A stretch of DNA of 32,000 bases from Trichlorobacter lovleyi SZ (lineage in GTDB: Bacteria > Desulfobacterota > Desulfuromonadia > Geobacterales > Pseudopelobacteraceae), in NCBI RefSeq assembly GCF_000020385.1, contig NC_010814.1, forward strand, positions 720,001 to 752,000, written 5' to 3'. Below are positions 1 to 32,000 of the stretch, piece by piece. The notes below the pieces were generated by a model. That model did not search any database. It saw only the letters and a program-made list of their open reading frames with translations, and was not told where the DNA came from. Every line of letters begins with the position of its first letter. Positions within the stretch are counted from its first letter, which is position 1. A program made the position numbers and the translations under genes.

Positions 1-336
1 CTCTCCGGCGGCGAGGCCCAGCGGGTCAAGCTGGCCAAAGAACTGTCCCGTCGTGCCACCGGACGTACCATTTACATCCTTGACGAACCGACCACCGGCC
101 TGCACTTTGCTGATATTGCCAAGCTGCTGGATGTGCTGCACCGGCTGGTGGATACCGGCAACACCATCGTTATTATTGAACACAACCTGGATGTGATCAA
201 GACCGCTGACTGGATTGTGGATCTTGGGCCGGAAGGTGGCGACCGGGGGGGCGAACTGGTGGCAGCCGGTACGCCGGAACAGGTGGCCAAGGTCACCCGA
301 TCCTGGACCGGCCAGTTCCTGCGGAAGATGCTGTAG
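1..336 (+). CDS. uvrA: Excinuclease ABC subunit A, C-terminal fragment (gene begins upstream of the window)
   Basis: Frame 1 reads [96 protein letters not shown]. This contains the ABC signature LSGGE, Walker B ILDEPT and the typical UvrA C-terminal tail. Stop TAG at 334-336. Confidence 0.9.
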
Positions 337-350
337 AGGAGGCATGAGCG

Positions 351-506
351 ATGATCAAGACCGCAACCTTTGAGGCGCTGCTGGAGTCGGTGGTGGAGGA
401 TGGTGATGGCTGGCTCTTTACCCTGGAGGGCAAAACCTACCGGCTTGCTGATAAGGATGAGGTACGCAAGATAGCTGAATCCCACGGCTATATTCTGATC
501 TACTAG
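351..506 (+). CDS. Small hypothetical protein, 51 aa (MIKTATFEALLESVVEDGDGWLFTLEGKTYRLADKDEVRKIAESHGYILIY)
   Basis: ATG at 351 lies 8 nt after GAGGAGG (336-342) and 14 nt after the uvrA stop. It is below the ORF-track size cutoff. Its TAG (504-506) shares the palindrome CTAG with the stop of the convergent AEC gene (503-505). Confidence 0.35.
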   Translation: MIKTATFEALLESVVEDGDGWLFTLEGKTYRLADKDEVRKIAESHGYILIY

Positions 507-1483
507 CCTGCCTTCATGATCAGCGTGGTAATCAGCTGCAGTACCAGCGGTATGGTAACAATCCCCCCCAGTGTGCCGACCGCCACCATGGCAGCGGCCT
601 GTTCCGGGCAGTTGTCATACTTCAGGTTCAGCAGGTAGGCCATGACCGGACCCGGCATGGAGGCGTTCAGGATGATGACCGCCTCGGAGGTCCGGTAGCC
701 CAGCCAGACCAATGGATCAAGGGTTGGGTCAACCGGTGTCCAGCCGGTCATGCGCCAGATAAACACCAGACCAAATCCCAGCATCGGTCCACCTGCCAGC
801 CGGATGATCCCTCCCGCAATCCCTGTCTTCAGGGTCTCCAGCTTGATATCACTCATTGAATAACCCAGGTTAACAATTAATAGCGGTATGGCACCATAGC
901 CCAGGATATCGGTCAGCTTGCCGGCAAAATAGAGGGCTGGTTTCACTGCTTCCGGTAGCGGCAGGGTTGCGGCTGCCACACCGGCGATCATGGCATACAG
1001 GGCCGGAATCTTCAGAAACTGCTTCAGATCGGTCTGGCCGCTGACCAGAAAGACCCCGGCGCTGTACAGCACAAAGATGTTGGCCAGATGGAAGATGATT
1101 GACTTTGAAAGCCCTTCATTGCCGAACATCAGCAGGGCGATCGGCAGGGAGATGTTGCCGGTGTTCATAAAGATCAGCGGCAGAATAAAGCCGTTACGCT
1201 GGACTCCGGCACGGCGTTTCAGCAGCAGCGCCACCGGCACCATCAGTGCGATCATGGCAATGGCCGATACAAACAGTAGTGAGAACTCGGACGGGTCAAA
1301 GGCCCGTTTGTGGGTGGATGAGAAGATCAGCGACGGCACCAGAAAATAGTAGACCAGGTTTGAGATGCTCTTCTGGTTCAGTTCCCGCCTGGTGTCCAGC
1401 CTGCCCAGCCAGAAACCGGCAAAGGCAATGGCAAAGGAGGGGATGACGGCGCTGATGATCAGGAAATTCTGGTTTGAAAACAT
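503..1483 (-). CDS. AEC (auxin efflux carrier) family permease, 326 aa
   Basis: Polytopic membrane protein. Its N-terminal pattern is LGRLD...L..LV.Y...P.LIF, followed by the FMNTGNISLPIALLMFG block typical of Mem_trans/AEC transporters. It is a paralog of the next gene. Confidence 0.8.
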   Translation of the reverse strand: MFSNQNFLIISAVIPSFAIAFAGFWLGRLDTRRELNQKSISNLVYYFLVPSLIFSSTHKRAFDPSEFSLLFVSAIAMIALMVPVALLLKRRAGVQRNGFILPLIFMNTGNISLPIALLMFGNEGLSKSIIFHLANIFVLYSAGVFLVSGQTDLKQFLKIPALYAMIAGVAAATLPLPEAVKPALYFAGKLTDILGYGAIPLLIVNLGYSMSDIKLETLKTGIAGGIIRLAGGPMLGFGLVFIWRMTGWTPVDPTLDPLVWLGYRTSEAVIILNASMPGPVMAYLLNLKYDNCPEQAAAMVAVGTLGGIVTIPLVLQLITTLIMKAG

Positions 1484-1495
1484 GGCGGGCCCGCT

Positions 1496-2503
1496 TCAGG
1501 AGTTAAAAATATAACGGTTAATGATAGAGACCAGCAGGCCAAAGGCGGGTATCGACAAAAGCGCTGATGAGAGCAGCAAAGACGAATCCCGGTTGGAGAG
1601 TGGGCTGTCGCCAGGCCGCCAGAAGGCGGAAATGGTGCAGGGCAGGGCAGAGGCAAGCAGCAGGATTGCCTCGGTGGTGCGCAGGTCAAGGTAGTGCATC
1701 AGGTCATACCCCTTCTCCAGCGGTGCCAGCCCGATTACCCGCAGAATCAGAATCAGCACGATTGCCACCAGCGGCAGCCAGAGCATGCGGATCAACGCTG
1801 CGCCGGACCACCAGGTTGCGCCGGAGCTTCGCAGGCAGTAGAGGGCATAGCCGTGGCTGATCAGCAGAATCGGCAGGGCTCCGCTCGCCATCATGCCGAT
1901 CCCCTTTTCCACCAGCCAGAGCAGGTCCTGCAGTTGCCCCGGAAGCTCCAGTTCAAACAGTTTCAATACCAGAGCCAGCAGCACGGCATGCAGGGTCGGT
2001 GTCTTCAGGAAGGCAACCAGCTGGGGAGGGTGCCCGGCGCGCCAGCGGCCCCAGGTATAGATCAGAAACAGGTTTACCAGGTGGAAGAAGGCGGCCTTGG
2101 CCAGCCCCTGGCTGCCAAAGAGCAGATAGGCCAGCGGCAGCAGTATGGTGCTGGTGCTGCCGAACATCATTGAGATAAAACCGTTCCGGTCACCCTCCGG
2201 GTCCCGTGCAACCCACCAGTGGGCCAGCGGGTAGGAACAGAGGGAGAAAAACAGGGCTCCGGCCCCCATGATCAGCGCTTCAGATAGCGCCAGCGGGGTG
2301 CGGTTCATCGCTGCAAAGATCAGGCAGGGGATAAAGATCTGGCTGTTCAGACGGGCCAGGGTATTCTGTTGCCCTCCCCCTTCCCATTTGGCCATTAAGG
2401 CCCCGGCCACGATGATGATGATGGCGGTTGCCAGGATCCGCAGGGAAAGGAACTGTGCTGCGGTGGCACCACTGCTGATAATGACGGTGGCTGCTGCTCC
2501 CAT
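1496..2503 (-). CDS. AEC family permease, 335 aa (tandem paralog)
   Basis: It aligns to the neighbouring gene (NGFISMMFGSTSTILLPLAYLLFGSQGLAKAAFFHLVNLFLIY versus NGFILPLIFMNTGNISLPIALLMFGNEGLSKSIIFHLANIFVLY). There is a 12-nt gap to the downstream gene. Confidence 0.75.
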   Translation of the reverse strand: MGAAATVIISSGATAAQFLSLRILATAIIIIVAGALMAKWEGGGQQNTLARLNSQIFIPCLIFAAMNRTPLALSEALIMGAGALFFSLCSYPLAHWWVARDPEGDRNGFISMMFGSTSTILLPLAYLLFGSQGLAKAAFFHLVNLFLIYTWGRWRAGHPPQLVAFLKTPTLHAVLLALVLKLFELELPGQLQDLLWLVEKGIGMMASGALPILLISHGYALYCLRSSGATWWSGAALIRMLWLPLVAIVLILILRVIGLAPLEKGYDLMHYLDLRTTEAILLLASALPCTISAFWRPGDSPLSNRDSSLLLSSALLSIPAFGLLVSIINRYIFNS

Positions 2504-2508
2504 GCCGG

Positions 2509-3456
2509 CTACCTCACTACCGTGGCAACCGACAACAGCTGCAGCGGGATATGGATGCCCAGCCGGTCTGCGGTGGCAAGATTGATCATGATGGCGAGTT
2601 GCGGCACGACACGAACCGGCAGATCAGCAGGTTTGTTCCCTTTCAGGACCTGCAGGGCATTGTCTGCTGCAAGCCGGCCCAGGGTACGGTAATCCGGTCC
2701 CAGCGAGATCAAGGCCCGGTTTTCGCTGACCATCTCCGGTATGACCACCACGCTGGGGATCCGGTGCTGATTCAGGATGCCGATGATCCGGGTCGCGTTG
2801 GCCTTGACAAAGGAGTCGGAAGGAAAGATCACCGCATCAACCCGCGCATCAATCACCTGCTTCATGGTGTTGGCAATCCCCTCTTTGCCCTTGATCGGAA
2901 ACTCAAAGGTCTTGAAGCCGAACCGCTTCTGTTGCTGTTTGATCTCTGCCAGCTGATAGCGGGGGGCCGGATCGTGACTTGAGTAGACAAAGCCCAGTTT
3001 GCGGATGTTCATCAGGGTGCCCAGGGTGCGGAAGGCGCTGTCCATCGGTACCAGGTTGGAGGCGCCGGTGGCCCTGTTGCCGGGACGTTCCATGCTGGCA
3101 GCGATCCTGCCTTCAACCGGACGCTGTACGATGTTGAAGATGATCGGGATGTCGCTGGTCTGCTGCAGGGCCGCCTGGGTTACCATGGTGCCGAAGGTGT
3201 AGACCAGCCGGAAGCGTTTGTGGTCCAGCCCTGCCAGGATCCGGTCCAGTTTTTCCTTGCTCTGGTTTGCGTCAAAGACCGTAACCGCCACCTCGTAGTC
3301 GGACGATGCGGCCAGTTTTTCACGAAATCCCTTTTCTGCTTCGGTCTCACCACGCCAGAGCACCATGGCAATCTCAACCCGTTCCCTGGCTGAAGCAACT
3401 GGCGGGCAGAGCATGGCTGCTGCCAGTACGGTGCACAGTAACAGGCGCAAGATCAT
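2509..3456 (-). CDS. Periplasmic ABC_sub_bind-type (PF04392-like) substrate-binding protein, 315 aa
   Basis: It has a signal peptide (MILRLLLCTVLAAAMLCPPVASA). The C-terminal block LKGNKPADLPVRVVPQLAIMINLATADRLGIHIPLQLL is characteristic of this family. Its ATG overlaps the upstream gene's stop as ATGA (3453-3456). Confidence 0.8.
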   Translation of the reverse strand: MILRLLLCTVLAAAMLCPPVASARERVEIAMVLWRGETEAEKGFREKLAASSDYEVAVTVFDANQSKEKLDRILAGLDHKRFRLVYTFGTMVTQAALQQTSDIPIIFNIVQRPVEGRIAASMERPGNRATGASNLVPMDSAFRTLGTLMNIRKLGFVYSSHDPAPRYQLAEIKQQQKRFGFKTFEFPIKGKEGIANTMKQVIDARVDAVIFPSDSFVKANATRIIGILNQHRIPSVVVIPEMVSENRALISLGPDYRTLGRLAADNALQVLKGNKPADLPVRVVPQLAIMINLATADRLGIHIPLQLLSVATVVR

Positions 3457-5603
3457 GCCTGTTTCCCCAGGTAGCGTATCGCCAGCATGGTAATGTCATC
3501 CGACTGCGGTGCGCCGTTGGCAAAGACCTGTACCTCGGTCCGGATGGCATGGATGATCTGTTCCGGCGTTGCAGCGGGGTGTGTAGCCACACAATCAAGC
3601 AGACGCTTTTCACCATACTCTTCAAGGCTCGGATTGACCGCCTCGTTTACGCCGTCAGTGTAGAGCAGGAACAGTTCGCCCGGCTGCAGTGTGATCTGCT
3701 CGGTCCGGTAGCTGATATCCGGCATCGGGCCGAGCACAAAACCGGGGGAGAAACTGTGGTAGGTGGTGCCGGTGCCAGTCTTCTGGATCAACGGCGGCAG
3801 GTGCCCGGCATTGGCGCAGTCAAGTTGTCCGGTGTCGGTATCCAGAATGGCACAGAAGACGGTTACAAACATGGAGGTCTCGTTGTCCAGGGCCAGGATG
3901 GAGTTGGTCCGTTCCAGAATCTGGGCCGGATTTGCATCACGCAGCGCCTCACTCTTGAGCAGCGTCTTGGCCACCATCATGTAGAGGGCCGCAGGCACCC
4001 CTTTATCGGAAACATCACCGATGATCAGGCAGATCCTGCGCTGATCCAGGAAGAAGAAATCATAGAAATCCCCTCCCACCTCCTTGGCCGGTTCCATCAG
4101 GGCAAACAGATCAAACTCGCTGCGATCGGGAAAGGGAGGGAAGATACGTGGCAGCAGTGAGGCCTGGATATCGGTGGCCAGTTTCAGCTCGCTCTGAATC
4201 CGTTCCTTGGCGGCCGTGGTCTCGGTCAGATCATGGATGTAGCGGGACAGGTCAGCCGCCATACGGTTAAAGGTCTCGCCCAGCTGCTGTATCTCGTCGC
4301 CGCTCTGCACCTGCAACCGGTGTTCCAGATTGCCGTTACCGATGATTTCTGCACCGCTCTCCAACTCAAGGATCGGCGCCGTGATCTTGTGTGCCACGCG
4401 ACGGGAGACAATGGTGACGCCGCCGAGCAACAGTAGAAACACGGCCGTCATAATCACCATGGTGACGCCGATCTGGCGATACACCAGGCTGCTGGCGGCC
4501 TGGGTCTGGGTCAGTATGGCCTGTTCGGTGGGCCGGATCGGGGCGTAGACCGCTTCAACCGGCAGGGCAAAAAGTACCGACCAGCCGGTGGTGCTGATCG
4601 GGGCGTAGGCCACAAAGCTGTCCTGCTTGTTGAGTATGCCGCGCATGATGCCGGGGTTGCCCGATGCAAGATTCTTGTCCAGCAGCGGCATCGCCTTCTG
4701 GTCGTCAAAGGAGAAGAAGGTCTCCTTCTGACGTTGGTTCCAGAGATCGCTGCTGGTATCCAGCCCTTCCCGTGCCAGAATACGGCGGTCCTGCGAAACC
4801 ATATAGGCCTTGCCCTGGTTGTTGAGCCGCATCTTGATGATCCGTTCCTGAATGGTGGTAAGCGGTACATTCAGGCCGATTACAGCAACGATCTTTTTGT
4901 TCTTCATGACCGGGGCAGAACAGTTGACCCGCAGATTGCGGGCGATGACCCCTACATACGGCTCGCTCCAGCCCAACTTGCCGCTTTTCAGTGCCCTGGT
5001 GAACCAGTCCCGTTTGCGTACGTCATAGGCGGCATCGATGTTTGATGACCAGGGGAAACGCCGGAACAGCCCCTGCGGTGTGGCCAGGTTGCAGTCGTTG
5101 ATGACCGAGTTACTCTTCAGGACCGAGATCATGAAGTCATCCATGGCGGATGATGTCTGCAGTTCCGCGGCAACAGCACGTGCCGATACACCTTGCGGAA
5201 TCTGCCAGACAGAGGCGGCCTTCGGGTCCGGCGGCTGTTCGCCAATGGAGTAGGAACGTTTGTGGGGGTAGATGCCGGGTGTCTTCCAGATCCGCTCGGC
5301 GCTGTCCACCAGCACCTTGAGATCATTTTCCACATCCCGGAACTGGGCATCGATCAGTGCCGCCTGGTCAACTGTGGCCTTGAGCAGTCCTTCCTGGCTC
5401 AGACTTTCAAGTGACCCCTTGCTGATCTTGAGCAGTTCCTGACTGAGCCCTATGGTTCCCTTAAGCGAAGAGTTTCCCAGTTGTCTCATGCTCAATAACG
5501 ACACCAGACCGAAACAAAGCAGGGATATGACGGCCGTACCCAGCAGGGCGTACAGGATACGGGTTCTGATGTTTTTAGGGCGGAATCGCCTGCGATTCGT
5601 CAT
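3453..5603 (-). CDS. Membrane sensor phosphatase: Cache-like periplasmic domain, HAMP, SpoIIE/PP2C (RsbU-type), 716 aa
   Basis: It has an N-terminal TM segment, a roughly 300-aa extracytoplasmic region, a second TM segment and a HAMP domain (APILELESGAEIIGNGNLEHRLQVQSGDEIQQLGETFNRMAADL). The PP2C motifs are EVGGDFYDFF, GDVSDKGVPAALYM, NAGH and DDITMLAI. Confidence 0.85.
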   Translation of the reverse strand: MTNRRRFRPKNIRTRILYALLGTAVISLLCFGLVSLLSMRQLGNSSLKGTIGLSQELLKISKGSLESLSQEGLLKATVDQAALIDAQFRDVENDLKVLVDSAERIWKTPGIYPHKRSYSIGEQPPDPKAASVWQIPQGVSARAVAAELQTSSAMDDFMISVLKSNSVINDCNLATPQGLFRRFPWSSNIDAAYDVRKRDWFTRALKSGKLGWSEPYVGVIARNLRVNCSAPVMKNKKIVAVIGLNVPLTTIQERIIKMRLNNQGKAYMVSQDRRILAREGLDTSSDLWNQRQKETFFSFDDQKAMPLLDKNLASGNPGIMRGILNKQDSFVAYAPISTTGWSVLFALPVEAVYAPIRPTEQAILTQTQAASSLVYRQIGVTMVIMTAVFLLLLGGVTIVSRRVAHKITAPILELESGAEIIGNGNLEHRLQVQSGDEIQQLGETFNRMAADLSRYIHDLTETTAAKERIQSELKLATDIQASLLPRIFPPFPDRSEFDLFALMEPAKEVGGDFYDFFFLDQRRICLIIGDVSDKGVPAALYMMVAKTLLKSEALRDANPAQILERTNSILALDNETSMFVTVFCAILDTDTGQLDCANAGHLPPLIQKTGTGTTYHSFSPGFVLGPMPDISYRTEQITLQPGELFLLYTDGVNEAVNPSLEEYGEKRLLDCVATHPAATPEQIIHAIRTEVQVFANGAPQSDDITMLAIRYLGKQA

Positions 5604-5710
5604 GATGTGCCGGCACCTTTAGCGTTAGAATGTCATGCGTTGAGAGAGGTTATGTCAATAGTACTACTTGTACAATCTATTTCCAGAAAGTTGTTGCTGC
5701 GGGAGTTGTC

Positions 5711-6820
5711 TTACAACAGCTTCAACGCTACGCCGATGCCGGGTCCGGGGGCGCCCAGATCAAACCTGCCGCTCTGATCCAGATAGGGACTGCGACTGAG
5801 CGGGCCGTTGATAAAGAAGGTGGTGTCCAGGTCAATCACCTCAAAGCAGCCCAGGGTGGCGGCAAAATGGGCTGCGGCGGTAATGGCCAGGCTGCTCTCC
5901 ATCATGGCCCCCAGCATCAGTTTGATGTTGTTGCGGCAGGCCAGCTCGGCAATCCTGACCGACTCAGTGATACCGCTCTTCATAAATTTGATATTGATGG
6001 CATTGACCGCTTTCAGCGCGACTGCCAGCTCTGCAGCTGCCAGGGAACCGACACTTTCGTCGGCACAAATCAGCATGCCGCTACCGGCAAACTCCCGCGT
6101 AATGGCAGCCAGGCCGTCCCAATCCCCCTTGGGTACCGGTTGTTCCAGCAGGTCGGGGCGGATGCCGTGCTGTTCCAGCTGTTGCAGGAAACGCCGCATG
6201 CCGGTAGCATCAAAGCCCATGTTGGCATCCAGCACCAGGCAGCTGTCGGGTGCGATTCGTTTGACCGCCAAGACCCGCTGCAGGTCCAGCTCATGGTCTT
6301 TGCCCACCTTGATCTTGAAGGCGGTGAAGCCCTGTCCGGCATAGTGGCGGGCAGCGGTTTCCGCCTCCTCCAGGCTGCCGATTACGATGGTGATGTCACT
6401 TTGAAAGCGTGGTCTGGCCGCACAACCCGGCGCAGCACTGAACAAGGCGCCAAACGGTATGCCCCGGCTGCGGCTGGCCAGATCGAACAGCGCCATCTCA
6501 AAGGCGGCCAGGGCAGCATGGTTGCCGACAAACAGGGGCCGAAACTCCTCAATCAGTTCAACCGGATCGTTGCCGTTGCGTCCGGCCAGTTGCGTTGCCG
6601 CTTTTTGCAGGTTGGCCAGCGTTTGCTCCACGGTTTCGCCGGTAATATGACTGGCAACCGCGGCCTCGCCGTAACCGCAGGTTCCATCATGAGCCTTTAG
6701 CTGGAAAAAGACGTTTTCCAACTGGTCGTGCTGGCCGGTGGCGATCCGGAACGGCGTGTTCAGCGGTGCGGTGATGACAGCGGCGTGAGCGTGCCTGATA
6801 ATGATATGATCCATGCTCAT
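5711..6820 (-). CDS. Enolase-superfamily dipeptide epimerase (L-Ala-D/L-Glu epimerase-like), 369 aa
   Basis: It shows the mandelate racemase/muconate lactonizing enzyme pattern: FKIKVG, LDANMGF, LEQP and ADES acid/base and metal-ligand blocks. The N-terminal capping domain reads PFRIATGQHDQLENVFFQL. RBS AAGGA. Confidence 0.8.
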   Translation of the reverse strand: MSMDHIIIRHAHAAVITAPLNTPFRIATGQHDQLENVFFQLKAHDGTCGYGEAAVASHITGETVEQTLANLQKAATQLAGRNGNDPVELIEEFRPLFVGNHAALAAFEMALFDLASRSRGIPFGALFSAAPGCAARPRFQSDITIVIGSLEEAETAARHYAGQGFTAFKIKVGKDHELDLQRVLAVKRIAPDSCLVLDANMGFDATGMRRFLQQLEQHGIRPDLLEQPVPKGDWDGLAAITREFAGSGMLICADESVGSLAAAELAVALKAVNAINIKFMKSGITESVRIAELACRNNIKLMLGAMMESSLAITAAAHFAATLGCFEVIDLDTTFFINGPLSRSPYLDQSGRFDLGAPGPGIGVALKLL

Positions 6821-7002
6821 TGTTCCTTAGGCGGGTATACAGGTATCAGGCAACATACTGGTACCCATCACCCACTGCTTGTGTTGCTGGTCTAGAATAC
6901 CACCAGTTTTAATATGCCGCTACCGATGTCCCGGCCAGTATACCCAGGATCCTGCAGCTCGACGACGGCATCGCCTTGAAAGCCAAGCACGCCCCATCGG
7001 CC

Positions 7003-7443
7003 TTATTCCTTGTGAAAATGTAAGGACCGCGTATCGCTGCGCCTTATGAACCAGTCAGAACTCCAGCAGGCCGCTGTGCAGCTGATGCCTGAGCCCCAGC
7101 TCTCCTTGCCGGTGAGACACCTGGTATACATAGTTGCAGGTGGCCCGTAGTCGCTCTGGCAGGTCCCTTCAAGCCGGGCCGGACAATGCGGGCCGTTGAC
7201 CGTAAAGGTATGGGTCGCGCCGGCTGCTATGGTTGCAACCTGGTACGAGTAATCGGGCCGGTAGAGATAGACGGTGCAGGTAGTATGTATGGGCGTCCCG
7301 GTGCTGGGCCAGTATTCGACCGCGATGTCGTTTTTTACCTTCACATGGTACTTCAGGATGCCGCCAGCACTCCCTTCAGGTGAGGCGAGTGACGTACATA
7401 CAACGCATCCCGTCAGCAGCGTCATCTTCAGCCATCGTTTCAT
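7003..7443 (-). CDS. Small exported Cys-rich protein, probable lipoprotein, 146 aa (family C, paralog of 23401-23769)
   Basis: The internal ATG at 7443 is preceded by GGGAGGGA. The signal peptide MKRWLKMTLLTGC carries a lipobox LTGC. The longer 257-aa ORF would overlap gldA. Shared motifs with the paralog are HTFTVNGPHCPARLEGTC and SCTAACWSSDWFIRR. Confidence 0.65.
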   Translation of the reverse strand: MKRWLKMTLLTGCVVCTSLASPEGSAGGILKYHVKVKNDIAVEYWPSTGTPIHTTCTVYLYRPDYSYQVATIAAGATHTFTVNGPHCPARLEGTCQSDYGPPATMYTRCLTGKESWGSGISCTAACWSSDWFIRRSDTRSLHFHKE

Positions 7444-7576
7444 GTCTGGTTCCCTCCCTTTGCGGGTGTAGTAGTGGTACCGTGTTTCGTGCAAGCTGGG
7501 CGTGACAGGGTCAGTCAACCATAAGTCGCTGCCGTCAGCTTTAGCGGCACCTTGCTCCGGCATCCTGACCTGTCTC

Positions 7577-8668
7577 TCACACTGATTTTCTGCGTGTGCC
7601 GATCGCATCTGCCGCCAGCATGGCGTTAAGCACCTTGTCAGGCGTGATGCTACCTGCCTCATGGTGAATGCACTCCTCCGGGGCGCAGGCCTTCTGTGCC
7701 ACCTGCAGCAGGCGATCGCGTCCGCATCCGGCCAGGCCGACAGCCGCCAGGGTGGTGGGCAACCCCACTGCCTCACAGAACCTGTAGACTTCGTTGATCT
7801 CTTCCGGCGGTGCGTCGATCAACTGCAGACCGGCCAACAGACCAAAGGCCACTTTCTCACCGTGGTAGAAGGCATGGGTTTCTGCCAATGCGGTCAGTCC
7901 GTTGTGGATGGAATGGGCGCTGGCCAGTCCGCCGCTTTCAAAGCCGATGCCGGAAAGCAGGGTGTTGGCCTCAATGATATGCTCCAGGGCCGGGGTGATG
8001 ATCTGTTGCTCCGCTGCGGTCTTGGCGGCCGCGCCGTAGCGCAGCAGGGTATCGTAGCAGAGCCGGGCCAGGTTAAGGCCGGTCAGGGTACTGAGACCGC
8101 CGCAGGCGTTTGCCGAACGGGTGGCATGGCAGGAACGGGCCTCAAACCAGGTTGCCAGCGCATCTCCCATGCCGGCCACCAGAAAGCGGACCGGCGCCCG
8201 GACGATGATGGCGGAGTCCACCAGCACAGCTGCCGGGTTTGAGCGCTGGTAGTAAACCGATTCAAAGACACCCTGTGCTGAATACAGCACGGCGCAGCCG
8301 CTGCAGGGAGCGTCGGTGGAGGCGATGGTGGGTACGATGATGACCGGGATGCCGGCACGGTCGGCTGCAATCTTTGCCGTGTCAATGGCCTTGCCGCCAC
8401 CCATCCCCACCAGGACATCCACCTGCTTTGCTTTAATGACGGCTGCCAGGCGGGTCAGCTCTTGTTCGCAACACTCGCCGTTAAAACGTTCGAGCGACAG
8501 ATTATGTCGCTTCAGGTCGATGCCGCTGTCAGGAAGAATCCTGTCGCAGGCCGTTGCCGAAGCCAGGATCAGGCCCTGTCTGCCAAACAGTTGGACCAGG
8601 GCCGGCAACTCGTTCAGAGCCGCTGCGCCTTGCAGGTATTTTCCGGGGAACATCGCTTTGTTCAGCAT
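7577..8668 (-). CDS. gldA: Glycerol dehydrogenase (Fe-ADH family), 363 aa
   Basis: It is near-collinear with E. coli GldA: PGKYLQG, GGGKAIDTAKIAA, PTIASTDAPCS, GDALATWFEAR, IEANTLLSGIGFESGGLASAHSIHNGLT and YHGEKVAFG. Confidence 0.9.
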   Translation of the reverse strand: MLNKAMFPGKYLQGAAALNELPALVQLFGRQGLILASATACDRILPDSGIDLKRHNLSLERFNGECCEQELTRLAAVIKAKQVDVLVGMGGGKAIDTAKIAADRAGIPVIIVPTIASTDAPCSGCAVLYSAQGVFESVYYQRSNPAAVLVDSAIIVRAPVRFLVAGMGDALATWFEARSCHATRSANACGGLSTLTGLNLARLCYDTLLRYGAAAKTAAEQQIITPALEHIIEANTLLSGIGFESGGLASAHSIHNGLTALAETHAFYHGEKVAFGLLAGLQLIDAPPEEINEVYRFCEAVGLPTTLAAVGLAGCGRDRLLQVAQKACAPEECIHHEAGSITPDKVLNAMLAADAIGTRRKSV

Positions 8669-8719
8669 CCGCTTTCTCCTTGGTAGACGTCGTATAATAG
8701 GCGTATGCCGCCGCCTCGA

Positions 8720-9811
8720 TCAGCCCTGCTTCAGGGTCACCGTCACCCTGTTTATTTCTTCACAGCGCTGGTAGTCGATCTGCTGTGCCAGGTGGGTGAT
8801 GATATTCAGCCCCAGCTCATCGGGCAGGCGGTCTTTATCCAGCAGGTTGACCGCCTCTCCCCGGTTCTCCAGAATGATCTCCAGGCTCTCCTTCTTTTCA
8901 GAATAGGCGATGGTCAGGTCAAGGGCGGTTGTGGCCAGCAGCGGGGTATGGATCTGCAGCAGTTCTTCCACCAGCAGCAGCAGGTTGTGCCGGGTCTTTC
9001 TGGGCAGGATCTGCCGTTCGCAGAAGATCTCGATCTCCGCATTCATGGCATACAGGTCATAGTCAGCTGAGCTGATGCAGTAGTTGAAGCTGCGGATCCG
9101 GTTGATAAAGGCCCTGGTCTTTTCCTTCTGAGGGTTTTCAAAGATCTGCTGCGGGGTGCCCTCTTCATAGATCAGGCCTTCGTCCATGTAGAGCACCCGG
9201 CTGGAGACATCACGGGCAAAGTCCATCTCATGGGTGACGATCAGCATGGTCATGCCGTCCTTGGCCAGTCTGCGGATGACCGCCAGTACCTCGCTGACCA
9301 TGGTGGGGTCAAGGGCCGAGGTCGGTTCGTCAAACAGGATGATCTCCGGGTTCATGGCCAGGCAGCGGGCAATGGCCACCCGCTGTTTCTGACCACCGGA
9401 CAGTTCATCGGGGAAACTGTCGGCCTTTTCAGCCAGCCCCACCAGTTTGAGGATCTCCAGGGCCTTCTGTTCTGCTTCCTGTTTGTTGATCCCCAGCAGC
9501 CTGACCGGACCGATGGTCAGATTTTCCAGGGCGGTCAGGTGGGAGAAGAGGTTGAAGGATTGAAAGACCATGTTCATCCGCTGCCGGATCCTGGGGATGT
9601 CGCTCTTTTTGTCCAGCAGGTCGATCCCGTCCACGGCGATTGATCCGCCGCTGGGTTGTTCCAGCAGGTTGAGACAGCGCAGGAAGGTGGATTTGCCGGT
9701 GCCGGACGGTCCGATGATGGAGATGACTTCTCCCTTGGCAACGCTGAGGGAGATGTCTTTCAGTACGGTGACCTCACCGTAGGTCTTTGAGAGGTGTGCT
9801 ACCCTGATCAT
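8720..9811 (-). CDS. Polar amino-acid ABC transporter ATP-binding protein (GlnQ-like) with an uncharacterised C-terminal extension of about 120 aa, 363 aa
   Basis: It has Walker A GPSGTGKS, signature LSGGQKQR, Walker [12 protein letters not shown] and H-loop VTHEM. About 120 further residues follow the usual end (...TRAFINRI). Its ATG overlaps the permease stop as ATGA (9808-9811). Confidence 0.9.
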
Positions 9812-12075
9812 GCCCTGCCTGCCTTTCTCTTTTTGTATTTGGGATCAGTGATCCGTTCCAGGTACTCAAGGGATTGCATCAGTGTCCATGAGATCAGGAA
9901 GTAGAGGATGGCCACCATGACCAGGGGAAAGAAGGCGTCAAAGGTGCGGCTGCGGATGATGTCGCTGGCCTTGGTCAGATCCTGTACGGCGATGTAGCCG
10001 ACAATGGAGGTCATCTTGACCAGGGAGATGAACTCGCCTTTGTAGACCGGCAGGATCCGCCGCACCATCTGGGGCAGCACAATATGCAGGAAGGTGCTGG
10101 TCCTGGTGAAGCCCAAAGAGATACCAGCCTCGGTCTGTCCCTTTTCCACCCCTTCAATGCCGGTCCTGAAGATCTCGGCGGTGTAGGCGCCGAAGTTCAT
10201 GCCAAAGGCGATCACCGCCACAATGACCGGGTTGATGTTGATCGAGGCAAAGACGACATAGAAGATCAGCATCAACAGCACCAGTACCGGTGTGCCCCGC
10301 AGGATGGCGATGTAGAGCCTGGCAGGGGCAGAGAGCAGCCTGCTCTTTGCCATCCGCATGAAGCAGATCAGCGCCCCCAGCAGGGTGCCGAAGAGGGTGG
10401 CGAAGACCGAGATGACCACGGTGGTCTTGAGACCGTCCAGGATCAGCAGATACCGCCTCTCATGGATGATGTTGCTCTGAAAACTGGTGACAAGGTCGCT
10501 GAAAAAGGAGGGGGTGACCACCTTGGGACTGTCGCTTTTGATGGCAGACTCAGCAATATTCTTTTTCAGTGCAAAGACGCTGGCCCCCAGTTCGTAGTAC
10601 GGGTCTGAAAAGGCGACCTGCTTTTTACGCTCGTCAGTAATCATCAGGGTGCTGAAGATGGCGTCGATCTTGTTGGTTGAGGCGGCGGCGATCAGGCTGC
10701 CAAACTCCATGTCGGCAAAAACCGGCTCCTTGCCCAGCCAGGCGGCAAACCGTTCAGCCAGTTCAACATCAAAGCCGATCATTCTGTTGTCTTTCATGAT
10801 GGTAAACGGCATCCCTTTGTCACTGACAATGCCGATCACCAGTCGGCCCTTGCTCTTTGCCCCGTCAACTTTCGGCATCCGGGTACTGCCCTGCAGGATC
10901 CAGCGGGTGACCATGTCGTTAAACAGGCCGCTTCCCCTGATCTGCTTCAGGAAACTGTTGAACTGAGTACGCAAGGTGTCGTTGGTCTTGTTGAAGCCGA
11001 CGCCGATCGGCACGGAAAAGAGCGGTTTGCCCAGCAGCGCCAGCTCGGGGTCCTGCCGCAGCACTTCCAGCAGGGTCTCGTGGGTATAAAAGGCTGCATC
11101 TACCTTGCCGGACTTGACCGCCAGCACCAGGTCGGAGGGGCTTTTGTACTGCAGGACGGTGGCCCGGGGATACTGTTTGGTGGCGTAGGTGTCATGGACC
11201 GAGCCCAGCAGTACGCCGATCCGTTTGTCCTTCAGATCATCGGCAGAGCTGAGTTTAGTGGCTCCGCTTTGGCTTGCGGGCGGTGTAACGCCGGGCTTCC
11301 TGACCAGCATGACCTGGGCATTGGCAAAGTAGGGTTGGGTGAAGTTGACTGTTTTTTTGCGTTCAGCGGTGGCGGTCATACCACTGATAATCAGGTCGAT
11401 CTTGCCTGACTGCAGGGCCGGTATCAACGCCATGAATTTCATGTTCAGGAACTCGATCGGGCGGTTGAGCCTGATGCTGACCCAACGGGCCAGTTCGCCG
11501 TCATGACCGCTGATCCGGCCGCTCTTGTCCACAAAGCTGAGCGGCTCACGGGTGGCACATACCCCGATTTTCAGCGGCTTACCTGCTGTGGGCAGGGGAA
11601 GATCCGGCTCTTGATAGGGGCTCAAGTCATCTTTGAACCAGCGCTTTTTCATGGCGGCAAGAGTACCGTCCGCCTGCAACTCGGCAATGACCCGGTTCAG
11701 GTCCGCCAGCAGCTGTTCCTCCCCCTTTCTGAGGGCGATGGAACTGTCTTCATTACTGAGCGGTTCCTGTTTCAGGAAGGTAAATTCCCGGTTGAGCTTG
11801 GCGACCTGCAGTGCGGTCGGATAGGCCGTGACGATCGCCTCCAGCTGCCCTGATTTCATGGCAGCCACCGCATCCATCACGTCATCAAAGCTCTTGACCT
11901 GAGCCCGGGGAAAACGCTCTTTGGTAATCTGTTCGCCGGTTGTGCCGATCATGACGCCGATCCTGGCGGTTTTGGCATCATCCAGTGTGGTGATCGGCTT
12001 TTCCTGTTTCCTGCAACCGCTGCTGCAGGCAAGGAACAGCAGCAGCGCCATAATTGTCAGTAATGCCCGTTTCAT
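9808..12075 (-). CDS. Fused amino-acid ABC substrate-binding domains (SBP_bac_3 halves in the order C-N-C-N) plus permease domain, 755 aa
   Basis: A signal peptide is followed by four half-SBP segments recognisable against GlnH. The His/Glu/Gln/Arg-type TMD follows ([11 protein letters not shown]...[42 protein letters not shown]-type loop). Confidence 0.9.
9814..10494. repeat. 681-bp segment, copy 1 (permease-domain coding region), 678/681 identical to 30407-31087
   Basis: Direct base-by-base comparison finds differences only at 9952, 9954 (CGC versus AGA, both Arg) and 9988 (GCC versus GCG, both Ala). Confidence 0.95.
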
Positions 12076-12185
12076 ACCGCAACCTCATGTTTCAGGGACT
12101 GTCGCTTCTGTACCGCCACCCGGTGACCGGCCATGCCGGCTACCGGGGTCGGGACATCGCTACCGGTAGGCTTGCTGCTGCTGTC

Positions 12186-12203
12186 TTGCGTCTTGCATGC
12201 CAT
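12186..12203 (-). promoter_or_regulatory. Candidate sigma-54 (-24/-12) promoter upstream of the SBP-permease/ATPase operon
   Basis: The minus strand reads ATGGCATGCAAGACGCAA. GG and GC are separated by exactly 10 nt, the -24 half is TGGCAT and the -12 half is ACGCA (weaker). It lies about 100 nt upstream of the ATG at 12075. No GCCAAC dyad lies upstream. Confidence 0.35.
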
Positions 12204-12212
12204 GTTTTGCTC

Positions 12213-14687
12213 CTAAGGATAGGTTATTTTCGGTGTCAGGTAGAGAACCGGATGGTAATGGAAGGTTGCAAAAGGGTTCCAGCTATAGGCGGCAGTGCCC
12301 TGCGTCAGGGTGAAAAAGGCATAGTCACCGTATTTTCTGTCACCGTTTGCATCCAGCCCCATGAAGTTGCTCATGCCGATGTAGTGGTCCGACCCGCTCA
12401 GGACAGCGCTTCGCAGCACCGTCGGGTCGGTTGACCATTCACTGTCGAGCAACGCCGTTACGATGATCCAGAGGGCATCCCAGGCCGGGTAGGCGTAAAG
12501 CGCGGGGATACCGTTATAGGCCTCCCGGATGTCGTCCCGGATAACCAGCTTTGTAATCGAGTTCGGCTGGGGCGCGTGCTGGATAAAGACATGCTCGATC
12601 GGGCAGGTGAAGCTGCGTGCCGCAGCATAGGCTGCTGCTGCAGGGGTTGCTGCAAGCCGTTCATTCTGGGCCGATCCGTCGCTGCCGTACCACTTTACCG
12701 TGGCAAGGGAGGGGTACGCGGGGGCCTGGAGAAAGATCTCGGTGATTTCATCAAAGGAGGCGGTCAACACTGCGGTACTTGCCGGTGTAGCCGAGTTCAG
12801 GGCACCGGCAAGGGTGGCCAGCTGGCCGGCAAAATTGACGGTGTCCGTCGGATAGGTGACGCTGGTCATGATCGTTCCGCCCAGCGCCTGAAATTCACTG
12901 GCGGTACGGCTTGCCAGATCCGTTCCCCAGATGTCGTTGCGGGCCATGATTGCCAGGGAGCGCACCCCCTGTTCATACAAGAGCATGGCCAGGGCCTGGG
13001 CCTCAAGCGTTGCGCTCGGTACAAAACGGATCAGGTTGTCGCCGGGTTGTGCCAGCTGGATGGCATTACTTGACGGACTGAGCAGGATGACACCGCGGCT
13101 GTTGGCTGCCGATAGCACCCGCTGGCACTCAGCGCTGGTCACCGGACCGACAATGAACCTGATCCCGCGATCAGCCAGTGTCGTAAAACCGGCCAATGCC
13201 TGGTCGGCATCGGAGCCGGTGTCGATAATGTCCAGCGCTATCTTGACCGGATAGCCGTGCCGGGTGAGGTAGGTGTTGATGTTGTCACATGCTGCCACCA
13301 GGCCGGCCCTGATTGAGCGGCCATTGTAGGATTGGCTGCCGGTCAGACTCAGCAGGGCGCCGATCCTGACCTCTGCCGCGGGAGGGGTGAGCCCCTTCAG
13401 AACCGGCTCTGAGACATCGATAATCTTCGGGGTTGCCTGCTGTTCGTACTGATAGGCGGCCTTGAGTTGCCAGGCATAGCTGCTGCCGTTTGCCGCGATG
13501 CTGTAGAAGGCATAGTTACCTTTGTTCATGTCGCCTGCCGCATTCATTACCAATGCGCCGTTCAGCCCGACGTTGCTCTTTGCAGTAGCGACCAGCCCTG
13601 TTTTCAGTGTTTCGGTATCGGCATTGATACCGCTGGCGGTGTAGGTCTTGGCGGTCAGCCACAACGCATCCCAGGTGGCGAAGGTGGTGCTGTCGGCCTG
13701 ACGGCCGAGCTGTTGCGAAAGCTTTTCGCGCAGTGCGCGGTCGATCAGTACGGTGCCCGGCAAAGGCAGCACCACATCTTCCCTGCTGAAGATCGGAGAC
13801 AGCAGGTTGGTCTGCGCCGCAAAGGCGGAGGCGGTGGCTGAAGCGGTAATCAGGGGGGAGAGGGTTGAGGCATCGCTGCCGAACCAAGCGGCTTGTGCCA
13901 GCGACGGCCTGCTTGCTGCAGCGTTCAGCAGGGCAACCGAGTCGGTCGGATAGGAAATCATCACCACCGCCACCTTGCCGGCTCCATGGGTGGTTAATGC
14001 CTGTGAAACCTGGGCGGCTGCCTGATCAAGCTCCGAGTCATACGCGCCGGCGCCGGGAGCATAACGGACACCGCTCAATACCGTGCCACCGCCGGTCTGG
14101 AAGGCGGTGGTGATGCTTGTCTTGAGGTCATCACCCCAGACATCGCCGCGCCAGACCGGAACCATTGCCGTGAATCCCTTTTTCAACATCAAGGCGGCTG
14201 TACCGGCCCCCTGGCTGTTGTCGTTGGGCATCAGCCGGAACAGGTTATCACCGGCGATGGCCAGCGAGGTTGCGGTACTGGCCGGACTTATCAGGATCAT
14301 GCCCAGCGAGTTTGCCATCGGCAGGATCGCCGCACACTCGGCACTGCTGACGGGACCGATGACAAACCTGATCCCCTGGGCCTTGAGCGCCAACAGGGCC
14401 AGCAAAGCCCCTTGCGGATCGGAGGCCGTATCTTTCACCACGGTTGTGAGCCTGAAATTCTGCCCTTCCAGAGTAAGCCGCCGGTTTACCTGGGGCAGGC
14501 CGACCGTAAGTGCCGCCTGCATCCCTTCCCCGATATGTTTCAGGCTGCCGGTGAGCGGCGCCAGGACACCGATCGATATGGTCTGGGGCGTGCTGCTGGA
14601 GGATGAAGAAGATGATGAACAGCCCCCCTGTACCAGCAGGGTGCAGAGTAACAATATCTGCAGCAGCAAAAACGGACGGATTTTCAT
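12213..14687 (-). CDS. Tandem-duplicated LivK/Peripla_BP_6-type binding lipoprotein with poly-Ser tether, 824 aa
   Basis: A signal peptide plus GGC is followed by S9. Two homologous modules follow (IGVLAPLTGSL...GIRFVIGPVSSAECAAILPMANSLGMILISP and IGALLSLTGSQ...GIRFIVGPVTSAECQRVLSAANSRGVILLSP). RBS AAGGAG. Confidence 0.8.
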   Translation of the reverse strand: MKIRPFLLLQILLLCTLLVQGGCSSSSSSSSSTPQTISIGVLAPLTGSLKHIGEGMQAALTVGLPQVNRRLTLEGQNFRLTTVVKDTASDPQGALLALLALKAQGIRFVIGPVSSAECAAILPMANSLGMILISPASTATSLAIAGDNLFRLMPNDNSQGAGTAALMLKKGFTAMVPVWRGDVWGDDLKTSITTAFQTGGGTVLSGVRYAPGAGAYDSELDQAAAQVSQALTTHGAGKVAVVMISYPTDSVALLNAAASRPSLAQAAWFGSDASTLSPLITASATASAFAAQTNLLSPIFSREDVVLPLPGTVLIDRALREKLSQQLGRQADSTTFATWDALWLTAKTYTASGINADTETLKTGLVATAKSNVGLNGALVMNAAGDMNKGNYAFYSIAANGSSYAWQLKAAYQYEQQATPKIIDVSEPVLKGLTPPAAEVRIGALLSLTGSQSYNGRSIRAGLVAACDNINTYLTRHGYPVKIALDIIDTGSDADQALAGFTTLADRGIRFIVGPVTSAECQRVLSAANSRGVILLSPSSNAIQLAQPGDNLIRFVPSATLEAQALAMLLYEQGVRSLAIMARNDIWGTDLASRTASEFQALGGTIMTSVTYPTDTVNFAGQLATLAGALNSATPASTAVLTASFDEITEIFLQAPAYPSLATVKWYGSDGSAQNERLAATPAAAAYAAARSFTCPIEHVFIQHAPQPNSITKLVIRDDIREAYNGIPALYAYPAWDALWIIVTALLDSEWSTDPTVLRSAVLSGSDHYIGMSNFMGLDANGDRKYGDYAFFTLTQGTAAYSWNPFATFHYHPVLYLTPKITYP

Positions 14688-14759
14688 CGTAGCACTCCTT
14701 GCAATTGACTGCGGCGCAACTTGATTGCGCTGCAGGGGAATTAGACTAATTGCAGCTTG

Positions 14760-15947
14760 TTATGCAGTATTCCCGGGTTTCAGGAGCCGCTGTTTCATGG
14801 CGATGATCCTGCGACTGGCCTGTTCGATCCGCTCCCGGGGGATTCTGCCCTGCTGTACCAGATTCAGCAGCAGCTCAATGGTGCGGGGCATGATATCGGG
14901 GCTGTAGAGCTTGTCATTCGCCACCACCAGCAGGTCAACCCCGGCATTGATCGCCTTCTCCACAGCGGTTTCGTAGCTGTAATGCTGGATAATCGCCCCC
15001 ATGTAGAGGTCGTCGCTGACCACCACGCCATCAAAACCGAGCTGTTTGCGCAGGATGCCGTCAATGGTGGCCCTGGAAAGCGTGGCGGGATGGTCCGGGT
15101 CGATGGCGGTATTGAAGGTGTGGGCGGTCATGACCATATCACACAGCCCCTGACTGATCAGATCGCGGTAGGGCTGCAGCTCGTTTTCATGCCAGTAGCG
15201 GGTCACATCCACCAGTCCCAGGTGCGAGTCATCCCGGGAGCTGCCATGGCCGGGGAAGTGCTTCAGGCAGGTCAGGATATGGTGGCGGTGGTGGCTCTTG
15301 ATGAACTCGGCGGCATGGGCCGCTACCAACGCCGGGTCAGCCGAGAAACTGCGCTCTTTAAAGGCGATTACCGGGTTATCCGGGTTCGTTGCCAGGTCAA
15401 CCACCGGCGCCAGGTTCAGGTTGAAGCCGTATTCATCCAGCGTTGCCGCGAGGTTTTCGCTGGATGAACGGGTCAGGTCCAGCCGGTTCTGTTGTCCCAG
15501 ATATTTGGCCGAGACCGTGGCAGGAAAACCGTAGCGGTCTTTCAAACGGGCGACCACCCCTCCTTCCTGATCCACCGCAATCAAGAGCGGCAGTTCAGAG
15601 GCCTGCTGCAGGGCGGTGGTCAGCTGCTTCAGCTGGGCCGGGGCTGTGATATTGCGGCCGGTTACCCCAAGGTCGATGTTGTTGTCAAACAGCACCACCC
15701 CACCTGCGCCGTAGCGGCGGATGGCCTGATCAATCGGGCTGTCCGGTTCCAGGGTCTCGCCGGGAAAGCCCAACAACAGCATCTGGGCGATCTTGCGCTC
15801 CAGCGGCCAGCTCTGCAGGTCCGGCGGCAATGTCTTGACGGCTGTGCTGCGGGTGACGGCACAGCCGCCCAGCAGGCCGGGCAGCAGCAATGAAGCGCCG
15901 GTCAGGGCGCTGTTTTGAAGAAAGGTACGGCGTGTGCAGGAAAACAT
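14760..15947 (-). CDS. Exported glycoside hydrolase family 3 (NagZ-like beta-N-acetylhexosaminidase), Tat signal plus lipobox, 395 aa
   Basis: The start is chosen at ATG 15947 (GAGG RBS), giving MFSCTRRTFLQNSALTGASLLLPGLLGGC. The GH3 N-domain motifs are DQEGG, KHFPGHG and VVSDDL. Confidence 0.8.
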   Translation of the reverse strand: MFSCTRRTFLQNSALTGASLLLPGLLGGCAVTRSTAVKTLPPDLQSWPLERKIAQMLLLGFPGETLEPDSPIDQAIRRYGAGGVVLFDNNIDLGVTGRNITAPAQLKQLTTALQQASELPLLIAVDQEGGVVARLKDRYGFPATVSAKYLGQQNRLDLTRSSSENLAATLDEYGFNLNLAPVVDLATNPDNPVIAFKERSFSADPALVAAHAAEFIKSHHRHHILTCLKHFPGHGSSRDDSHLGLVDVTRYWHENELQPYRDLISQGLCDMVMTAHTFNTAIDPDHPATLSRATIDGILRKQLGFDGVVVSDDLYMGAIIQHYSYETAVEKAINAGVDLLVVANDKLYSPDIMPRTIELLLNLVQQGRIPRERIEQASRRIIAMKQRLLKPGNTA

Positions 15948-16154
15948 GGTGCCTCGTTTGTTTGTGGAATCGGGATTGCTACCGTTGTTCTGTCCGGATC
16001 TGTACATCGGGCCAGACCGCTGCACTGGTAGCTATGATGTCTAACACAGTGTAACAGATAGTTTGTTGTCGGCACTCCCTAGGGCGAAATGGGGGGCACC
16101 GGCAGAGCCGGGCCGCCCTGCAGATCTACTTGTTTTGCAGCCTTGAGGGCAATT

Positions 16155-16868
16155 CTATTTTTCCGCGCTCTCCAGATCTTTTTCGATGTCGCGCTGGAAA
16201 TCACAGGTCAGATAATCAAAGCTCATCGGCAGTCCCAGCTCAAGGGTGGTCAGGAACTGTATACCCACGGTCACGCCGTTGGGGCAGCATTCCAGCAGAT
16301 GGCCGCCGGTTGTGCGGTCTGCGGAAAGAAAATGCAGGTGCAGGCCGGGTACACTCAACGACCCCATGAATGACGGCGTGTAAAAGCCCACCAGGGTCCC
16401 CTCGGTATCCAGATATTCAAAGACCGGCTGATCTTTGGCCACCTCTGCCAGGGGACGGTAGCTCTCCTGACGGGGAACGGAACGGACCCTGACCCGGCTG
16501 AAACTCCCCTCAACACGGATGGCATAGAAGATGTTGGCTGAGGGTAGCAAGCTGTTCAGCCAGTCCAGAAAGACCTGATACGAACGCTCTCCCTCCAGCC
16601 GGTCATGGCTGGCCGGGCGGTAAAAGGTGACGCAGGAAAAAGGGGTCAGGAGATCTTCACTGACCTTGGCGGCTGCACCATCGGAGGTGATCTGGTAGAC
16701 GTTGCCATCCAGCATCACCATCTCGCCGTCAAGGTGGTCAAAGGTACCCAGCCCGAAGTCGCCGTGTTGTCTGATCTCGCTAAAGGGGATCCGCTGCTGG
16801 TAGATCCCTTCCACCAGGGCGTTGACCGGGGCACAGAAGTAGATCCGGTTGGTGCGGCTGTCCTGCAT
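16155..16868 (-). CDS. budA: Alpha-acetolactate decarboxylase, 237 aa
   Basis: ALDC hallmarks are present: GDFGLGTFDHLDGEMVMLDG, GTLVGFYTP and VPGLHLHFLSADRTTGGHLLE. RBS AAAGGA. Confidence 0.85.
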   Translation of the reverse strand: MQDSRTNRIYFCAPVNALVEGIYQQRIPFSEIRQHGDFGLGTFDHLDGEMVMLDGNVYQITSDGAAAKVSEDLLTPFSCVTFYRPASHDRLEGERSYQVFLDWLNSLLPSANIFYAIRVEGSFSRVRVRSVPRQESYRPLAEVAKDQPVFEYLDTEGTLVGFYTPSFMGSLSVPGLHLHFLSADRTTGGHLLECCPNGVTVGIQFLTTLELGLPMSFDYLTCDFQRDIEKDLESAEK

Positions 16869-16905
16869 ATAGGTTGTCCTTTCTCAAACCGGAGCCGGGT
16901 GCATA

Positions 16906-18084
16906 TCAGGCAAACAGGCGTCCCTTCAGTGCCATGATACGCCGGTAGGACTGATCAATCCGTTGTTCGGATATCCTGCCGCTGTTCACCAGATCAACCA
17001 CATGATTAATGGTGGTGGGGGTGATCTCGGGATCATACTCCAGGTTGTTGGAAACCAGGATAATATCCACCCCGGCCAGGATACTTTTTTCGACAATGGT
17101 CTTGTAATCAAAGAACTGGGTCAGCCCCTGCATCTGCAGGTCATCGGTTACCACCACCCCGTTAAACCCCAACTGTTCACGCAGTATGCCGGTGATGAAC
17201 GGTTGTGAGAGGGTTGCGGGCAGATCAGGATCAATATGCCGGTTAAAGACATGGGCGGTCATCACCATCCTGGCCTTGTCTGCGTTGATCAGATTCCGGT
17301 ACGGCTCAAGTTCAACAGCCGACCAGGTATCGGTCACATCCACAAACCCCAGATGGGAGTCGGCGGTGGCGCTGCCGTGGCCGGGGAAATGTTTGAAACA
17401 GGTGGCGACCCGGTTTGCGTCGTGGGTCTCCACAAAGATCCGGGCATGGTTGGTGACAATGGACGGATCTGCGGAAAAACTGCGCTCCAGTGCGCCGATG
17501 GCCGGGCTTTGGGGGTTGATGTTCAGGTCAACCACCGGTGCAAAGTTCATGTTCAACCCGTTTGTTGCCAGAGTGGCACCGATACTGTCGGCATACAGCC
17601 GGGTAACCGCCGGGTTATTGAGGGTGCCGAGCTGCTGGGCCGAGACCGTGGGGGGAAAGCCGTAGCTCTCCTTCAGTCGCACGATTTTCCCCCCCTCCTG
17701 ATCAACGGCAATGAAGAGCGGGGTGGCGGAAAGTGTGCGCAGCTGGGCCGTCAGCCCTTGCAACTGCTCCGGCGAAACGATGTTGCGCCCGTAGGTCTTA
17801 AGCTTTGCATCCCGGTCAAAGAGGATGGTTCCGCCGATACGGTAGTCGCGGATGTCCCGGACAATGTAGTTGCTGTCATCCAGGGTCAGACCGCGGAAGC
17901 CCACCATCAGCATCTGGGCTATCTTCTGTTCCAATGGAACATCCCCTGATGAACTGCCGCAGCCGGCCATCAGGGACGGGAAGGCGGCCACCGTACCGGC
18001 CAGGGCGGCACCTTTCAGAAAGGTGCGGCGGCTGCAGGGCGGCAGCGGTGTGCTGCCTGATGATGACTGGTCGGACTGTTCCAT
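16906..18084 (-). CDS. Exported GH3 (NagZ-like) paralog, Tat signal plus lipobox, 392 aa
   Basis: The signal region is SRRTFLKGAALAGTVAAFPSLMAGC. It is a clear paralog of 14760-15947 (FAPVVDLNINPQSPAIGALERSFSADP, KHFPGHGSATADSHLG). Confidence 0.8.
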   Translation of the reverse strand: MEQSDQSSSGSTPLPPCSRRTFLKGAALAGTVAAFPSLMAGCGSSSGDVPLEQKIAQMLMVGFRGLTLDDSNYIVRDIRDYRIGGTILFDRDAKLKTYGRNIVSPEQLQGLTAQLRTLSATPLFIAVDQEGGKIVRLKESYGFPPTVSAQQLGTLNNPAVTRLYADSIGATLATNGLNMNFAPVVDLNINPQSPAIGALERSFSADPSIVTNHARIFVETHDANRVATCFKHFPGHGSATADSHLGFVDVTDTWSAVELEPYRNLINADKARMVMTAHVFNRHIDPDLPATLSQPFITGILREQLGFNGVVVTDDLQMQGLTQFFDYKTIVEKSILAGVDIILVSNNLEYDPEITPTTINHVVDLVNSGRISEQRIDQSYRRIMALKGRLFA

Positions 18085-18119
18085 GATGCTGTGGTCTGTT
18101 CCTTTCAGAATAGTGCCGC

Positions 18120-18500
18120 TTAGAAGAAACCCGCCGGGGTACTTGAGCCCACGGTGACACCGCCCTGTTTGTCCACGGTAACAACGTAGTCTTTCAGCAG
18201 CTTGGGAACTGGCTCCTGATACTCCTTCAATACTGCCTTGCTGGGATCGGTACCGTCGGTGGTGTTAACCACCTTGATCTGGTTGACCGCTTTTACCGGT
18301 GATCCCAGCCCCGGCTTGGAGCTGTTGGGGTTGATGATCTCCGGACTGTTTTTGCTGCCGTCGCTGAATTTGACGCCGACGACGAGTACGAAATTTGAGT
18401 TGTTGATGACCTTGACCATACCGGCTTCGGCGCTGCCCAGACTGCACAGTGCGGTTGTCAGCAGGGTGGCGAATGCGGTGATGAGGGTTGTCTTTTTCAT
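18120..18500 (-). CDS. Small exported protein, 126 aa
   Basis: RBS AAGGAG. The signal peptide is MKKTTLITAFATLLTTALCSLGSAEA. The mature protein starts GMVKVINNS, a VKVxN motif shared with 7003, 23401 and 24410. Confidence 0.7.
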   Translation of the reverse strand: MKKTTLITAFATLLTTALCSLGSAEAGMVKVINNSNFVLVVGVKFSDGSKNSPEIINPNSSKPGLGSPVKAVNQIKVVNTTDGTDPSKAVLKEYQEPVPKLLKDYVVTVDKQGGVTVGSSTPAGFF

Positions 18501-18695
18501 GGTGATCTCCTTGGTTTAAGTAGGGACGTTCCCAAATTGAATGGGTAACATAGAAGGCAATACCGGTCGCTCGATTGTCATTTTGCCATTACCTGATTCC
18601 CCCTGAATACGACCTCGCAGGCCTTGGGGCCGGTTATACCTGTTATGTGCAACGAAGTGGCAGGCTCCCTCCATCCTGTTATTATTACCTTGTTC

Positions 18696-18712
18696 AGCAA
18701 TAGCTGTGCCAA
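18696..18712 (-). promoter_or_regulatory. Sigma-54 promoter (-24/-12)
   Basis: The minus strand reads TTGGCACAGCTATTGCT, a full match to TGGCAC-N5-TTGCT. The -24 G is at 18709 and the -12 C at 18697. The predicted TSS is near 18685, 185 nt before the ATG at 18500. Confidence 0.7.
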
Positions 18713-18756
18713 TGGCTAACATGCTGAATTAATGGCCTTGTAACTCTGCGGCAGCT

Positions 18757-18791
18757 GCCAACTTATGCCTGGTTCTGCCAACATTGTTGGC
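18757..18791 (-). promoter_or_regulatory. Bipartite upstream activating sequence (dyad plus third half-site)
   Basis: The minus strand reads GCCAACAATGTTGGC-N14-GTTGGC. The dyad centre at 18784 lies 75 nt upstream of the -24 G. Confidence 0.6.
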
Positions 18792-18881
18792 GGTTTGACG
18801 GCTCTGCATTGTGATACGGAAACAGACGGAACTCCGCTTCATTTTTTGTCACCCGGCGTCCCTTGAATACGGTTTTTGTTG

Positions 18882-19322
18882 TCATTTCACATGGAGCTTT
18901 TCGAAAACAATCTTGCAGGCCTGTTCCTTGGTTACGCCAGGGTCCAGTGCTACCTGTCCGGTCCTGTCGCCGCTTGCAGCACTCCCTTCCAAACAAGAGC
19001 CCATGTAACACTCATAACTATTGCCGCTTGTATGATAGCAAGCGTAGCATATGGATCTGTAATGGTGATTATAACCCCGCCTTGACGTATCCTGATACAT
19101 CAGCTCGAAAGATTCCCATGTGCCCCAGCGCCAGAACTCGATGACAGAAGAGAATAGCAGCTTTGAAAAAGTACATTTCCATGGGCTTGCAACTGTGAAG
19201 GCTTCCACTTTTTTATACTCTTCTTCAATGTAGGTGCCTGACCAGCTCGAAGGCGCCGAGGCTGTCAGCGCAAGAATTACCGCTGCGAGTATCATGAAAC
19301 CTTTAAAGAAGTAGCGATGCAT
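18882..19322 (-). CDS. Small exported Cys-rich protein, 146 aa (family A)
   Basis: RBS GGGGAGG and a signal peptide are present. It shares FWRWGTWESF and the C-terminal ACKIVFEKL with 28301-28684 (FWNWGKWQSF, ACEIIFKAA). Confidence 0.7.
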   Translation of the reverse strand: MHRYFFKGFMILAAVILALTASAPSSWSGTYIEEEYKKVEAFTVASPWKCTFSKLLFSSVIEFWRWGTWESFELMYQDTSRRGYNHHYRSICYACYHTSGNSYECYMGSCLEGSAASGDRTGQVALDPGVTKEQACKIVFEKLHVK

Positions 19323-19547
19323 TTTGTCCTCCCCTTTGTGTTTAAGCGGTTTTCTGTCCAGCTTGAGCTGTTACAGCGACGGGAATCCGCCACCGGCTTG
19401 CCGGATAATTTCAGCTGATTACTTCTGCACTAGAAATCTTCTGCAAGCCGTTACTGGCCGGGTAAATTCATTTCTTTTGCAAAGACACTGCATGCCTCGC
19501 TCTGCGAGATCCCCGGTTTCCAGAAAACTGTTGTGGCATGCCATGAC

Positions 19548-20354
19548 TTACCGGCTTACCCGTATCCAGCCGCCATGTCCGTACATGGCAGTTCCGGCTG
19601 CCATGGCCTTAACGACCAATGCCGCGTCAACCCAGTATGGTTCGTAGTACTCCCGGTCAACATCAAGCACCAGCACGCGGCCTTTTCCGGCATCATAGGC
19701 GGCTATGGGGGAGATGTGCGGGTACGGCCCACCTCCGGCACCGGTCAGGGTATCCTGGGTGAAGTGAATCAGAATCATGTCATCAGCGGAAGATTCGTTG
19801 GCTGCGAGGGCCTTACGCCAAAGGTCGCGAGTGGGCTGGTTATCGGAAGTAACCTGAACCTTTTCGATTCTGGGGGACGCTATCCCGTTCTGCCGAAGCG
19901 CTTCGGCCAGCACCAGAGCCAACTGATCAAGGGTCAGCCCCACCTGGCCGTTTACACCCCCCTTTTGTACCCGCTGCGCCCATTGGGCTATCTTGACTGT
20001 ATTCAGCAGCATGGCAGACGAAGCGTTCCGATCACTGTCGGCAAGGTTGCGATTAGCACGGGTCAGTGCGTTAACCACCGCCGCTACGGTTGCCACGGAG
20101 CAGTCATAGGCATTCAGTTGCGGCACGTAATAGGGAGATAAGGCCCAGTAGTCGGGAGCCGGATGGGCAGGATTCTGAAAATAGGTGTGATCCCGTGAAA
20201 GCGGCACTGTTGTGGAAGCATATTTAGGGCCGGGGTCTCCTGCAACGCAGATTGCCGAGATAAAGAAGGCAATCAGCGCTGCAGATCCACTGCGCAGAAA
20301 CAGTCTGAACATTGCTATTTGGGATCCATGAAGCGACTTGTGCGCTGCTTGCAT
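19548..20354 (-). CDS. Exported phytochelatin-synthase-like (papain-fold, PF05023-like) protein, 268 aa (alternative start at 20312)
   Basis: The catalytic-Cys block QLNAYDCSVATVAAVVNAL and the His/Asp block PHISPIAAYDAGKGRVLVLDVDREYYEPYWV match cyanobacterial and plant PCS N-domains. A signal peptide is present. ATG 20354 has a GAAGAGG RBS. ATG 20312 lies 2 nt after the upstream gene's stop. Confidence 0.8.
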   Translation of the reverse strand: MQAAHKSLHGSQIAMFRLFLRSGSAALIAFFISAICVAGDPGPKYASTTVPLSRDHTYFQNPAHPAPDYWALSPYYVPQLNAYDCSVATVAAVVNALTRANRNLADSDRNASSAMLLNTVKIAQWAQRVQKGGVNGQVGLTLDQLALVLAEALRQNGIASPRIEKVQVTSDNQPTRDLWRKALAANESSADDMILIHFTQDTLTGAGGGPYPHISPIAAYDAGKGRVLVLDVDREYYEPYWVDAALVVKAMAAGTAMYGHGGWIRVSR

Positions 20355-20713
20355 GATGCCTCTTCGCCGCGGCAGCGCAGGATTTTATTTCTGTCATCCT
20401 TTGCGGCCTGCAGACATGAAGCAAGGTCTGTCTCACACTTCTCGCGGGCCGCTTTCCACAACTCCGACCGCAATATGTTGCGGTTGACATCAGGGCATTT
20501 CAGGTTGCAATCGCCAGGTGGCTTAATCCAGATGGGGGTGAAGCAGGCATCAAACACCTTGCCGCCGGTCTCGTTCATTACGCATCTGGTTACACATGCC
20601 TTGCATTCTTCAGTGGCAGGTTTGTACTCTGTTGCCCAAAGGGGCGCTGCGGCAACTACCGCCAGGAATGTGGCTGTTACAACAAGCTTGTTCAGTGAAT
20701 AGCGATTACTCAT
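20315..20713 (-). CDS. Exported Cys-rich protein, 132 aa (11 Cys)
   Basis: It has a perfect RBS AAGGAGG and the signal peptide MSNRYSLNKLVVTATFLAVVAAAPLWA. It overlaps or abuts the PCS-like gene. Confidence 0.7.
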   Translation of the reverse strand: MSNRYSLNKLVVTATFLAVVAAAPLWATEYKPATEECKACVTRCVMNETGGKVFDACFTPIWIKPPGDCNLKCPDVNRNILRSELWKAAREKCETDLASCLQAAKDDRNKILRCRGEEASCKQRTSRFMDPK

Positions 20714-20790
20714 GATTTCCTCCTTTATTTGTCAGGGGGGTATGCTTCATGGGGGATAATCAGGGATATACATATTTGCAGAAAAACGGC

Positions 20791-21240
20791 TCATTTTACG
20801 GGGCGTACAGGCAATACATAGTTAAATTTATTCACCGTCTCTCTGTCGCTGTTGCCGCTCATGCTGGAGCTATAACAGAGAGTTACCGGTTGCCCCAAGC
20901 CGGGCCCCCACATCTGTACCAAGCAGGTGGATGACCAGTAGTTACCCTGCTGAATATTCGCGAGACCTGAAAGACTCCGCAACTGCCTCAACTCGCTTTC
21001 CGTGGGAAGCCGTCAGTCTCCGGCTTTCGAACTGTCGTTCAGACCGCACTGGCCGCTTGCAAGGTTCTTGGCTCTTGCATCAGCGTCAACCCAGTTCATC
21101 TTTCCCAGACAACCGGCATCCTTCAACACGATAAGATTGTTTAAGATTAGTGTTCCGTTGTCGCCGCACCATGCTGCGTCGTTTGCCGCGCCAATTAGCA
21201 GTGCTGCAAGCAGTAATGATCCGATAATGGTTGTTTTCAT
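20791..21240 (-). pseudogene. DUF1566 (Lcl C-terminal domain) exported protein interrupted by an in-frame TGA at 21013-21015
   Basis: The single frame reads ...GQCGLNDSSKAGD-TGA-RLPTESELRQL...NYWSST...VLPVRPVK. The stop occupies the conserved Trp of the WRLPT motif. RBS GAGAGGAGA and a signal peptide are present. Confidence 0.7.
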
Positions 21241-21259
21241 GGTGTGTCTCCTCTCGTGG

Positions 21260-21607
21260 TTATTGCCAGGTGCCAGAGCATGGCGGCGCGGTGCAGAGCA
21301 GGTTGCAGAACCTGTTCAGATCGGTCATGGGAAAGTCAAAGGGGATGACCGCTGAGCCATAGTTGTCCCTGCACTGGTACTTGCCGTCGTACTTCAGGCA
21401 TGAGTATGATTTGAATTGGCAGCCCACCAGATGGCCTTTTTCAATCATGCCGTTCACAACCTTGGTGATTGCATTGGGGTGGATGGTGCAGCGTTTAGTG
21501 AAGTAATCCGGGTTACTGGTGCAGATAAACGTCTGGGCAAAGGAGTTGCCGGCCAGTGCCAGTACTGCAGCGGTGAGCAGAACAGCTGTCAGGTAGGTAT
21601 TTTTCAT
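21260..21607 (-). CDS. Small exported Cys-rich protein, 115 aa
   Basis: The start is chosen at ATG 21607 (AAGGA RBS). The signal peptide is MKNTYLTAVLLTAAVLALAGNSFA. The mature part has 10 Cys. A 19-nt gap separates it from the downstream DUF1566 gene. Confidence 0.65.
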   Translation of the reverse strand: MKNTYLTAVLLTAAVLALAGNSFAQTFICTSNPDYFTKRCTIHPNAITKVVNGMIEKGHLVGCQFKSYSCLKYDGKYQCRDNYGSAVIPFDFPMTDLNRFCNLLCTAPPCSGTWQ

Positions 21608-21736
21608 GCTGTTTTTCCTTTCCAGTCTGATGGATAACGCCAATTTTCCGAAAACGTAAAGGTCACGTTGCCATGCAGAAAAGACAGAGGTCGTCAGTTG
21701 CCGCTACCTGCGTCCAGCTGCCAGTTGTTACACTCG

Positions 21737-22171
21737 TTACTTGTTACGGACAGGCCAGATATAGCCGTCACCGTTGCCTTTCTGGTAGTCTGTCAGATAG
21801 CCGCTGGGGAAAACCACAACATAGGTATACTTTTCCCCCATACTGAGTGACGTCCAGTACATCCCTGATATAATCCGGCTGAAACCACTGGTGTCTACGG
21901 CCCTGCTTGCCAGTTCTCTGGGGGTTGGAAGCCGCCACTGACCGGCAGTAGACTTGTCACTCAGTCCGCACATACCGGACTGCAGGCCGGCAACCTTGGT
22001 TTCAGCAGTCCACCACCCACTCTAGCCCAGACAGTTGACGTTTTTAAGCCAGACAATGCCGTGGGCGTCGTCAGCAATGGTGCCATTTTTGTTGTCCTTG
22101 TTTGCCGCCTGGGCGAAACCGGCCAAAAGAAGACAGATTACCGCTGTTATCACAAAAGAGAACGTCTTCAT
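21737..22171 (-). pseudogene. DUF1566 exported protein interrupted by an in-frame TAG at 22022-22024
   Basis: I translated it codon by codon: MKTFSFVITAVICLLLAGFAQA...IVWLKNVNCLG-TAG-SGWWTAETKVAGLQSGMCGLSDKSTAGQWRLPTPREL...YWTS...IWPVRNK. The stop aligns with Lys of the paralog (GCLGKMNW). RBS AAGGAG. Confidence 0.7.
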
Positions 22172-22228
22172 GGTGAGTTACTCCTTTTACCTGCTATTTA
22201 ATCACCTCATACAATGCAGTAAGGATAA

Positions 22229-22287
22229 AGGGGCAGGTCGCAACTGCCGACATTTTAAAAGTTTGTATGGAGTTGAGACCTGCCCCT
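22229..22287 (-). terminator. Long imperfect hairpin downstream of the CVNH gene (possible terminator)
   Basis: There is an 11-bp perfect inverted repeat, AGGGGCAGGTC (22229-22239) and GACCTGCCCCT (22277-22287). Five more inner pairs follow (CAACT/AGTTG). On the minus-strand transcript it is followed by UUUAUCCUU. Confidence 0.35.
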
Positions 22288-22332
22288 CATGCACAAAAAA
22301 AATAAGTGTTCTAATTTCCTCGCCAGTTATCC

Positions 22333-22809
22333 CTACTGGTCAAACAGCAGCACTCCCTTATTGTTGCTAAGACCGGTATTTAGATCGAGTGCTGCAGGGA
22401 TGTCCAAAGACAAAAGCCCCCCGGTTTTGCACTTTGCATGTAAGGTCACGCTACCAGTCATCGCAACCTCATAACCTGATTTTACCTCAAGATGGAGGTT
22501 GCTGCAGGTGGTACTAAAATTTGTCCCTTTAAATTTTAGCGCTCCCGCTAGATTTGAGATGCCCTGATTAAGATCGATTGCGGTTGGTCGTCCGATACGG
22601 CAATTCATTCCGAGAAAATCACAGATACAGGGGGATTCTATGCCCGGGGTACATTTCATTGAGGTCATGCACACAGCGCTAAGGTACTTTCCTTGTAGTG
22701 ATATGTTTCTGCAGGTTTCGCTGAAATTCTGTGCCTTTGACTGACCGGTGATTGTCGCCATGAGGAGTGCTGCTACAAGGAAACTTCTAATGTACTGCCG
22801 TGTATTCAT
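22333..22809 (-). CDS. Exported CVNH (cyanovirin-N homology) lectin-like protein, 158 aa
   Basis: It has two pseudo-repeats. The first is NFSETCRNISLQGKYLSAVC...AIDLNQGISNLAGALKF. The second is NFSTTCSNLHLEV...LHAKCKT...ALDLNTGLSNNKGVLLF. These mirror cyanovirin-N (FSQTCYNSAIQGSVLTSTC...SIDLNSVIENVDGSLKW / NFIETCRNTQL...INLDDHIANIDGTLKY). A signal peptide is present. Confidence 0.75.
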   Translation of the reverse strand: MNTRQYIRSFLVAALLMATITGQSKAQNFSETCRNISLQGKYLSAVCMTSMKCTPGIESPCICDFLGMNCRIGRPTAIDLNQGISNLAGALKFKGTNFSTTCSNLHLEVKSGYEVAMTGSVTLHAKCKTGGLLSLDIPAALDLNTGLSNNKGVLLFDQ

Positions 22810-22868
22810 CGGGATCTTCCCCCTGGAATTGTGGTGTTAAGCTGAATTAAGCGTTGAACTTATTCCGG

Positions 22869-23312
22869 CTAATTAGGGCAGAAACCGTATTTGACGCTCT
22901 CTAGGACAGGATCAGGTGGTATTGAAGGTTTGGGGCAGACCCTGACACTGGCACTGTATTTACATTCAACAAAATTAAGGCCTTGTACATAATCAGTGCC
23001 GGCGCAGGTGTGGCCTGCCAAATAGATTTTATTGTTGTTTTTATCAACCCTCCACCCCTCGATTGTCATGAGCGGCGTATTGTAGGGGGCTGTCCAGGTG
23101 TAGATCTGTCCTCGCTGGAGGACCACTGTATTTGTTGTCCCGCCGGCCTGCATGGTGATCGTGTAGTGATCAAACGGCAGGTCACTCGGCAACTGTACCT
23201 TCCATTGATAGGTGTTGGGAAGCGGGAGCTGAAATGCCTGGGCCCGATTTGGCGCAAGTATGGTCAGGCACCAGAAACAGAAAAACAGGGTAATGACACT
23301 GGCTGATTTCAT
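22869..23312 (-). CDS. Small exported protein, 147 aa
   Basis: The start is chosen at ATG 23312 (AGGAGA RBS). The signal peptide is MKSASVITLFFCFWCLTILAPNRAQA. The longer ORF-track version lacks an RBS and overlaps the upstream gene. Confidence 0.65.
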   Translation of the reverse strand: MKSASVITLFFCFWCLTILAPNRAQAFQLPLPNTYQWKVQLPSDLPFDHYTITMQAGGTTNTVVLQRGQIYTWTAPYNTPLMTIEGWRVDKNNNKIYLAGHTCAGTDYVQGLNFVECKYSASVRVCPKPSIPPDPVLESVKYGFCPN

Positions 23313-23400
23313 GGTTGTCTCCTTTGGGCAGACAGGTGGACGTTTCCCTCTTTCTGTAAGTGGAAGGGACCTGACTAGATAGCATGCGGGGAGATTAATG

Positions 23401-23769
23401 CTAATCCACCTTGTCCAGTCTTGGATTGCCTTGGTTGTCCTTCCAAATATGCCATTGTGAACTTTTACAGGAAAAAAAGCAGTTTTGAGCATTGCTTGAA
23501 TCTCTTCCGTCAGCACAGATGACCAGGGTGTTAAACCCTTTAGCCGGGAATTTATTGCGATCTAAACATACCACATTCAACCCTACCGGGCATTTTAGTC
23601 CAAACTCGAAAGTGTACAGTGCGCCGTTGTTAGAAGCAGGAAAAACATGGGACTTTTGCTTGTTAAATACTCCATATAAGACGGTAACTCCACATTCGTA
23701 GTTAGTAAGATTAGTGACTTTAACCCTATGGTTAATCGCATCTGCCGGTACAGGTGATAGCAACGCCAT
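23401..23769 (-). CDS. Small Cys-rich protein (family C); the annotated ATG lies inside an apparent signal peptide, and the true start is possibly non-canonical near 23817
   Basis: The open frame upstream of ATG 23769 reads VITKCCTSTIFLACLLC-M-ALLSPVPADA, a signal-peptide-like stretch, with no ATG/GTG/TTG in frame back to the TAG at 23875-23877. Paralog motifs are YTFEFGLKCPVGLNVVC and CFFSCKSSQWHIWKD. Confidence 0.5.
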   Translation of the reverse strand: MALLSPVPADAINHRVKVTNLTNYECGVTVLYGVFNKQKSHVFPASNNGALYTFEFGLKCPVGLNVVCLDRNKFPAKGFNTLVICADGRDSSNAQNCFFSCKSSQWHIWKDNQGNPRLDKVD

Positions 23770-23889
23770 ACACAGCAGACACGCAAGGAATATTGTTGAT
23801 GTGCAACATTTTGTAATTACTTGGCTATTTATGATTTGATGGTAACCCCCTTCTTGGAAAGAGCGTGATCGGTTCTATGTATTGTTGTT

Positions 23890-23924
23890 GCCAATAGCCA
23901 TCCTGATGCACCAACTCTGTTGGT
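23890..23924 (-). promoter_or_regulatory. Bipartite UAS-like element without a recognisable -24/-12 promoter
   Basis: The minus strand reads ACCAACAGAGTTGGT-N14-ATTGGC, the same architecture as the elements at 18757, 24934 and 28785. The position expected for TGGCAC-N5-TTGC reads GGGGTTACCATCAAAT. Confidence 0.4.
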
Positions 23925-24065
23925 AGTCTAATCCGATTTAAGCGCAATTATTGGACCCAGCATTGCTGCCTGACGAGGTTACAATAAGGAGACTGTCACC
24001 TTATGGCCTCCCATTTGTTTCTCCATGTTTGAAATGAGTCCTTCTGTACTGTTTTCAATCTGCCG

Positions 24066-24338
24066 CTATTTCAACGTGCCGTTCCAGCAAAACCAGCCAC
24101 TCTTTGAATCGTACGCCTTGCCGCTGGCGTTCAACTGCGCCTGAAGGGCCGACGTCAGAAGATAGTACTGAATATAGTTGGACTGTACGGTATCGACTTT
24201 CAGGAAACTGCCTCCTATACCGCCGCTCCCGCAGTACTTGGAATTTCCACTTCCAACGCACAGACAGGTTGTTGCGCTGGCCGGTACGCCAGCCAGCAGA
24301 GCCGCGAACATAAGTGATCCGATGATTGTTTTCTTCAT
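24066..24338 (-). CDS. Small exported 4-Cys protein, 90 aa (family B)
   Basis: The start is ATG 24338 (AGGAGA RBS). The signal peptide is MKKTIIGSLMFAALLAGVPASA. The 68-aa mature part is 49/68 identical to that of 30070-30348 by hand alignment. Confidence 0.7.
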   Translation of the reverse strand: MKKTIIGSLMFAALLAGVPASATTCLCVGSGNSKYCGSGGIGGSFLKVDTVQSNYIQYYLLTSALQAQLNASGKAYDSKSGWFCWNGTLK

Positions 24339-24380
24339 GACATGTCTCCTGTTGTAGTAGTTGTTGCCCACCCCATCAAC

Positions 24381-24397
24381 TGCAGATGGCATGCCGA
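24381..24397 (-). promoter_or_regulatory. Sigma-54 promoter (-24/-12) for the family B gene
   Basis: The minus strand reads TCGGCATGCCATCTGCA, with GG-N10-GC spacing exact. It is very similar to the 28726 promoter (TTGGCATGCAATCTGCT). The predicted leader is about 32 nt. Confidence 0.55.
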
Positions 24398-24409
24398 TAA
24401 CTGCGAAAA

Positions 24410-24832
24410 TCAATACATGCTCCATACCCAGGTCATGGGAGGATTGTAGGGAGGTTTATCGGTCTTGGTATTTGGATCTGTTGGCTTGACTTCAACACGA
24501 TGGTTCCAGCACTGCGCGCCGAGATAGCCGGACTCCAGTGCTTGATAATAATCAGGTGCGCCCCCCCAATAATTTCTGGCAACATAGATGTTCACGCGTG
24601 TCGGGCAGTAGTCAAAAATGTAAGAGTCCAGCTTGCAGGTTCCTCCGCCGATATAGTCCCCATAATAATAACCACTGCATTTCAGCGTTTCCCCAAGCCA
24701 TGTTTGCTGGTACACCTCGTACCTCAACTGGTGGCCGGTGCTGTTGACGATTTTTACCTCCCACGCAGCTGCCTCAACCACGCACAACAGCAGCAGACAA
24801 AGCGCCAGCAAACATACCTTACGTCTGTTCAT
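24410..24832 (-). CDS. Small exported Cys-containing protein, 140 aa
   Basis: ATG 24832 lies 9 nt after GGGAG. The signal peptide is MNRRKVCLLALCLLLLCVVEAAA. The mature protein starts WEVKIVNST. DYCPTRVNIYV and AQCWNHRVEVKP resemble family C motifs. Confidence 0.65.
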   Translation of the reverse strand: MNRRKVCLLALCLLLLCVVEAAAWEVKIVNSTGHQLRYEVYQQTWLGETLKCSGYYYGDYIGGGTCKLDSYIFDYCPTRVNIYVARNYWGGAPDYYQALESGYLGAQCWNHRVEVKPTDPNTKTDKPPYNPPMTWVWSMY

Positions 24833-24873
24833 ATCAGCCACCTCCCGGTATGCAGTTGATCTGTACTGTCTAA

Positions 24874-24890
24874 TACAGTATGTGTGCCAA
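24874..24890 (-). promoter_or_regulatory. Sigma-54-type promoter with variant -12 element
   Basis: The minus strand reads TTGGCACACATACTGTA. The -24 TGGCAC is perfect and the -12 reads CTGTA (GT instead of GC). It lies exactly 74 nt downstream of the dyad centre at 24961. The predicted leader is about 31 nt. Confidence 0.55.
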
Positions 24891-24933
24891 AGACGTATTT
24901 GCGTGATGTCAGTAGGTTAAGCAAATGCAAGCT

Positions 24934-24968
24934 GCCAACTTTCTGTTGCAACCGCCAACACTGGTGGC
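24934..24968 (-). promoter_or_regulatory. Bipartite upstream activating sequence
   Basis: The minus strand reads GCCACCAGTGTTGGC-N14-GTTGGC-N44-TGGCAC. It sits between the DUF819 stop (24981) and the promoter at 24874. Confidence 0.6.
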
Positions 24969-24980
24969 GACGTCAGTCCT

Positions 24981-26144
24981 TCAGAACAACCTGCAGAGCT
25001 GGGCGCAGATGATCCCCAGGTAGGTGCCGAAGATATTGCCCAGAATGGCCAGCAGCAGCCCCACCGAGGCCAGGCCGGGCTGGTAGACCTCTGCCACCAC
25101 CGGGGCAGATGCCACGCCACCCACATTGGCCTGGCTGGCAGCAGCCACCAGAAAGAACGGGGCCTTCAACAGGCGGGCCGCCACCAGCAGGAACAGGGCA
25201 TGCACCGCCATGATCAACAGCCCGGCGCCGATCAAGATCAGACCGGAGCCGATGCTGGCCACCGAGGCCTTGGCCCCGATGGCGGTCAGCACAAAGTAGA
25301 GCAGCCATGAGCCGGCAGTGGAGGCGCCGTGCTGTTCCAGTCTGCGGGCCGGGGTGCAGGAGAGCGCCAGCCCCAGCAGCGAGACCAGCACGATGGTCCA
25401 GGTGTAGCCGGAAACCACATCCTTGATCACCGGCAGCCGGCTGCCCAGCCAGTGGGACAGACCGCTGCCCGCAGCTGCGGCAGGCAGGATCAGCAGAAAA
25501 CCGGACGGGCTGAAGCGTTGCTGTAGCGTCTGCCCGGCTGCTGCAAGCCGGTTACCCAGCTCATCGATAATGCGGCGGTCAGCCCGGTTCCAGCGGTCAA
25601 AGGCCGGCTGCCAGGCTACCCCGGCGATCAGGGCCGCCATCCAGAGGTAGGGTACCACCGTATCCACGATCACCATCGGCGCAAAGACCTGATCCGGTAC
25701 GGCCAGCGCCTCCTTGACGGCGATCATGTTGGCGCTACCGCCGGTCCAGGAGGCGGACAGGGCGCCGAAGCCGGACCAGAACCGTTCACCGACCAGCGGT
25801 TTGAACAGTCCGAAGACCAGGGTCGCCCCCGCGATAATCCCCGCTGCGCCGCTGAAGAACATGGCCAGTGCCGTCGGCCCCAACCGCAGGATCGCCTTGA
25901 GATCCACTGCCAGCAGTAACAGCAGCAGGCTGGCGGGCAGAAGCCAGGTGGTGATCAGGCCGTAGACCGGGCTTCTGGCATCAAGCAGGCCAAAGGTGCT
26001 GGCCAGCATCGGCAGAAAGTAGATCCAGAAGACCGGCGGCAGCAGGTTGAACCAGGCCTTGGTCCGCTGATGGCGCGCAAGTCCCAGGATCAGCAGCTCA
26101 ATGGTCAGCAGGATCATGACTATCAACAGCGGGTGACTGACCAT
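24981..26144 (-). CDS. Polytopic membrane protein, DUF819-like, 387 aa
   Basis: It has about 11-12 hydrophobic segments and a SWTGGSANMIAVKEAL block recalled from the DUF819/YjcL family. It starts 8 nt after the upstream small gene. Confidence 0.6.
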   Translation of the reverse strand: MVSHPLLIVMILLTIELLILGLARHQRTKAWFNLLPPVFWIYFLPMLASTFGLLDARSPVYGLITTWLLPASLLLLLLAVDLKAILRLGPTALAMFFSGAAGIIAGATLVFGLFKPLVGERFWSGFGALSASWTGGSANMIAVKEALAVPDQVFAPMVIVDTVVPYLWMAALIAGVAWQPAFDRWNRADRRIIDELGNRLAAAGQTLQQRFSPSGFLLILPAAAAGSGLSHWLGSRLPVIKDVVSGYTWTIVLVSLLGLALSCTPARRLEQHGASTAGSWLLYFVLTAIGAKASVASIGSGLILIGAGLLIMAVHALFLLVAARLLKAPFFLVAAASQANVGGVASAPVVAEVYQPGLASVGLLLAILGNIFGTYLGIICAQLCRLF

Positions 26145-26152
26145 GGCAGTGA

Positions 26153-26557
26153 TTATTGGATGGTAACGGTCACGGTGCTTGGGCCGGTGCTGTTGCTTGA
26201 GGTCTGCTGGACCTGCAGGGTGTTGCCGGAGCGGCTCAATAATTGCCAGTAGGCCTTAACCTCCACCGTGGTGCCGGTATGGCTGTCGGTAAACTCTCTG
26301 CGCAGCGCGCCGTCCGGTTGCACCTCCCAGCGCTTGCAGCTGACAAAAGCGGGGTAGTTGCTGCAGGTCAGGCTGCCGTTGCTGTTGAAGGTCATGCTGC
26401 CGGTGGGATAGCCGGAACTGACCATGATCTTGCCTGAAACCAGGGCATTGGTGAATTGGGGGCCGGGAGGGCTGAAGAGGTTTTCTGCCGCTGCGATACC
26501 GCTGGTTGCAACGGCACAACTGAGGGCCACGAGGGCGATACGAAGTTGTCTTTTCAT
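26153..26557 (-). CDS. Small exported protein, 134 aa
   Basis: The signal peptide is MKRQLRIALVALSCAVATSGIAAA. RBS AGGCAGGAA. The mature part is beta-rich and Ser/Thr-rich with 2 Cys. Confidence 0.65.
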   Translation of the reverse strand: MKRQLRIALVALSCAVATSGIAAAENLFSPPGPQFTNALVSGKIMVSSGYPTGSMTFNSNGSLTCSNYPAFVSCKRWEVQPDGALRREFTDSHTGTTVEVKAYWQLLSRSGNTLQVQQTSSNSTGPSTVTVTIQ

Positions 26558-26666
26558 AGGGTGTTTCCTGCCTTTCCATGTAGAGGTTTGGTGCTGCTCA
26601 AATCGTCTGTTCTGCTCATTCAGTAAGCGGTCTGTTGTTGTCTTTCAAGTGACGTATCCTTGATCA

Positions 26667-26681
26667 GCCAACTCTGTTGGC
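26667..26681. promoter_or_regulatory. Isolated perfect dyad GCCAAC-TCT-GTTGGC
   Basis: It has the same dyad as the UAS elements but no third half-site and no -24/-12 match at the expected distance. It lies 6 nt past the stop of 26688-27053. Confidence 0.3.
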
Positions 26682-26687
26682 AGTTTG

Positions 26688-27053
26688 TCATTGCAGCTTC
26701 ACCGACCCATCCGGCTCTATAATCAGGGCATAATTAAAACCGGTCAGGTTAAAACAGCCCAGCCCGAGCCCTGTTTTTTCTTGAGGCGACATCCTGAGAA
26801 TGCCATTTACGTAGATCTCATAGATACAGGGATCTTTCAGGTTATAGTTGATGCTGGAGTTTGCGTTGACATGCACCACTTCCGGCCTGTTCAGGATGGT
26901 GCTGTTGGGATTAATGGTTATAAAACGGACAGAGACGTTATTCCTGCCCTTGTTGTTCAGGTTGATGTTGCTCCCGGCCCAGGCGGTCTGGCCCCCTGAC
27001 GCCAGAAAGAGTGTTACGGCTAGCAGTAGGTTGGTGAAGGTTTTTGGTGACAT
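26688..27053 (-). CDS. Small exported protein, 121 aa
   Basis: The start is ATG 27053 (AGGAGA RBS). The signal peptide is MSPKTFTNLLLAVTLFLASGGQTAWA. Confidence 0.65.
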   Translation of the reverse strand: MSPKTFTNLLLAVTLFLASGGQTAWAGSNINLNNKGRNNVSVRFITINPNSTILNRPEVVHVNANSSINYNLKDPCIYEIYVNGILRMSPQEKTGLGLGCFNLTGFNYALIIEPDGSVKLQ

Positions 27054-27172
27054 ATCGTGTTTTCTCCTGTTTTCCGGTATTCCCCTGCAGGCCATACCTG
27101 TTTTGTCTGTCTAAAACGATTTAAAATATTTTTTTGATTTTTTATCCGTCCGAACCAGCACTGATTGCGGTA

Positions 27173-28135
27173 TTATCGTTCATACCGGCGGGCAGCCTCT
27201 TTGACCGTCTGCAGCGCCTGCTCTTTGGGGACCACCAGTTCTCCGACTTCAGGCTGGTGGCCGGAGCCCCATTGGGTCAGCACAACATAGCTGAGGGCGT
27301 TGCCGGGTAAGGCCACCGCCATACCGAAGAAGCCGTCAGGGGCGCGGTATTCCACCAAGCGCTCCTGATATCCGGCCACCATGGCGCGAATCTGTTTCTC
27401 CAGGATGCCCGGCAGGTCCGCATCCGGCGGCAGCGCAGGCAGGCCGGCAACCGTTGCCAGGTCTTGCCGCGTGCCCATCAGTATCTGCGGCTGTTGTAGC
27501 GGATCAAGCCAGGCCAGGAGTTTGATCAGCTCGGTTTCATCAAACGCCACGCAACCGCTGGTGGTGTAGCCTGCCTCCAGCCAGGCATGGACAAAGATTC
27601 CGCTGCCGTATCCTTTGACAACCGGCTTACGGTTGTAGCCGGTTATCAGGCCGTGGCGGTAGCGGTTGTCCGCCAGCTTCATCACCTCAAAAGAGGTTGC
27701 ACTGGTCTGGCCGCGTTTTACCCAGGTGTTGTAGTCGGGGGAAAGGACATCATCCACCCACAGGTCATTCTCGGTTGCCTGTTGGTACGGCATGCTGCTG
27801 GTGATGGAAGCGGCATACCCAAAGGCCGATTCCAGCGCAAACAGGCCGGTTGGTGCCCGGCCATCACCTTCGCGCTTGTCACCGGCAGGTGCGAAGCCGT
27901 TGCGGCCGGTAACTCCCGCCAGGGGACCGGTGCGCAGCTCCCAGCCAAGAACCGTGCGTTCAAAGGCATAGATTTTCACCATTGAACTGTCGCGCGACTC
28001 TGCCAGTGCAACCAGCAACTGATTGCCGGTGATAACCGTGCCGTTCAGTGACGACTGGCTGTCAGACGGTTGTCCGGCGCAGCCGGAGATCATCAGGAGG
28101 CCGATCAAAAAAAAGTGGGTGATGATACCTTTCAT
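27173..28135 (-). CDS. L,D-transpeptidase (YkuD-fold) family lipoprotein with extra C-terminal domain, 320 aa
   Basis: The start is ATG 28135, giving MKGIITHFFLIGLLMISGC (lipobox). The catalytic block is GSGIFVHAWLEAGYTTSGCVAF (His...Ser-x-Gly-Cys). Confidence 0.75.
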   Translation of the reverse strand: MKGIITHFFLIGLLMISGCAGQPSDSQSSLNGTVITGNQLLVALAESRDSSMVKIYAFERTVLGWELRTGPLAGVTGRNGFAPAGDKREGDGRAPTGLFALESAFGYAASITSSMPYQQATENDLWVDDVLSPDYNTWVKRGQTSATSFEVMKLADNRYRHGLITGYNRKPVVKGYGSGIFVHAWLEAGYTTSGCVAFDETELIKLLAWLDPLQQPQILMGTRQDLATVAGLPALPPDADLPGILEKQIRAMVAGYQERLVEYRAPDGFFGMAVALPGNALSYVVLTQWGSGHQPEVGELVVPKEQALQTVKEAARRYER

Positions 28136-28300
28136 CGGTCTGACTTTCTCTGCGTAATCAGGATCACAACCGATAATGACCGTGAGGCCGGGCAGGATCA
28201 TCCCCTGCGTCAAACACTGCTGTATGAACTGTCGTATTCCTGAGATCATGGCTCTTTCTCTCGATAAAACTCCCGGTCACTTCCGTTCCTGCTATTCATT

Positions 28301-28684
28301 TCATCGTTTAGCCGCTTTGAATATTATTTCACACGCAGCACTCTTGCTCGTTCTAGGCTTTATAGTCGGAAGAGGCAACATGTCCAGCTTTAGAAAGAGG
28401 GCTGTATTTATTTGATTATCGGGGATTGTGCAGCCGAATTCGGTGTTGTCTGGTGATATAGCAGAACAGGTATACGTAAGAGCCTTCTCCGGCGACTGGT
28501 TTTTATAAAGCTTGGCAGTGAAGCTTTGCCATTTGCCCCAGTTCCAAAAATGACGCCAAGAACTAAGCTCTGTAACGTTAAGATCACAGGATATTTCTCC
28601 GTTAGACCAGTCGGCAGCCTGCGTGGCAGGGGCTGCTGCAAAGAGCGACACTATCAAAAGTGCGGTAATAGACAGTTTTTTCAT
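28301..28684 (-). CDS. Small exported protein, 127 aa (family A)
   Basis: The start is ATG 28684, 5 nt after GGGGG. The signal peptide is MKKLSITALLIVSLFAAAPATQA. FWNWGKWQSF and ACEIIFKAA are shared with 18882-19322. Confidence 0.7.
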   Translation of the reverse strand: MKKLSITALLIVSLFAAAPATQAADWSNGEISCDLNVTELSSWRHFWNWGKWQSFTAKLYKNQSPEKALTYTCSAISPDNTEFGCTIPDNQINTALFLKLDMLPLPTIKPRTSKSAACEIIFKAAKR

Positions 28685-28725
28685 GGCAGCCCCCTTTTTT
28701 GAAACTGACAAGCTACTTTTGATTC

Positions 28726-28742
28726 AGCAGATTGCATGCCAA
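28726..28742 (-). promoter_or_regulatory. Sigma-54 promoter (-24/-12)
   Basis: The minus strand reads TTGGCATGCAATCTGCT. The -24 G is at 28739 and the -12 C at 28727. The predicted TSS is near 28715, giving a 31-nt leader. Confidence 0.7.
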
Positions 28743-28784
28743 AATATAATGTTGTGATTTTAGTATGTTAGGTAATGAGTGTTT

Positions 28785-28820
28785 GCCAATACGACAACTG
28801 TTGCCGCCAACTCTGGTGGC
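28785..28820 (-). promoter_or_regulatory. Bipartite upstream activating sequence abutting the EBP gene
   Basis: The minus strand reads GCCACCAGAGTTGGC-N15-ATTGGC-N43-TGGCAT. The dyad (28806-28820) ends 1 nt from the EBP stop codon (28822-28824). The dyad centre lies 74 nt from the -24 G. Confidence 0.6.
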
Positions 28821-28821
28821 G

Positions 28822-30048
28822 CTACTCCATGCCCAGCCGCTTCAGCTTCTTGCGCAGCCCCTCGCGGCTCATTCCCAGCCGTTCTGCTGCCTGGGTCTTG
28901 TTGCCTTTGGCCTCTTTCAGCGCCTGCTCGATCAGCTGTTTCTCTGAATCCTTCAGCAGTGATTTTCCCCCGGCTGCTGGTAGAGTGGTCTGCTGCTGCA
29001 GCGGATCAGAAAGGTCGGTCATGGTAATGGTGTCGCCGTAGGCCAGTGCCACAGCCCGCTCAATTTCGTTATCCAGTTCACGCACGTTGCCGGGCCAGGT
29101 ATAGCCGCGCAGCCGTTCCAGCGCCTCTTTGGCAATCCGCATCGGCGGCCTGCCGCAACTGCGGCCCCACTTCTCCAGAAATTGGCGTGCAATCAGGTCA
29201 ATGTCGCCTTTACGTTCCCGCAGGGGCGGAATCCGCAGGGTAACGCCGTTCAGGCGGTAGTAGAGATCCTCCCGGAAGCTGCCTTTGGCAATCTCTTTGG
29301 TCAAATCGCGGTTGGTAGCGGCAATGATCCTCAGATCAACCGGGATGGCGGTCCGGCTGCCGACCCGTTCCAGGGTCCGCTCTTCCAGCACCCGCAAAAG
29401 TTTGGCCTGCAGTTGCAACGGCATCTCCCCCACCTCGTCCAGAAACAGGGTGCCGCCTTGCGCCTGCTGGATCTTGCCGATGCGGGCCTCGACCCCGGTG
29501 GCCACCCCCTTTTCAATGCCGAACATTTCGCTTTCAAAGATGGTCTCCGGGATGGCGGAACAGTTGACTGCCACAAACGGCTTGGCGCTGCGGGGGCTGT
29601 TGAAGTGGATCGCCTTGGCGAACAGTTCCTTGCCGGTGCCGGTCTCGCCGGTGATGATCACCGACAGGCGGGAATCGGCTATCCGTTCTGCCTTGCCGAT
29701 CAGCTCCCTGATCTGGGGGCTGGTGCCGAGGATGGAGGAAAAGGGAAAGGAACGGCGCAGGTTCTTTTTGAGGCTGCTGTTCTCGCGGGCCAGCTGTTCC
29801 CGGGCTGTGCGCAGTTGGAGTTCGGTTGCCCGAAGCTCTTCGATGATCTGCTCCAGCCGGTATTCCCGTGCCTCGACCTTGACCGCCATCATCCCGAACG
29901 ACTCGGCAAAGCGGGCGATCAGGGGGGGGTACTGGCCGCTTTTGGTCAGTTCGAAAATGTCGTTGTATTTACCGTAACGCCCCATGGAGAGGTCTTCGGC
30001 CACGGCGATCAGGCGATCAAGCAGCTGGTTGAGTGGAGTGTCGTGCAT
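28822..30048 (-). CDS. Sigma-54-dependent Fis-family transcriptional activator (bEBP) with a short non-receiver N-terminus and a variant L1 loop, 408 aa
   Basis: The AAA+ core has Walker A GETGTGKE, GGTLFLDEVGEMP and RVGS...IAATNRDL. The C-terminal Fis HTH is KTQAAERLGMSREGLRKKLKRLGM. The GAFTGA position reads GVATGV (29491-29508). The first 100 aa or so are coiled-coil-like with no REC/PAS/GAF pattern. Confidence 0.9.
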   Translation of the reverse strand: MHDTPLNQLLDRLIAVAEDLSMGRYGKYNDIFELTKSGQYPPLIARFAESFGMMAVKVEAREYRLEQIIEELRATELQLRTAREQLARENSSLKKNLRRSFPFSSILGTSPQIRELIGKAERIADSRLSVIITGETGTGKELFAKAIHFNSPRSAKPFVAVNCSAIPETIFESEMFGIEKGVATGVEARIGKIQQAQGGTLFLDEVGEMPLQLQAKLLRVLEERTLERVGSRTAIPVDLRIIAATNRDLTKEIAKGSFREDLYYRLNGVTLRIPPLRERKGDIDLIARQFLEKWGRSCGRPPMRIAKEALERLRGYTWPGNVRELDNEIERAVALAYGDTITMTDLSDPLQQQTTLPAAGGKSLLKDSEKQLIEQALKEAKGNKTQAAERLGMSREGLRKKLKRLGME

Positions 30049-30069
30049 GGTGGCTCCTTGTGTTGTGGC

Positions 30070-30348
30070 TTACTTTAAGGTGCCGTTCCAGCAAAACCAG
30101 CCTGATTGGCCATCATAGGCCTTACCGGCACTGGCAAGCTCGCTTCGCAAGGCAATGGTTAGCAGGTAATAGTTAAGGTGGTTTTGAGAAACAGTATCAA
30201 CCTTGAGGAAAGAGCCGCCTATTGCCCCGTTTCCACAGCTTTTGGAGCTTCCGTAGCCGACGCACAGGCAGGTTGTGGCAGCGGCAGGCAGAACTGCAGA
30301 TACGGCAATCAGTACGGCTACAAAGATGATGCATGCTGTCATTTTCAT
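30070..30348 (-). CDS. Small exported 4-Cys protein, 92 aa (family B)
   Basis: RBS AAAGGGG and a signal peptide are present. The mature part is TTCLCVGYGSSKSCGNGAIGGSFLKVDTV...SGWFCWNGTLK. It ends 21 nt upstream of the EBP ATG. Confidence 0.7.
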   Translation of the reverse strand: MKMTACIIFVAVLIAVSAVLPAAATTCLCVGYGSSKSCGNGAIGGSFLKVDTVSQNHLNYYLLTIALRSELASAGKAYDGQSGWFCWNGTLK

Positions 30349-30403
30349 AGTTTTGCCCCTTTCTTGTTACACTGGTCGTCATATGCTGAATCGTAAGCGT
30401 TGC

Positions 30404-31951
30404 TTACCTGCCTGCCTTTCTCTTTTTGTATTTGGGATCAGTGATCCGTTCCAGGTACTCAAGGGATTGCATCAGTGTCCATGAGATCAGGAAGTAGAGG
30501 ATGGCCACCATGACCAGGGGAAAGAAGGCGTCAAAGGTGCGGCTTCTGATGATGTCGCTGGCCTTGGTCAGATCCTGTACCGCGATGTAGCCGACAATGG
30601 AGGTCATCTTGACCAGGGAGATGAACTCGCCTTTGTAGACCGGCAGGATCCGCCGCACCATCTGGGGCAGCACAATATGCAGGAAGGTGCTGGTCCTGGT
30701 GAAGCCCAAAGAGATACCAGCCTCGGTCTGTCCCTTTTCCACCCCTTCAATGCCGGTCCTGAAGATCTCGGCGGTGTAGGCGCCGAAGTTCATGCCAAAG
30801 GCGATCACCGCCACAATGACCGGGTTGATGTTGATCGAGGCAAAGACGACATAGAAGATCAGCATCAACAGCACCAGTACCGGTGTGCCCCGCAGGATGG
30901 CGATGTAGAGCCTGGCAGGGGCAGAGAGCAGCCTGCTCTTTGCCATCCGCATGAAGCAGATCAGCGCCCCCAGCAGGGTGCCGAAGAGGGTGGCGAAGAC
31001 CGAGATGACCACGGTGGTCTTGAGACCGTCCAGGATCAGCAGATACCGCCTCTCATGGATGATGTTGCTCTGAAAACTGGTGACAAGCTTGCTGAGGAAG
31101 GAGGGGGCGGATGGTGTTAAACTTTTGTTGGTTGCGATGTTCTTCTTCAGGGCAAAGGCCAGTGAATCGACCGTGTAATAAGGAGCGGAAAAGGCGACCC
31201 GTTTCTTGCGTTCTTCCGTGATGGCCAGGGGCGTGGCGATCATATCGATCTTATGGCCTGCCAGGGCGGCAATCTGACTGCCGAACTCTATGTCCGCGTA
31301 TTTGATGCTGCGGTTGCAGAAGGCACCGAAACGCTCCATCAGCTCGATATTAAAACCGATCAACCGGTTCTCTTTCATAACGATAAAGGGCAGCCCGTTG
31401 TCGCTTAGAATCCCCACCACCAGAGGTTTGCCGGTTCCGGCGGCGGTCAGCTTCGGCATCCCGACAGCGCCCTGCTGCATCCAGCGTTTGAGCATGCCGT
31501 CATAGGTGCCGTCCGTGCGGATCTGCTGCAGGAAACGGTTGAAAGAGAGGAGCAGCCCGGCATCCTGTTGATGAAAGGCAATGGAGATCGGCGTGCGGTA
31601 CAGGGGCCCTCCCACAAATCCGAATTCATCGTTGTCCCGCATATATTCCATCAGCTCATCGCGGCTGTAGATGGCGGCGTCTGCCTTGCCGCTCTTTAAT
31701 GCCAGCAGCATGTCGGAGACGGATTTGTACTGCAGCACCGTGGCCCCGGGATAGTGCCTTGTCGCGTACATTTCGTGGGTGGAACCCTGCAGCACGGCAA
31801 TCCGCTTGTCCTGCAGGTCGTTGGCGGTTGCCAGCATGCTGCGGGAGCCGGAGGTGGGCAGCTGGTTGCTGTTGCAGCCGCCTGCTGCGGTACATAGGAA
31901 CAGCACGGCCAGATAGATAAGCAATGAGGTGACCCGCATCGGTTTGTTCAT
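30404..31951 (-). CDS. Fused circularly permuted SBP_bac_3 domain plus amino-acid ABC permease domain, 515 aa; no adjacent ATPase gene
   Basis: A signal peptide/lipobox (LFLCTAAGGC) is followed by an SBP C-half (DLQDKRIAVLQGSTH...GTYDGMLKRWM). The SBP N-half follows (PLVVGILSDNGLPF...ITEERKKRVAFSAPYY). The TMD is identical in protein sequence to that of 9808-12075. Confidence 0.9.
   Translation of the reverse strand: MNKPMRVTSLLIYLAVLFLCTAAGGCNSNQLPTSGSRSMLATANDLQDKRIAVLQGSTHEMYATRHYPGATVLQYKSVSDMLLALKSGKADAAIYSRDELMEYMRDNDEFGFVGGPLYRTPISIAFHQQDAGLLLSFNRFLQQIRTDGTYDGMLKRWMQQGAVGMPKLTAAGTGKPLVVGILSDNGLPFIVMKENRLIGFNIELMERFGAFCNRSIKYADIEFGSQIAALAGHKIDMIATPLAITEERKKRVAFSAPYYTVDSLAFALKKNIATNKSLTPSAPSFLSKLVTSFQSNIIHERRYLLILDGLKTTVVISVFATLFGTLLGALICFMRMAKSRLLSAPARLYIAILRGTPVLVLLMLIFYVVFASININPVIVAVIAFGMNFGAYTAEIFRTGIEGVEKGQTEAGISLGFTRTSTFLHIVLPQMVRRILPVYKGEFISLVKMTSIVGYIAVQDLTKASDIIRSRTFDAFFPLVMVAILYFLISWTLMQSLEYLERITDPKYKKRKAGR
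30407..31087. repeat. 681-bp segment, copy 2, 678/681 identical to 9814-10494
   Basis: See copy 1. Identity stops abruptly at the TMD/SBP junction (31087/31088) and at the stop codon. Confidence 0.95.
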
Positions 31952-32000
31952 TGATCCTGCCTGTATTGTATTAAAATGGTGCGGAGCTGCCCCGTTTGAT

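Follow-up and report, generated by a model that had tools for sequence, protein, structure and literature searches.

Why should one strand of a bacterial chromosome carry, within some 12 kb, so many short genes for exported proteins, most of them unrelated to each other, and what could control them? The question is raised by a locus on the chromosome of Trichlorobacter lovleyi (Geobacter lovleyi) SZ, lying within the 32,000-nucleotide stretch analyzed here (the window). An initial annotation had counted 15 small minus-strand open reading frames (ORFs) in this island, pictured them as paralogs under sigma-54 control, and could not match them to a named system; we likewise found no published description of such an array. 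At this locus, small exported-protein genes form an array that has been shuffled and is partly decaying. We consider it reasonably probable that the island locally represents a sigma-54 regulon of secreted binding proteins that is specific to the Trichlorobacter lineage.

A shuffled and partly decaying array

All 15 start positions proposed earlier correspond to minus-strand ORFs (Table 1). A Shine-Dalgarno sequence and a signal peptide had been ascribed to each of them, and 14 indeed have both, the former of the type GGAG, AGGAG or GGGG and the latter called by our own heuristic (K/R n-region, hydrophobic core, AxA-like cleavage site). The exception is the ORF from 23769, which has no Shine-Dalgarno sequence and whose signal peptide is reduced to its tail. 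The suggested richness in cysteine was borne out: 13 small proteins, 12 from the island plus p00, have an even number of Cys (2-10) in the mature part, and p01 has none there. The cassettes are under purifying selection (dN/dS 0.1-0.36). Judged by these low ratios, the even Cys counts and the conservation of their families, the small genes are real. The four interleaved genes were named correctly, as their Pfam matches confirm. The idea of about 15 paralogs did not hold, since most of the 15 are unrelated to each other and fall into several separate families. The relationships that we detected are p11 with p19 (63% identity), p02 with p17 (24%, E 1e-7), p05 with p07 (both Lcl_C), and a family with a VKVxN motif comprising p10, p12 and perhaps p09.

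Table 1. Features of the island and the related gene p00 (coordinates are positions in the window)
Feature	Coordinates	Strand	Description
p19	30070..30348	-	exported, 68-aa mature, 4 Cys, paralog of p11; 21 nt upstream of activator gene
Sigma-54 enhancer-binding protein (activator)	28822..30048	-	Glov_0737-like, 408 aa; Sigma54_activat 8e-67, AAA_lid_14, HTH_8
Promoter module 1	28724..28822	-	before p17; nhmmer E 6e-19, leave-out model E 3e-14
p17	28301..28684	-	exported, 4 Cys mature, distant p02 paralog; first gene past module 1; no match in Pfam or NCBIfam
YkuD (L,D-transpeptidase-fold) protein	27173..28135	-	Pfam YkuD 1.9e-7; probably a lipoprotein from internal ATG at 28135, lipobox in translation (MKGIITHFFLIGLLMISGC)
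p15	26688..27053	-	small exported, 2 Cys, orphan
Orphan palindrome CCAACAGAGTTGG	26668..26680	-	upstream of p14; module remnant, no -24/-12 element after it
p14	26153..26557	-	small exported, 2 Cys, orphan; 8 nt upstream of DUF819 gene
DUF819 membrane protein	24981..26144	-	GC 0.65; Pfam 3.6e-82
Promoter module 2	24873..24969	-	before p12; nhmmer E 1e-21, leave-out model E 1e-20
p12	24410..24832	-	exported, divergent VKVxN member; family HMM 28 bits, full length
p11	24066..24338	-	exported, 68-aa mature, 4 Cys, 'TTCLCVG' family, paralog of p19; weak -24/-12-like site ahead at 24381-24396
Truncated module	23868..23923	-	before p10; palindrome CCAACAGAGTTGG + TTGGCA half-site, promoter part absent; nhmmer match to model positions 3-58 only, E 1e-6
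p10	23401..23832	-	VKVxN-family gene, mutated start codon (ATA)
p09	22869..23312	-	small exported, 4 Cys
p08	22333..22809	-	exported CVNH (cyanovirin-N homology) lectin-domain protein, 8 Cys
p07	21737..22171	-	exported Lcl_C/DUF1566 gene, in-frame TAG
p06	21260..21607	-	small exported, 8 Cys, orphan
p05	20794..21240	-	exported Lcl_C/DUF1566 gene, in-frame TGA
p04	20315..20713	-	small exported, 10 Cys, orphan; 40-nt overlap with start of PCS-like gene
Phytochelatin-synthase (PCS)-like, papain-fold protein	19548..20354	-	N-terminal hydrophobic anchor or signal; Pfam Phytochelatin (PF05023) 2e-22
p02	18882..19322	-	small exported, 6 Cys, distant p17 paralog
Promoter module 3	18694..18792	-	before p01; nhmmer E 2e-18, leave-out model E 1e-9
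p01	18120..18500	-	small exported, no Cys, two VKVxN-like strands
p00	7003..7443	-	VKVxN member outside island, without module

SZ carries broken versions of three of the 15 genes: p05 (TGG>TGA), p07 (TGG>TAG) and p10 (ATG>ATA). The p07 stop at 22022-22024 ends the ORF from 22171 after 49 codons, which contradicts the size range of 75-158 aa first reported. In p05 the stop at 21013-21015 falls on the W of the 'DWRLPT' motif and cuts the ORF from 21240 at 75 codons; intact L088 homologs have TGG at both stop positions. The true start of p10 is mutated at 23830-23832, where the intact homolog P0002 begins MNRQVITK, and p10 is probably a pseudogene.

The cassettes have also moved. Measured against T. 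thiogenes and L008, dS is 0.03-0.17 for p01, p02, the PCS-like gene, p08 and p09, compared to 0.5-0.77 for neighboring core genes, and therefore these cassettes have been exchanged recently between species. Gene order is different in every relative. The DUF819 gene has moved in SZ, since in related species it is flanked by the epimerase gene (f05) and the SpoIIE-sensor gene (f04). An AT-richer island had been proposed as well, and both 60-nt counts given in its support are exact (25 G+C at 23821-23880, 33 at 13021-13080). The island has 53.4% GC compared to 58.4% in the left flank, but it contains no single contiguous low-GC block: low GC is confined to the small genes (50.4%), and the four larger island genes have 60.6%. 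The deviation is modest, because the genome mean is already 54.8% (PMC3403914).

A composite promoter module

In a module of ~100 nt that recurs in the island, the palindrome GCCAMCANWGTTGGC is accompanied by a GTTGGCAG half-site, an IHF-like site and a -24/-12 element of the sigma-54 type. The module is complete before p17, p12 and p01 and present as a remnant before p10 and p14. Module 1 consists of the palindrome CCACCAGAGTTGG at 28807-28819, a TTGGCA half-site, an IHF-like site and the -24/-12 element TGGCATGCAATCTGCT at 28726-28741. Module 2 has the palindrome CCACCAGTGTTGG at 24955-24967, a GTTGGCAG half-site and the -24/-12 element TGGCACACATACTGTA at 24874-24889, with CTGT rather than TTGC at -12. 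In module 3, the palindrome CCAACAATGTTGG at 18778-18790 and a GTTGGCAG half-site accompany TGGCACAGCTATTGCT at 18696-18711, a perfect match to TGGCAC-N5-TTGCW, and a leader of ~195 nt follows. The offsets of half-site and -24/-12 element agree within 1 nt across the three complete modules. The pattern CCAMCARWGTTGG, itself derived from these sites, occurs five times in the window, always on the minus strand and in intergenic DNA of the island, with a chance expectation of 0.41. Intergenic DNA makes up only ~10% of the window but holds four of the eight best GG-N10-GC matches.

The module is found well beyond SZ. A leave-out HMM, built from other genomes and excluding any SZ-like sequence, picked out of the 32 kb the three complete modules (E 1e-20, 3e-14 and 1e-9), the truncated one (E 1e-6) and no other site, and an alignment of 28 distinct modules shows conserved blocks. 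Trichlorobacter-like or activator-ortholog loci (~0.3 Mb) contain 35 full modules, all on the activator's strand, compared to zero in ~1.87 Mb of other loci. Nearly all the genes that could be called after a module code for small signal-peptide proteins, of Lcl_C, pentapeptide or orphan families. These ORFs, of 75-162 aa and with a Shine-Dalgarno sequence and a signal peptide, usually lie 117-140 nt from the palindrome, and the p11/p19 family is often among them. A module usually starts directly past the activator stop codon, as in SZ, L088, L090 and L013. The same is true of L103 and L155, with 59%-identical activators, where the gene that follows encodes an MCP (L103, by Pfam) or a similar membrane protein (L155). 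The p01 module is also conserved among genomes, which carries little weight because the flanks are ~95% identical.

Sigma-54 control had been suggested for the whole island. Our data support it, on firmer grounds than before, for p17, p12 and p01, with complete modules, and for p10 and p14, with decayed copies. We do not extend it further, because the other ten small genes carry no such module; these may rely on read-through or other promoters.

A receiver-less activator and its proposed mode of action

The activator comprises an N-terminal region of ~105 aa, an AAA+ domain and a Fis-type HTH. Residues 1-105 matched no known domain or family, and no receiver domain was detected. In place of GAFTGA its loop reads GVATGV (about 29431-29448), which is conserved across the clade, with GIATGV in relatives. 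In the classical view, such a loop is without the Phe that contacts sigma-54, and we infer the link between activator and sigma-54 from their co-occurrence here and from one earlier prediction. DVUA0100 of D. vulgaris Hildenborough is a single-component sigma-54 activator predicted to regulate type III secretion operons (PMC4641369). It has the same GVATGV loop, neither protein is a two-component response regulator, and both are predicted to act at canonical -24/-12 promoters of genes for proteins bound for the cell exterior. In contrast to DVUA0100, the targets here bear Sec signal peptides instead of being type III substrates, and the window contains no type III genes. Gut-metagenome homologs, which may or may not be orthologs of DVUA0100, are only ~47% identical, and no module was found at their loci.

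The activator probably switches on the modules. We propose that it would bind the palindromic upstream site and the second half-site, that the IHF-like site between these sites and the promoter would bend the DNA, and that the activator could thereby contact sigma-54 RNA polymerase at the -24/-12 promoter ~65 nt downstream of the palindrome. Each module precedes a short gene or operon that it might then drive; the products would be exported by Sec, 70-130 residues long and in most cases disulfide-bonded. The intact modules of SZ would serve p17, p12 (with p11) and p01 (perhaps with the adjoining GH3 gene), the two further ones having decayed. Among Trichlorobacter species, cassettes come and go, change their order and pass from one species to another, and some are now decaying in SZ. 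Binding to the palindrome and sigma-54 dependence of transcription are predictions from sequence, and the same holds for any inducing signal and for the final location and ligands of the small proteins.

Several known systems resemble parts of this arrangement. Classical sigma-54 promoters (nifH, glnAp2, pspA) share the order and spacing of the elements: a palindromic upstream activator site plus a second site, an A/T-rich IHF-consensus site, and TGGCAY-N5-YTGC ~65 nt downstream of the upstream site. There, too, the activator gene adjoins a target promoter. The module, as predicted from sequence, differs in being copied before many unrelated small secreted-protein genes in one genus-level lineage only. 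In the ZraSR-ZraP and PspF-PspA systems a sigma-54 activator likewise induces small proteins of the envelope or periplasm; however, we found no histidine kinase, receiver domain or ZraP or PspA homolog here, and the targets are many and of diverse families. In environmental Proteobacteria, the PEP-CTERM/EpsH system with PrsK/PrsR (TIGR02915) also links one sigma-54 activator to small secreted proteins that are numerous and variable, and PEP_resp_reg is among the activator's best NCBIfam matches, far below cut-off. Unlike in that system, a PEP-CTERM sorting tail is absent from the island proteins, as read from their sequences, the activator lacks a receiver domain, and the window holds no EpsH gene or exopolysaccharide locus.

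Alternative readings

The surroundings of the cassettes suggest an envelope-stress or peptidoglycan-remodeling regulon, in which the small proteins, in the manner of ZraP, Spy or the Ivy/PliC lysozyme inhibitors, would act in the periplasm as chaperones, inhibitors or adaptors, with the YkuD lipoprotein, TAT-exported GH3 NagZ-like enzymes, PCS-like peptidase and DUF819 protein as their partners. ZraR-ZraP is a precedent for a sigma-54 activator over a small periplasmic protein. Sigma-54 is, moreover, broadly tied to the cell exterior (PMC3162934). The locus holds two GH3 beta-N-acetylhexosaminidase-like genes, an L-Ala-D/L-Glu-epimerase-like gene, an LppC/LpoA-like binding protein and an amino-acid ABC transporter. 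The YkuD gene lies after the p17 module, and p01 is followed after 35 nt by a TAT-signal GH3 (NagZ-like) gene, with which it may be co-transcribed, so that its module may read into that gene. However, no enzyme gene has a module of its own, and enzyme genes and cassettes are combined and ordered differently in relatives. We found no sequence similarity to the ZraP, Spy, Ivy or Pli families, and CVNH, Lcl_C and pentapeptide cassettes are ill-suited to a chaperone or inhibitor role. We therefore regard this reading as unlikely.

The island could also be an ordinary accessory region of unconnected, lineage-specific signal-peptide genes with unrelated promoters of their own, the activator regulating something else. 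That the families are mostly unrelated and two thirds of the small genes have no module fits this view, as does the finding that sigma-54 consensus matches are no commoner in the window than chance predicts (18 found, 25.6 expected). It is made improbable by a composite module that recurs at fixed spacing, is recovered by a model built without SZ sequences and is restricted to Trichlorobacter-like or activator-bearing loci, regularly before small signal-peptide genes.

An island of orphan immunity genes, collected horizontally against type VI, CDI or bacteriocin toxins of the cell wall or membrane, would account for the many unrelated periplasmic families, the strain-variable content, the signs of exchange in dS and the decay of some members. 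Yet there is no toxin, Rhs, VgrG, CdiA or bacteriocin export gene within the 32 kb, no integrase was found, and no known immunity family was matched in Pfam or NCBIfam; immunity arrays do not typically include lectin-type domains or a dedicated, inducible activator of the sigma-54 type, and we hold this origin to be very improbable. Finally, that p11 and p19 are Sec-dependent bacteriocin-like or signaling peptides, with p19 feeding back on the activator, seems scarcely credible despite their small four-Cys products, the closeness of p19 to the activator gene and the frequency of their family after modules, since genes for immunity, processing or export are absent, the adjacency of a p19-like gene to the activator is not conserved in relatives, and most cassettes encode folded domains of 100-130 aa.

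Exported families and their likely character

The products of the island are diverse. The exported families are unrelated (VKVxN, 'TTCLCVG', p02/p17, Lcl_C/DUF1566 and CVNH), with pentapeptide repeats added in relatives. CVNH and Lcl_C, the sole families with precedent, are glycan- or surface-binding domains, which is why we read the cassettes as encoding putative inducible periplasmic or extracellular binding proteins. The label 'lectin' had been offered for the island at large; by family membership it applies to p08 (CVNH), p05 and p07 (Lcl_C) only. Two of these three genes with a binding or lectin family name, p05 and p07, are pseudogenes in SZ. The p08 protein passes the Pfam CVNH threshold (5e-11), and its match to an NCBIfam mannose-binding lectin (4e-15) is below cut-off. 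Matches to Lcl_C, together with the WRLPT motif, are found in p05 and p07 and also in several of the genes that modules precede in relatives. In contrast to known CVNH and Lcl_C proteins, the products here are short, single-domain and Sec-exported, and sugar binding is putative.

The VKVxN proteins are a real family with 129 cluster representatives and without a Pfam model. A common small beta-fold had been proposed from shared mature N-termini, one of which, 'YHVKVKNDI', belongs to p00 and thus lies outside the island. The proposal stands for p10, p12 and p00 and is marginal for p09 and p01. Modeling predicts a beta-sandwich, with eight strands in the p12 model; for p10, the intact homolog P0002 was modeled with AF2. 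Confidence in these models is medium (pLDDT 68-70), and they had no significant structural neighbor. The p09 protein scores a marginal 14 bits against the family HMM, and its C-terminus is like that of the 'VC.KP..Y.FC' subgroup; it is possibly a very divergent member.

Results

The island at 18120-30348 is best explained as a lineage-specific sigma-54 regulon, in which a single atypical activator would drive a variable collection of cassettes that come with their own promoters and encode small exported proteins (p01-p19). In SZ, the support comes directly from three transcription units and, in the form of remnants, from two more. Reading of the intergenic regions revealed a palindrome, CCAMCARWGTTGG, in five copies, all on the coding strand and all in intergenic DNA of the island, against a chance expectation of 0.41 for a pattern that was derived from these very sites. 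In the copies before p17, p12 and p01, a GTTGGCAG/TTGGCA half-site comes 16-17 nt after the palindrome and a -24/-12 element about 65 nt after it, with offsets equal within 1 nt; a palindrome with half-site precedes p10, and a palindrome alone precedes p14. The three elements (see table) have GG (-24) and GC (-12) exactly 10 nt apart in a TGGCAC-N5-TTGCW-like context, and are predicted sigma-54-dependent promoters. The palindrome and half-site, held at a fixed distance and conserved across species, have the properties of a putative enhancer (UAS).

Positions of promoter elements, inactivating changes and other features (coordinates of the SZ window or, for L103 and L155, of the related locus)
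Feature	Position	Sequence or change	Remark
Predicted -24/-12 element before p01	18696-18711		perfect match to TGGCAC-N5-TTGCW
Predicted -24/-12 element before p17	28726-28741	TGGCATGCAATCTGCT	
Predicted -24/-12 element before p12	24874-24889	TGGCACACATACTGTA	weaker -12 element
-24/-12-like site, minus strand	12187-12202	TGGCATGCAAGACGCA	112 nt upstream of the ABC-transporter gene f09
Module in L103	11031-11130		precedes 449-aa methyl-accepting chemotaxis protein (Pfam)
Module in L155	10993-11090		precedes similar membrane protein
Sigma-54 contact loop of the activator	29431-29448	GVATGV	residues ~201-206
Inactivating change in p05	21013-21015	TGG>TGA	Trp codon of 'DWRLPT' motif
Inactivating change in p07	22022-22024	TGG>TAG	Trp codon
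Inactivating change in p10	23830-23832	ATG>ATA	start codon
Small exported-protein gene p00	7003-7443		outside the island
Overlap of p04 3' end and annotated PCS-like start	20315-20354		40 nt
YkuD ORF as annotated	27173-28249		358 aa
DUF819 gene	24981-26144		inside the cassette array
Gap between f05 and f04	5604-5710		107 nt
Direct repeat, copy in f09	9814-11244		C-terminal ~480 codons of 755-aa SBP-permease fusion
Direct repeat, copy in f20	30407-31825		515-aa protein

This arrangement, a unit of about 100 nt that we call the module, recurs in other genomes. Across related genomes and metagenomes, 28 distinct modules align nearly gap-free, with a promoter consensus of TTGGCAYnnnnnCTGCT and, separating the enhancer from the promoter, a conserved TAACAnnnTGATAT block in agreement with the IHF consensus. 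When the profile HMM was trained without SZ-like sequences, it recovered the three complete modules of SZ (E 1e-20, 3e-14 and 1e-9) together with the truncated copy before p10 (E 1e-6), with no other match in the 32 kb. Loci that are Trichlorobacter-like or carry an activator ortholog hold 35 full modules in about 0.3 Mb, versus 0 in about 1.87 Mb of other loci; in all fetched loci the modules lie on the strand of the activator. The callable genes 3' of modules are nearly always ORFs of 75-162 aa with a Shine-Dalgarno sequence and signal peptide, as a rule at a distance of 117-140 nt from the palindrome, and include the Lcl_C/DUF1566, p11/p19, p12, p17 and p01 families, a secreted pentapeptide-repeat protein and several orphans. 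No prior description of the module or of such a regulon was found in the literature.

A module stands directly after the activator stop codon in SZ, in several relatives, and in two more distant loci, L103 and L155 (activators 59% identical). It is mainly this co-conservation of the module directly 3' of the activator gene that leads us to assign the palindrome to the activator as its probable binding site. Since the genes after the L103 and L155 modules encode a chemotaxis protein and a membrane protein, the tie of the module to small secreted proteins may be a Trichlorobacter innovation. The SZ genes that carry no module may be reached by read-through, given that all island genes share one strand with gaps of 19-233 nt, or may be under other control. 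Scans for sigma-70 promoters and terminators gave no excess over chance. For the 195-nt leader of p01, a structured RNA or riboswitch was considered and dropped, as there was no Rfam match in the window and the leader folds no better than shuffled sequence (z = +1.33). Separately, a good -24/-12-like site without a palindrome module lies upstream of f09; it could be a sigma-54 promoter under another activator.

The candidate activator combines, by Pfam, a Sigma54_activat domain (8.3e-67), an AAA_lid_14 domain (2.4e-23) and a Fis-type HTH (HTH_8, 3.9e-15), and with this AAA+ domain and C-terminal Fis-type HTH it is a predicted bacterial enhancer-binding protein (PF00158). For its residues 1-105 Pfam gives nothing at E<=0.01 beyond a chance coiled-coil match, and no N-terminal sensory domain (REC, GAF, PAS, V4R) was recognised in Pfam. 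The sigma-54 contact loop reads GVATGV in place of the canonical GAFTGA. The form G[VI]ATGV is kept in 87 related loci, many from human-gut metagenomes, and such proteins appear to make up an entire activator clade whose L1 loop is altered. The gut-metagenome activators with the variant loop are 47% identical, and they probably stem from Desulfovibrionaceae. The same GVATGV variant occurs in DVUA0100 of D. vulgaris, predicted by regulon reconstruction to activate type III secretion operons from their sigma-54 promoters (PMC4641369); both it and the Trichlorobacter protein are predicted to be active at sigma-54 promoters. That so many canonical -24/-12 elements go with the Trichlorobacter activator gives independent comparative support that GVATGV activators still work at canonical sigma-54 promoters, which bears on the contact between the L1 loop and sigma-54. 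The system differs from the PEP-CTERM/PrsR regulon, whose targets carry a C-terminal sorting signal and whose activator has a receiver domain: no C-terminal hydrophobic/basic tail was seen on reading any of the 15 small proteins, and Pfam finds no REC domain in the activator.

As to the genes themselves, the initial annotation had listed 15 small minus-strand ORFs, and an ORF begins at each of its start coordinates. The strong Shine-Dalgarno sequence and signal-peptide-type N-terminus that it ascribed to all were recovered by our own heuristic, rather than SignalP, in 14 of the 15 and are missing in one. The interleaved genes are as it named them, encoding a phytochelatin-synthase-like (PCS-like) enzyme, a YkuD protein, a DUF819 protein and the sigma-54 activator. 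Exact look-up of ten small proteins assigned the window to Trichlorobacter (formerly Geobacter) lovleyi SZ and gave accessions ACD94446-ACD94462, around Glov_0720-0738, all annotated as 'hypothetical' except one 'Cyanovirin-N domain protein'. The literature search found no paper that names the locus tags, and the region is not among the named islands in the available parts of the text and supplements of the SZ genome paper. The claim that most of the proteins contain several cysteines is borne out by 13 small proteins, 12 of the island and p00, whose mature forms carry an even number (2-10) and so fit disulfide-bonded exported proteins; p01 has none. As to the AT-richness noted earlier, both GC counts offered for it are exact; low GC is a feature of the small genes (50.4%) rather than of one contiguous block, the four larger island genes having 60.6%, the left flank 58.4% and the island as a whole 53.4%.

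Two gene starts deserve mention. The annotated start of the PCS-like gene is overlapped by the 3' end of p04, which reflects either translational coupling or a later PCS-like start codon. The YkuD gene probably starts at an internal ATG at 28135, with a lipoprotein signal (LLMISGC) following from this start; the N-terminal extension in the annotated ORF is without signal-peptide character.

The small proteins were said to be mostly without recognisable families, and indeed Pfam and NCBIfam recognise among them only p08 (CVNH) and p05 and p07 (probable Lcl_C/DUF1566). By its profile score p08 is a predicted member of the CVNH lectin family (PF08881), at 43.7 bits above the Pfam cut-off of 24.5, and scores 56 against the NCBIfam equivalog, below the cut-off of 80. 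For Lcl_C/DUF1566 (PF07603, cut-off 34.9), the SZ fragment p07b reaches 34.5 and a module-linked homolog in the related locus L088 39.3; the WRLPT core motif is present in the Lcl_C-type SZ genes, both of which carry nonsense codons. BLAST among the small proteins paired only p11 with p19 and p02 with p17, and PDB sequence searches with p02, p04, p06 and two family profiles gave no significant match. The p11/p19 and p12 families appear, by word-indexed search, to be restricted to Trichlorobacter-like sequences.

Several mature N-termini had been thought to share a common beginning and fold. This holds in part, although one of the motifs, YHVKVKNDI, belongs to p00 and lies outside the island. 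We define the resulting VKVxN family by a signal peptide, a [VI]K[VI]xN first strand, 'YTF..G.KCP..L.G', 'C..G', 'C.SS.W.I' and a C-terminal 'YHF.K[ED]'. An exhaustive HMMER search at E <= 1e-3 yielded 129 cluster representatives, mostly secreted and of 125-150 aa, with 'VKVtN', 'YTF..G.KCP..L.G', 'C.SS.W.I' and 'YHF.KE' in common and no Pfam model for any of them. Clearly homologous are p10 and p00 (E 1e-29 to 1e-39) and a third subfamily; p12 is placed in the family by 28 bits over its full length, in an alignment that matches up the CP and CW motifs, although hhalign of p12 with p10 gives 15% probability, weak taken alone. Membership is marginal for p09, at 14 bits, and for p01, at 15 bits over its N-terminal half only; controls that share only a signal peptide stay at 5 bits or less. 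AlphaFold (AF2) models of P0002, an intact p10 homolog (pLDDT 69.5), and of p12 (pLDDT 68.2) both show an eight-strand all-beta sandwich at medium confidence. Foldseek of these models against the PDB returned only generic beta-sandwich neighbours (CDC domain 4, PepT ectodomain, C2, LecB) at TM <= 0.5 and E >= 5e-3, from which we draw no functional inference.

Three of the 15 small genes, p05, p07 and p10, are inactivated in SZ, each by one G>A change on the coding strand, while intact alleles are found in relatives (L088, L008 and P0002). These knock-outs may be a sign that selection has relaxed, or that it acts against the cassettes concerned in the SZ lineage. The p10 start-codon change is also present in an SZ-like metagenome contig. 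Recoding of the in-frame stops as Sec or Pyl, prompted by a 'CLG-TAG' resembling CxxU, was rejected, since the codons are one TAG and one TGA, and both are TGG (Trp) in intact homologs.

Purifying selection acts on the small genes (dN/dS 0.1-0.36). Compared with T. thiogenes and a related MAG, dS is 0.03-0.17 for p01, p02, PCS, p08 and p09, versus 0.5-0.77 for the neighbouring core genes f04, f05, f08 and DUF819. Moreover, the p07-p06-p05-p04 block has 96-99% protein identity to a contig whose activator has only 87% DNA identity. The low dS and this near-identical block indicate recent exchange of segments between species. Gene order is different in every relative, and a strain that is 98% related lacks p11 through p04 and has other cassettes instead. 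The island lacks the marks of a mobile genomic island: no integrase or transposase was found by Pfam/NCBIfam in the 32 kb, the window holds no tRNA, which discards tRNA-linked integration, and the island GC lies close to the SZ genome mean of 54.8% (PMC3403914).

Discussion

Our analysis turns some 20 'hypothetical protein' annotations (Glov_0720-0738) of a well-studied bioremediation organism into a testable regulon with a defined cis-element, a candidate activator and a predictable output. It also defines VKVxN as an uncharacterised family of small secreted proteins with a predicted beta-sandwich fold. The cassette products are probably binding proteins, as suggested solely by the CVNH and Lcl_C assignments and the predicted beta-sandwich folds. 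A bolder proposal, which we advance tentatively and regard as rather doubtful, is that the cassettes encode interchangeable small disulfide-bonded binding proteins (VKVxN beta-sandwich proteins, lectin-like domains and others) behind a standard ~100-nt sigma-54 'plug' of UAS, IHF site and -24/-12 element under one GVATGV activator, traded between species and subject to fast turnover. If true, this would constitute an inducible, diversifying surface or glycan-recognition repertoire that serves in encounters with other cells, predators or phages in anaerobic consortia. The spread of the promoter module in front of unrelated secreted-protein genes exchanged between species is in keeping with the proposed role of sigma-54 in governing the exterior of the bacterial cell (PMC3162934).

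Other readings are possible and fit less well. The GH3, YkuD, epimerase and LppC-like genes around would speak for an envelope or peptidoglycan stress regulon. Alternatively, the island could hold orphan immunity genes (T6SS/CDI), but Pfam/NCBIfam models, which cover immunity families poorly and so argue only weakly here, find no toxin, Rhs, VgrG or CdiA genes and no immunity-family match in the 32 kb. Finally, the small ORFs could encode secreted peptides, a possible reading that again fits less well than the sigma-54 cassette regulon.

The flank at 5711-18084 resembles a cell-wall-fragment or amino-acid uptake locus. It encodes two GH3 NagZ-like proteins (a TAT signal is confirmed in one, and the N-terminus of the other, with RRTFL, is TAT-like), an L-Ala-D/L-Glu-epimerase-like enzyme, an 824-aa double Peripla_BP_6/LppC-like protein and SBP-permease fusions, and further an ABC ATPase, Fe-ADH and acetolactate decarboxylase. 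DUF819 is flanked by f05 (MR/MLE epimerase-like) and f04 (Cache-HAMP-SpoIIE) in four relatives, T. thiogenes among them. In SZ these two genes adjoin and DUF819 sits among the cassettes; it has moved from its ancestral f05-f04 site into the array. Direct repeats in the paralogs f09 and f20, 81% identical with the last ~138 nt identical, bracket the whole array together with f10-f13. In a JGI metagenome contig (L002), the end of f09 is joined directly to p19, a junction attributable to the exact ~138-nt repeat at the 3' ends of f09 and f20 and expected either where that repeat has served for recombination, circularisation or duplication, or in an assembly chimera.

Follow-up and report, generated by a model that had tools for sequence, protein, structure and literature searches.

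Three complete promoter modules lie on the minus strand of the window, the 32-kb stretch of the Trichlorobacter lovleyi SZ genome that was analysed. Sequence comparison suggests, with a probability of about 0.8, that they are classical enhancer-dependent sigma-54 promoters in the regulon of the enhancer-binding protein (EBP) encoded at 28822-30048. Each module consists of a dyad, GCCAMC-N3-GTTGGC, a GTTGGC or ATTGGC half-site that follows after 20-21 nt, and a -24/-12 promoter, followed by a gene for a small protein that has a Sec signal and no match in Pfam or NCBIfam. The EBP is a Geobacteraceae representative of the Desulfovibrio DVUA0100 family, for which as a whole the regulon idea is already known, and the regulon is real but largely conventional, in a new lineage. 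The first-pass annotation had claimed that upstream activating sequence (UAS) and sigma-54 modules make up a local regulon for exported proteins; this predicted arrangement was supported by every test run, the local extent of the regulon being putative for this strain.

Architecture of the modules

The sequences described in the first-pass annotation were all found where it had placed them on the minus strand. Counting by hand on the sequence reproduced its gaps of N14, N14 and N15 between dyad and second element and of N45, N44 and N43 between second element and TGGCA; the distance from dyad start to -24/-12 promoter is 79-80 nt in the three modules. In module A, a single nucleotide separates the EBP stop codon TAG (28822-28824) from the dyad GCCACCAGAGTTGGC (28806-28820), as had been claimed, and the centre of the dyad lies about -98 from the predicted transcription start site (TSS). 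The half-site ATTGGC (28785-28790) comes 21 nt after the dyad's right arm, and the -24/-12 promoter TGGCATGCAATCTGCT (28726-28741; 17.2 bits; predicted TSS about 28715) falls inside a full-length nhmmer match (E = 1.8e-16).

The module B dyad GCCACCAGTGTTGGC (24954-24968) begins 12 nt past the stop codon of a DUF819 gene. Downstream of it are the half-site GTTGGC (24934-24939), an IHF-like element TAACCTACTGACA (24907-24919), which departs from YAANNNNTTGATW at 2 positions and precedes TGGC by 30 nt, and the promoter TGGCACACATACTGTA (24874-24889; 10.6 bits; predicted TSS about 24863); the nhmmer match is again full-length (E = 9.9e-21). Module C carries a perfect palindrome, GCCAACAATGTTGGC (18777-18791), the half-site GTTGGC (18757-18762) and the promoter TGGCACAGCTATTGCT (18696-18711; 17.2 bits; nhmmer E = 6.4e-16; predicted TSS about 18685). 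All of these elements are on the minus strand. Predicted leaders of 31, 31 and 32 nt, measured to the ATGs at 28684, 24832 and 24338, agree with the 31-32 nt proposed earlier for three of them; that of the gene at 18500 (module C) is 185 nt long, its structure is not unusual (z = +1.45) and it has no Rfam match.

It should be pointed out that the -12 dinucleotide of module B is GT, and that CTGTA or TTGTA likewise occurs there in other Geobacteraceae modules (L008 13919 and 17176, L012 7527, L028 7602). In known promoters the C is almost invariant at this position, so the GT counts against a sigma-54 reading of the site.

Sigma-54 promoters that combine tandem EBP sites with IHF assistance are well known from the NtrC-glnAp2, NifA-nifH, PspF-pspA and DctD-dctA systems. 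The modules share with them two activator sites that face the same side of the helix ahead of a -24 GG / -12 GC promoter, a predicted IHF-type bend between, and an AAA+ activator with a Fis-type HTH. In contrast, the enhancer in the window is unusually near the promoter and its distance invariant, and the EBP lacks the Phe of GAFTGA and has an input domain that is not a receiver, GAF, PAS or V4R domain. In the proposed mechanism, EBP dimers would dock via the C-terminal HTH_8 on the palindrome, centred near -98, and would also occupy a weaker site, the conserved half GTTGGCAG two helical turns downstream and centred near -77. The bound dimers may then form an ATPase hexamer, and IHF, where a YAANNNNTTGATW-like element exists near -50, would supply the bend that brings the hexamer to the sigma-54 holoenzyme. 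The latter would sit as a closed complex at TGGCAY-N5-CTGCW until the promoter is opened by ATP hydrolysis.

Conservation of the modules and chance expectation

With up to 1 mismatch allowed, the dyad GCCAMCNNNGTTGGC gave 9 strand-hits against a shuffle mean of 0.63, and 0 of 100 shuffles reached 9. The nhmmer profile drew on 31 modules from other genomes and on none of the copies in the window. This independent profile matched the three window modules over their full length with E-values from 1e-20 to 6e-16; the earlier claim of conservation beyond chance is thus upheld. A self-built, approximate sigma-54 matrix, run over both strands of the 32 kb, ranked the sites at 28726 and 18696 as the top two and that at 24381 third, while the site at 24874 came only 10th on account of its -12 dinucleotide, GT in place of GC. 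TGGCA-N7-TGC alone was not enriched in the window (4 observed vs 3.06 expected). The significance stems from the combination of elements and their conservation, not from this pattern alone.

The module was further compared in 34 unique copies from about ten Geobacteraceae genomes. The dyad-to-TGGC distance was 79 nt in 16 of them, 78 nt in 14, 80 nt in 3 and 77 nt in 1, and the -12 dinucleotide was GC in 29 and GT in 5. Of the 34, 17 had an IHF-like element with at most 1 mismatch, always offset by 29-30 nt, compared with 3% of shuffled controls; the corresponding matches in modules A and C are poor, with 3 mismatches each. The short and invariant distance of 77-80 nt may reflect a requirement for exact helical phasing in a tight loop.

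Three dyads begin 1, 6 and 12 nt past the upstream stop codon, and one was called terminator-like, albeit on the non-transcribed strand. These positions would suit hairpin terminators or REP-like intergenic repeats with an incidental TGGCA association, but such an origin is extremely improbable. A U-tract is missing from the coding strand of the dyads, whose stem has 6 bp and whose loop has 3 nt, and terminator-like sites are not enriched in the window (13 found vs 16.6 expected). Conservation, moreover, is confined to the motif columns: among the window's three copies these are 85-91% identical and the remaining columns 31-43%, and they are therefore selected sites rather than a recent repeat. 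The fixed distance to the -24/-12 element in the 34 modules would be left unexplained, and this conserved spacing effectively refutes the structural or repeat interpretation.

The first-pass annotation had also suggested searching for the pattern genome-wide and upstream of orthologs, and in other genomes the module was recovered. A scan of 185,579 species genomes with only dyad, half-site and TGGCA as the pattern returned 17 Geobacteraceae loci, all of which have a -12 TGC or TGT that was absent from the search pattern; the other 7 matches look like chance. An EBP ortholog lay within 8 kb in 6 of these 17 pattern-only loci vs 0 of the 7 chance matches. Modules of the same geometry adjoin EBP orthologs in T. 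thiogenes, a second T. lovleyi-like strain and several Geobacteraceae/Desulfuromonadaceae MAGs. They do so at loci L007-L010, and the L010 dyad directly follows the EBP stop codon, as in the window. Beside distant EBP orthologs (56% identity), the order of EBP, dyad-like site, sigma-54 promoter and small gene is kept, with a spacing of 131-135 nt. The EBP-module linkage recurs in at least 10 genomes, distant ones included.

The enhancer-binding protein and its Desulfovibrio relative

The EBP (28822-30048, minus strand; 408 aa) was identified as a DVUA0100 homolog by Pfam, alignment and BLASTP, with 52% identity to the D. vulgaris protein over residues 37-347 (E = 7e-108). It comprises an unknown helical N-terminal domain (residues 1-100), the AAA+ domain Sigma54_activat, AAA_lid_14 and an HTH_8 that is nearly invariant across the family; it reached no equivalog cut-off in NCBIfam.

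The DVUA0100 regulon has been described in Desulfovibrio (Nitratidesulfovibrio) vulgaris Hildenborough and relatives (Kazakov et al. 2015, BMC Genomics 16:919, PMC4641369). Its motif is a comparative-genomics prediction: sites such as GCCAACACTGTTGGC, GCCAACCTTGTTGGC and GCCAACGCTATTGGC, often paired 23-32 nt apart, lie upstream of sigma-54 promoters, and the activator has a GVATGV loop (PMC4641369). The two EBPs belong to the same family and share an N-terminal 'AE(S/A)FGMMxVKVEARE' region, a coiled coil, an identical GVATGV L1 loop and an HTH that is almost the same. For both, the predicted site is one 15-bp palindrome, GCCAAC-N3-GTTGGC, often paired and upstream of -24/-12 promoters, and a homologous HAMP-SpoIIE phosphatase gene is EBP-linked in both, DVUA0099 adjoining DVUA0100. 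The systems differ in their targets: in Desulfovibrio these comprise type III secretion operons as well as a predicted effector on plasmid pDV1, whereas the window and the other Geobacteraceae have no type III secretion genes and the targets are small proteins with Sec signals. The site-promoter distance in Desulfovibrio is variable, about 110-290 nt from supplementary positions, compared with the fixed 77-80 nt here, and DVUA0100 is 575 aa long, with a low-complexity insert in its N-terminus. Both regulons are in silico predictions.

Binding of the dyad by this EBP had been proposed earlier from proximity alone. Since the Desulfovibrio homolog has the same loop and the same predicted palindrome (PMC4641369), the putative activator-dyad link is now more than proximity, on wholly in silico grounds. 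A different protein encoded elsewhere, another EBP or a repressor, might bind the dyad, the closeness of the EBP being coincidental or due to shared island history. In favour of this rival, protein and site are tied by proximity and co-occurrence only, and the T. lovleyi SZ sites are known from the window, as SZ was not among the loci returned by the scan. The rival is very unlikely, given that the linkage is repeated across genomes, that the palindrome was derived independently in a quite different gene context, type III secretion, and that the two lineages share a conserved recognition helix in the HTH.

The Phe of GAFTGA is normally needed to engage sigma-54, as mutants of PspF, NtrC and NifA indicate, and its mutagenesis in other EBPs is generally known to abolish activation. 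The EBP has GVATGV instead, invariant in 34 homologs, and canonical activation is therefore not to be assumed. Kazakov et al. remarked that such substitutions 'might interfere' with sigma-54 binding (PMC4641369). Accordingly, the promoters may be real and the dyad bound by a Phe-less EBP that cannot remodel sigma-54 alone, acting instead as a repressor or anti-activator, or only as part of a mixed hexamer whose other member is a canonical EBP, as in HrpR/HrpS. We consider this unlikely, because the other AAA+ signatures, Walker A (GETGTGKE) and Walker B (LFLDE) included, are conserved in intact form, the neighbourhoods examined have no second EBP gene as a consistent neighbour, and the tandem sites, IHF-like site and fixed phasing are the geometry of an activator. 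Furthermore, the GVATGV loop is under strong purifying selection and is therefore not decayed. Activation by the EBP itself thus stays the preferred reading, and the leads of interest are the Phe-less loop, the undescribed N-terminal input domain and the conserved linkage to SpoIIE/STAS/HATPase_c_2 genes.

As for this linkage, the window encodes a dCache-HAMP-SpoIIE (PP2C) phosphatase (3453-5603, minus strand; Pfam), a DVUA0099 homolog with 33% identity over 464 aa (E = 5e-65). In several lineages its homologs keep company with members of the EBP family, and it may be an upstream signalling partner of the EBP. Neither rpoN nor IHF genes are present in the 32-kb window.

Target genes and incomplete sites

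The 127-aa product of target gene A (28301-28684, minus strand) carries a signal peptide and matches nothing in Pfam or NCBIfam. Because the gaps are short and no other promoters lie between, this gene probably heads a run of YkuD (27173-28249), 26688-27053, 26153-26557 and DUF819 (24981-26144), and module A probably also drives an L,D-transpeptidase operon. Target gene B (24410-24832, minus strand; 140 aa, signal peptide) has no family match, and target gene C (18120-18500, minus strand; 126 aa, exported) belongs to a family confined to Geobacteraceae and Desulfuromonadaceae, with an 8-stranded beta-sandwich as its predicted fold. A Cys-rich exported protein of 90 aa (24066-24338, minus strand) is a paralog of 30070-30348; its orthologs in T. 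thiogenes (L008 19673) and L014 come with a full module, and orthologs of five further island genes have their own module in other genomes. The regulon products would thus be Sec-exported small proteins, namely beta-sandwich proteins and the Cys-rich 90-aa family, and in relatives also DUF1566/Lcl_C and cyanovirin-like lectins. In Geobacter sulfurreducens, from the same bacterial family as the window organism, the RpoN regulon reportedly described by Leang and co-workers in 2009 is said to cover many envelope and exterior functions governed by sigma-54 via numerous EBPs.

Four promoters had been claimed, three of which belong to modules. The fourth, a candidate -24/-12 site CGGCATGCCATCTGCA (24381-24396, minus strand; 13.5 bits), lacks its own UAS, and nothing equivalent was found upstream of the T. 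thiogenes paralogs. It is plausible as a stand-alone promoter and might be served by the UAS at 24954, some 570 nt upstream. Dyads had been reported at three loci; three complete modules stand, whereas the window holds further dyads. A degenerate fifth UAS, ACCAACAGAGTTGGT-N14-ATTGGC (23890-23924, minus strand; nhmmer E = 0.0013), lacks a promoter, and the small ORF downstream of it is probably frameshifted. A fourth exact dyad, GCCAACAGAGTTGGC (26667-26681, minus strand), has neither a second site nor a -24/-12 site. It probably marks a decayed module, since complete modules occur with orthologs of 26153-26557, the gene downstream (L016 7156, L026 2031).

Predicted enhancer and promoter elements in the window

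The first-pass annotation had described four minus-strand matches to TGGCAC-N5-TTGCW in front of small exported-protein genes, three of them preceded by a GCCAMC-N3-GTTGGC dyad and a second GTTGGC or ATTGGC element. All of these were found in the sequence as described, including the gaps between dyad and second element (N14, N14 and N15), those between second element and TGGCA (N45, N44 and N43), and the single base separating the dyad at 28806-28820 from the stop codon of the gene for the predicted sigma-54 enhancer-binding protein (EBP; 28822-30048, minus strand). The three modules, all on the minus strand, are A (dyad at 28806, promoter at 28726), B (24954 and 24874) and C (18777 and 18696). 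The tally of dyads was incomplete, however: 26667-26681 is a fourth exact copy, and a degenerate upstream activator sequence (UAS), likewise overlooked, lies at 23890-23924. The dyad is non-random: nine strand-hits with at most one mismatch were counted against a shuffle mean of 0.63, and none of 100 shuffles reached nine.

The -24 GG and -12 GC dinucleotides, ten bases apart, are complete at 28726, 18696 and 24381. When the whole window was scored with an approximate sigma-54 weight matrix of our own making, the sites at 28726 and 18696 were the top two matches (17.2 bits each) and that at 24381 ranked third (13.5 bits). The GT at -12 kept the 24874 promoter at 10.6 bits. A profile HMM trained on 31 modules from outside the window matched all three window modules over their full length (E = 9.9e-21, 1.8e-16 and 6.4e-16). 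Compared pairwise, these three copies agree at 85-91% of motif columns and at 31-43% of all others; judged from sequence, they are sites under selection rather than a repeat that was duplicated recently. That the dyad is an intrinsic terminator or a REP element was rejected because there is no U-tract, conservation is limited to the motif columns, and the distance from dyad to promoter is fixed. Together, the data support the proposed regulon of UAS-driven sigma-54 promoters and confirm the original observation. No rpoN gene lies within the window, and a literature search with the motif string returned only irrelevant eukaryotic C/EBP papers. No Rfam family reached its gathering score anywhere in the window, and the 185-nt leader of 18120-18500 was rejected as a riboswitch or sRNA, its fold being no better than that of shuffles (z = +1.45).

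The fourth candidate promoter, at 24381, lies in a 71-nt gap and would give a 32-nt leader like its neighbours, and it has no UAS of its own. The probability that a match scoring 13 bits or more falls by chance into a suitably oriented intergenic gap anywhere in the window was estimated at about 0.04, from 1.1 expected matches per shuffled window and about 2.5 kb of such gaps. No sigma-54-like site was found before the paralogous 90-aa genes of T. thiogenes. The 24381 site is rated a plausible sigma-54 promoter, and the UAS at 24954 may serve it. A weaker sigma-54-like site, TGGCATGCAAGACGCA (12187-12202, minus strand; 10.8 bits), was seen in the gap ahead of the ABC-transporter gene 9808-12075; it shares its first 10 nt with the 28726 promoter, and no dyad lies upstream.

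Conservation and geometry of the module

The neighbourhoods of EBP orthologs were compared in T. thiogenes (93% identity), another T. lovleyi-like strain (94%) and MAGs (85% and 82%). In each of them a sigma-54 site comes after the dyad, 77-79 nt from where the dyad begins. T. thiogenes has seven such modules within 20 kb, and in the 82% MAG a dyad comes directly after the EBP stop codon, an arrangement shared with the window.

A genome-wide pattern scan was run on one genome per species (185,579 species) with a pattern made up of the dyad, TTGGC and TGGCA only. It returned 24 loci, 17 of them from Trichlorobacter, Geobacter or Geobacteraceae; the T. lovleyi SZ genome is not among the loci, though the window itself fits the pattern. 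All 17 Geobacteraceae loci also have a -12 TGC or TGT, which was absent from the search pattern, and an ortholog of the EBP-family N-terminus lies within 8 kb in 6/17 of these loci as against 0/7 of the others. The other seven (Sulfuritalea twice, Thermoplasmatota twice, Flavobacteriales, an alphaproteobacterium and Nostoc) were judged to be chance matches because they are, by eye, GC-rich coding-like sequence with neither a -12 element nor an EBP. At L035 16634-16784 and L036 11253-11399, two loci from other genomes that hold distant EBP orthologs (56% identity), GCCTACAAAGTTGTC or GCAAACAAAGTTGCC was noticed as a dyad-like site; a sigma-54 site and a small gene follow 135 or 131 nt downstream, a spacing about five helical turns longer than in Trichlorobacter.

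Thirty-four non-identical modules align nearly gap-free, with the consensus aAccGCCAaCa.aGTTGGC - N14 - GTTGGCAG - ~12 nt - TAAcatactgatAt - ~17 nt - TGGCAcaca..cTGCta. In silico, these 34 modules, which are linked to EBP genes, keep the dyad and half-site 77-80 nt upstream of the promoter; counted from the start of the dyad, TGGC lies 79 nt away in 16 modules, 78 in 14, 80 in three and 77 in one. The -12 dinucleotide is GC in 29/34 modules and GT in 5/34. The GT (TGTA) of 24874-24889 recurs in the Geobacteraceae loci L008 (13919 and 17176), L012 (7527) and L028 (7602), and the genes that follow these modules are not clear orthologs of 24410-24832. As the GT variant is kept in four further modules, it looks maintained rather than an error.

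Relative to the predicted transcription start, the palindrome is centred near -98, the second site with its conserved half GTTGGCAG near -77, two helical turns from the palindrome, and an IHF-like element lies near -50. This element, TAACAnaCTGATA, is within one mismatch of the IHF consensus YAANNNNTTGATW in 17/34 modules, compared with 3% of shuffled controls, and its offset is constant at 29-30 nt upstream of TGGC. Among the window's own modules it is recognisable in module B alone; the WATCAANNNNTTR site between UAS and promoter has two mismatches in B and three each in A and C. The promoter architecture is conventional. What is notable is the rigid 77-80 nt geometry, together with the Phe-less activator loop, an undescribed input domain and a target switch away from type III secretion.

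The predicted activator and its Desulfovibrio homolog

The 408-aa EBP shows the Pfam domains Sigma54_activat (PF00158, E = 8e-67), AAA_lid_14 and HTH_8 (E = 4e-15), with intact Walker A (GETGTGKE) and Walker B (LFLDE) motifs, and it reached no equivalog cut-off in NCBIfam. Enhancer-binding proteins contact sigma-54 through a GAFTGA loop. The present EBP lacks this motif and reads GVATGV instead (residues 181-186; window 29491-29508), and none of 34 homologs, the most distant at 56% identity, departs from G181, A183, T184, G185 or V186. The first ~100 residues are strongly conserved as well. The modules form a clean, compact and phylogenetically validated promoter set for a barely studied EBP family, which makes testable the question of how an AAA+ activator with GVATGV for GAFTGA opens sigma-54 promoters.

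A homologous regulator, DVUA0100, has been described on the D. vulgaris megaplasmid as a one-component EBP with a "long conserved N-terminal region" and a GVATGV L1 loop (Kazakov et al. 2015, PMC4641369). Type III secretion operons carry its motif, as predicted by comparative genomics, in front of their sigma-54 promoters, and the supplementary sites are GCCAACACTGTTGGC, GCCAACCTTGTTGGC, GCCAACGCTATTGGC, GGCAACGATGTTGGC and similar (PMC4641369). In BLASTP the two proteins share 52% identity over 311 aa (residues 37-347, E = 7e-108) and 53% in the HTH; the GVATGV loop and the conserved N-terminal stretch are common to both. The same 15-bp palindrome makes up the window dyads and the predicted DVUA0100 sites, which are often paired 23-32 nt apart; as in the DVUA0100 regulog, GCCAAC-N3-GTTGGC sites in the window stand before sigma-54 promoters near the EBP gene. 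That the EBP binds the dyad was the weakest step of the first-pass annotation, which had argued from proximity. Since the same palindrome and a homologous EBP occur in a different bacterial order, this link now has independent, in silico backing from the DVUA0100 site prediction; by the same token, the finding is not new in kind.

The comparison supports a view of the window cassettes as a bona fide-looking sigma-54 enhancer-promoter family, the predicted Geobacteraceae branch of a DVUA0100-type EBP regulon. The targets differ: DVUA0100 is assigned type III secretion genes, whereas the sites in the window and in Geobacteraceae precede genes for small Sec-exported proteins, and neither the window nor any examined Geobacteraceae locus showed a type III secretion domain. 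The same predicted regulator and site thus appear to have exchanged their type III secretion targets of Desulfovibrio for Sec-exported proteins in Geobacteraceae. Positive autoregulation has been reported for DVUA0100 (PMC4641369). In T. thiogenes (L008 6869-11227) and one MAG (L009 6919-11224) a module stands before a gene run ending in the EBP gene, an arrangement that suggests positive autoregulation there too; the matching T. lovleyi region is beyond the window end.

Residues 1-104 of the EBP (window 29737-30048, minus strand) make up an undescribed helical domain. No match at E <= 10 was obtained in Pfam for any of 20 members, apart from coiled-coil noise, a PDB profile search gave nothing significant, and Foldseek with the model returned 0 PDB matches; the impression of a HAMP domain from the sequence pattern is unsupported by all three. 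In the AlphaFold model (pLDDT 78) the region consists of three helices, of which the last continues as a long coiled coil. When 1.84 billion representatives were searched with a profile, the domain was found in 355 clusters at 50% identity, in which the domain is joined to sigma-54 AAA+ modules, HisKA/HATPase_c kinases (some of them hybrids with REC and Hpt), Guanylate_cyc or HD_5 (HD-GYP-type), or stands alone in proteins of ~138 aa. In one locus (L007) it heads an HD_5 protein adjoining a STAS/HATPase_c_2 pair, and in another (L025) it sits on a histidine kinase divergent from the EBP. This distribution fits a modular input domain.

Gene content of the island and candidate signalling

Almost all of the window's longest non-redundantly tiling ORFs are on the minus strand. 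Between 18.1 and 30.4 kb runs a series of small ORFs with obvious Sec signal peptides, most of them without a Pfam or NCBIfam match; those recognised include a YkuD L,D-transpeptidase, a DUF819 membrane protein, a cyanovirin-like CVNH protein, a phytochelatin-synthase-like protein and Lcl_C/DUF1566 fragments. Orthologs of 26153-26557, 22869-23312, the CVNH gene 22333-22809 and 20315-20713 have a module of their own in other genomes, as do those of Cys-rich and Lcl_C island genes. A candidate regulator is hereby assigned to an island of orphan exported proteins in organohalide- and metal-respiring Geobacteraceae. The family of one target, 18120-18500, is small, its 38 clusters being confined to Geobacter, Trichlorobacter and Desulfuromonadaceae. 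Its product is predicted to be an 8-stranded beta-sandwich, and a functional assignment from structure was discarded, the neighbours being generic beta-sandwiches (TM <= 0.51).

In T. lovleyi SZ the island holds three intact modules and two minus-strand enhancer remnants with no -24/-12 element downstream. The gene after the remnant at 26667-26681 has orthologs that keep the full module elsewhere, and the remnant at 23890-23924 is ahead of the small ORF 23401-23809, whose signal peptide appears frameshifted. Two DUF1566/Lcl_C exported-protein genes carry single in-frame stops, 21737-22171 a TAG at 22022-22024 and 20791-21240 a TGA at 21013-21015 that replaces the Trp of a conserved WRLPT; both are probably pseudogenes. 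The remnants and stop-carrying genes suggest decay of the island in this strain.

A 701-bp direct repeat of 99% identity (9814-10514 and 30407-31107), formed by the 3' parts of two SBP_bac_3-permease fusion genes, was also seen to flank 20.6 kb holding the EBP gene and all modules. The metagenome contig L002 joins window 15124->9814 to 30404->28786 via this repeat, which would be an excised-circle junction, a tandem duplication, or else an assembly artefact.

Genes for STAS, a HATPase_c_2 anti-sigma-type kinase and a dCache-HAMP-SpoIIE phosphatase recur near EBP orthologs, with an outer-membrane factor, a PAS-containing membrane-fusion protein and a MacB-type ABC pump as further recurrent neighbours. 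The SpoIIE, STAS and HATPase_c_2 genes co-localise with the EBP from Desulfovibrio to Geobacteraceae. On the Desulfovibrio plasmid pDV1, a SpoIIE phosphatase gene lies two genes downstream of DVUA0100, beyond a 124-aa hypothetical gene, and its product shares 33% identity over 464 aa with that of window 3453-5603. As a hypothesis only, partner-switching proteins possibly address the EBP N-terminal domain. A wider and rather unlikely reading, to which we give a probability of roughly 0.2, is that the Phe-less EBP family activates sigma-54 promoters, is controlled through its N-terminal domain, on which a SpoIIE/STAS/HATPase_c_2 partner switch docks, and turns on a secreted arsenal. The output of the switch would then be an enhancer-binding protein, not a sigma factor. 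In Desulfovibrio the arsenal would consist of a type III system; in Geobacteraceae it would consist of small proteins, lectin-like or of beta-sandwich fold, for which the adjacent MacB-type pump possibly provides the exit. No partner switch that acts on an EBP came up in our literature search.

Two observations on the surrounding genes were made in passing, at window 503-8668 and the loci L010 (12890-18016) and L038 (7805-11198). The dCache-HAMP-SpoIIE, ABC_sub_bind and two Mem_trans genes form a block that is syntenic between the window and a Desulfuromonadaceae MAG. A gene resembling an Fe-alcohol dehydrogenase lies near the SpoIIE gene both in the window and on pDV1.

Follow-up and report, generated by a model that had tools for sequence, protein, structure and literature searches.

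Two transporter genes of Trichlorobacter lovleyi SZ that differ over most of their length carry one domain that is almost identical at the DNA level, and the question raised by this locus is how a single part of two otherwise diverged paralogues can be nearly the same. The window (the whole stretch of DNA that was analysed, 32,000 nucleotides, NC_010814.1:720001-752000) contains both genes, here designated A and B, as well as an ATPase gene that overlaps the end of A.

9808..12075, minus strand: gene A, 755 aa, defined from the ORF list, Pfam and NCBIfam matches and 34 orthologous loci in genome collections.
8720..9811, minus strand: ATPase gene, 363 aa, defined from Pfam and PDB matches, with an ATG that overlaps the stop codon of A (ATGA).
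9814..10494, minus strand: presumed donor copy of the near-identical tract, spanning A's membrane domain in full (aa 528-754) and recognised by its identity with 30407-31087 and by its type of tail.
30404..31951, minus strand: gene B, 515 aa, paralogue of A, defined from the ORF list, Pfam matches and PDB alignment.
30407..31087, minus strand: presumed recipient copy, spanning B's membrane domain (aa 289-515); its EAA loop lies at 30662-30724 and its tail is of the A type.

The product of gene A combines a lipoprotein signal, two SBP_bac_3 binding-domain equivalents and a BPD_transp_1 membrane domain, and is predicted to be a polar amino-acid ABC importer permease with a fused ectodomain. Gene B, whose orthologues measure 501-518 aa, encodes a lipoprotein-type signal, one permuted binding-domain equivalent and the same type of membrane domain. 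This domain matches PF00528 and TIGR01726 and holds an EAA coupling loop (10069-10131 in A) followed by a C-terminal tail; its predicted structure matches the homodimeric ArtQ of 4YMS (Foldseek TM-score of 0.80, target-normalised, with 36% identity). In the ATPase, residues 1-239 form a GlnQ/ArtP-like nucleotide-binding domain, the best PDB sequence match of which is 4YMS chain J (E 2.7e-89), and the remaining 124-aa C-terminal extension gave no PDB match (E ≤ 1e-30) and no Pfam family. According to the membrane domain, the EAA loop and the fused family-3 binding domains, A and B belong to the PAAT (GlnPQ/Art-type) type I ABC importers, and the ATGA overlap predicts that gene A is translationally coupled to the ATPase gene at 8720-9811. 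A sigma-54 promoter motif was not found upstream of A, and two good sites of this kind sit elsewhere.

Alignment and ungapped comparison of 9814-10494 with 30407-31087 show that 678 of the 681 bases are the same. Two of the mismatches fall in a single codon, at 9952 and 9954 in copy A (30545 and 30547 in copy B), where A has CGC and B has AGA, both for Arg; the third, at 9988 in A and 30581 in B, sets GCC against GCG, both for Ala. At the 3' side the tract ends one codon before the stop codon of B (...GGC AGG GCA TGA in A, ...GGC AGG TAA in B), and at the 5' side it starts with the very first base of the LVTSFQ codons (aa 528 in A and aa 289 in B). Just beyond this limit lies a short zone of transition, past which the identity between the two genes drops to 45-75%.

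31088..31107, minus strand: 5' transition zone in B, corresponding to 10495-10514 in A, with 16 of 20 nucleotides identical; it encodes the linker PSF(L/F)S(K/D), directly ahead of the first membrane-domain helix.

Outside the tract the two genes differ at about 41% of their DNA positions (some 58% identity). A maximum chi-squared analysis places the breakpoint at the junction between linker and membrane domain, with a difference rate of 0.415 to its left and 0.010 to its right; the value obtained there, 349, was reached in none of 1000 permutations, the highest of which gave 20.7, so that chance can be excluded as the source of the mosaic. Synonymous divergence follows the same boundary, with a dS of 1.19, that is, saturation, in the binding-domain part and of 0.013 in the tract, and this collapse implies that the similarity is not due to constraint at the protein level. 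The initial annotation had already described three mismatches within 681 bp, an identity running from the region of the stop codon to a sharp end where the membrane domain meets the binding domains, and binding-domain parts clearly diverged in DNA; the mismatches are borne out at their exact positions, the breakpoint test fixes the sharp end, and the base differences and dS values confirm the divergence. The identity is exceptional within this region, since a repeat search revealed no further long near-identical repeat or converted pair of paralogues in the window, where two GH3 paralogues (14760-16025 and 16906-18084) are merely 70-80% identical.

All the differences between the copies are grouped in one short island.

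30545..30581, minus strand: 37-bp island with all three A/B mismatches (AGA at 30545-30547; GCG ending at 30581).

The AGA state is also found in the B orthologue L044 and in L041, L048, and L039, and the GCG state in L041, L048, L039, L040, and L003. Because these states are present in relatives, and because two new mutations in one codon are unlikely, the island is probably a patch that was left unconverted or re-imported, a reading that we prefer to three new mutations.

A mosaic was also looked for in relatives, the closest named of which are Trichlorobacter (Geobacter) lovleyi and metagenome-assembled genomes of Geobacter. Four A/B pairs were compared. Apart from that of the window, they come from the complete genome of T. 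lovleyi CP058409, in which both genes lie in conserved synteny 26 kb apart; from the 437-kb metagenome contig Ga0074199_1000018, which carries both genes at a distance of 9 kb (L048 and L041); and from L039/L040, two loci of one sample that may or may not belong to a single genome. Every pair is mosaic, with 40-75% identity over nearly the whole binding-domain part and 85-99% in the core of the membrane domain. The dS values of these two parts are 1.54 and 0.18 in CP058409, 1.39 and 0.15 in Ga0074199_1000018, and 1.18 and 0.24 in L039/L040. In all four pairs the maximum chi-squared breakpoint falls at the same place, and none of 1000 permutations reaches the observed value. Uniform divergence of the pairs in relatives had been named beforehand as the outcome that would speak against conversion, and the opposite is seen: the three other pairs are all mosaic and share the 5' breakpoint of the window.

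The comparison between genomes points in the same direction. Orthologous membrane domains differ between genomes by a dS of 0.19-0.51, above the values of the paralogues within a genome. When quartets of sequences were scored in four genome-pair comparisons, the informative sites of the binding-domain part grouped the genes by orthologue rather than by genome (155:9, 180:14, 135:15, and 167:15), and those of the membrane-domain core grouped them by genome rather than by orthologue (21:0, 43:0, 44:2, and 36:0). The variant of the EAA loop behaves likewise, being FLH in both copies of the window and FFQ in both copies of CP058409. Grouping by genome in one domain and by orthologue in the other indicates concerted evolution through recurrent gene conversion. 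Among 114 membrane-domain sequences from genomes and metagenomes, the mosaic is confined to the A/B pairs of this clade, and all other near-identical pairs are plain orthologues. The initial proposal of gene conversion, or of a recent domain swap, restricted to the membrane domain is thus supported by dS, breakpoint, quartet sites and relatives alike, and the membrane domains of A and B appear to be homogenised in the T. lovleyi clade by recurrent interlocus gene conversion, a process known from other genes.

These data lead to a model that we hold with high confidence. A and B would be paralogues of ancient origin that encode a subunit of a polar-amino-acid ABC importer, with the ectodomain fused to the membrane domain, and interlocus (ectopic) gene conversion would repeatedly homogenise their membrane-domain segments in the T. 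lovleyi clade. The latest event would be very recent and would have pasted the membrane domain and the C-terminal tail of A over B, up to one codon before the stop codon. As each conversion would restore near-identity, the next one would become easier, and the two permeases would end up with receptors that differ and with translocators and coupling helices that are identical. B would most likely use the ATPase of A.

The place at which the tract stops may be explained by homology. Within the binding-domain parts, exact matches between A and B reach 12 nt at most, and efficient RecA-dependent exchange in E. coli needs roughly 20-30 nt; the tract therefore probably halts at the binding domains because the longest match there is below that requirement. 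From this limit we infer that the common 5' breakpoint may arise without any selective explanation.

The direction of the last transfer can be read from the C-terminal tail. The B orthologues of CP058409, L041, L044, P0002, P0004, P0010, and P0042 end in ...QAMGWLEQKTDRRR..., and this native B tail (...LMQAMGWLEQKTDRRR...) is homologous to the A tail but has diverged from it to about 45% DNA identity, which illustrates how far the membrane domains would differ without homogenisation. Gene B of the window carries instead a tail of the type found in A orthologues. Since B orthologues keep a tail of their own, A was the donor, at least for the tail; the core is homogenised in all genomes, so that only the tail provides a direction, and the A-to-B transfer is shown for this part alone. 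A further case is offered by the lineage L119-121, represented in three samples, whose binding domain is 90-97% identical to that of the native-tailed L041 and which yet holds an A-type tail. In L119 the copy passes the stop codon of A into CCATGATCAGAG, the first codons (about 10 nt) of the ATPase gene. The A-type tail of this lineage appears to have arisen in a second event of this sort, independent of the first.

The 3' end of the tract differs from its 5' end, where residual homology is present, and two neighbouring features are needed to describe it.

28822..30048, minus strand: sigma-54-dependent activator (AAA+ domain, HTH_8), defined from Pfam matches and from synteny in L036, L118, and L119.
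30070..30348, minus strand: small secreted Cys-containing ORF, 92 aa, between B and the sigma-54 activator gene.

The activator gene is a conserved downstream neighbour of B-type genes. The 92-aa ORF is missing at this site in relatives, in which the gap between the native tail and the activator gene is 16 nt, and it has paralogues at about 24069-24338 in the window and at other loci; it thus seems to mark a rearranged 3' flank of the tract. At the stop codon itself no flanking homology is detectable, and unrelated DNA follows before the 92-aa ORF, so the two sides of the tract do not both end in homologous sequence. In the 355 bp downstream of B neither relics of the native B tail nor relics of the ATPase gene were found, the only matches being paralogues of the 92-aa ORF. 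The lack of 3' flanking homology, together with the rearranged flank, implies that the last event was not a textbook two-sided conversion. It may either have been one-sided, ending illegitimately, or have begun as a longer copy that a deletion then shortened.

The second of these possibilities can be extended into an alternative account of the whole tract, in which a longer copy or a crossover that included the ATPase gene gave B its membrane domain and the extra ATPase gene was later deleted. B-type genes directly followed by a 363-aa ATPase gene with an ATGA overlap do exist in L118 and L040, the L119 copy retains the first ~10 nt of the ATPase gene after the stop codon of B, and the 3' junction without homology in the window would also fit. 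On the other hand, no relic of the ATPase gene lies behind B in the window, and L040, in which the left flank of B is connected through the repeat with the right flank of A, may be a chimera of the assembly. L040 was for this reason not taken to prove that the repeats had undergone a crossover deletion, a metagenome misjoin at the repeat explaining it equally well. Moreover, even a longer copy would still be a homologous A-to-B replacement begun in the membrane domain. We consider this account unlikely, although with enough in its favour to be kept in mind, and conversion of the membrane domain by A remains the preferred reading of the tract.

A different question is whether the homogenisation serves a function. 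The initial annotation had pointed out that B has no ATPase gene next to it, and this holds over a wider region: no ATPase gene was found across the 18 kb downstream of B, between B and A (the window holds just 49 bp upstream of B), nor within 10 kb on either side of B at the syntenic position in T. lovleyi CP058409. The operon of A includes a cognate GlnQ/ArtP-type ATPase gene, none accompanies B in either the window or CP058409, and orphan B permeases, that is, those without an adjacent ATPase gene, also occur in L119-121 and L122. Because no ATPase gene lies near it, B most likely uses that of A, and a putative docking of B to the ATPase encoded downstream of A, in line with the suggestion of the initial annotation that both permeases use this ATPase, is plausible and constitutes the simplest reading. 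Given the identical membrane domains, mixed A/B dimers could also be formed.

According to this, it could be postulated that identity is selectively maintained, with conversions being fixed because they keep A and B interchangeable on one ATPase or in mixed dimers. The orphan condition of B in the window, CP058409, L119-121, and L122, the homogenisation in all genomes of the clade that were sampled and possess A as well as B, and the co-variation of the EAA loop variants between paralogues are what such selection would predict. However, neutral homology-driven conversion also predicts recurrence, the limits of the tract coincide with the limits of sequence homology, and several lineages keep unconverted tails without loss of the gene. 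In a Pelodictyon metagenome-assembled genome (L015), permease genes of A size and B size are arranged in tandem ahead of one ATPase gene with membrane domains 75% identical over 411 nt, which indicates that sharing does not need identity of the membrane domain, as this pair tolerates 25% DNA divergence on a single ATPase. Classical heterodimeric permeases, HisQ/HisM among them, likewise share one ATPase at low identity. We therefore regard maintenance by selection as improbable, if still worth attention, and, mainly because of the Pelodictyon tandem, consider neutral conversion driven by homology the likelier of the two. An extension of the selective reading is a combinatorial importer, in which homogenisation would keep A and B interchangeable, one ATPase dimer would work with A2, B2 or A/B, the receptors would be set by the paralogue that is expressed, and B might be coupled to the adjacent sigma-54 activator; its probability is low, and we mention it as a speculation only.

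A technical origin of the tract, by which a collapsed or chimeric repeat would have put one membrane-domain sequence into two genes, is very improbable. It is true that a repeat of some 680 bp can lead short-read assemblers astray, that the Logan contig L001 terminates exactly at the boundary of the repeat, and that L040, with its left flank of B and right flank of A, could be such a chimera. Against this, the two copies of the window show three mismatches and are each bordered by unique sequence on either side, and protein A is encoded on a single 3.92-Mb contig, which indicates a finished genome. The exact B protein is found in L001 and a 98% relative of it in P0001 (a 153-kb contig), both with this membrane domain and the A-type tail, and CP058409 and the 437-kb contig hold older mosaics, 95-97% identical, that collapse could not produce. 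In L001, which derives from an independent run, the membrane domain is 100% identical to the DNA of A; the contig was not accepted as showing complete identity of B with A in a further strain, as de Bruijn graph assemblers can merge copies.

Finally, the idea that strong purifying selection or codon bias kept the membrane domain alike with no recombination at all, to which its 64-92% amino-acid identity across phyla and its dN of about 0.02-0.05 between orthologues might lend some credit, is refuted by the dS and quartet results and has a negligible probability, since dS collapses too (0.013 vs 1.19), orthologous membrane domains exceed within-genome paralogues in dS (0.19-0.51), 21-44 informative sites group by genome versus 0-2 by orthologue, and sequences that escaped conversion are only 75% identical (L015 membrane domains) or about 45% identical (native tails).

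Compared to known systems, the locus joins features that have been described separately. Paulsson et al. (2017; PMC5485169) describe tufA and tufB of Salmonella and E. coli as having gene conversion tracts that extend processively to the bounds of the homologous gene. A and B resemble them in being dispersed paralogues on one chromosome that would be kept near-identical by non-reciprocal homologous transfer and that are closer to each other than either is to its orthologue in another genome. In contrast to tufA and tufB, A and B are homogenised in one domain of a multi-domain gene, the rest being saturated; they are not redundant, as their receptors differ; and their latest tract ends without 3' homology.

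With regard to the transporter itself, GlnPQ of Lactococcus lactis (PMC8025302) shares with A and B the type I polar-amino-acid importer architecture, with N-terminal fused binding domains, a homodimeric membrane subunit and a GlnQ-type ATPase. It differs from them in that the binding domains of A and B are circularly permuted (C-half, then N-half), that the ATPase here has an extra C-terminal domain of 124 aa, and that two permease paralogues are encoded at separate loci with one ATPase gene nearby. Art(QN)2 of Thermoanaerobacter tengcongensis (4YMS) is the best structural match for the membrane domain and the best sequence match for the ATPase; unlike A and B, it lacks a fused ectodomain and relies on a binding protein that is free.

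Sharing of components is well established among ABC importers. The multitask ATPases MsmX (Bacillus) and MsmK (Streptococcus/Streptomyces) energise permeases whose genes lack an ATPase of their own, and in the HisJ/ArgT system several binding proteins act on one translocator, HisQMP. In gene content alone, B resembles the permeases of the multitask-ATPase systems, as it has no ATPase gene of its own nearby; in contrast to A and B, the MsmX and MsmK systems are carbohydrate importers with diverged permeases, and we know of no homogenisation of permease genes in them. Literature searches yielded no description of membrane-domain-specific conversion in ABC importers. The less usual features here are that only one domain of a fusion gene is affected, that the pattern recurs across genomes and that one copy is an orphan, and the pair does not represent a new kind of system.

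The pair provides nevertheless a clean natural case of domain-restricted concerted evolution, in which the receptor part is saturated and the translocator part is repeatedly homogenised, and its tracts, of varied age and extent, constitute a natural series on how homology limits conversion. It also follows that phylogenies and orthology calls will mislead if they rest on the permease domain of such fusion proteins. B represents, in addition, a testable case of an orphan permease, which may use the same ATPase as its paralogue and possibly form dimers with that paralogue.

The ectodomains of both proteins exhibit a further peculiarity. A simple Pfam count suggests three binding domains in A and two in B, a number that was replaced by two and one domain equivalents, respectively, in both cases with the halves in circularly permuted order. 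In PDB matches, the alignment of B to canonical binding proteins runs over residues of about 112-228 and then of about 12-100, and B aligns contiguously over the SBD1-SBD2 junction of the tandem GlnPQ (6H30). The order in A is a C-half, a full domain and an N-half, equivalent to two permuted units. From these alignments, the binding domains of this transporter family appear to be circularly permuted, and no paper describing permuted fused binding domains was found in literature searches. The AlphaFold model of B has pLDDT values mostly of 77-95 over residues 41-270, and in Foldseek about 260 columns of this model align to single bilobed binding-protein folds with a TM-score of about 0.5; the receptor units are predicted to be circularly permuted, single-hinge binding domains. 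Some relatives reach about 1000 aa and hold a third binding unit.

The extracytoplasmic binding domains of the two paralogous fused permeases, A and B, are present in a circularly permuted order:

Gene 30404-31951, minus strand: permease B, binding domain at aa 26-290, circularly permuted
Gene 9808-12075, minus strand: permease A, binding domains at aa 22-527, circularly permuted

When B is aligned with canonical amino-acid binding proteins, residues ~112-228 match first and residues ~12-100 second, and the alignment of B with the tandem binding domains of the Lactococcus lactis importer GlnPQ (6H30) runs contiguously across the SBD1/SBD2 junction. The order found in A is a C-half, a full domain and an N-half. 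From these permuted alignments, it follows that B holds one binding-domain unit and A holds two. Each unit probably retains a single hinge crossover, with the membrane domain attached where the other hinge would be. With 3840 hits at E<1e-30, the family is a large one; a literature search turned up no description of this order in such fused binding domains.

The orthologue of A from a very close strain (L038, OFJB01001612.1) is 96-100% identical to the window copy except for a single binding-domain patch of ~75 nt (alignment columns 126-150), where identity is 73%. Such a local drop suggests that a short stretch of the receptor part was imported or is hypervariable.

At other loci, permease and ATPase genes are arranged in several ways:

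L040 (Ga0074197_1001736), 3137-5775: B-type permease and ATPase
L118 (SRR26543737_1851), 10001-12615: B-type permease and ATPase
L015 (Pelodictyon luteolum MAG), 9797-15584: tandem fused permease genes, then one ATPase gene

In both L040 and L118, a 363-aa ATPase is encoded directly after the B-type permease, with an ATGA overlap between the two genes. The left flank of B is joined to the right flank of A in L040. This junction arose either when crossover between the two membrane-domain repeats deleted the DNA between them or through a misjoin at the repeat in the metagenome assembly. The merged locus of L118 encodes, in this order, B, the ATPase, the sigma-54 activator and a free binding protein. 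The tandem members in L015 are one of A size (~1000 aa) and one of B size (~520 aa), and their membrane domains share only 75% DNA identity, indicating that this pair has not been homogenised.

The GlnQ/ArtP-like ATPase of the window holds a C-terminal extension:

8720-9091: ATPase C-terminal extension, 124 aa (ATPase aa 240-363)

This extension, which may be a regulatory domain, has no match in Pfam and none in the PDB at E ≤ 1e-30; 86 of the collected loci conserve it after the nucleotide-binding domain.

Other genes of the window include the following:

12213-14687, minus strand: 824-aa protein consisting of a tandem pair of binding domains of the branched-chain amino-acid type (Peripla_BP_6/ANF_receptor)
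14760-16025, minus strand: glycoside-hydrolase family 3 paralogue
16906-18084, minus strand: glycoside-hydrolase family 3 paralogue

The first is directly upstream of gene A, a neighbour kept in another T. lovleyi genome (CP058409). The glycoside-hydrolase genes, 2.1 kb apart, have an alpha-acetolactate decarboxylase gene between them. Identity across the repeat segments of the two paralogues is 70-80%, and the repeat comparison gave no sign of conversion.

In the window as a whole, the loose sigma-54 promoter motif occurs no more often than chance would give; two good promoter-like sites were observed:

18697-18711, minus strand: candidate sigma-54 promoter-like motif, TGGCAC-N5-TTGC
28727-28741, minus strand: candidate sigma-54 promoter-like motif, TGGCAT-N5-CTGC

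Each precedes a small ORF of unknown function, 18120-18500 for the first motif and 28301-28711 for the second, and the second motif lies a short way downstream of the gene for the sigma-54 activator.

Finally, a family of ~90-aa secreted Cys-containing proteins, with no match in Pfam, recurs around A/B-type loci:

30070-30348, minus strand: window copy
24066-24425, minus strand: window copy
L037, 712-987: further copy
L005, L022, L008 and L041: further copies

The insertion of one copy between B and the sigma-54 activator is found only in the window genome.
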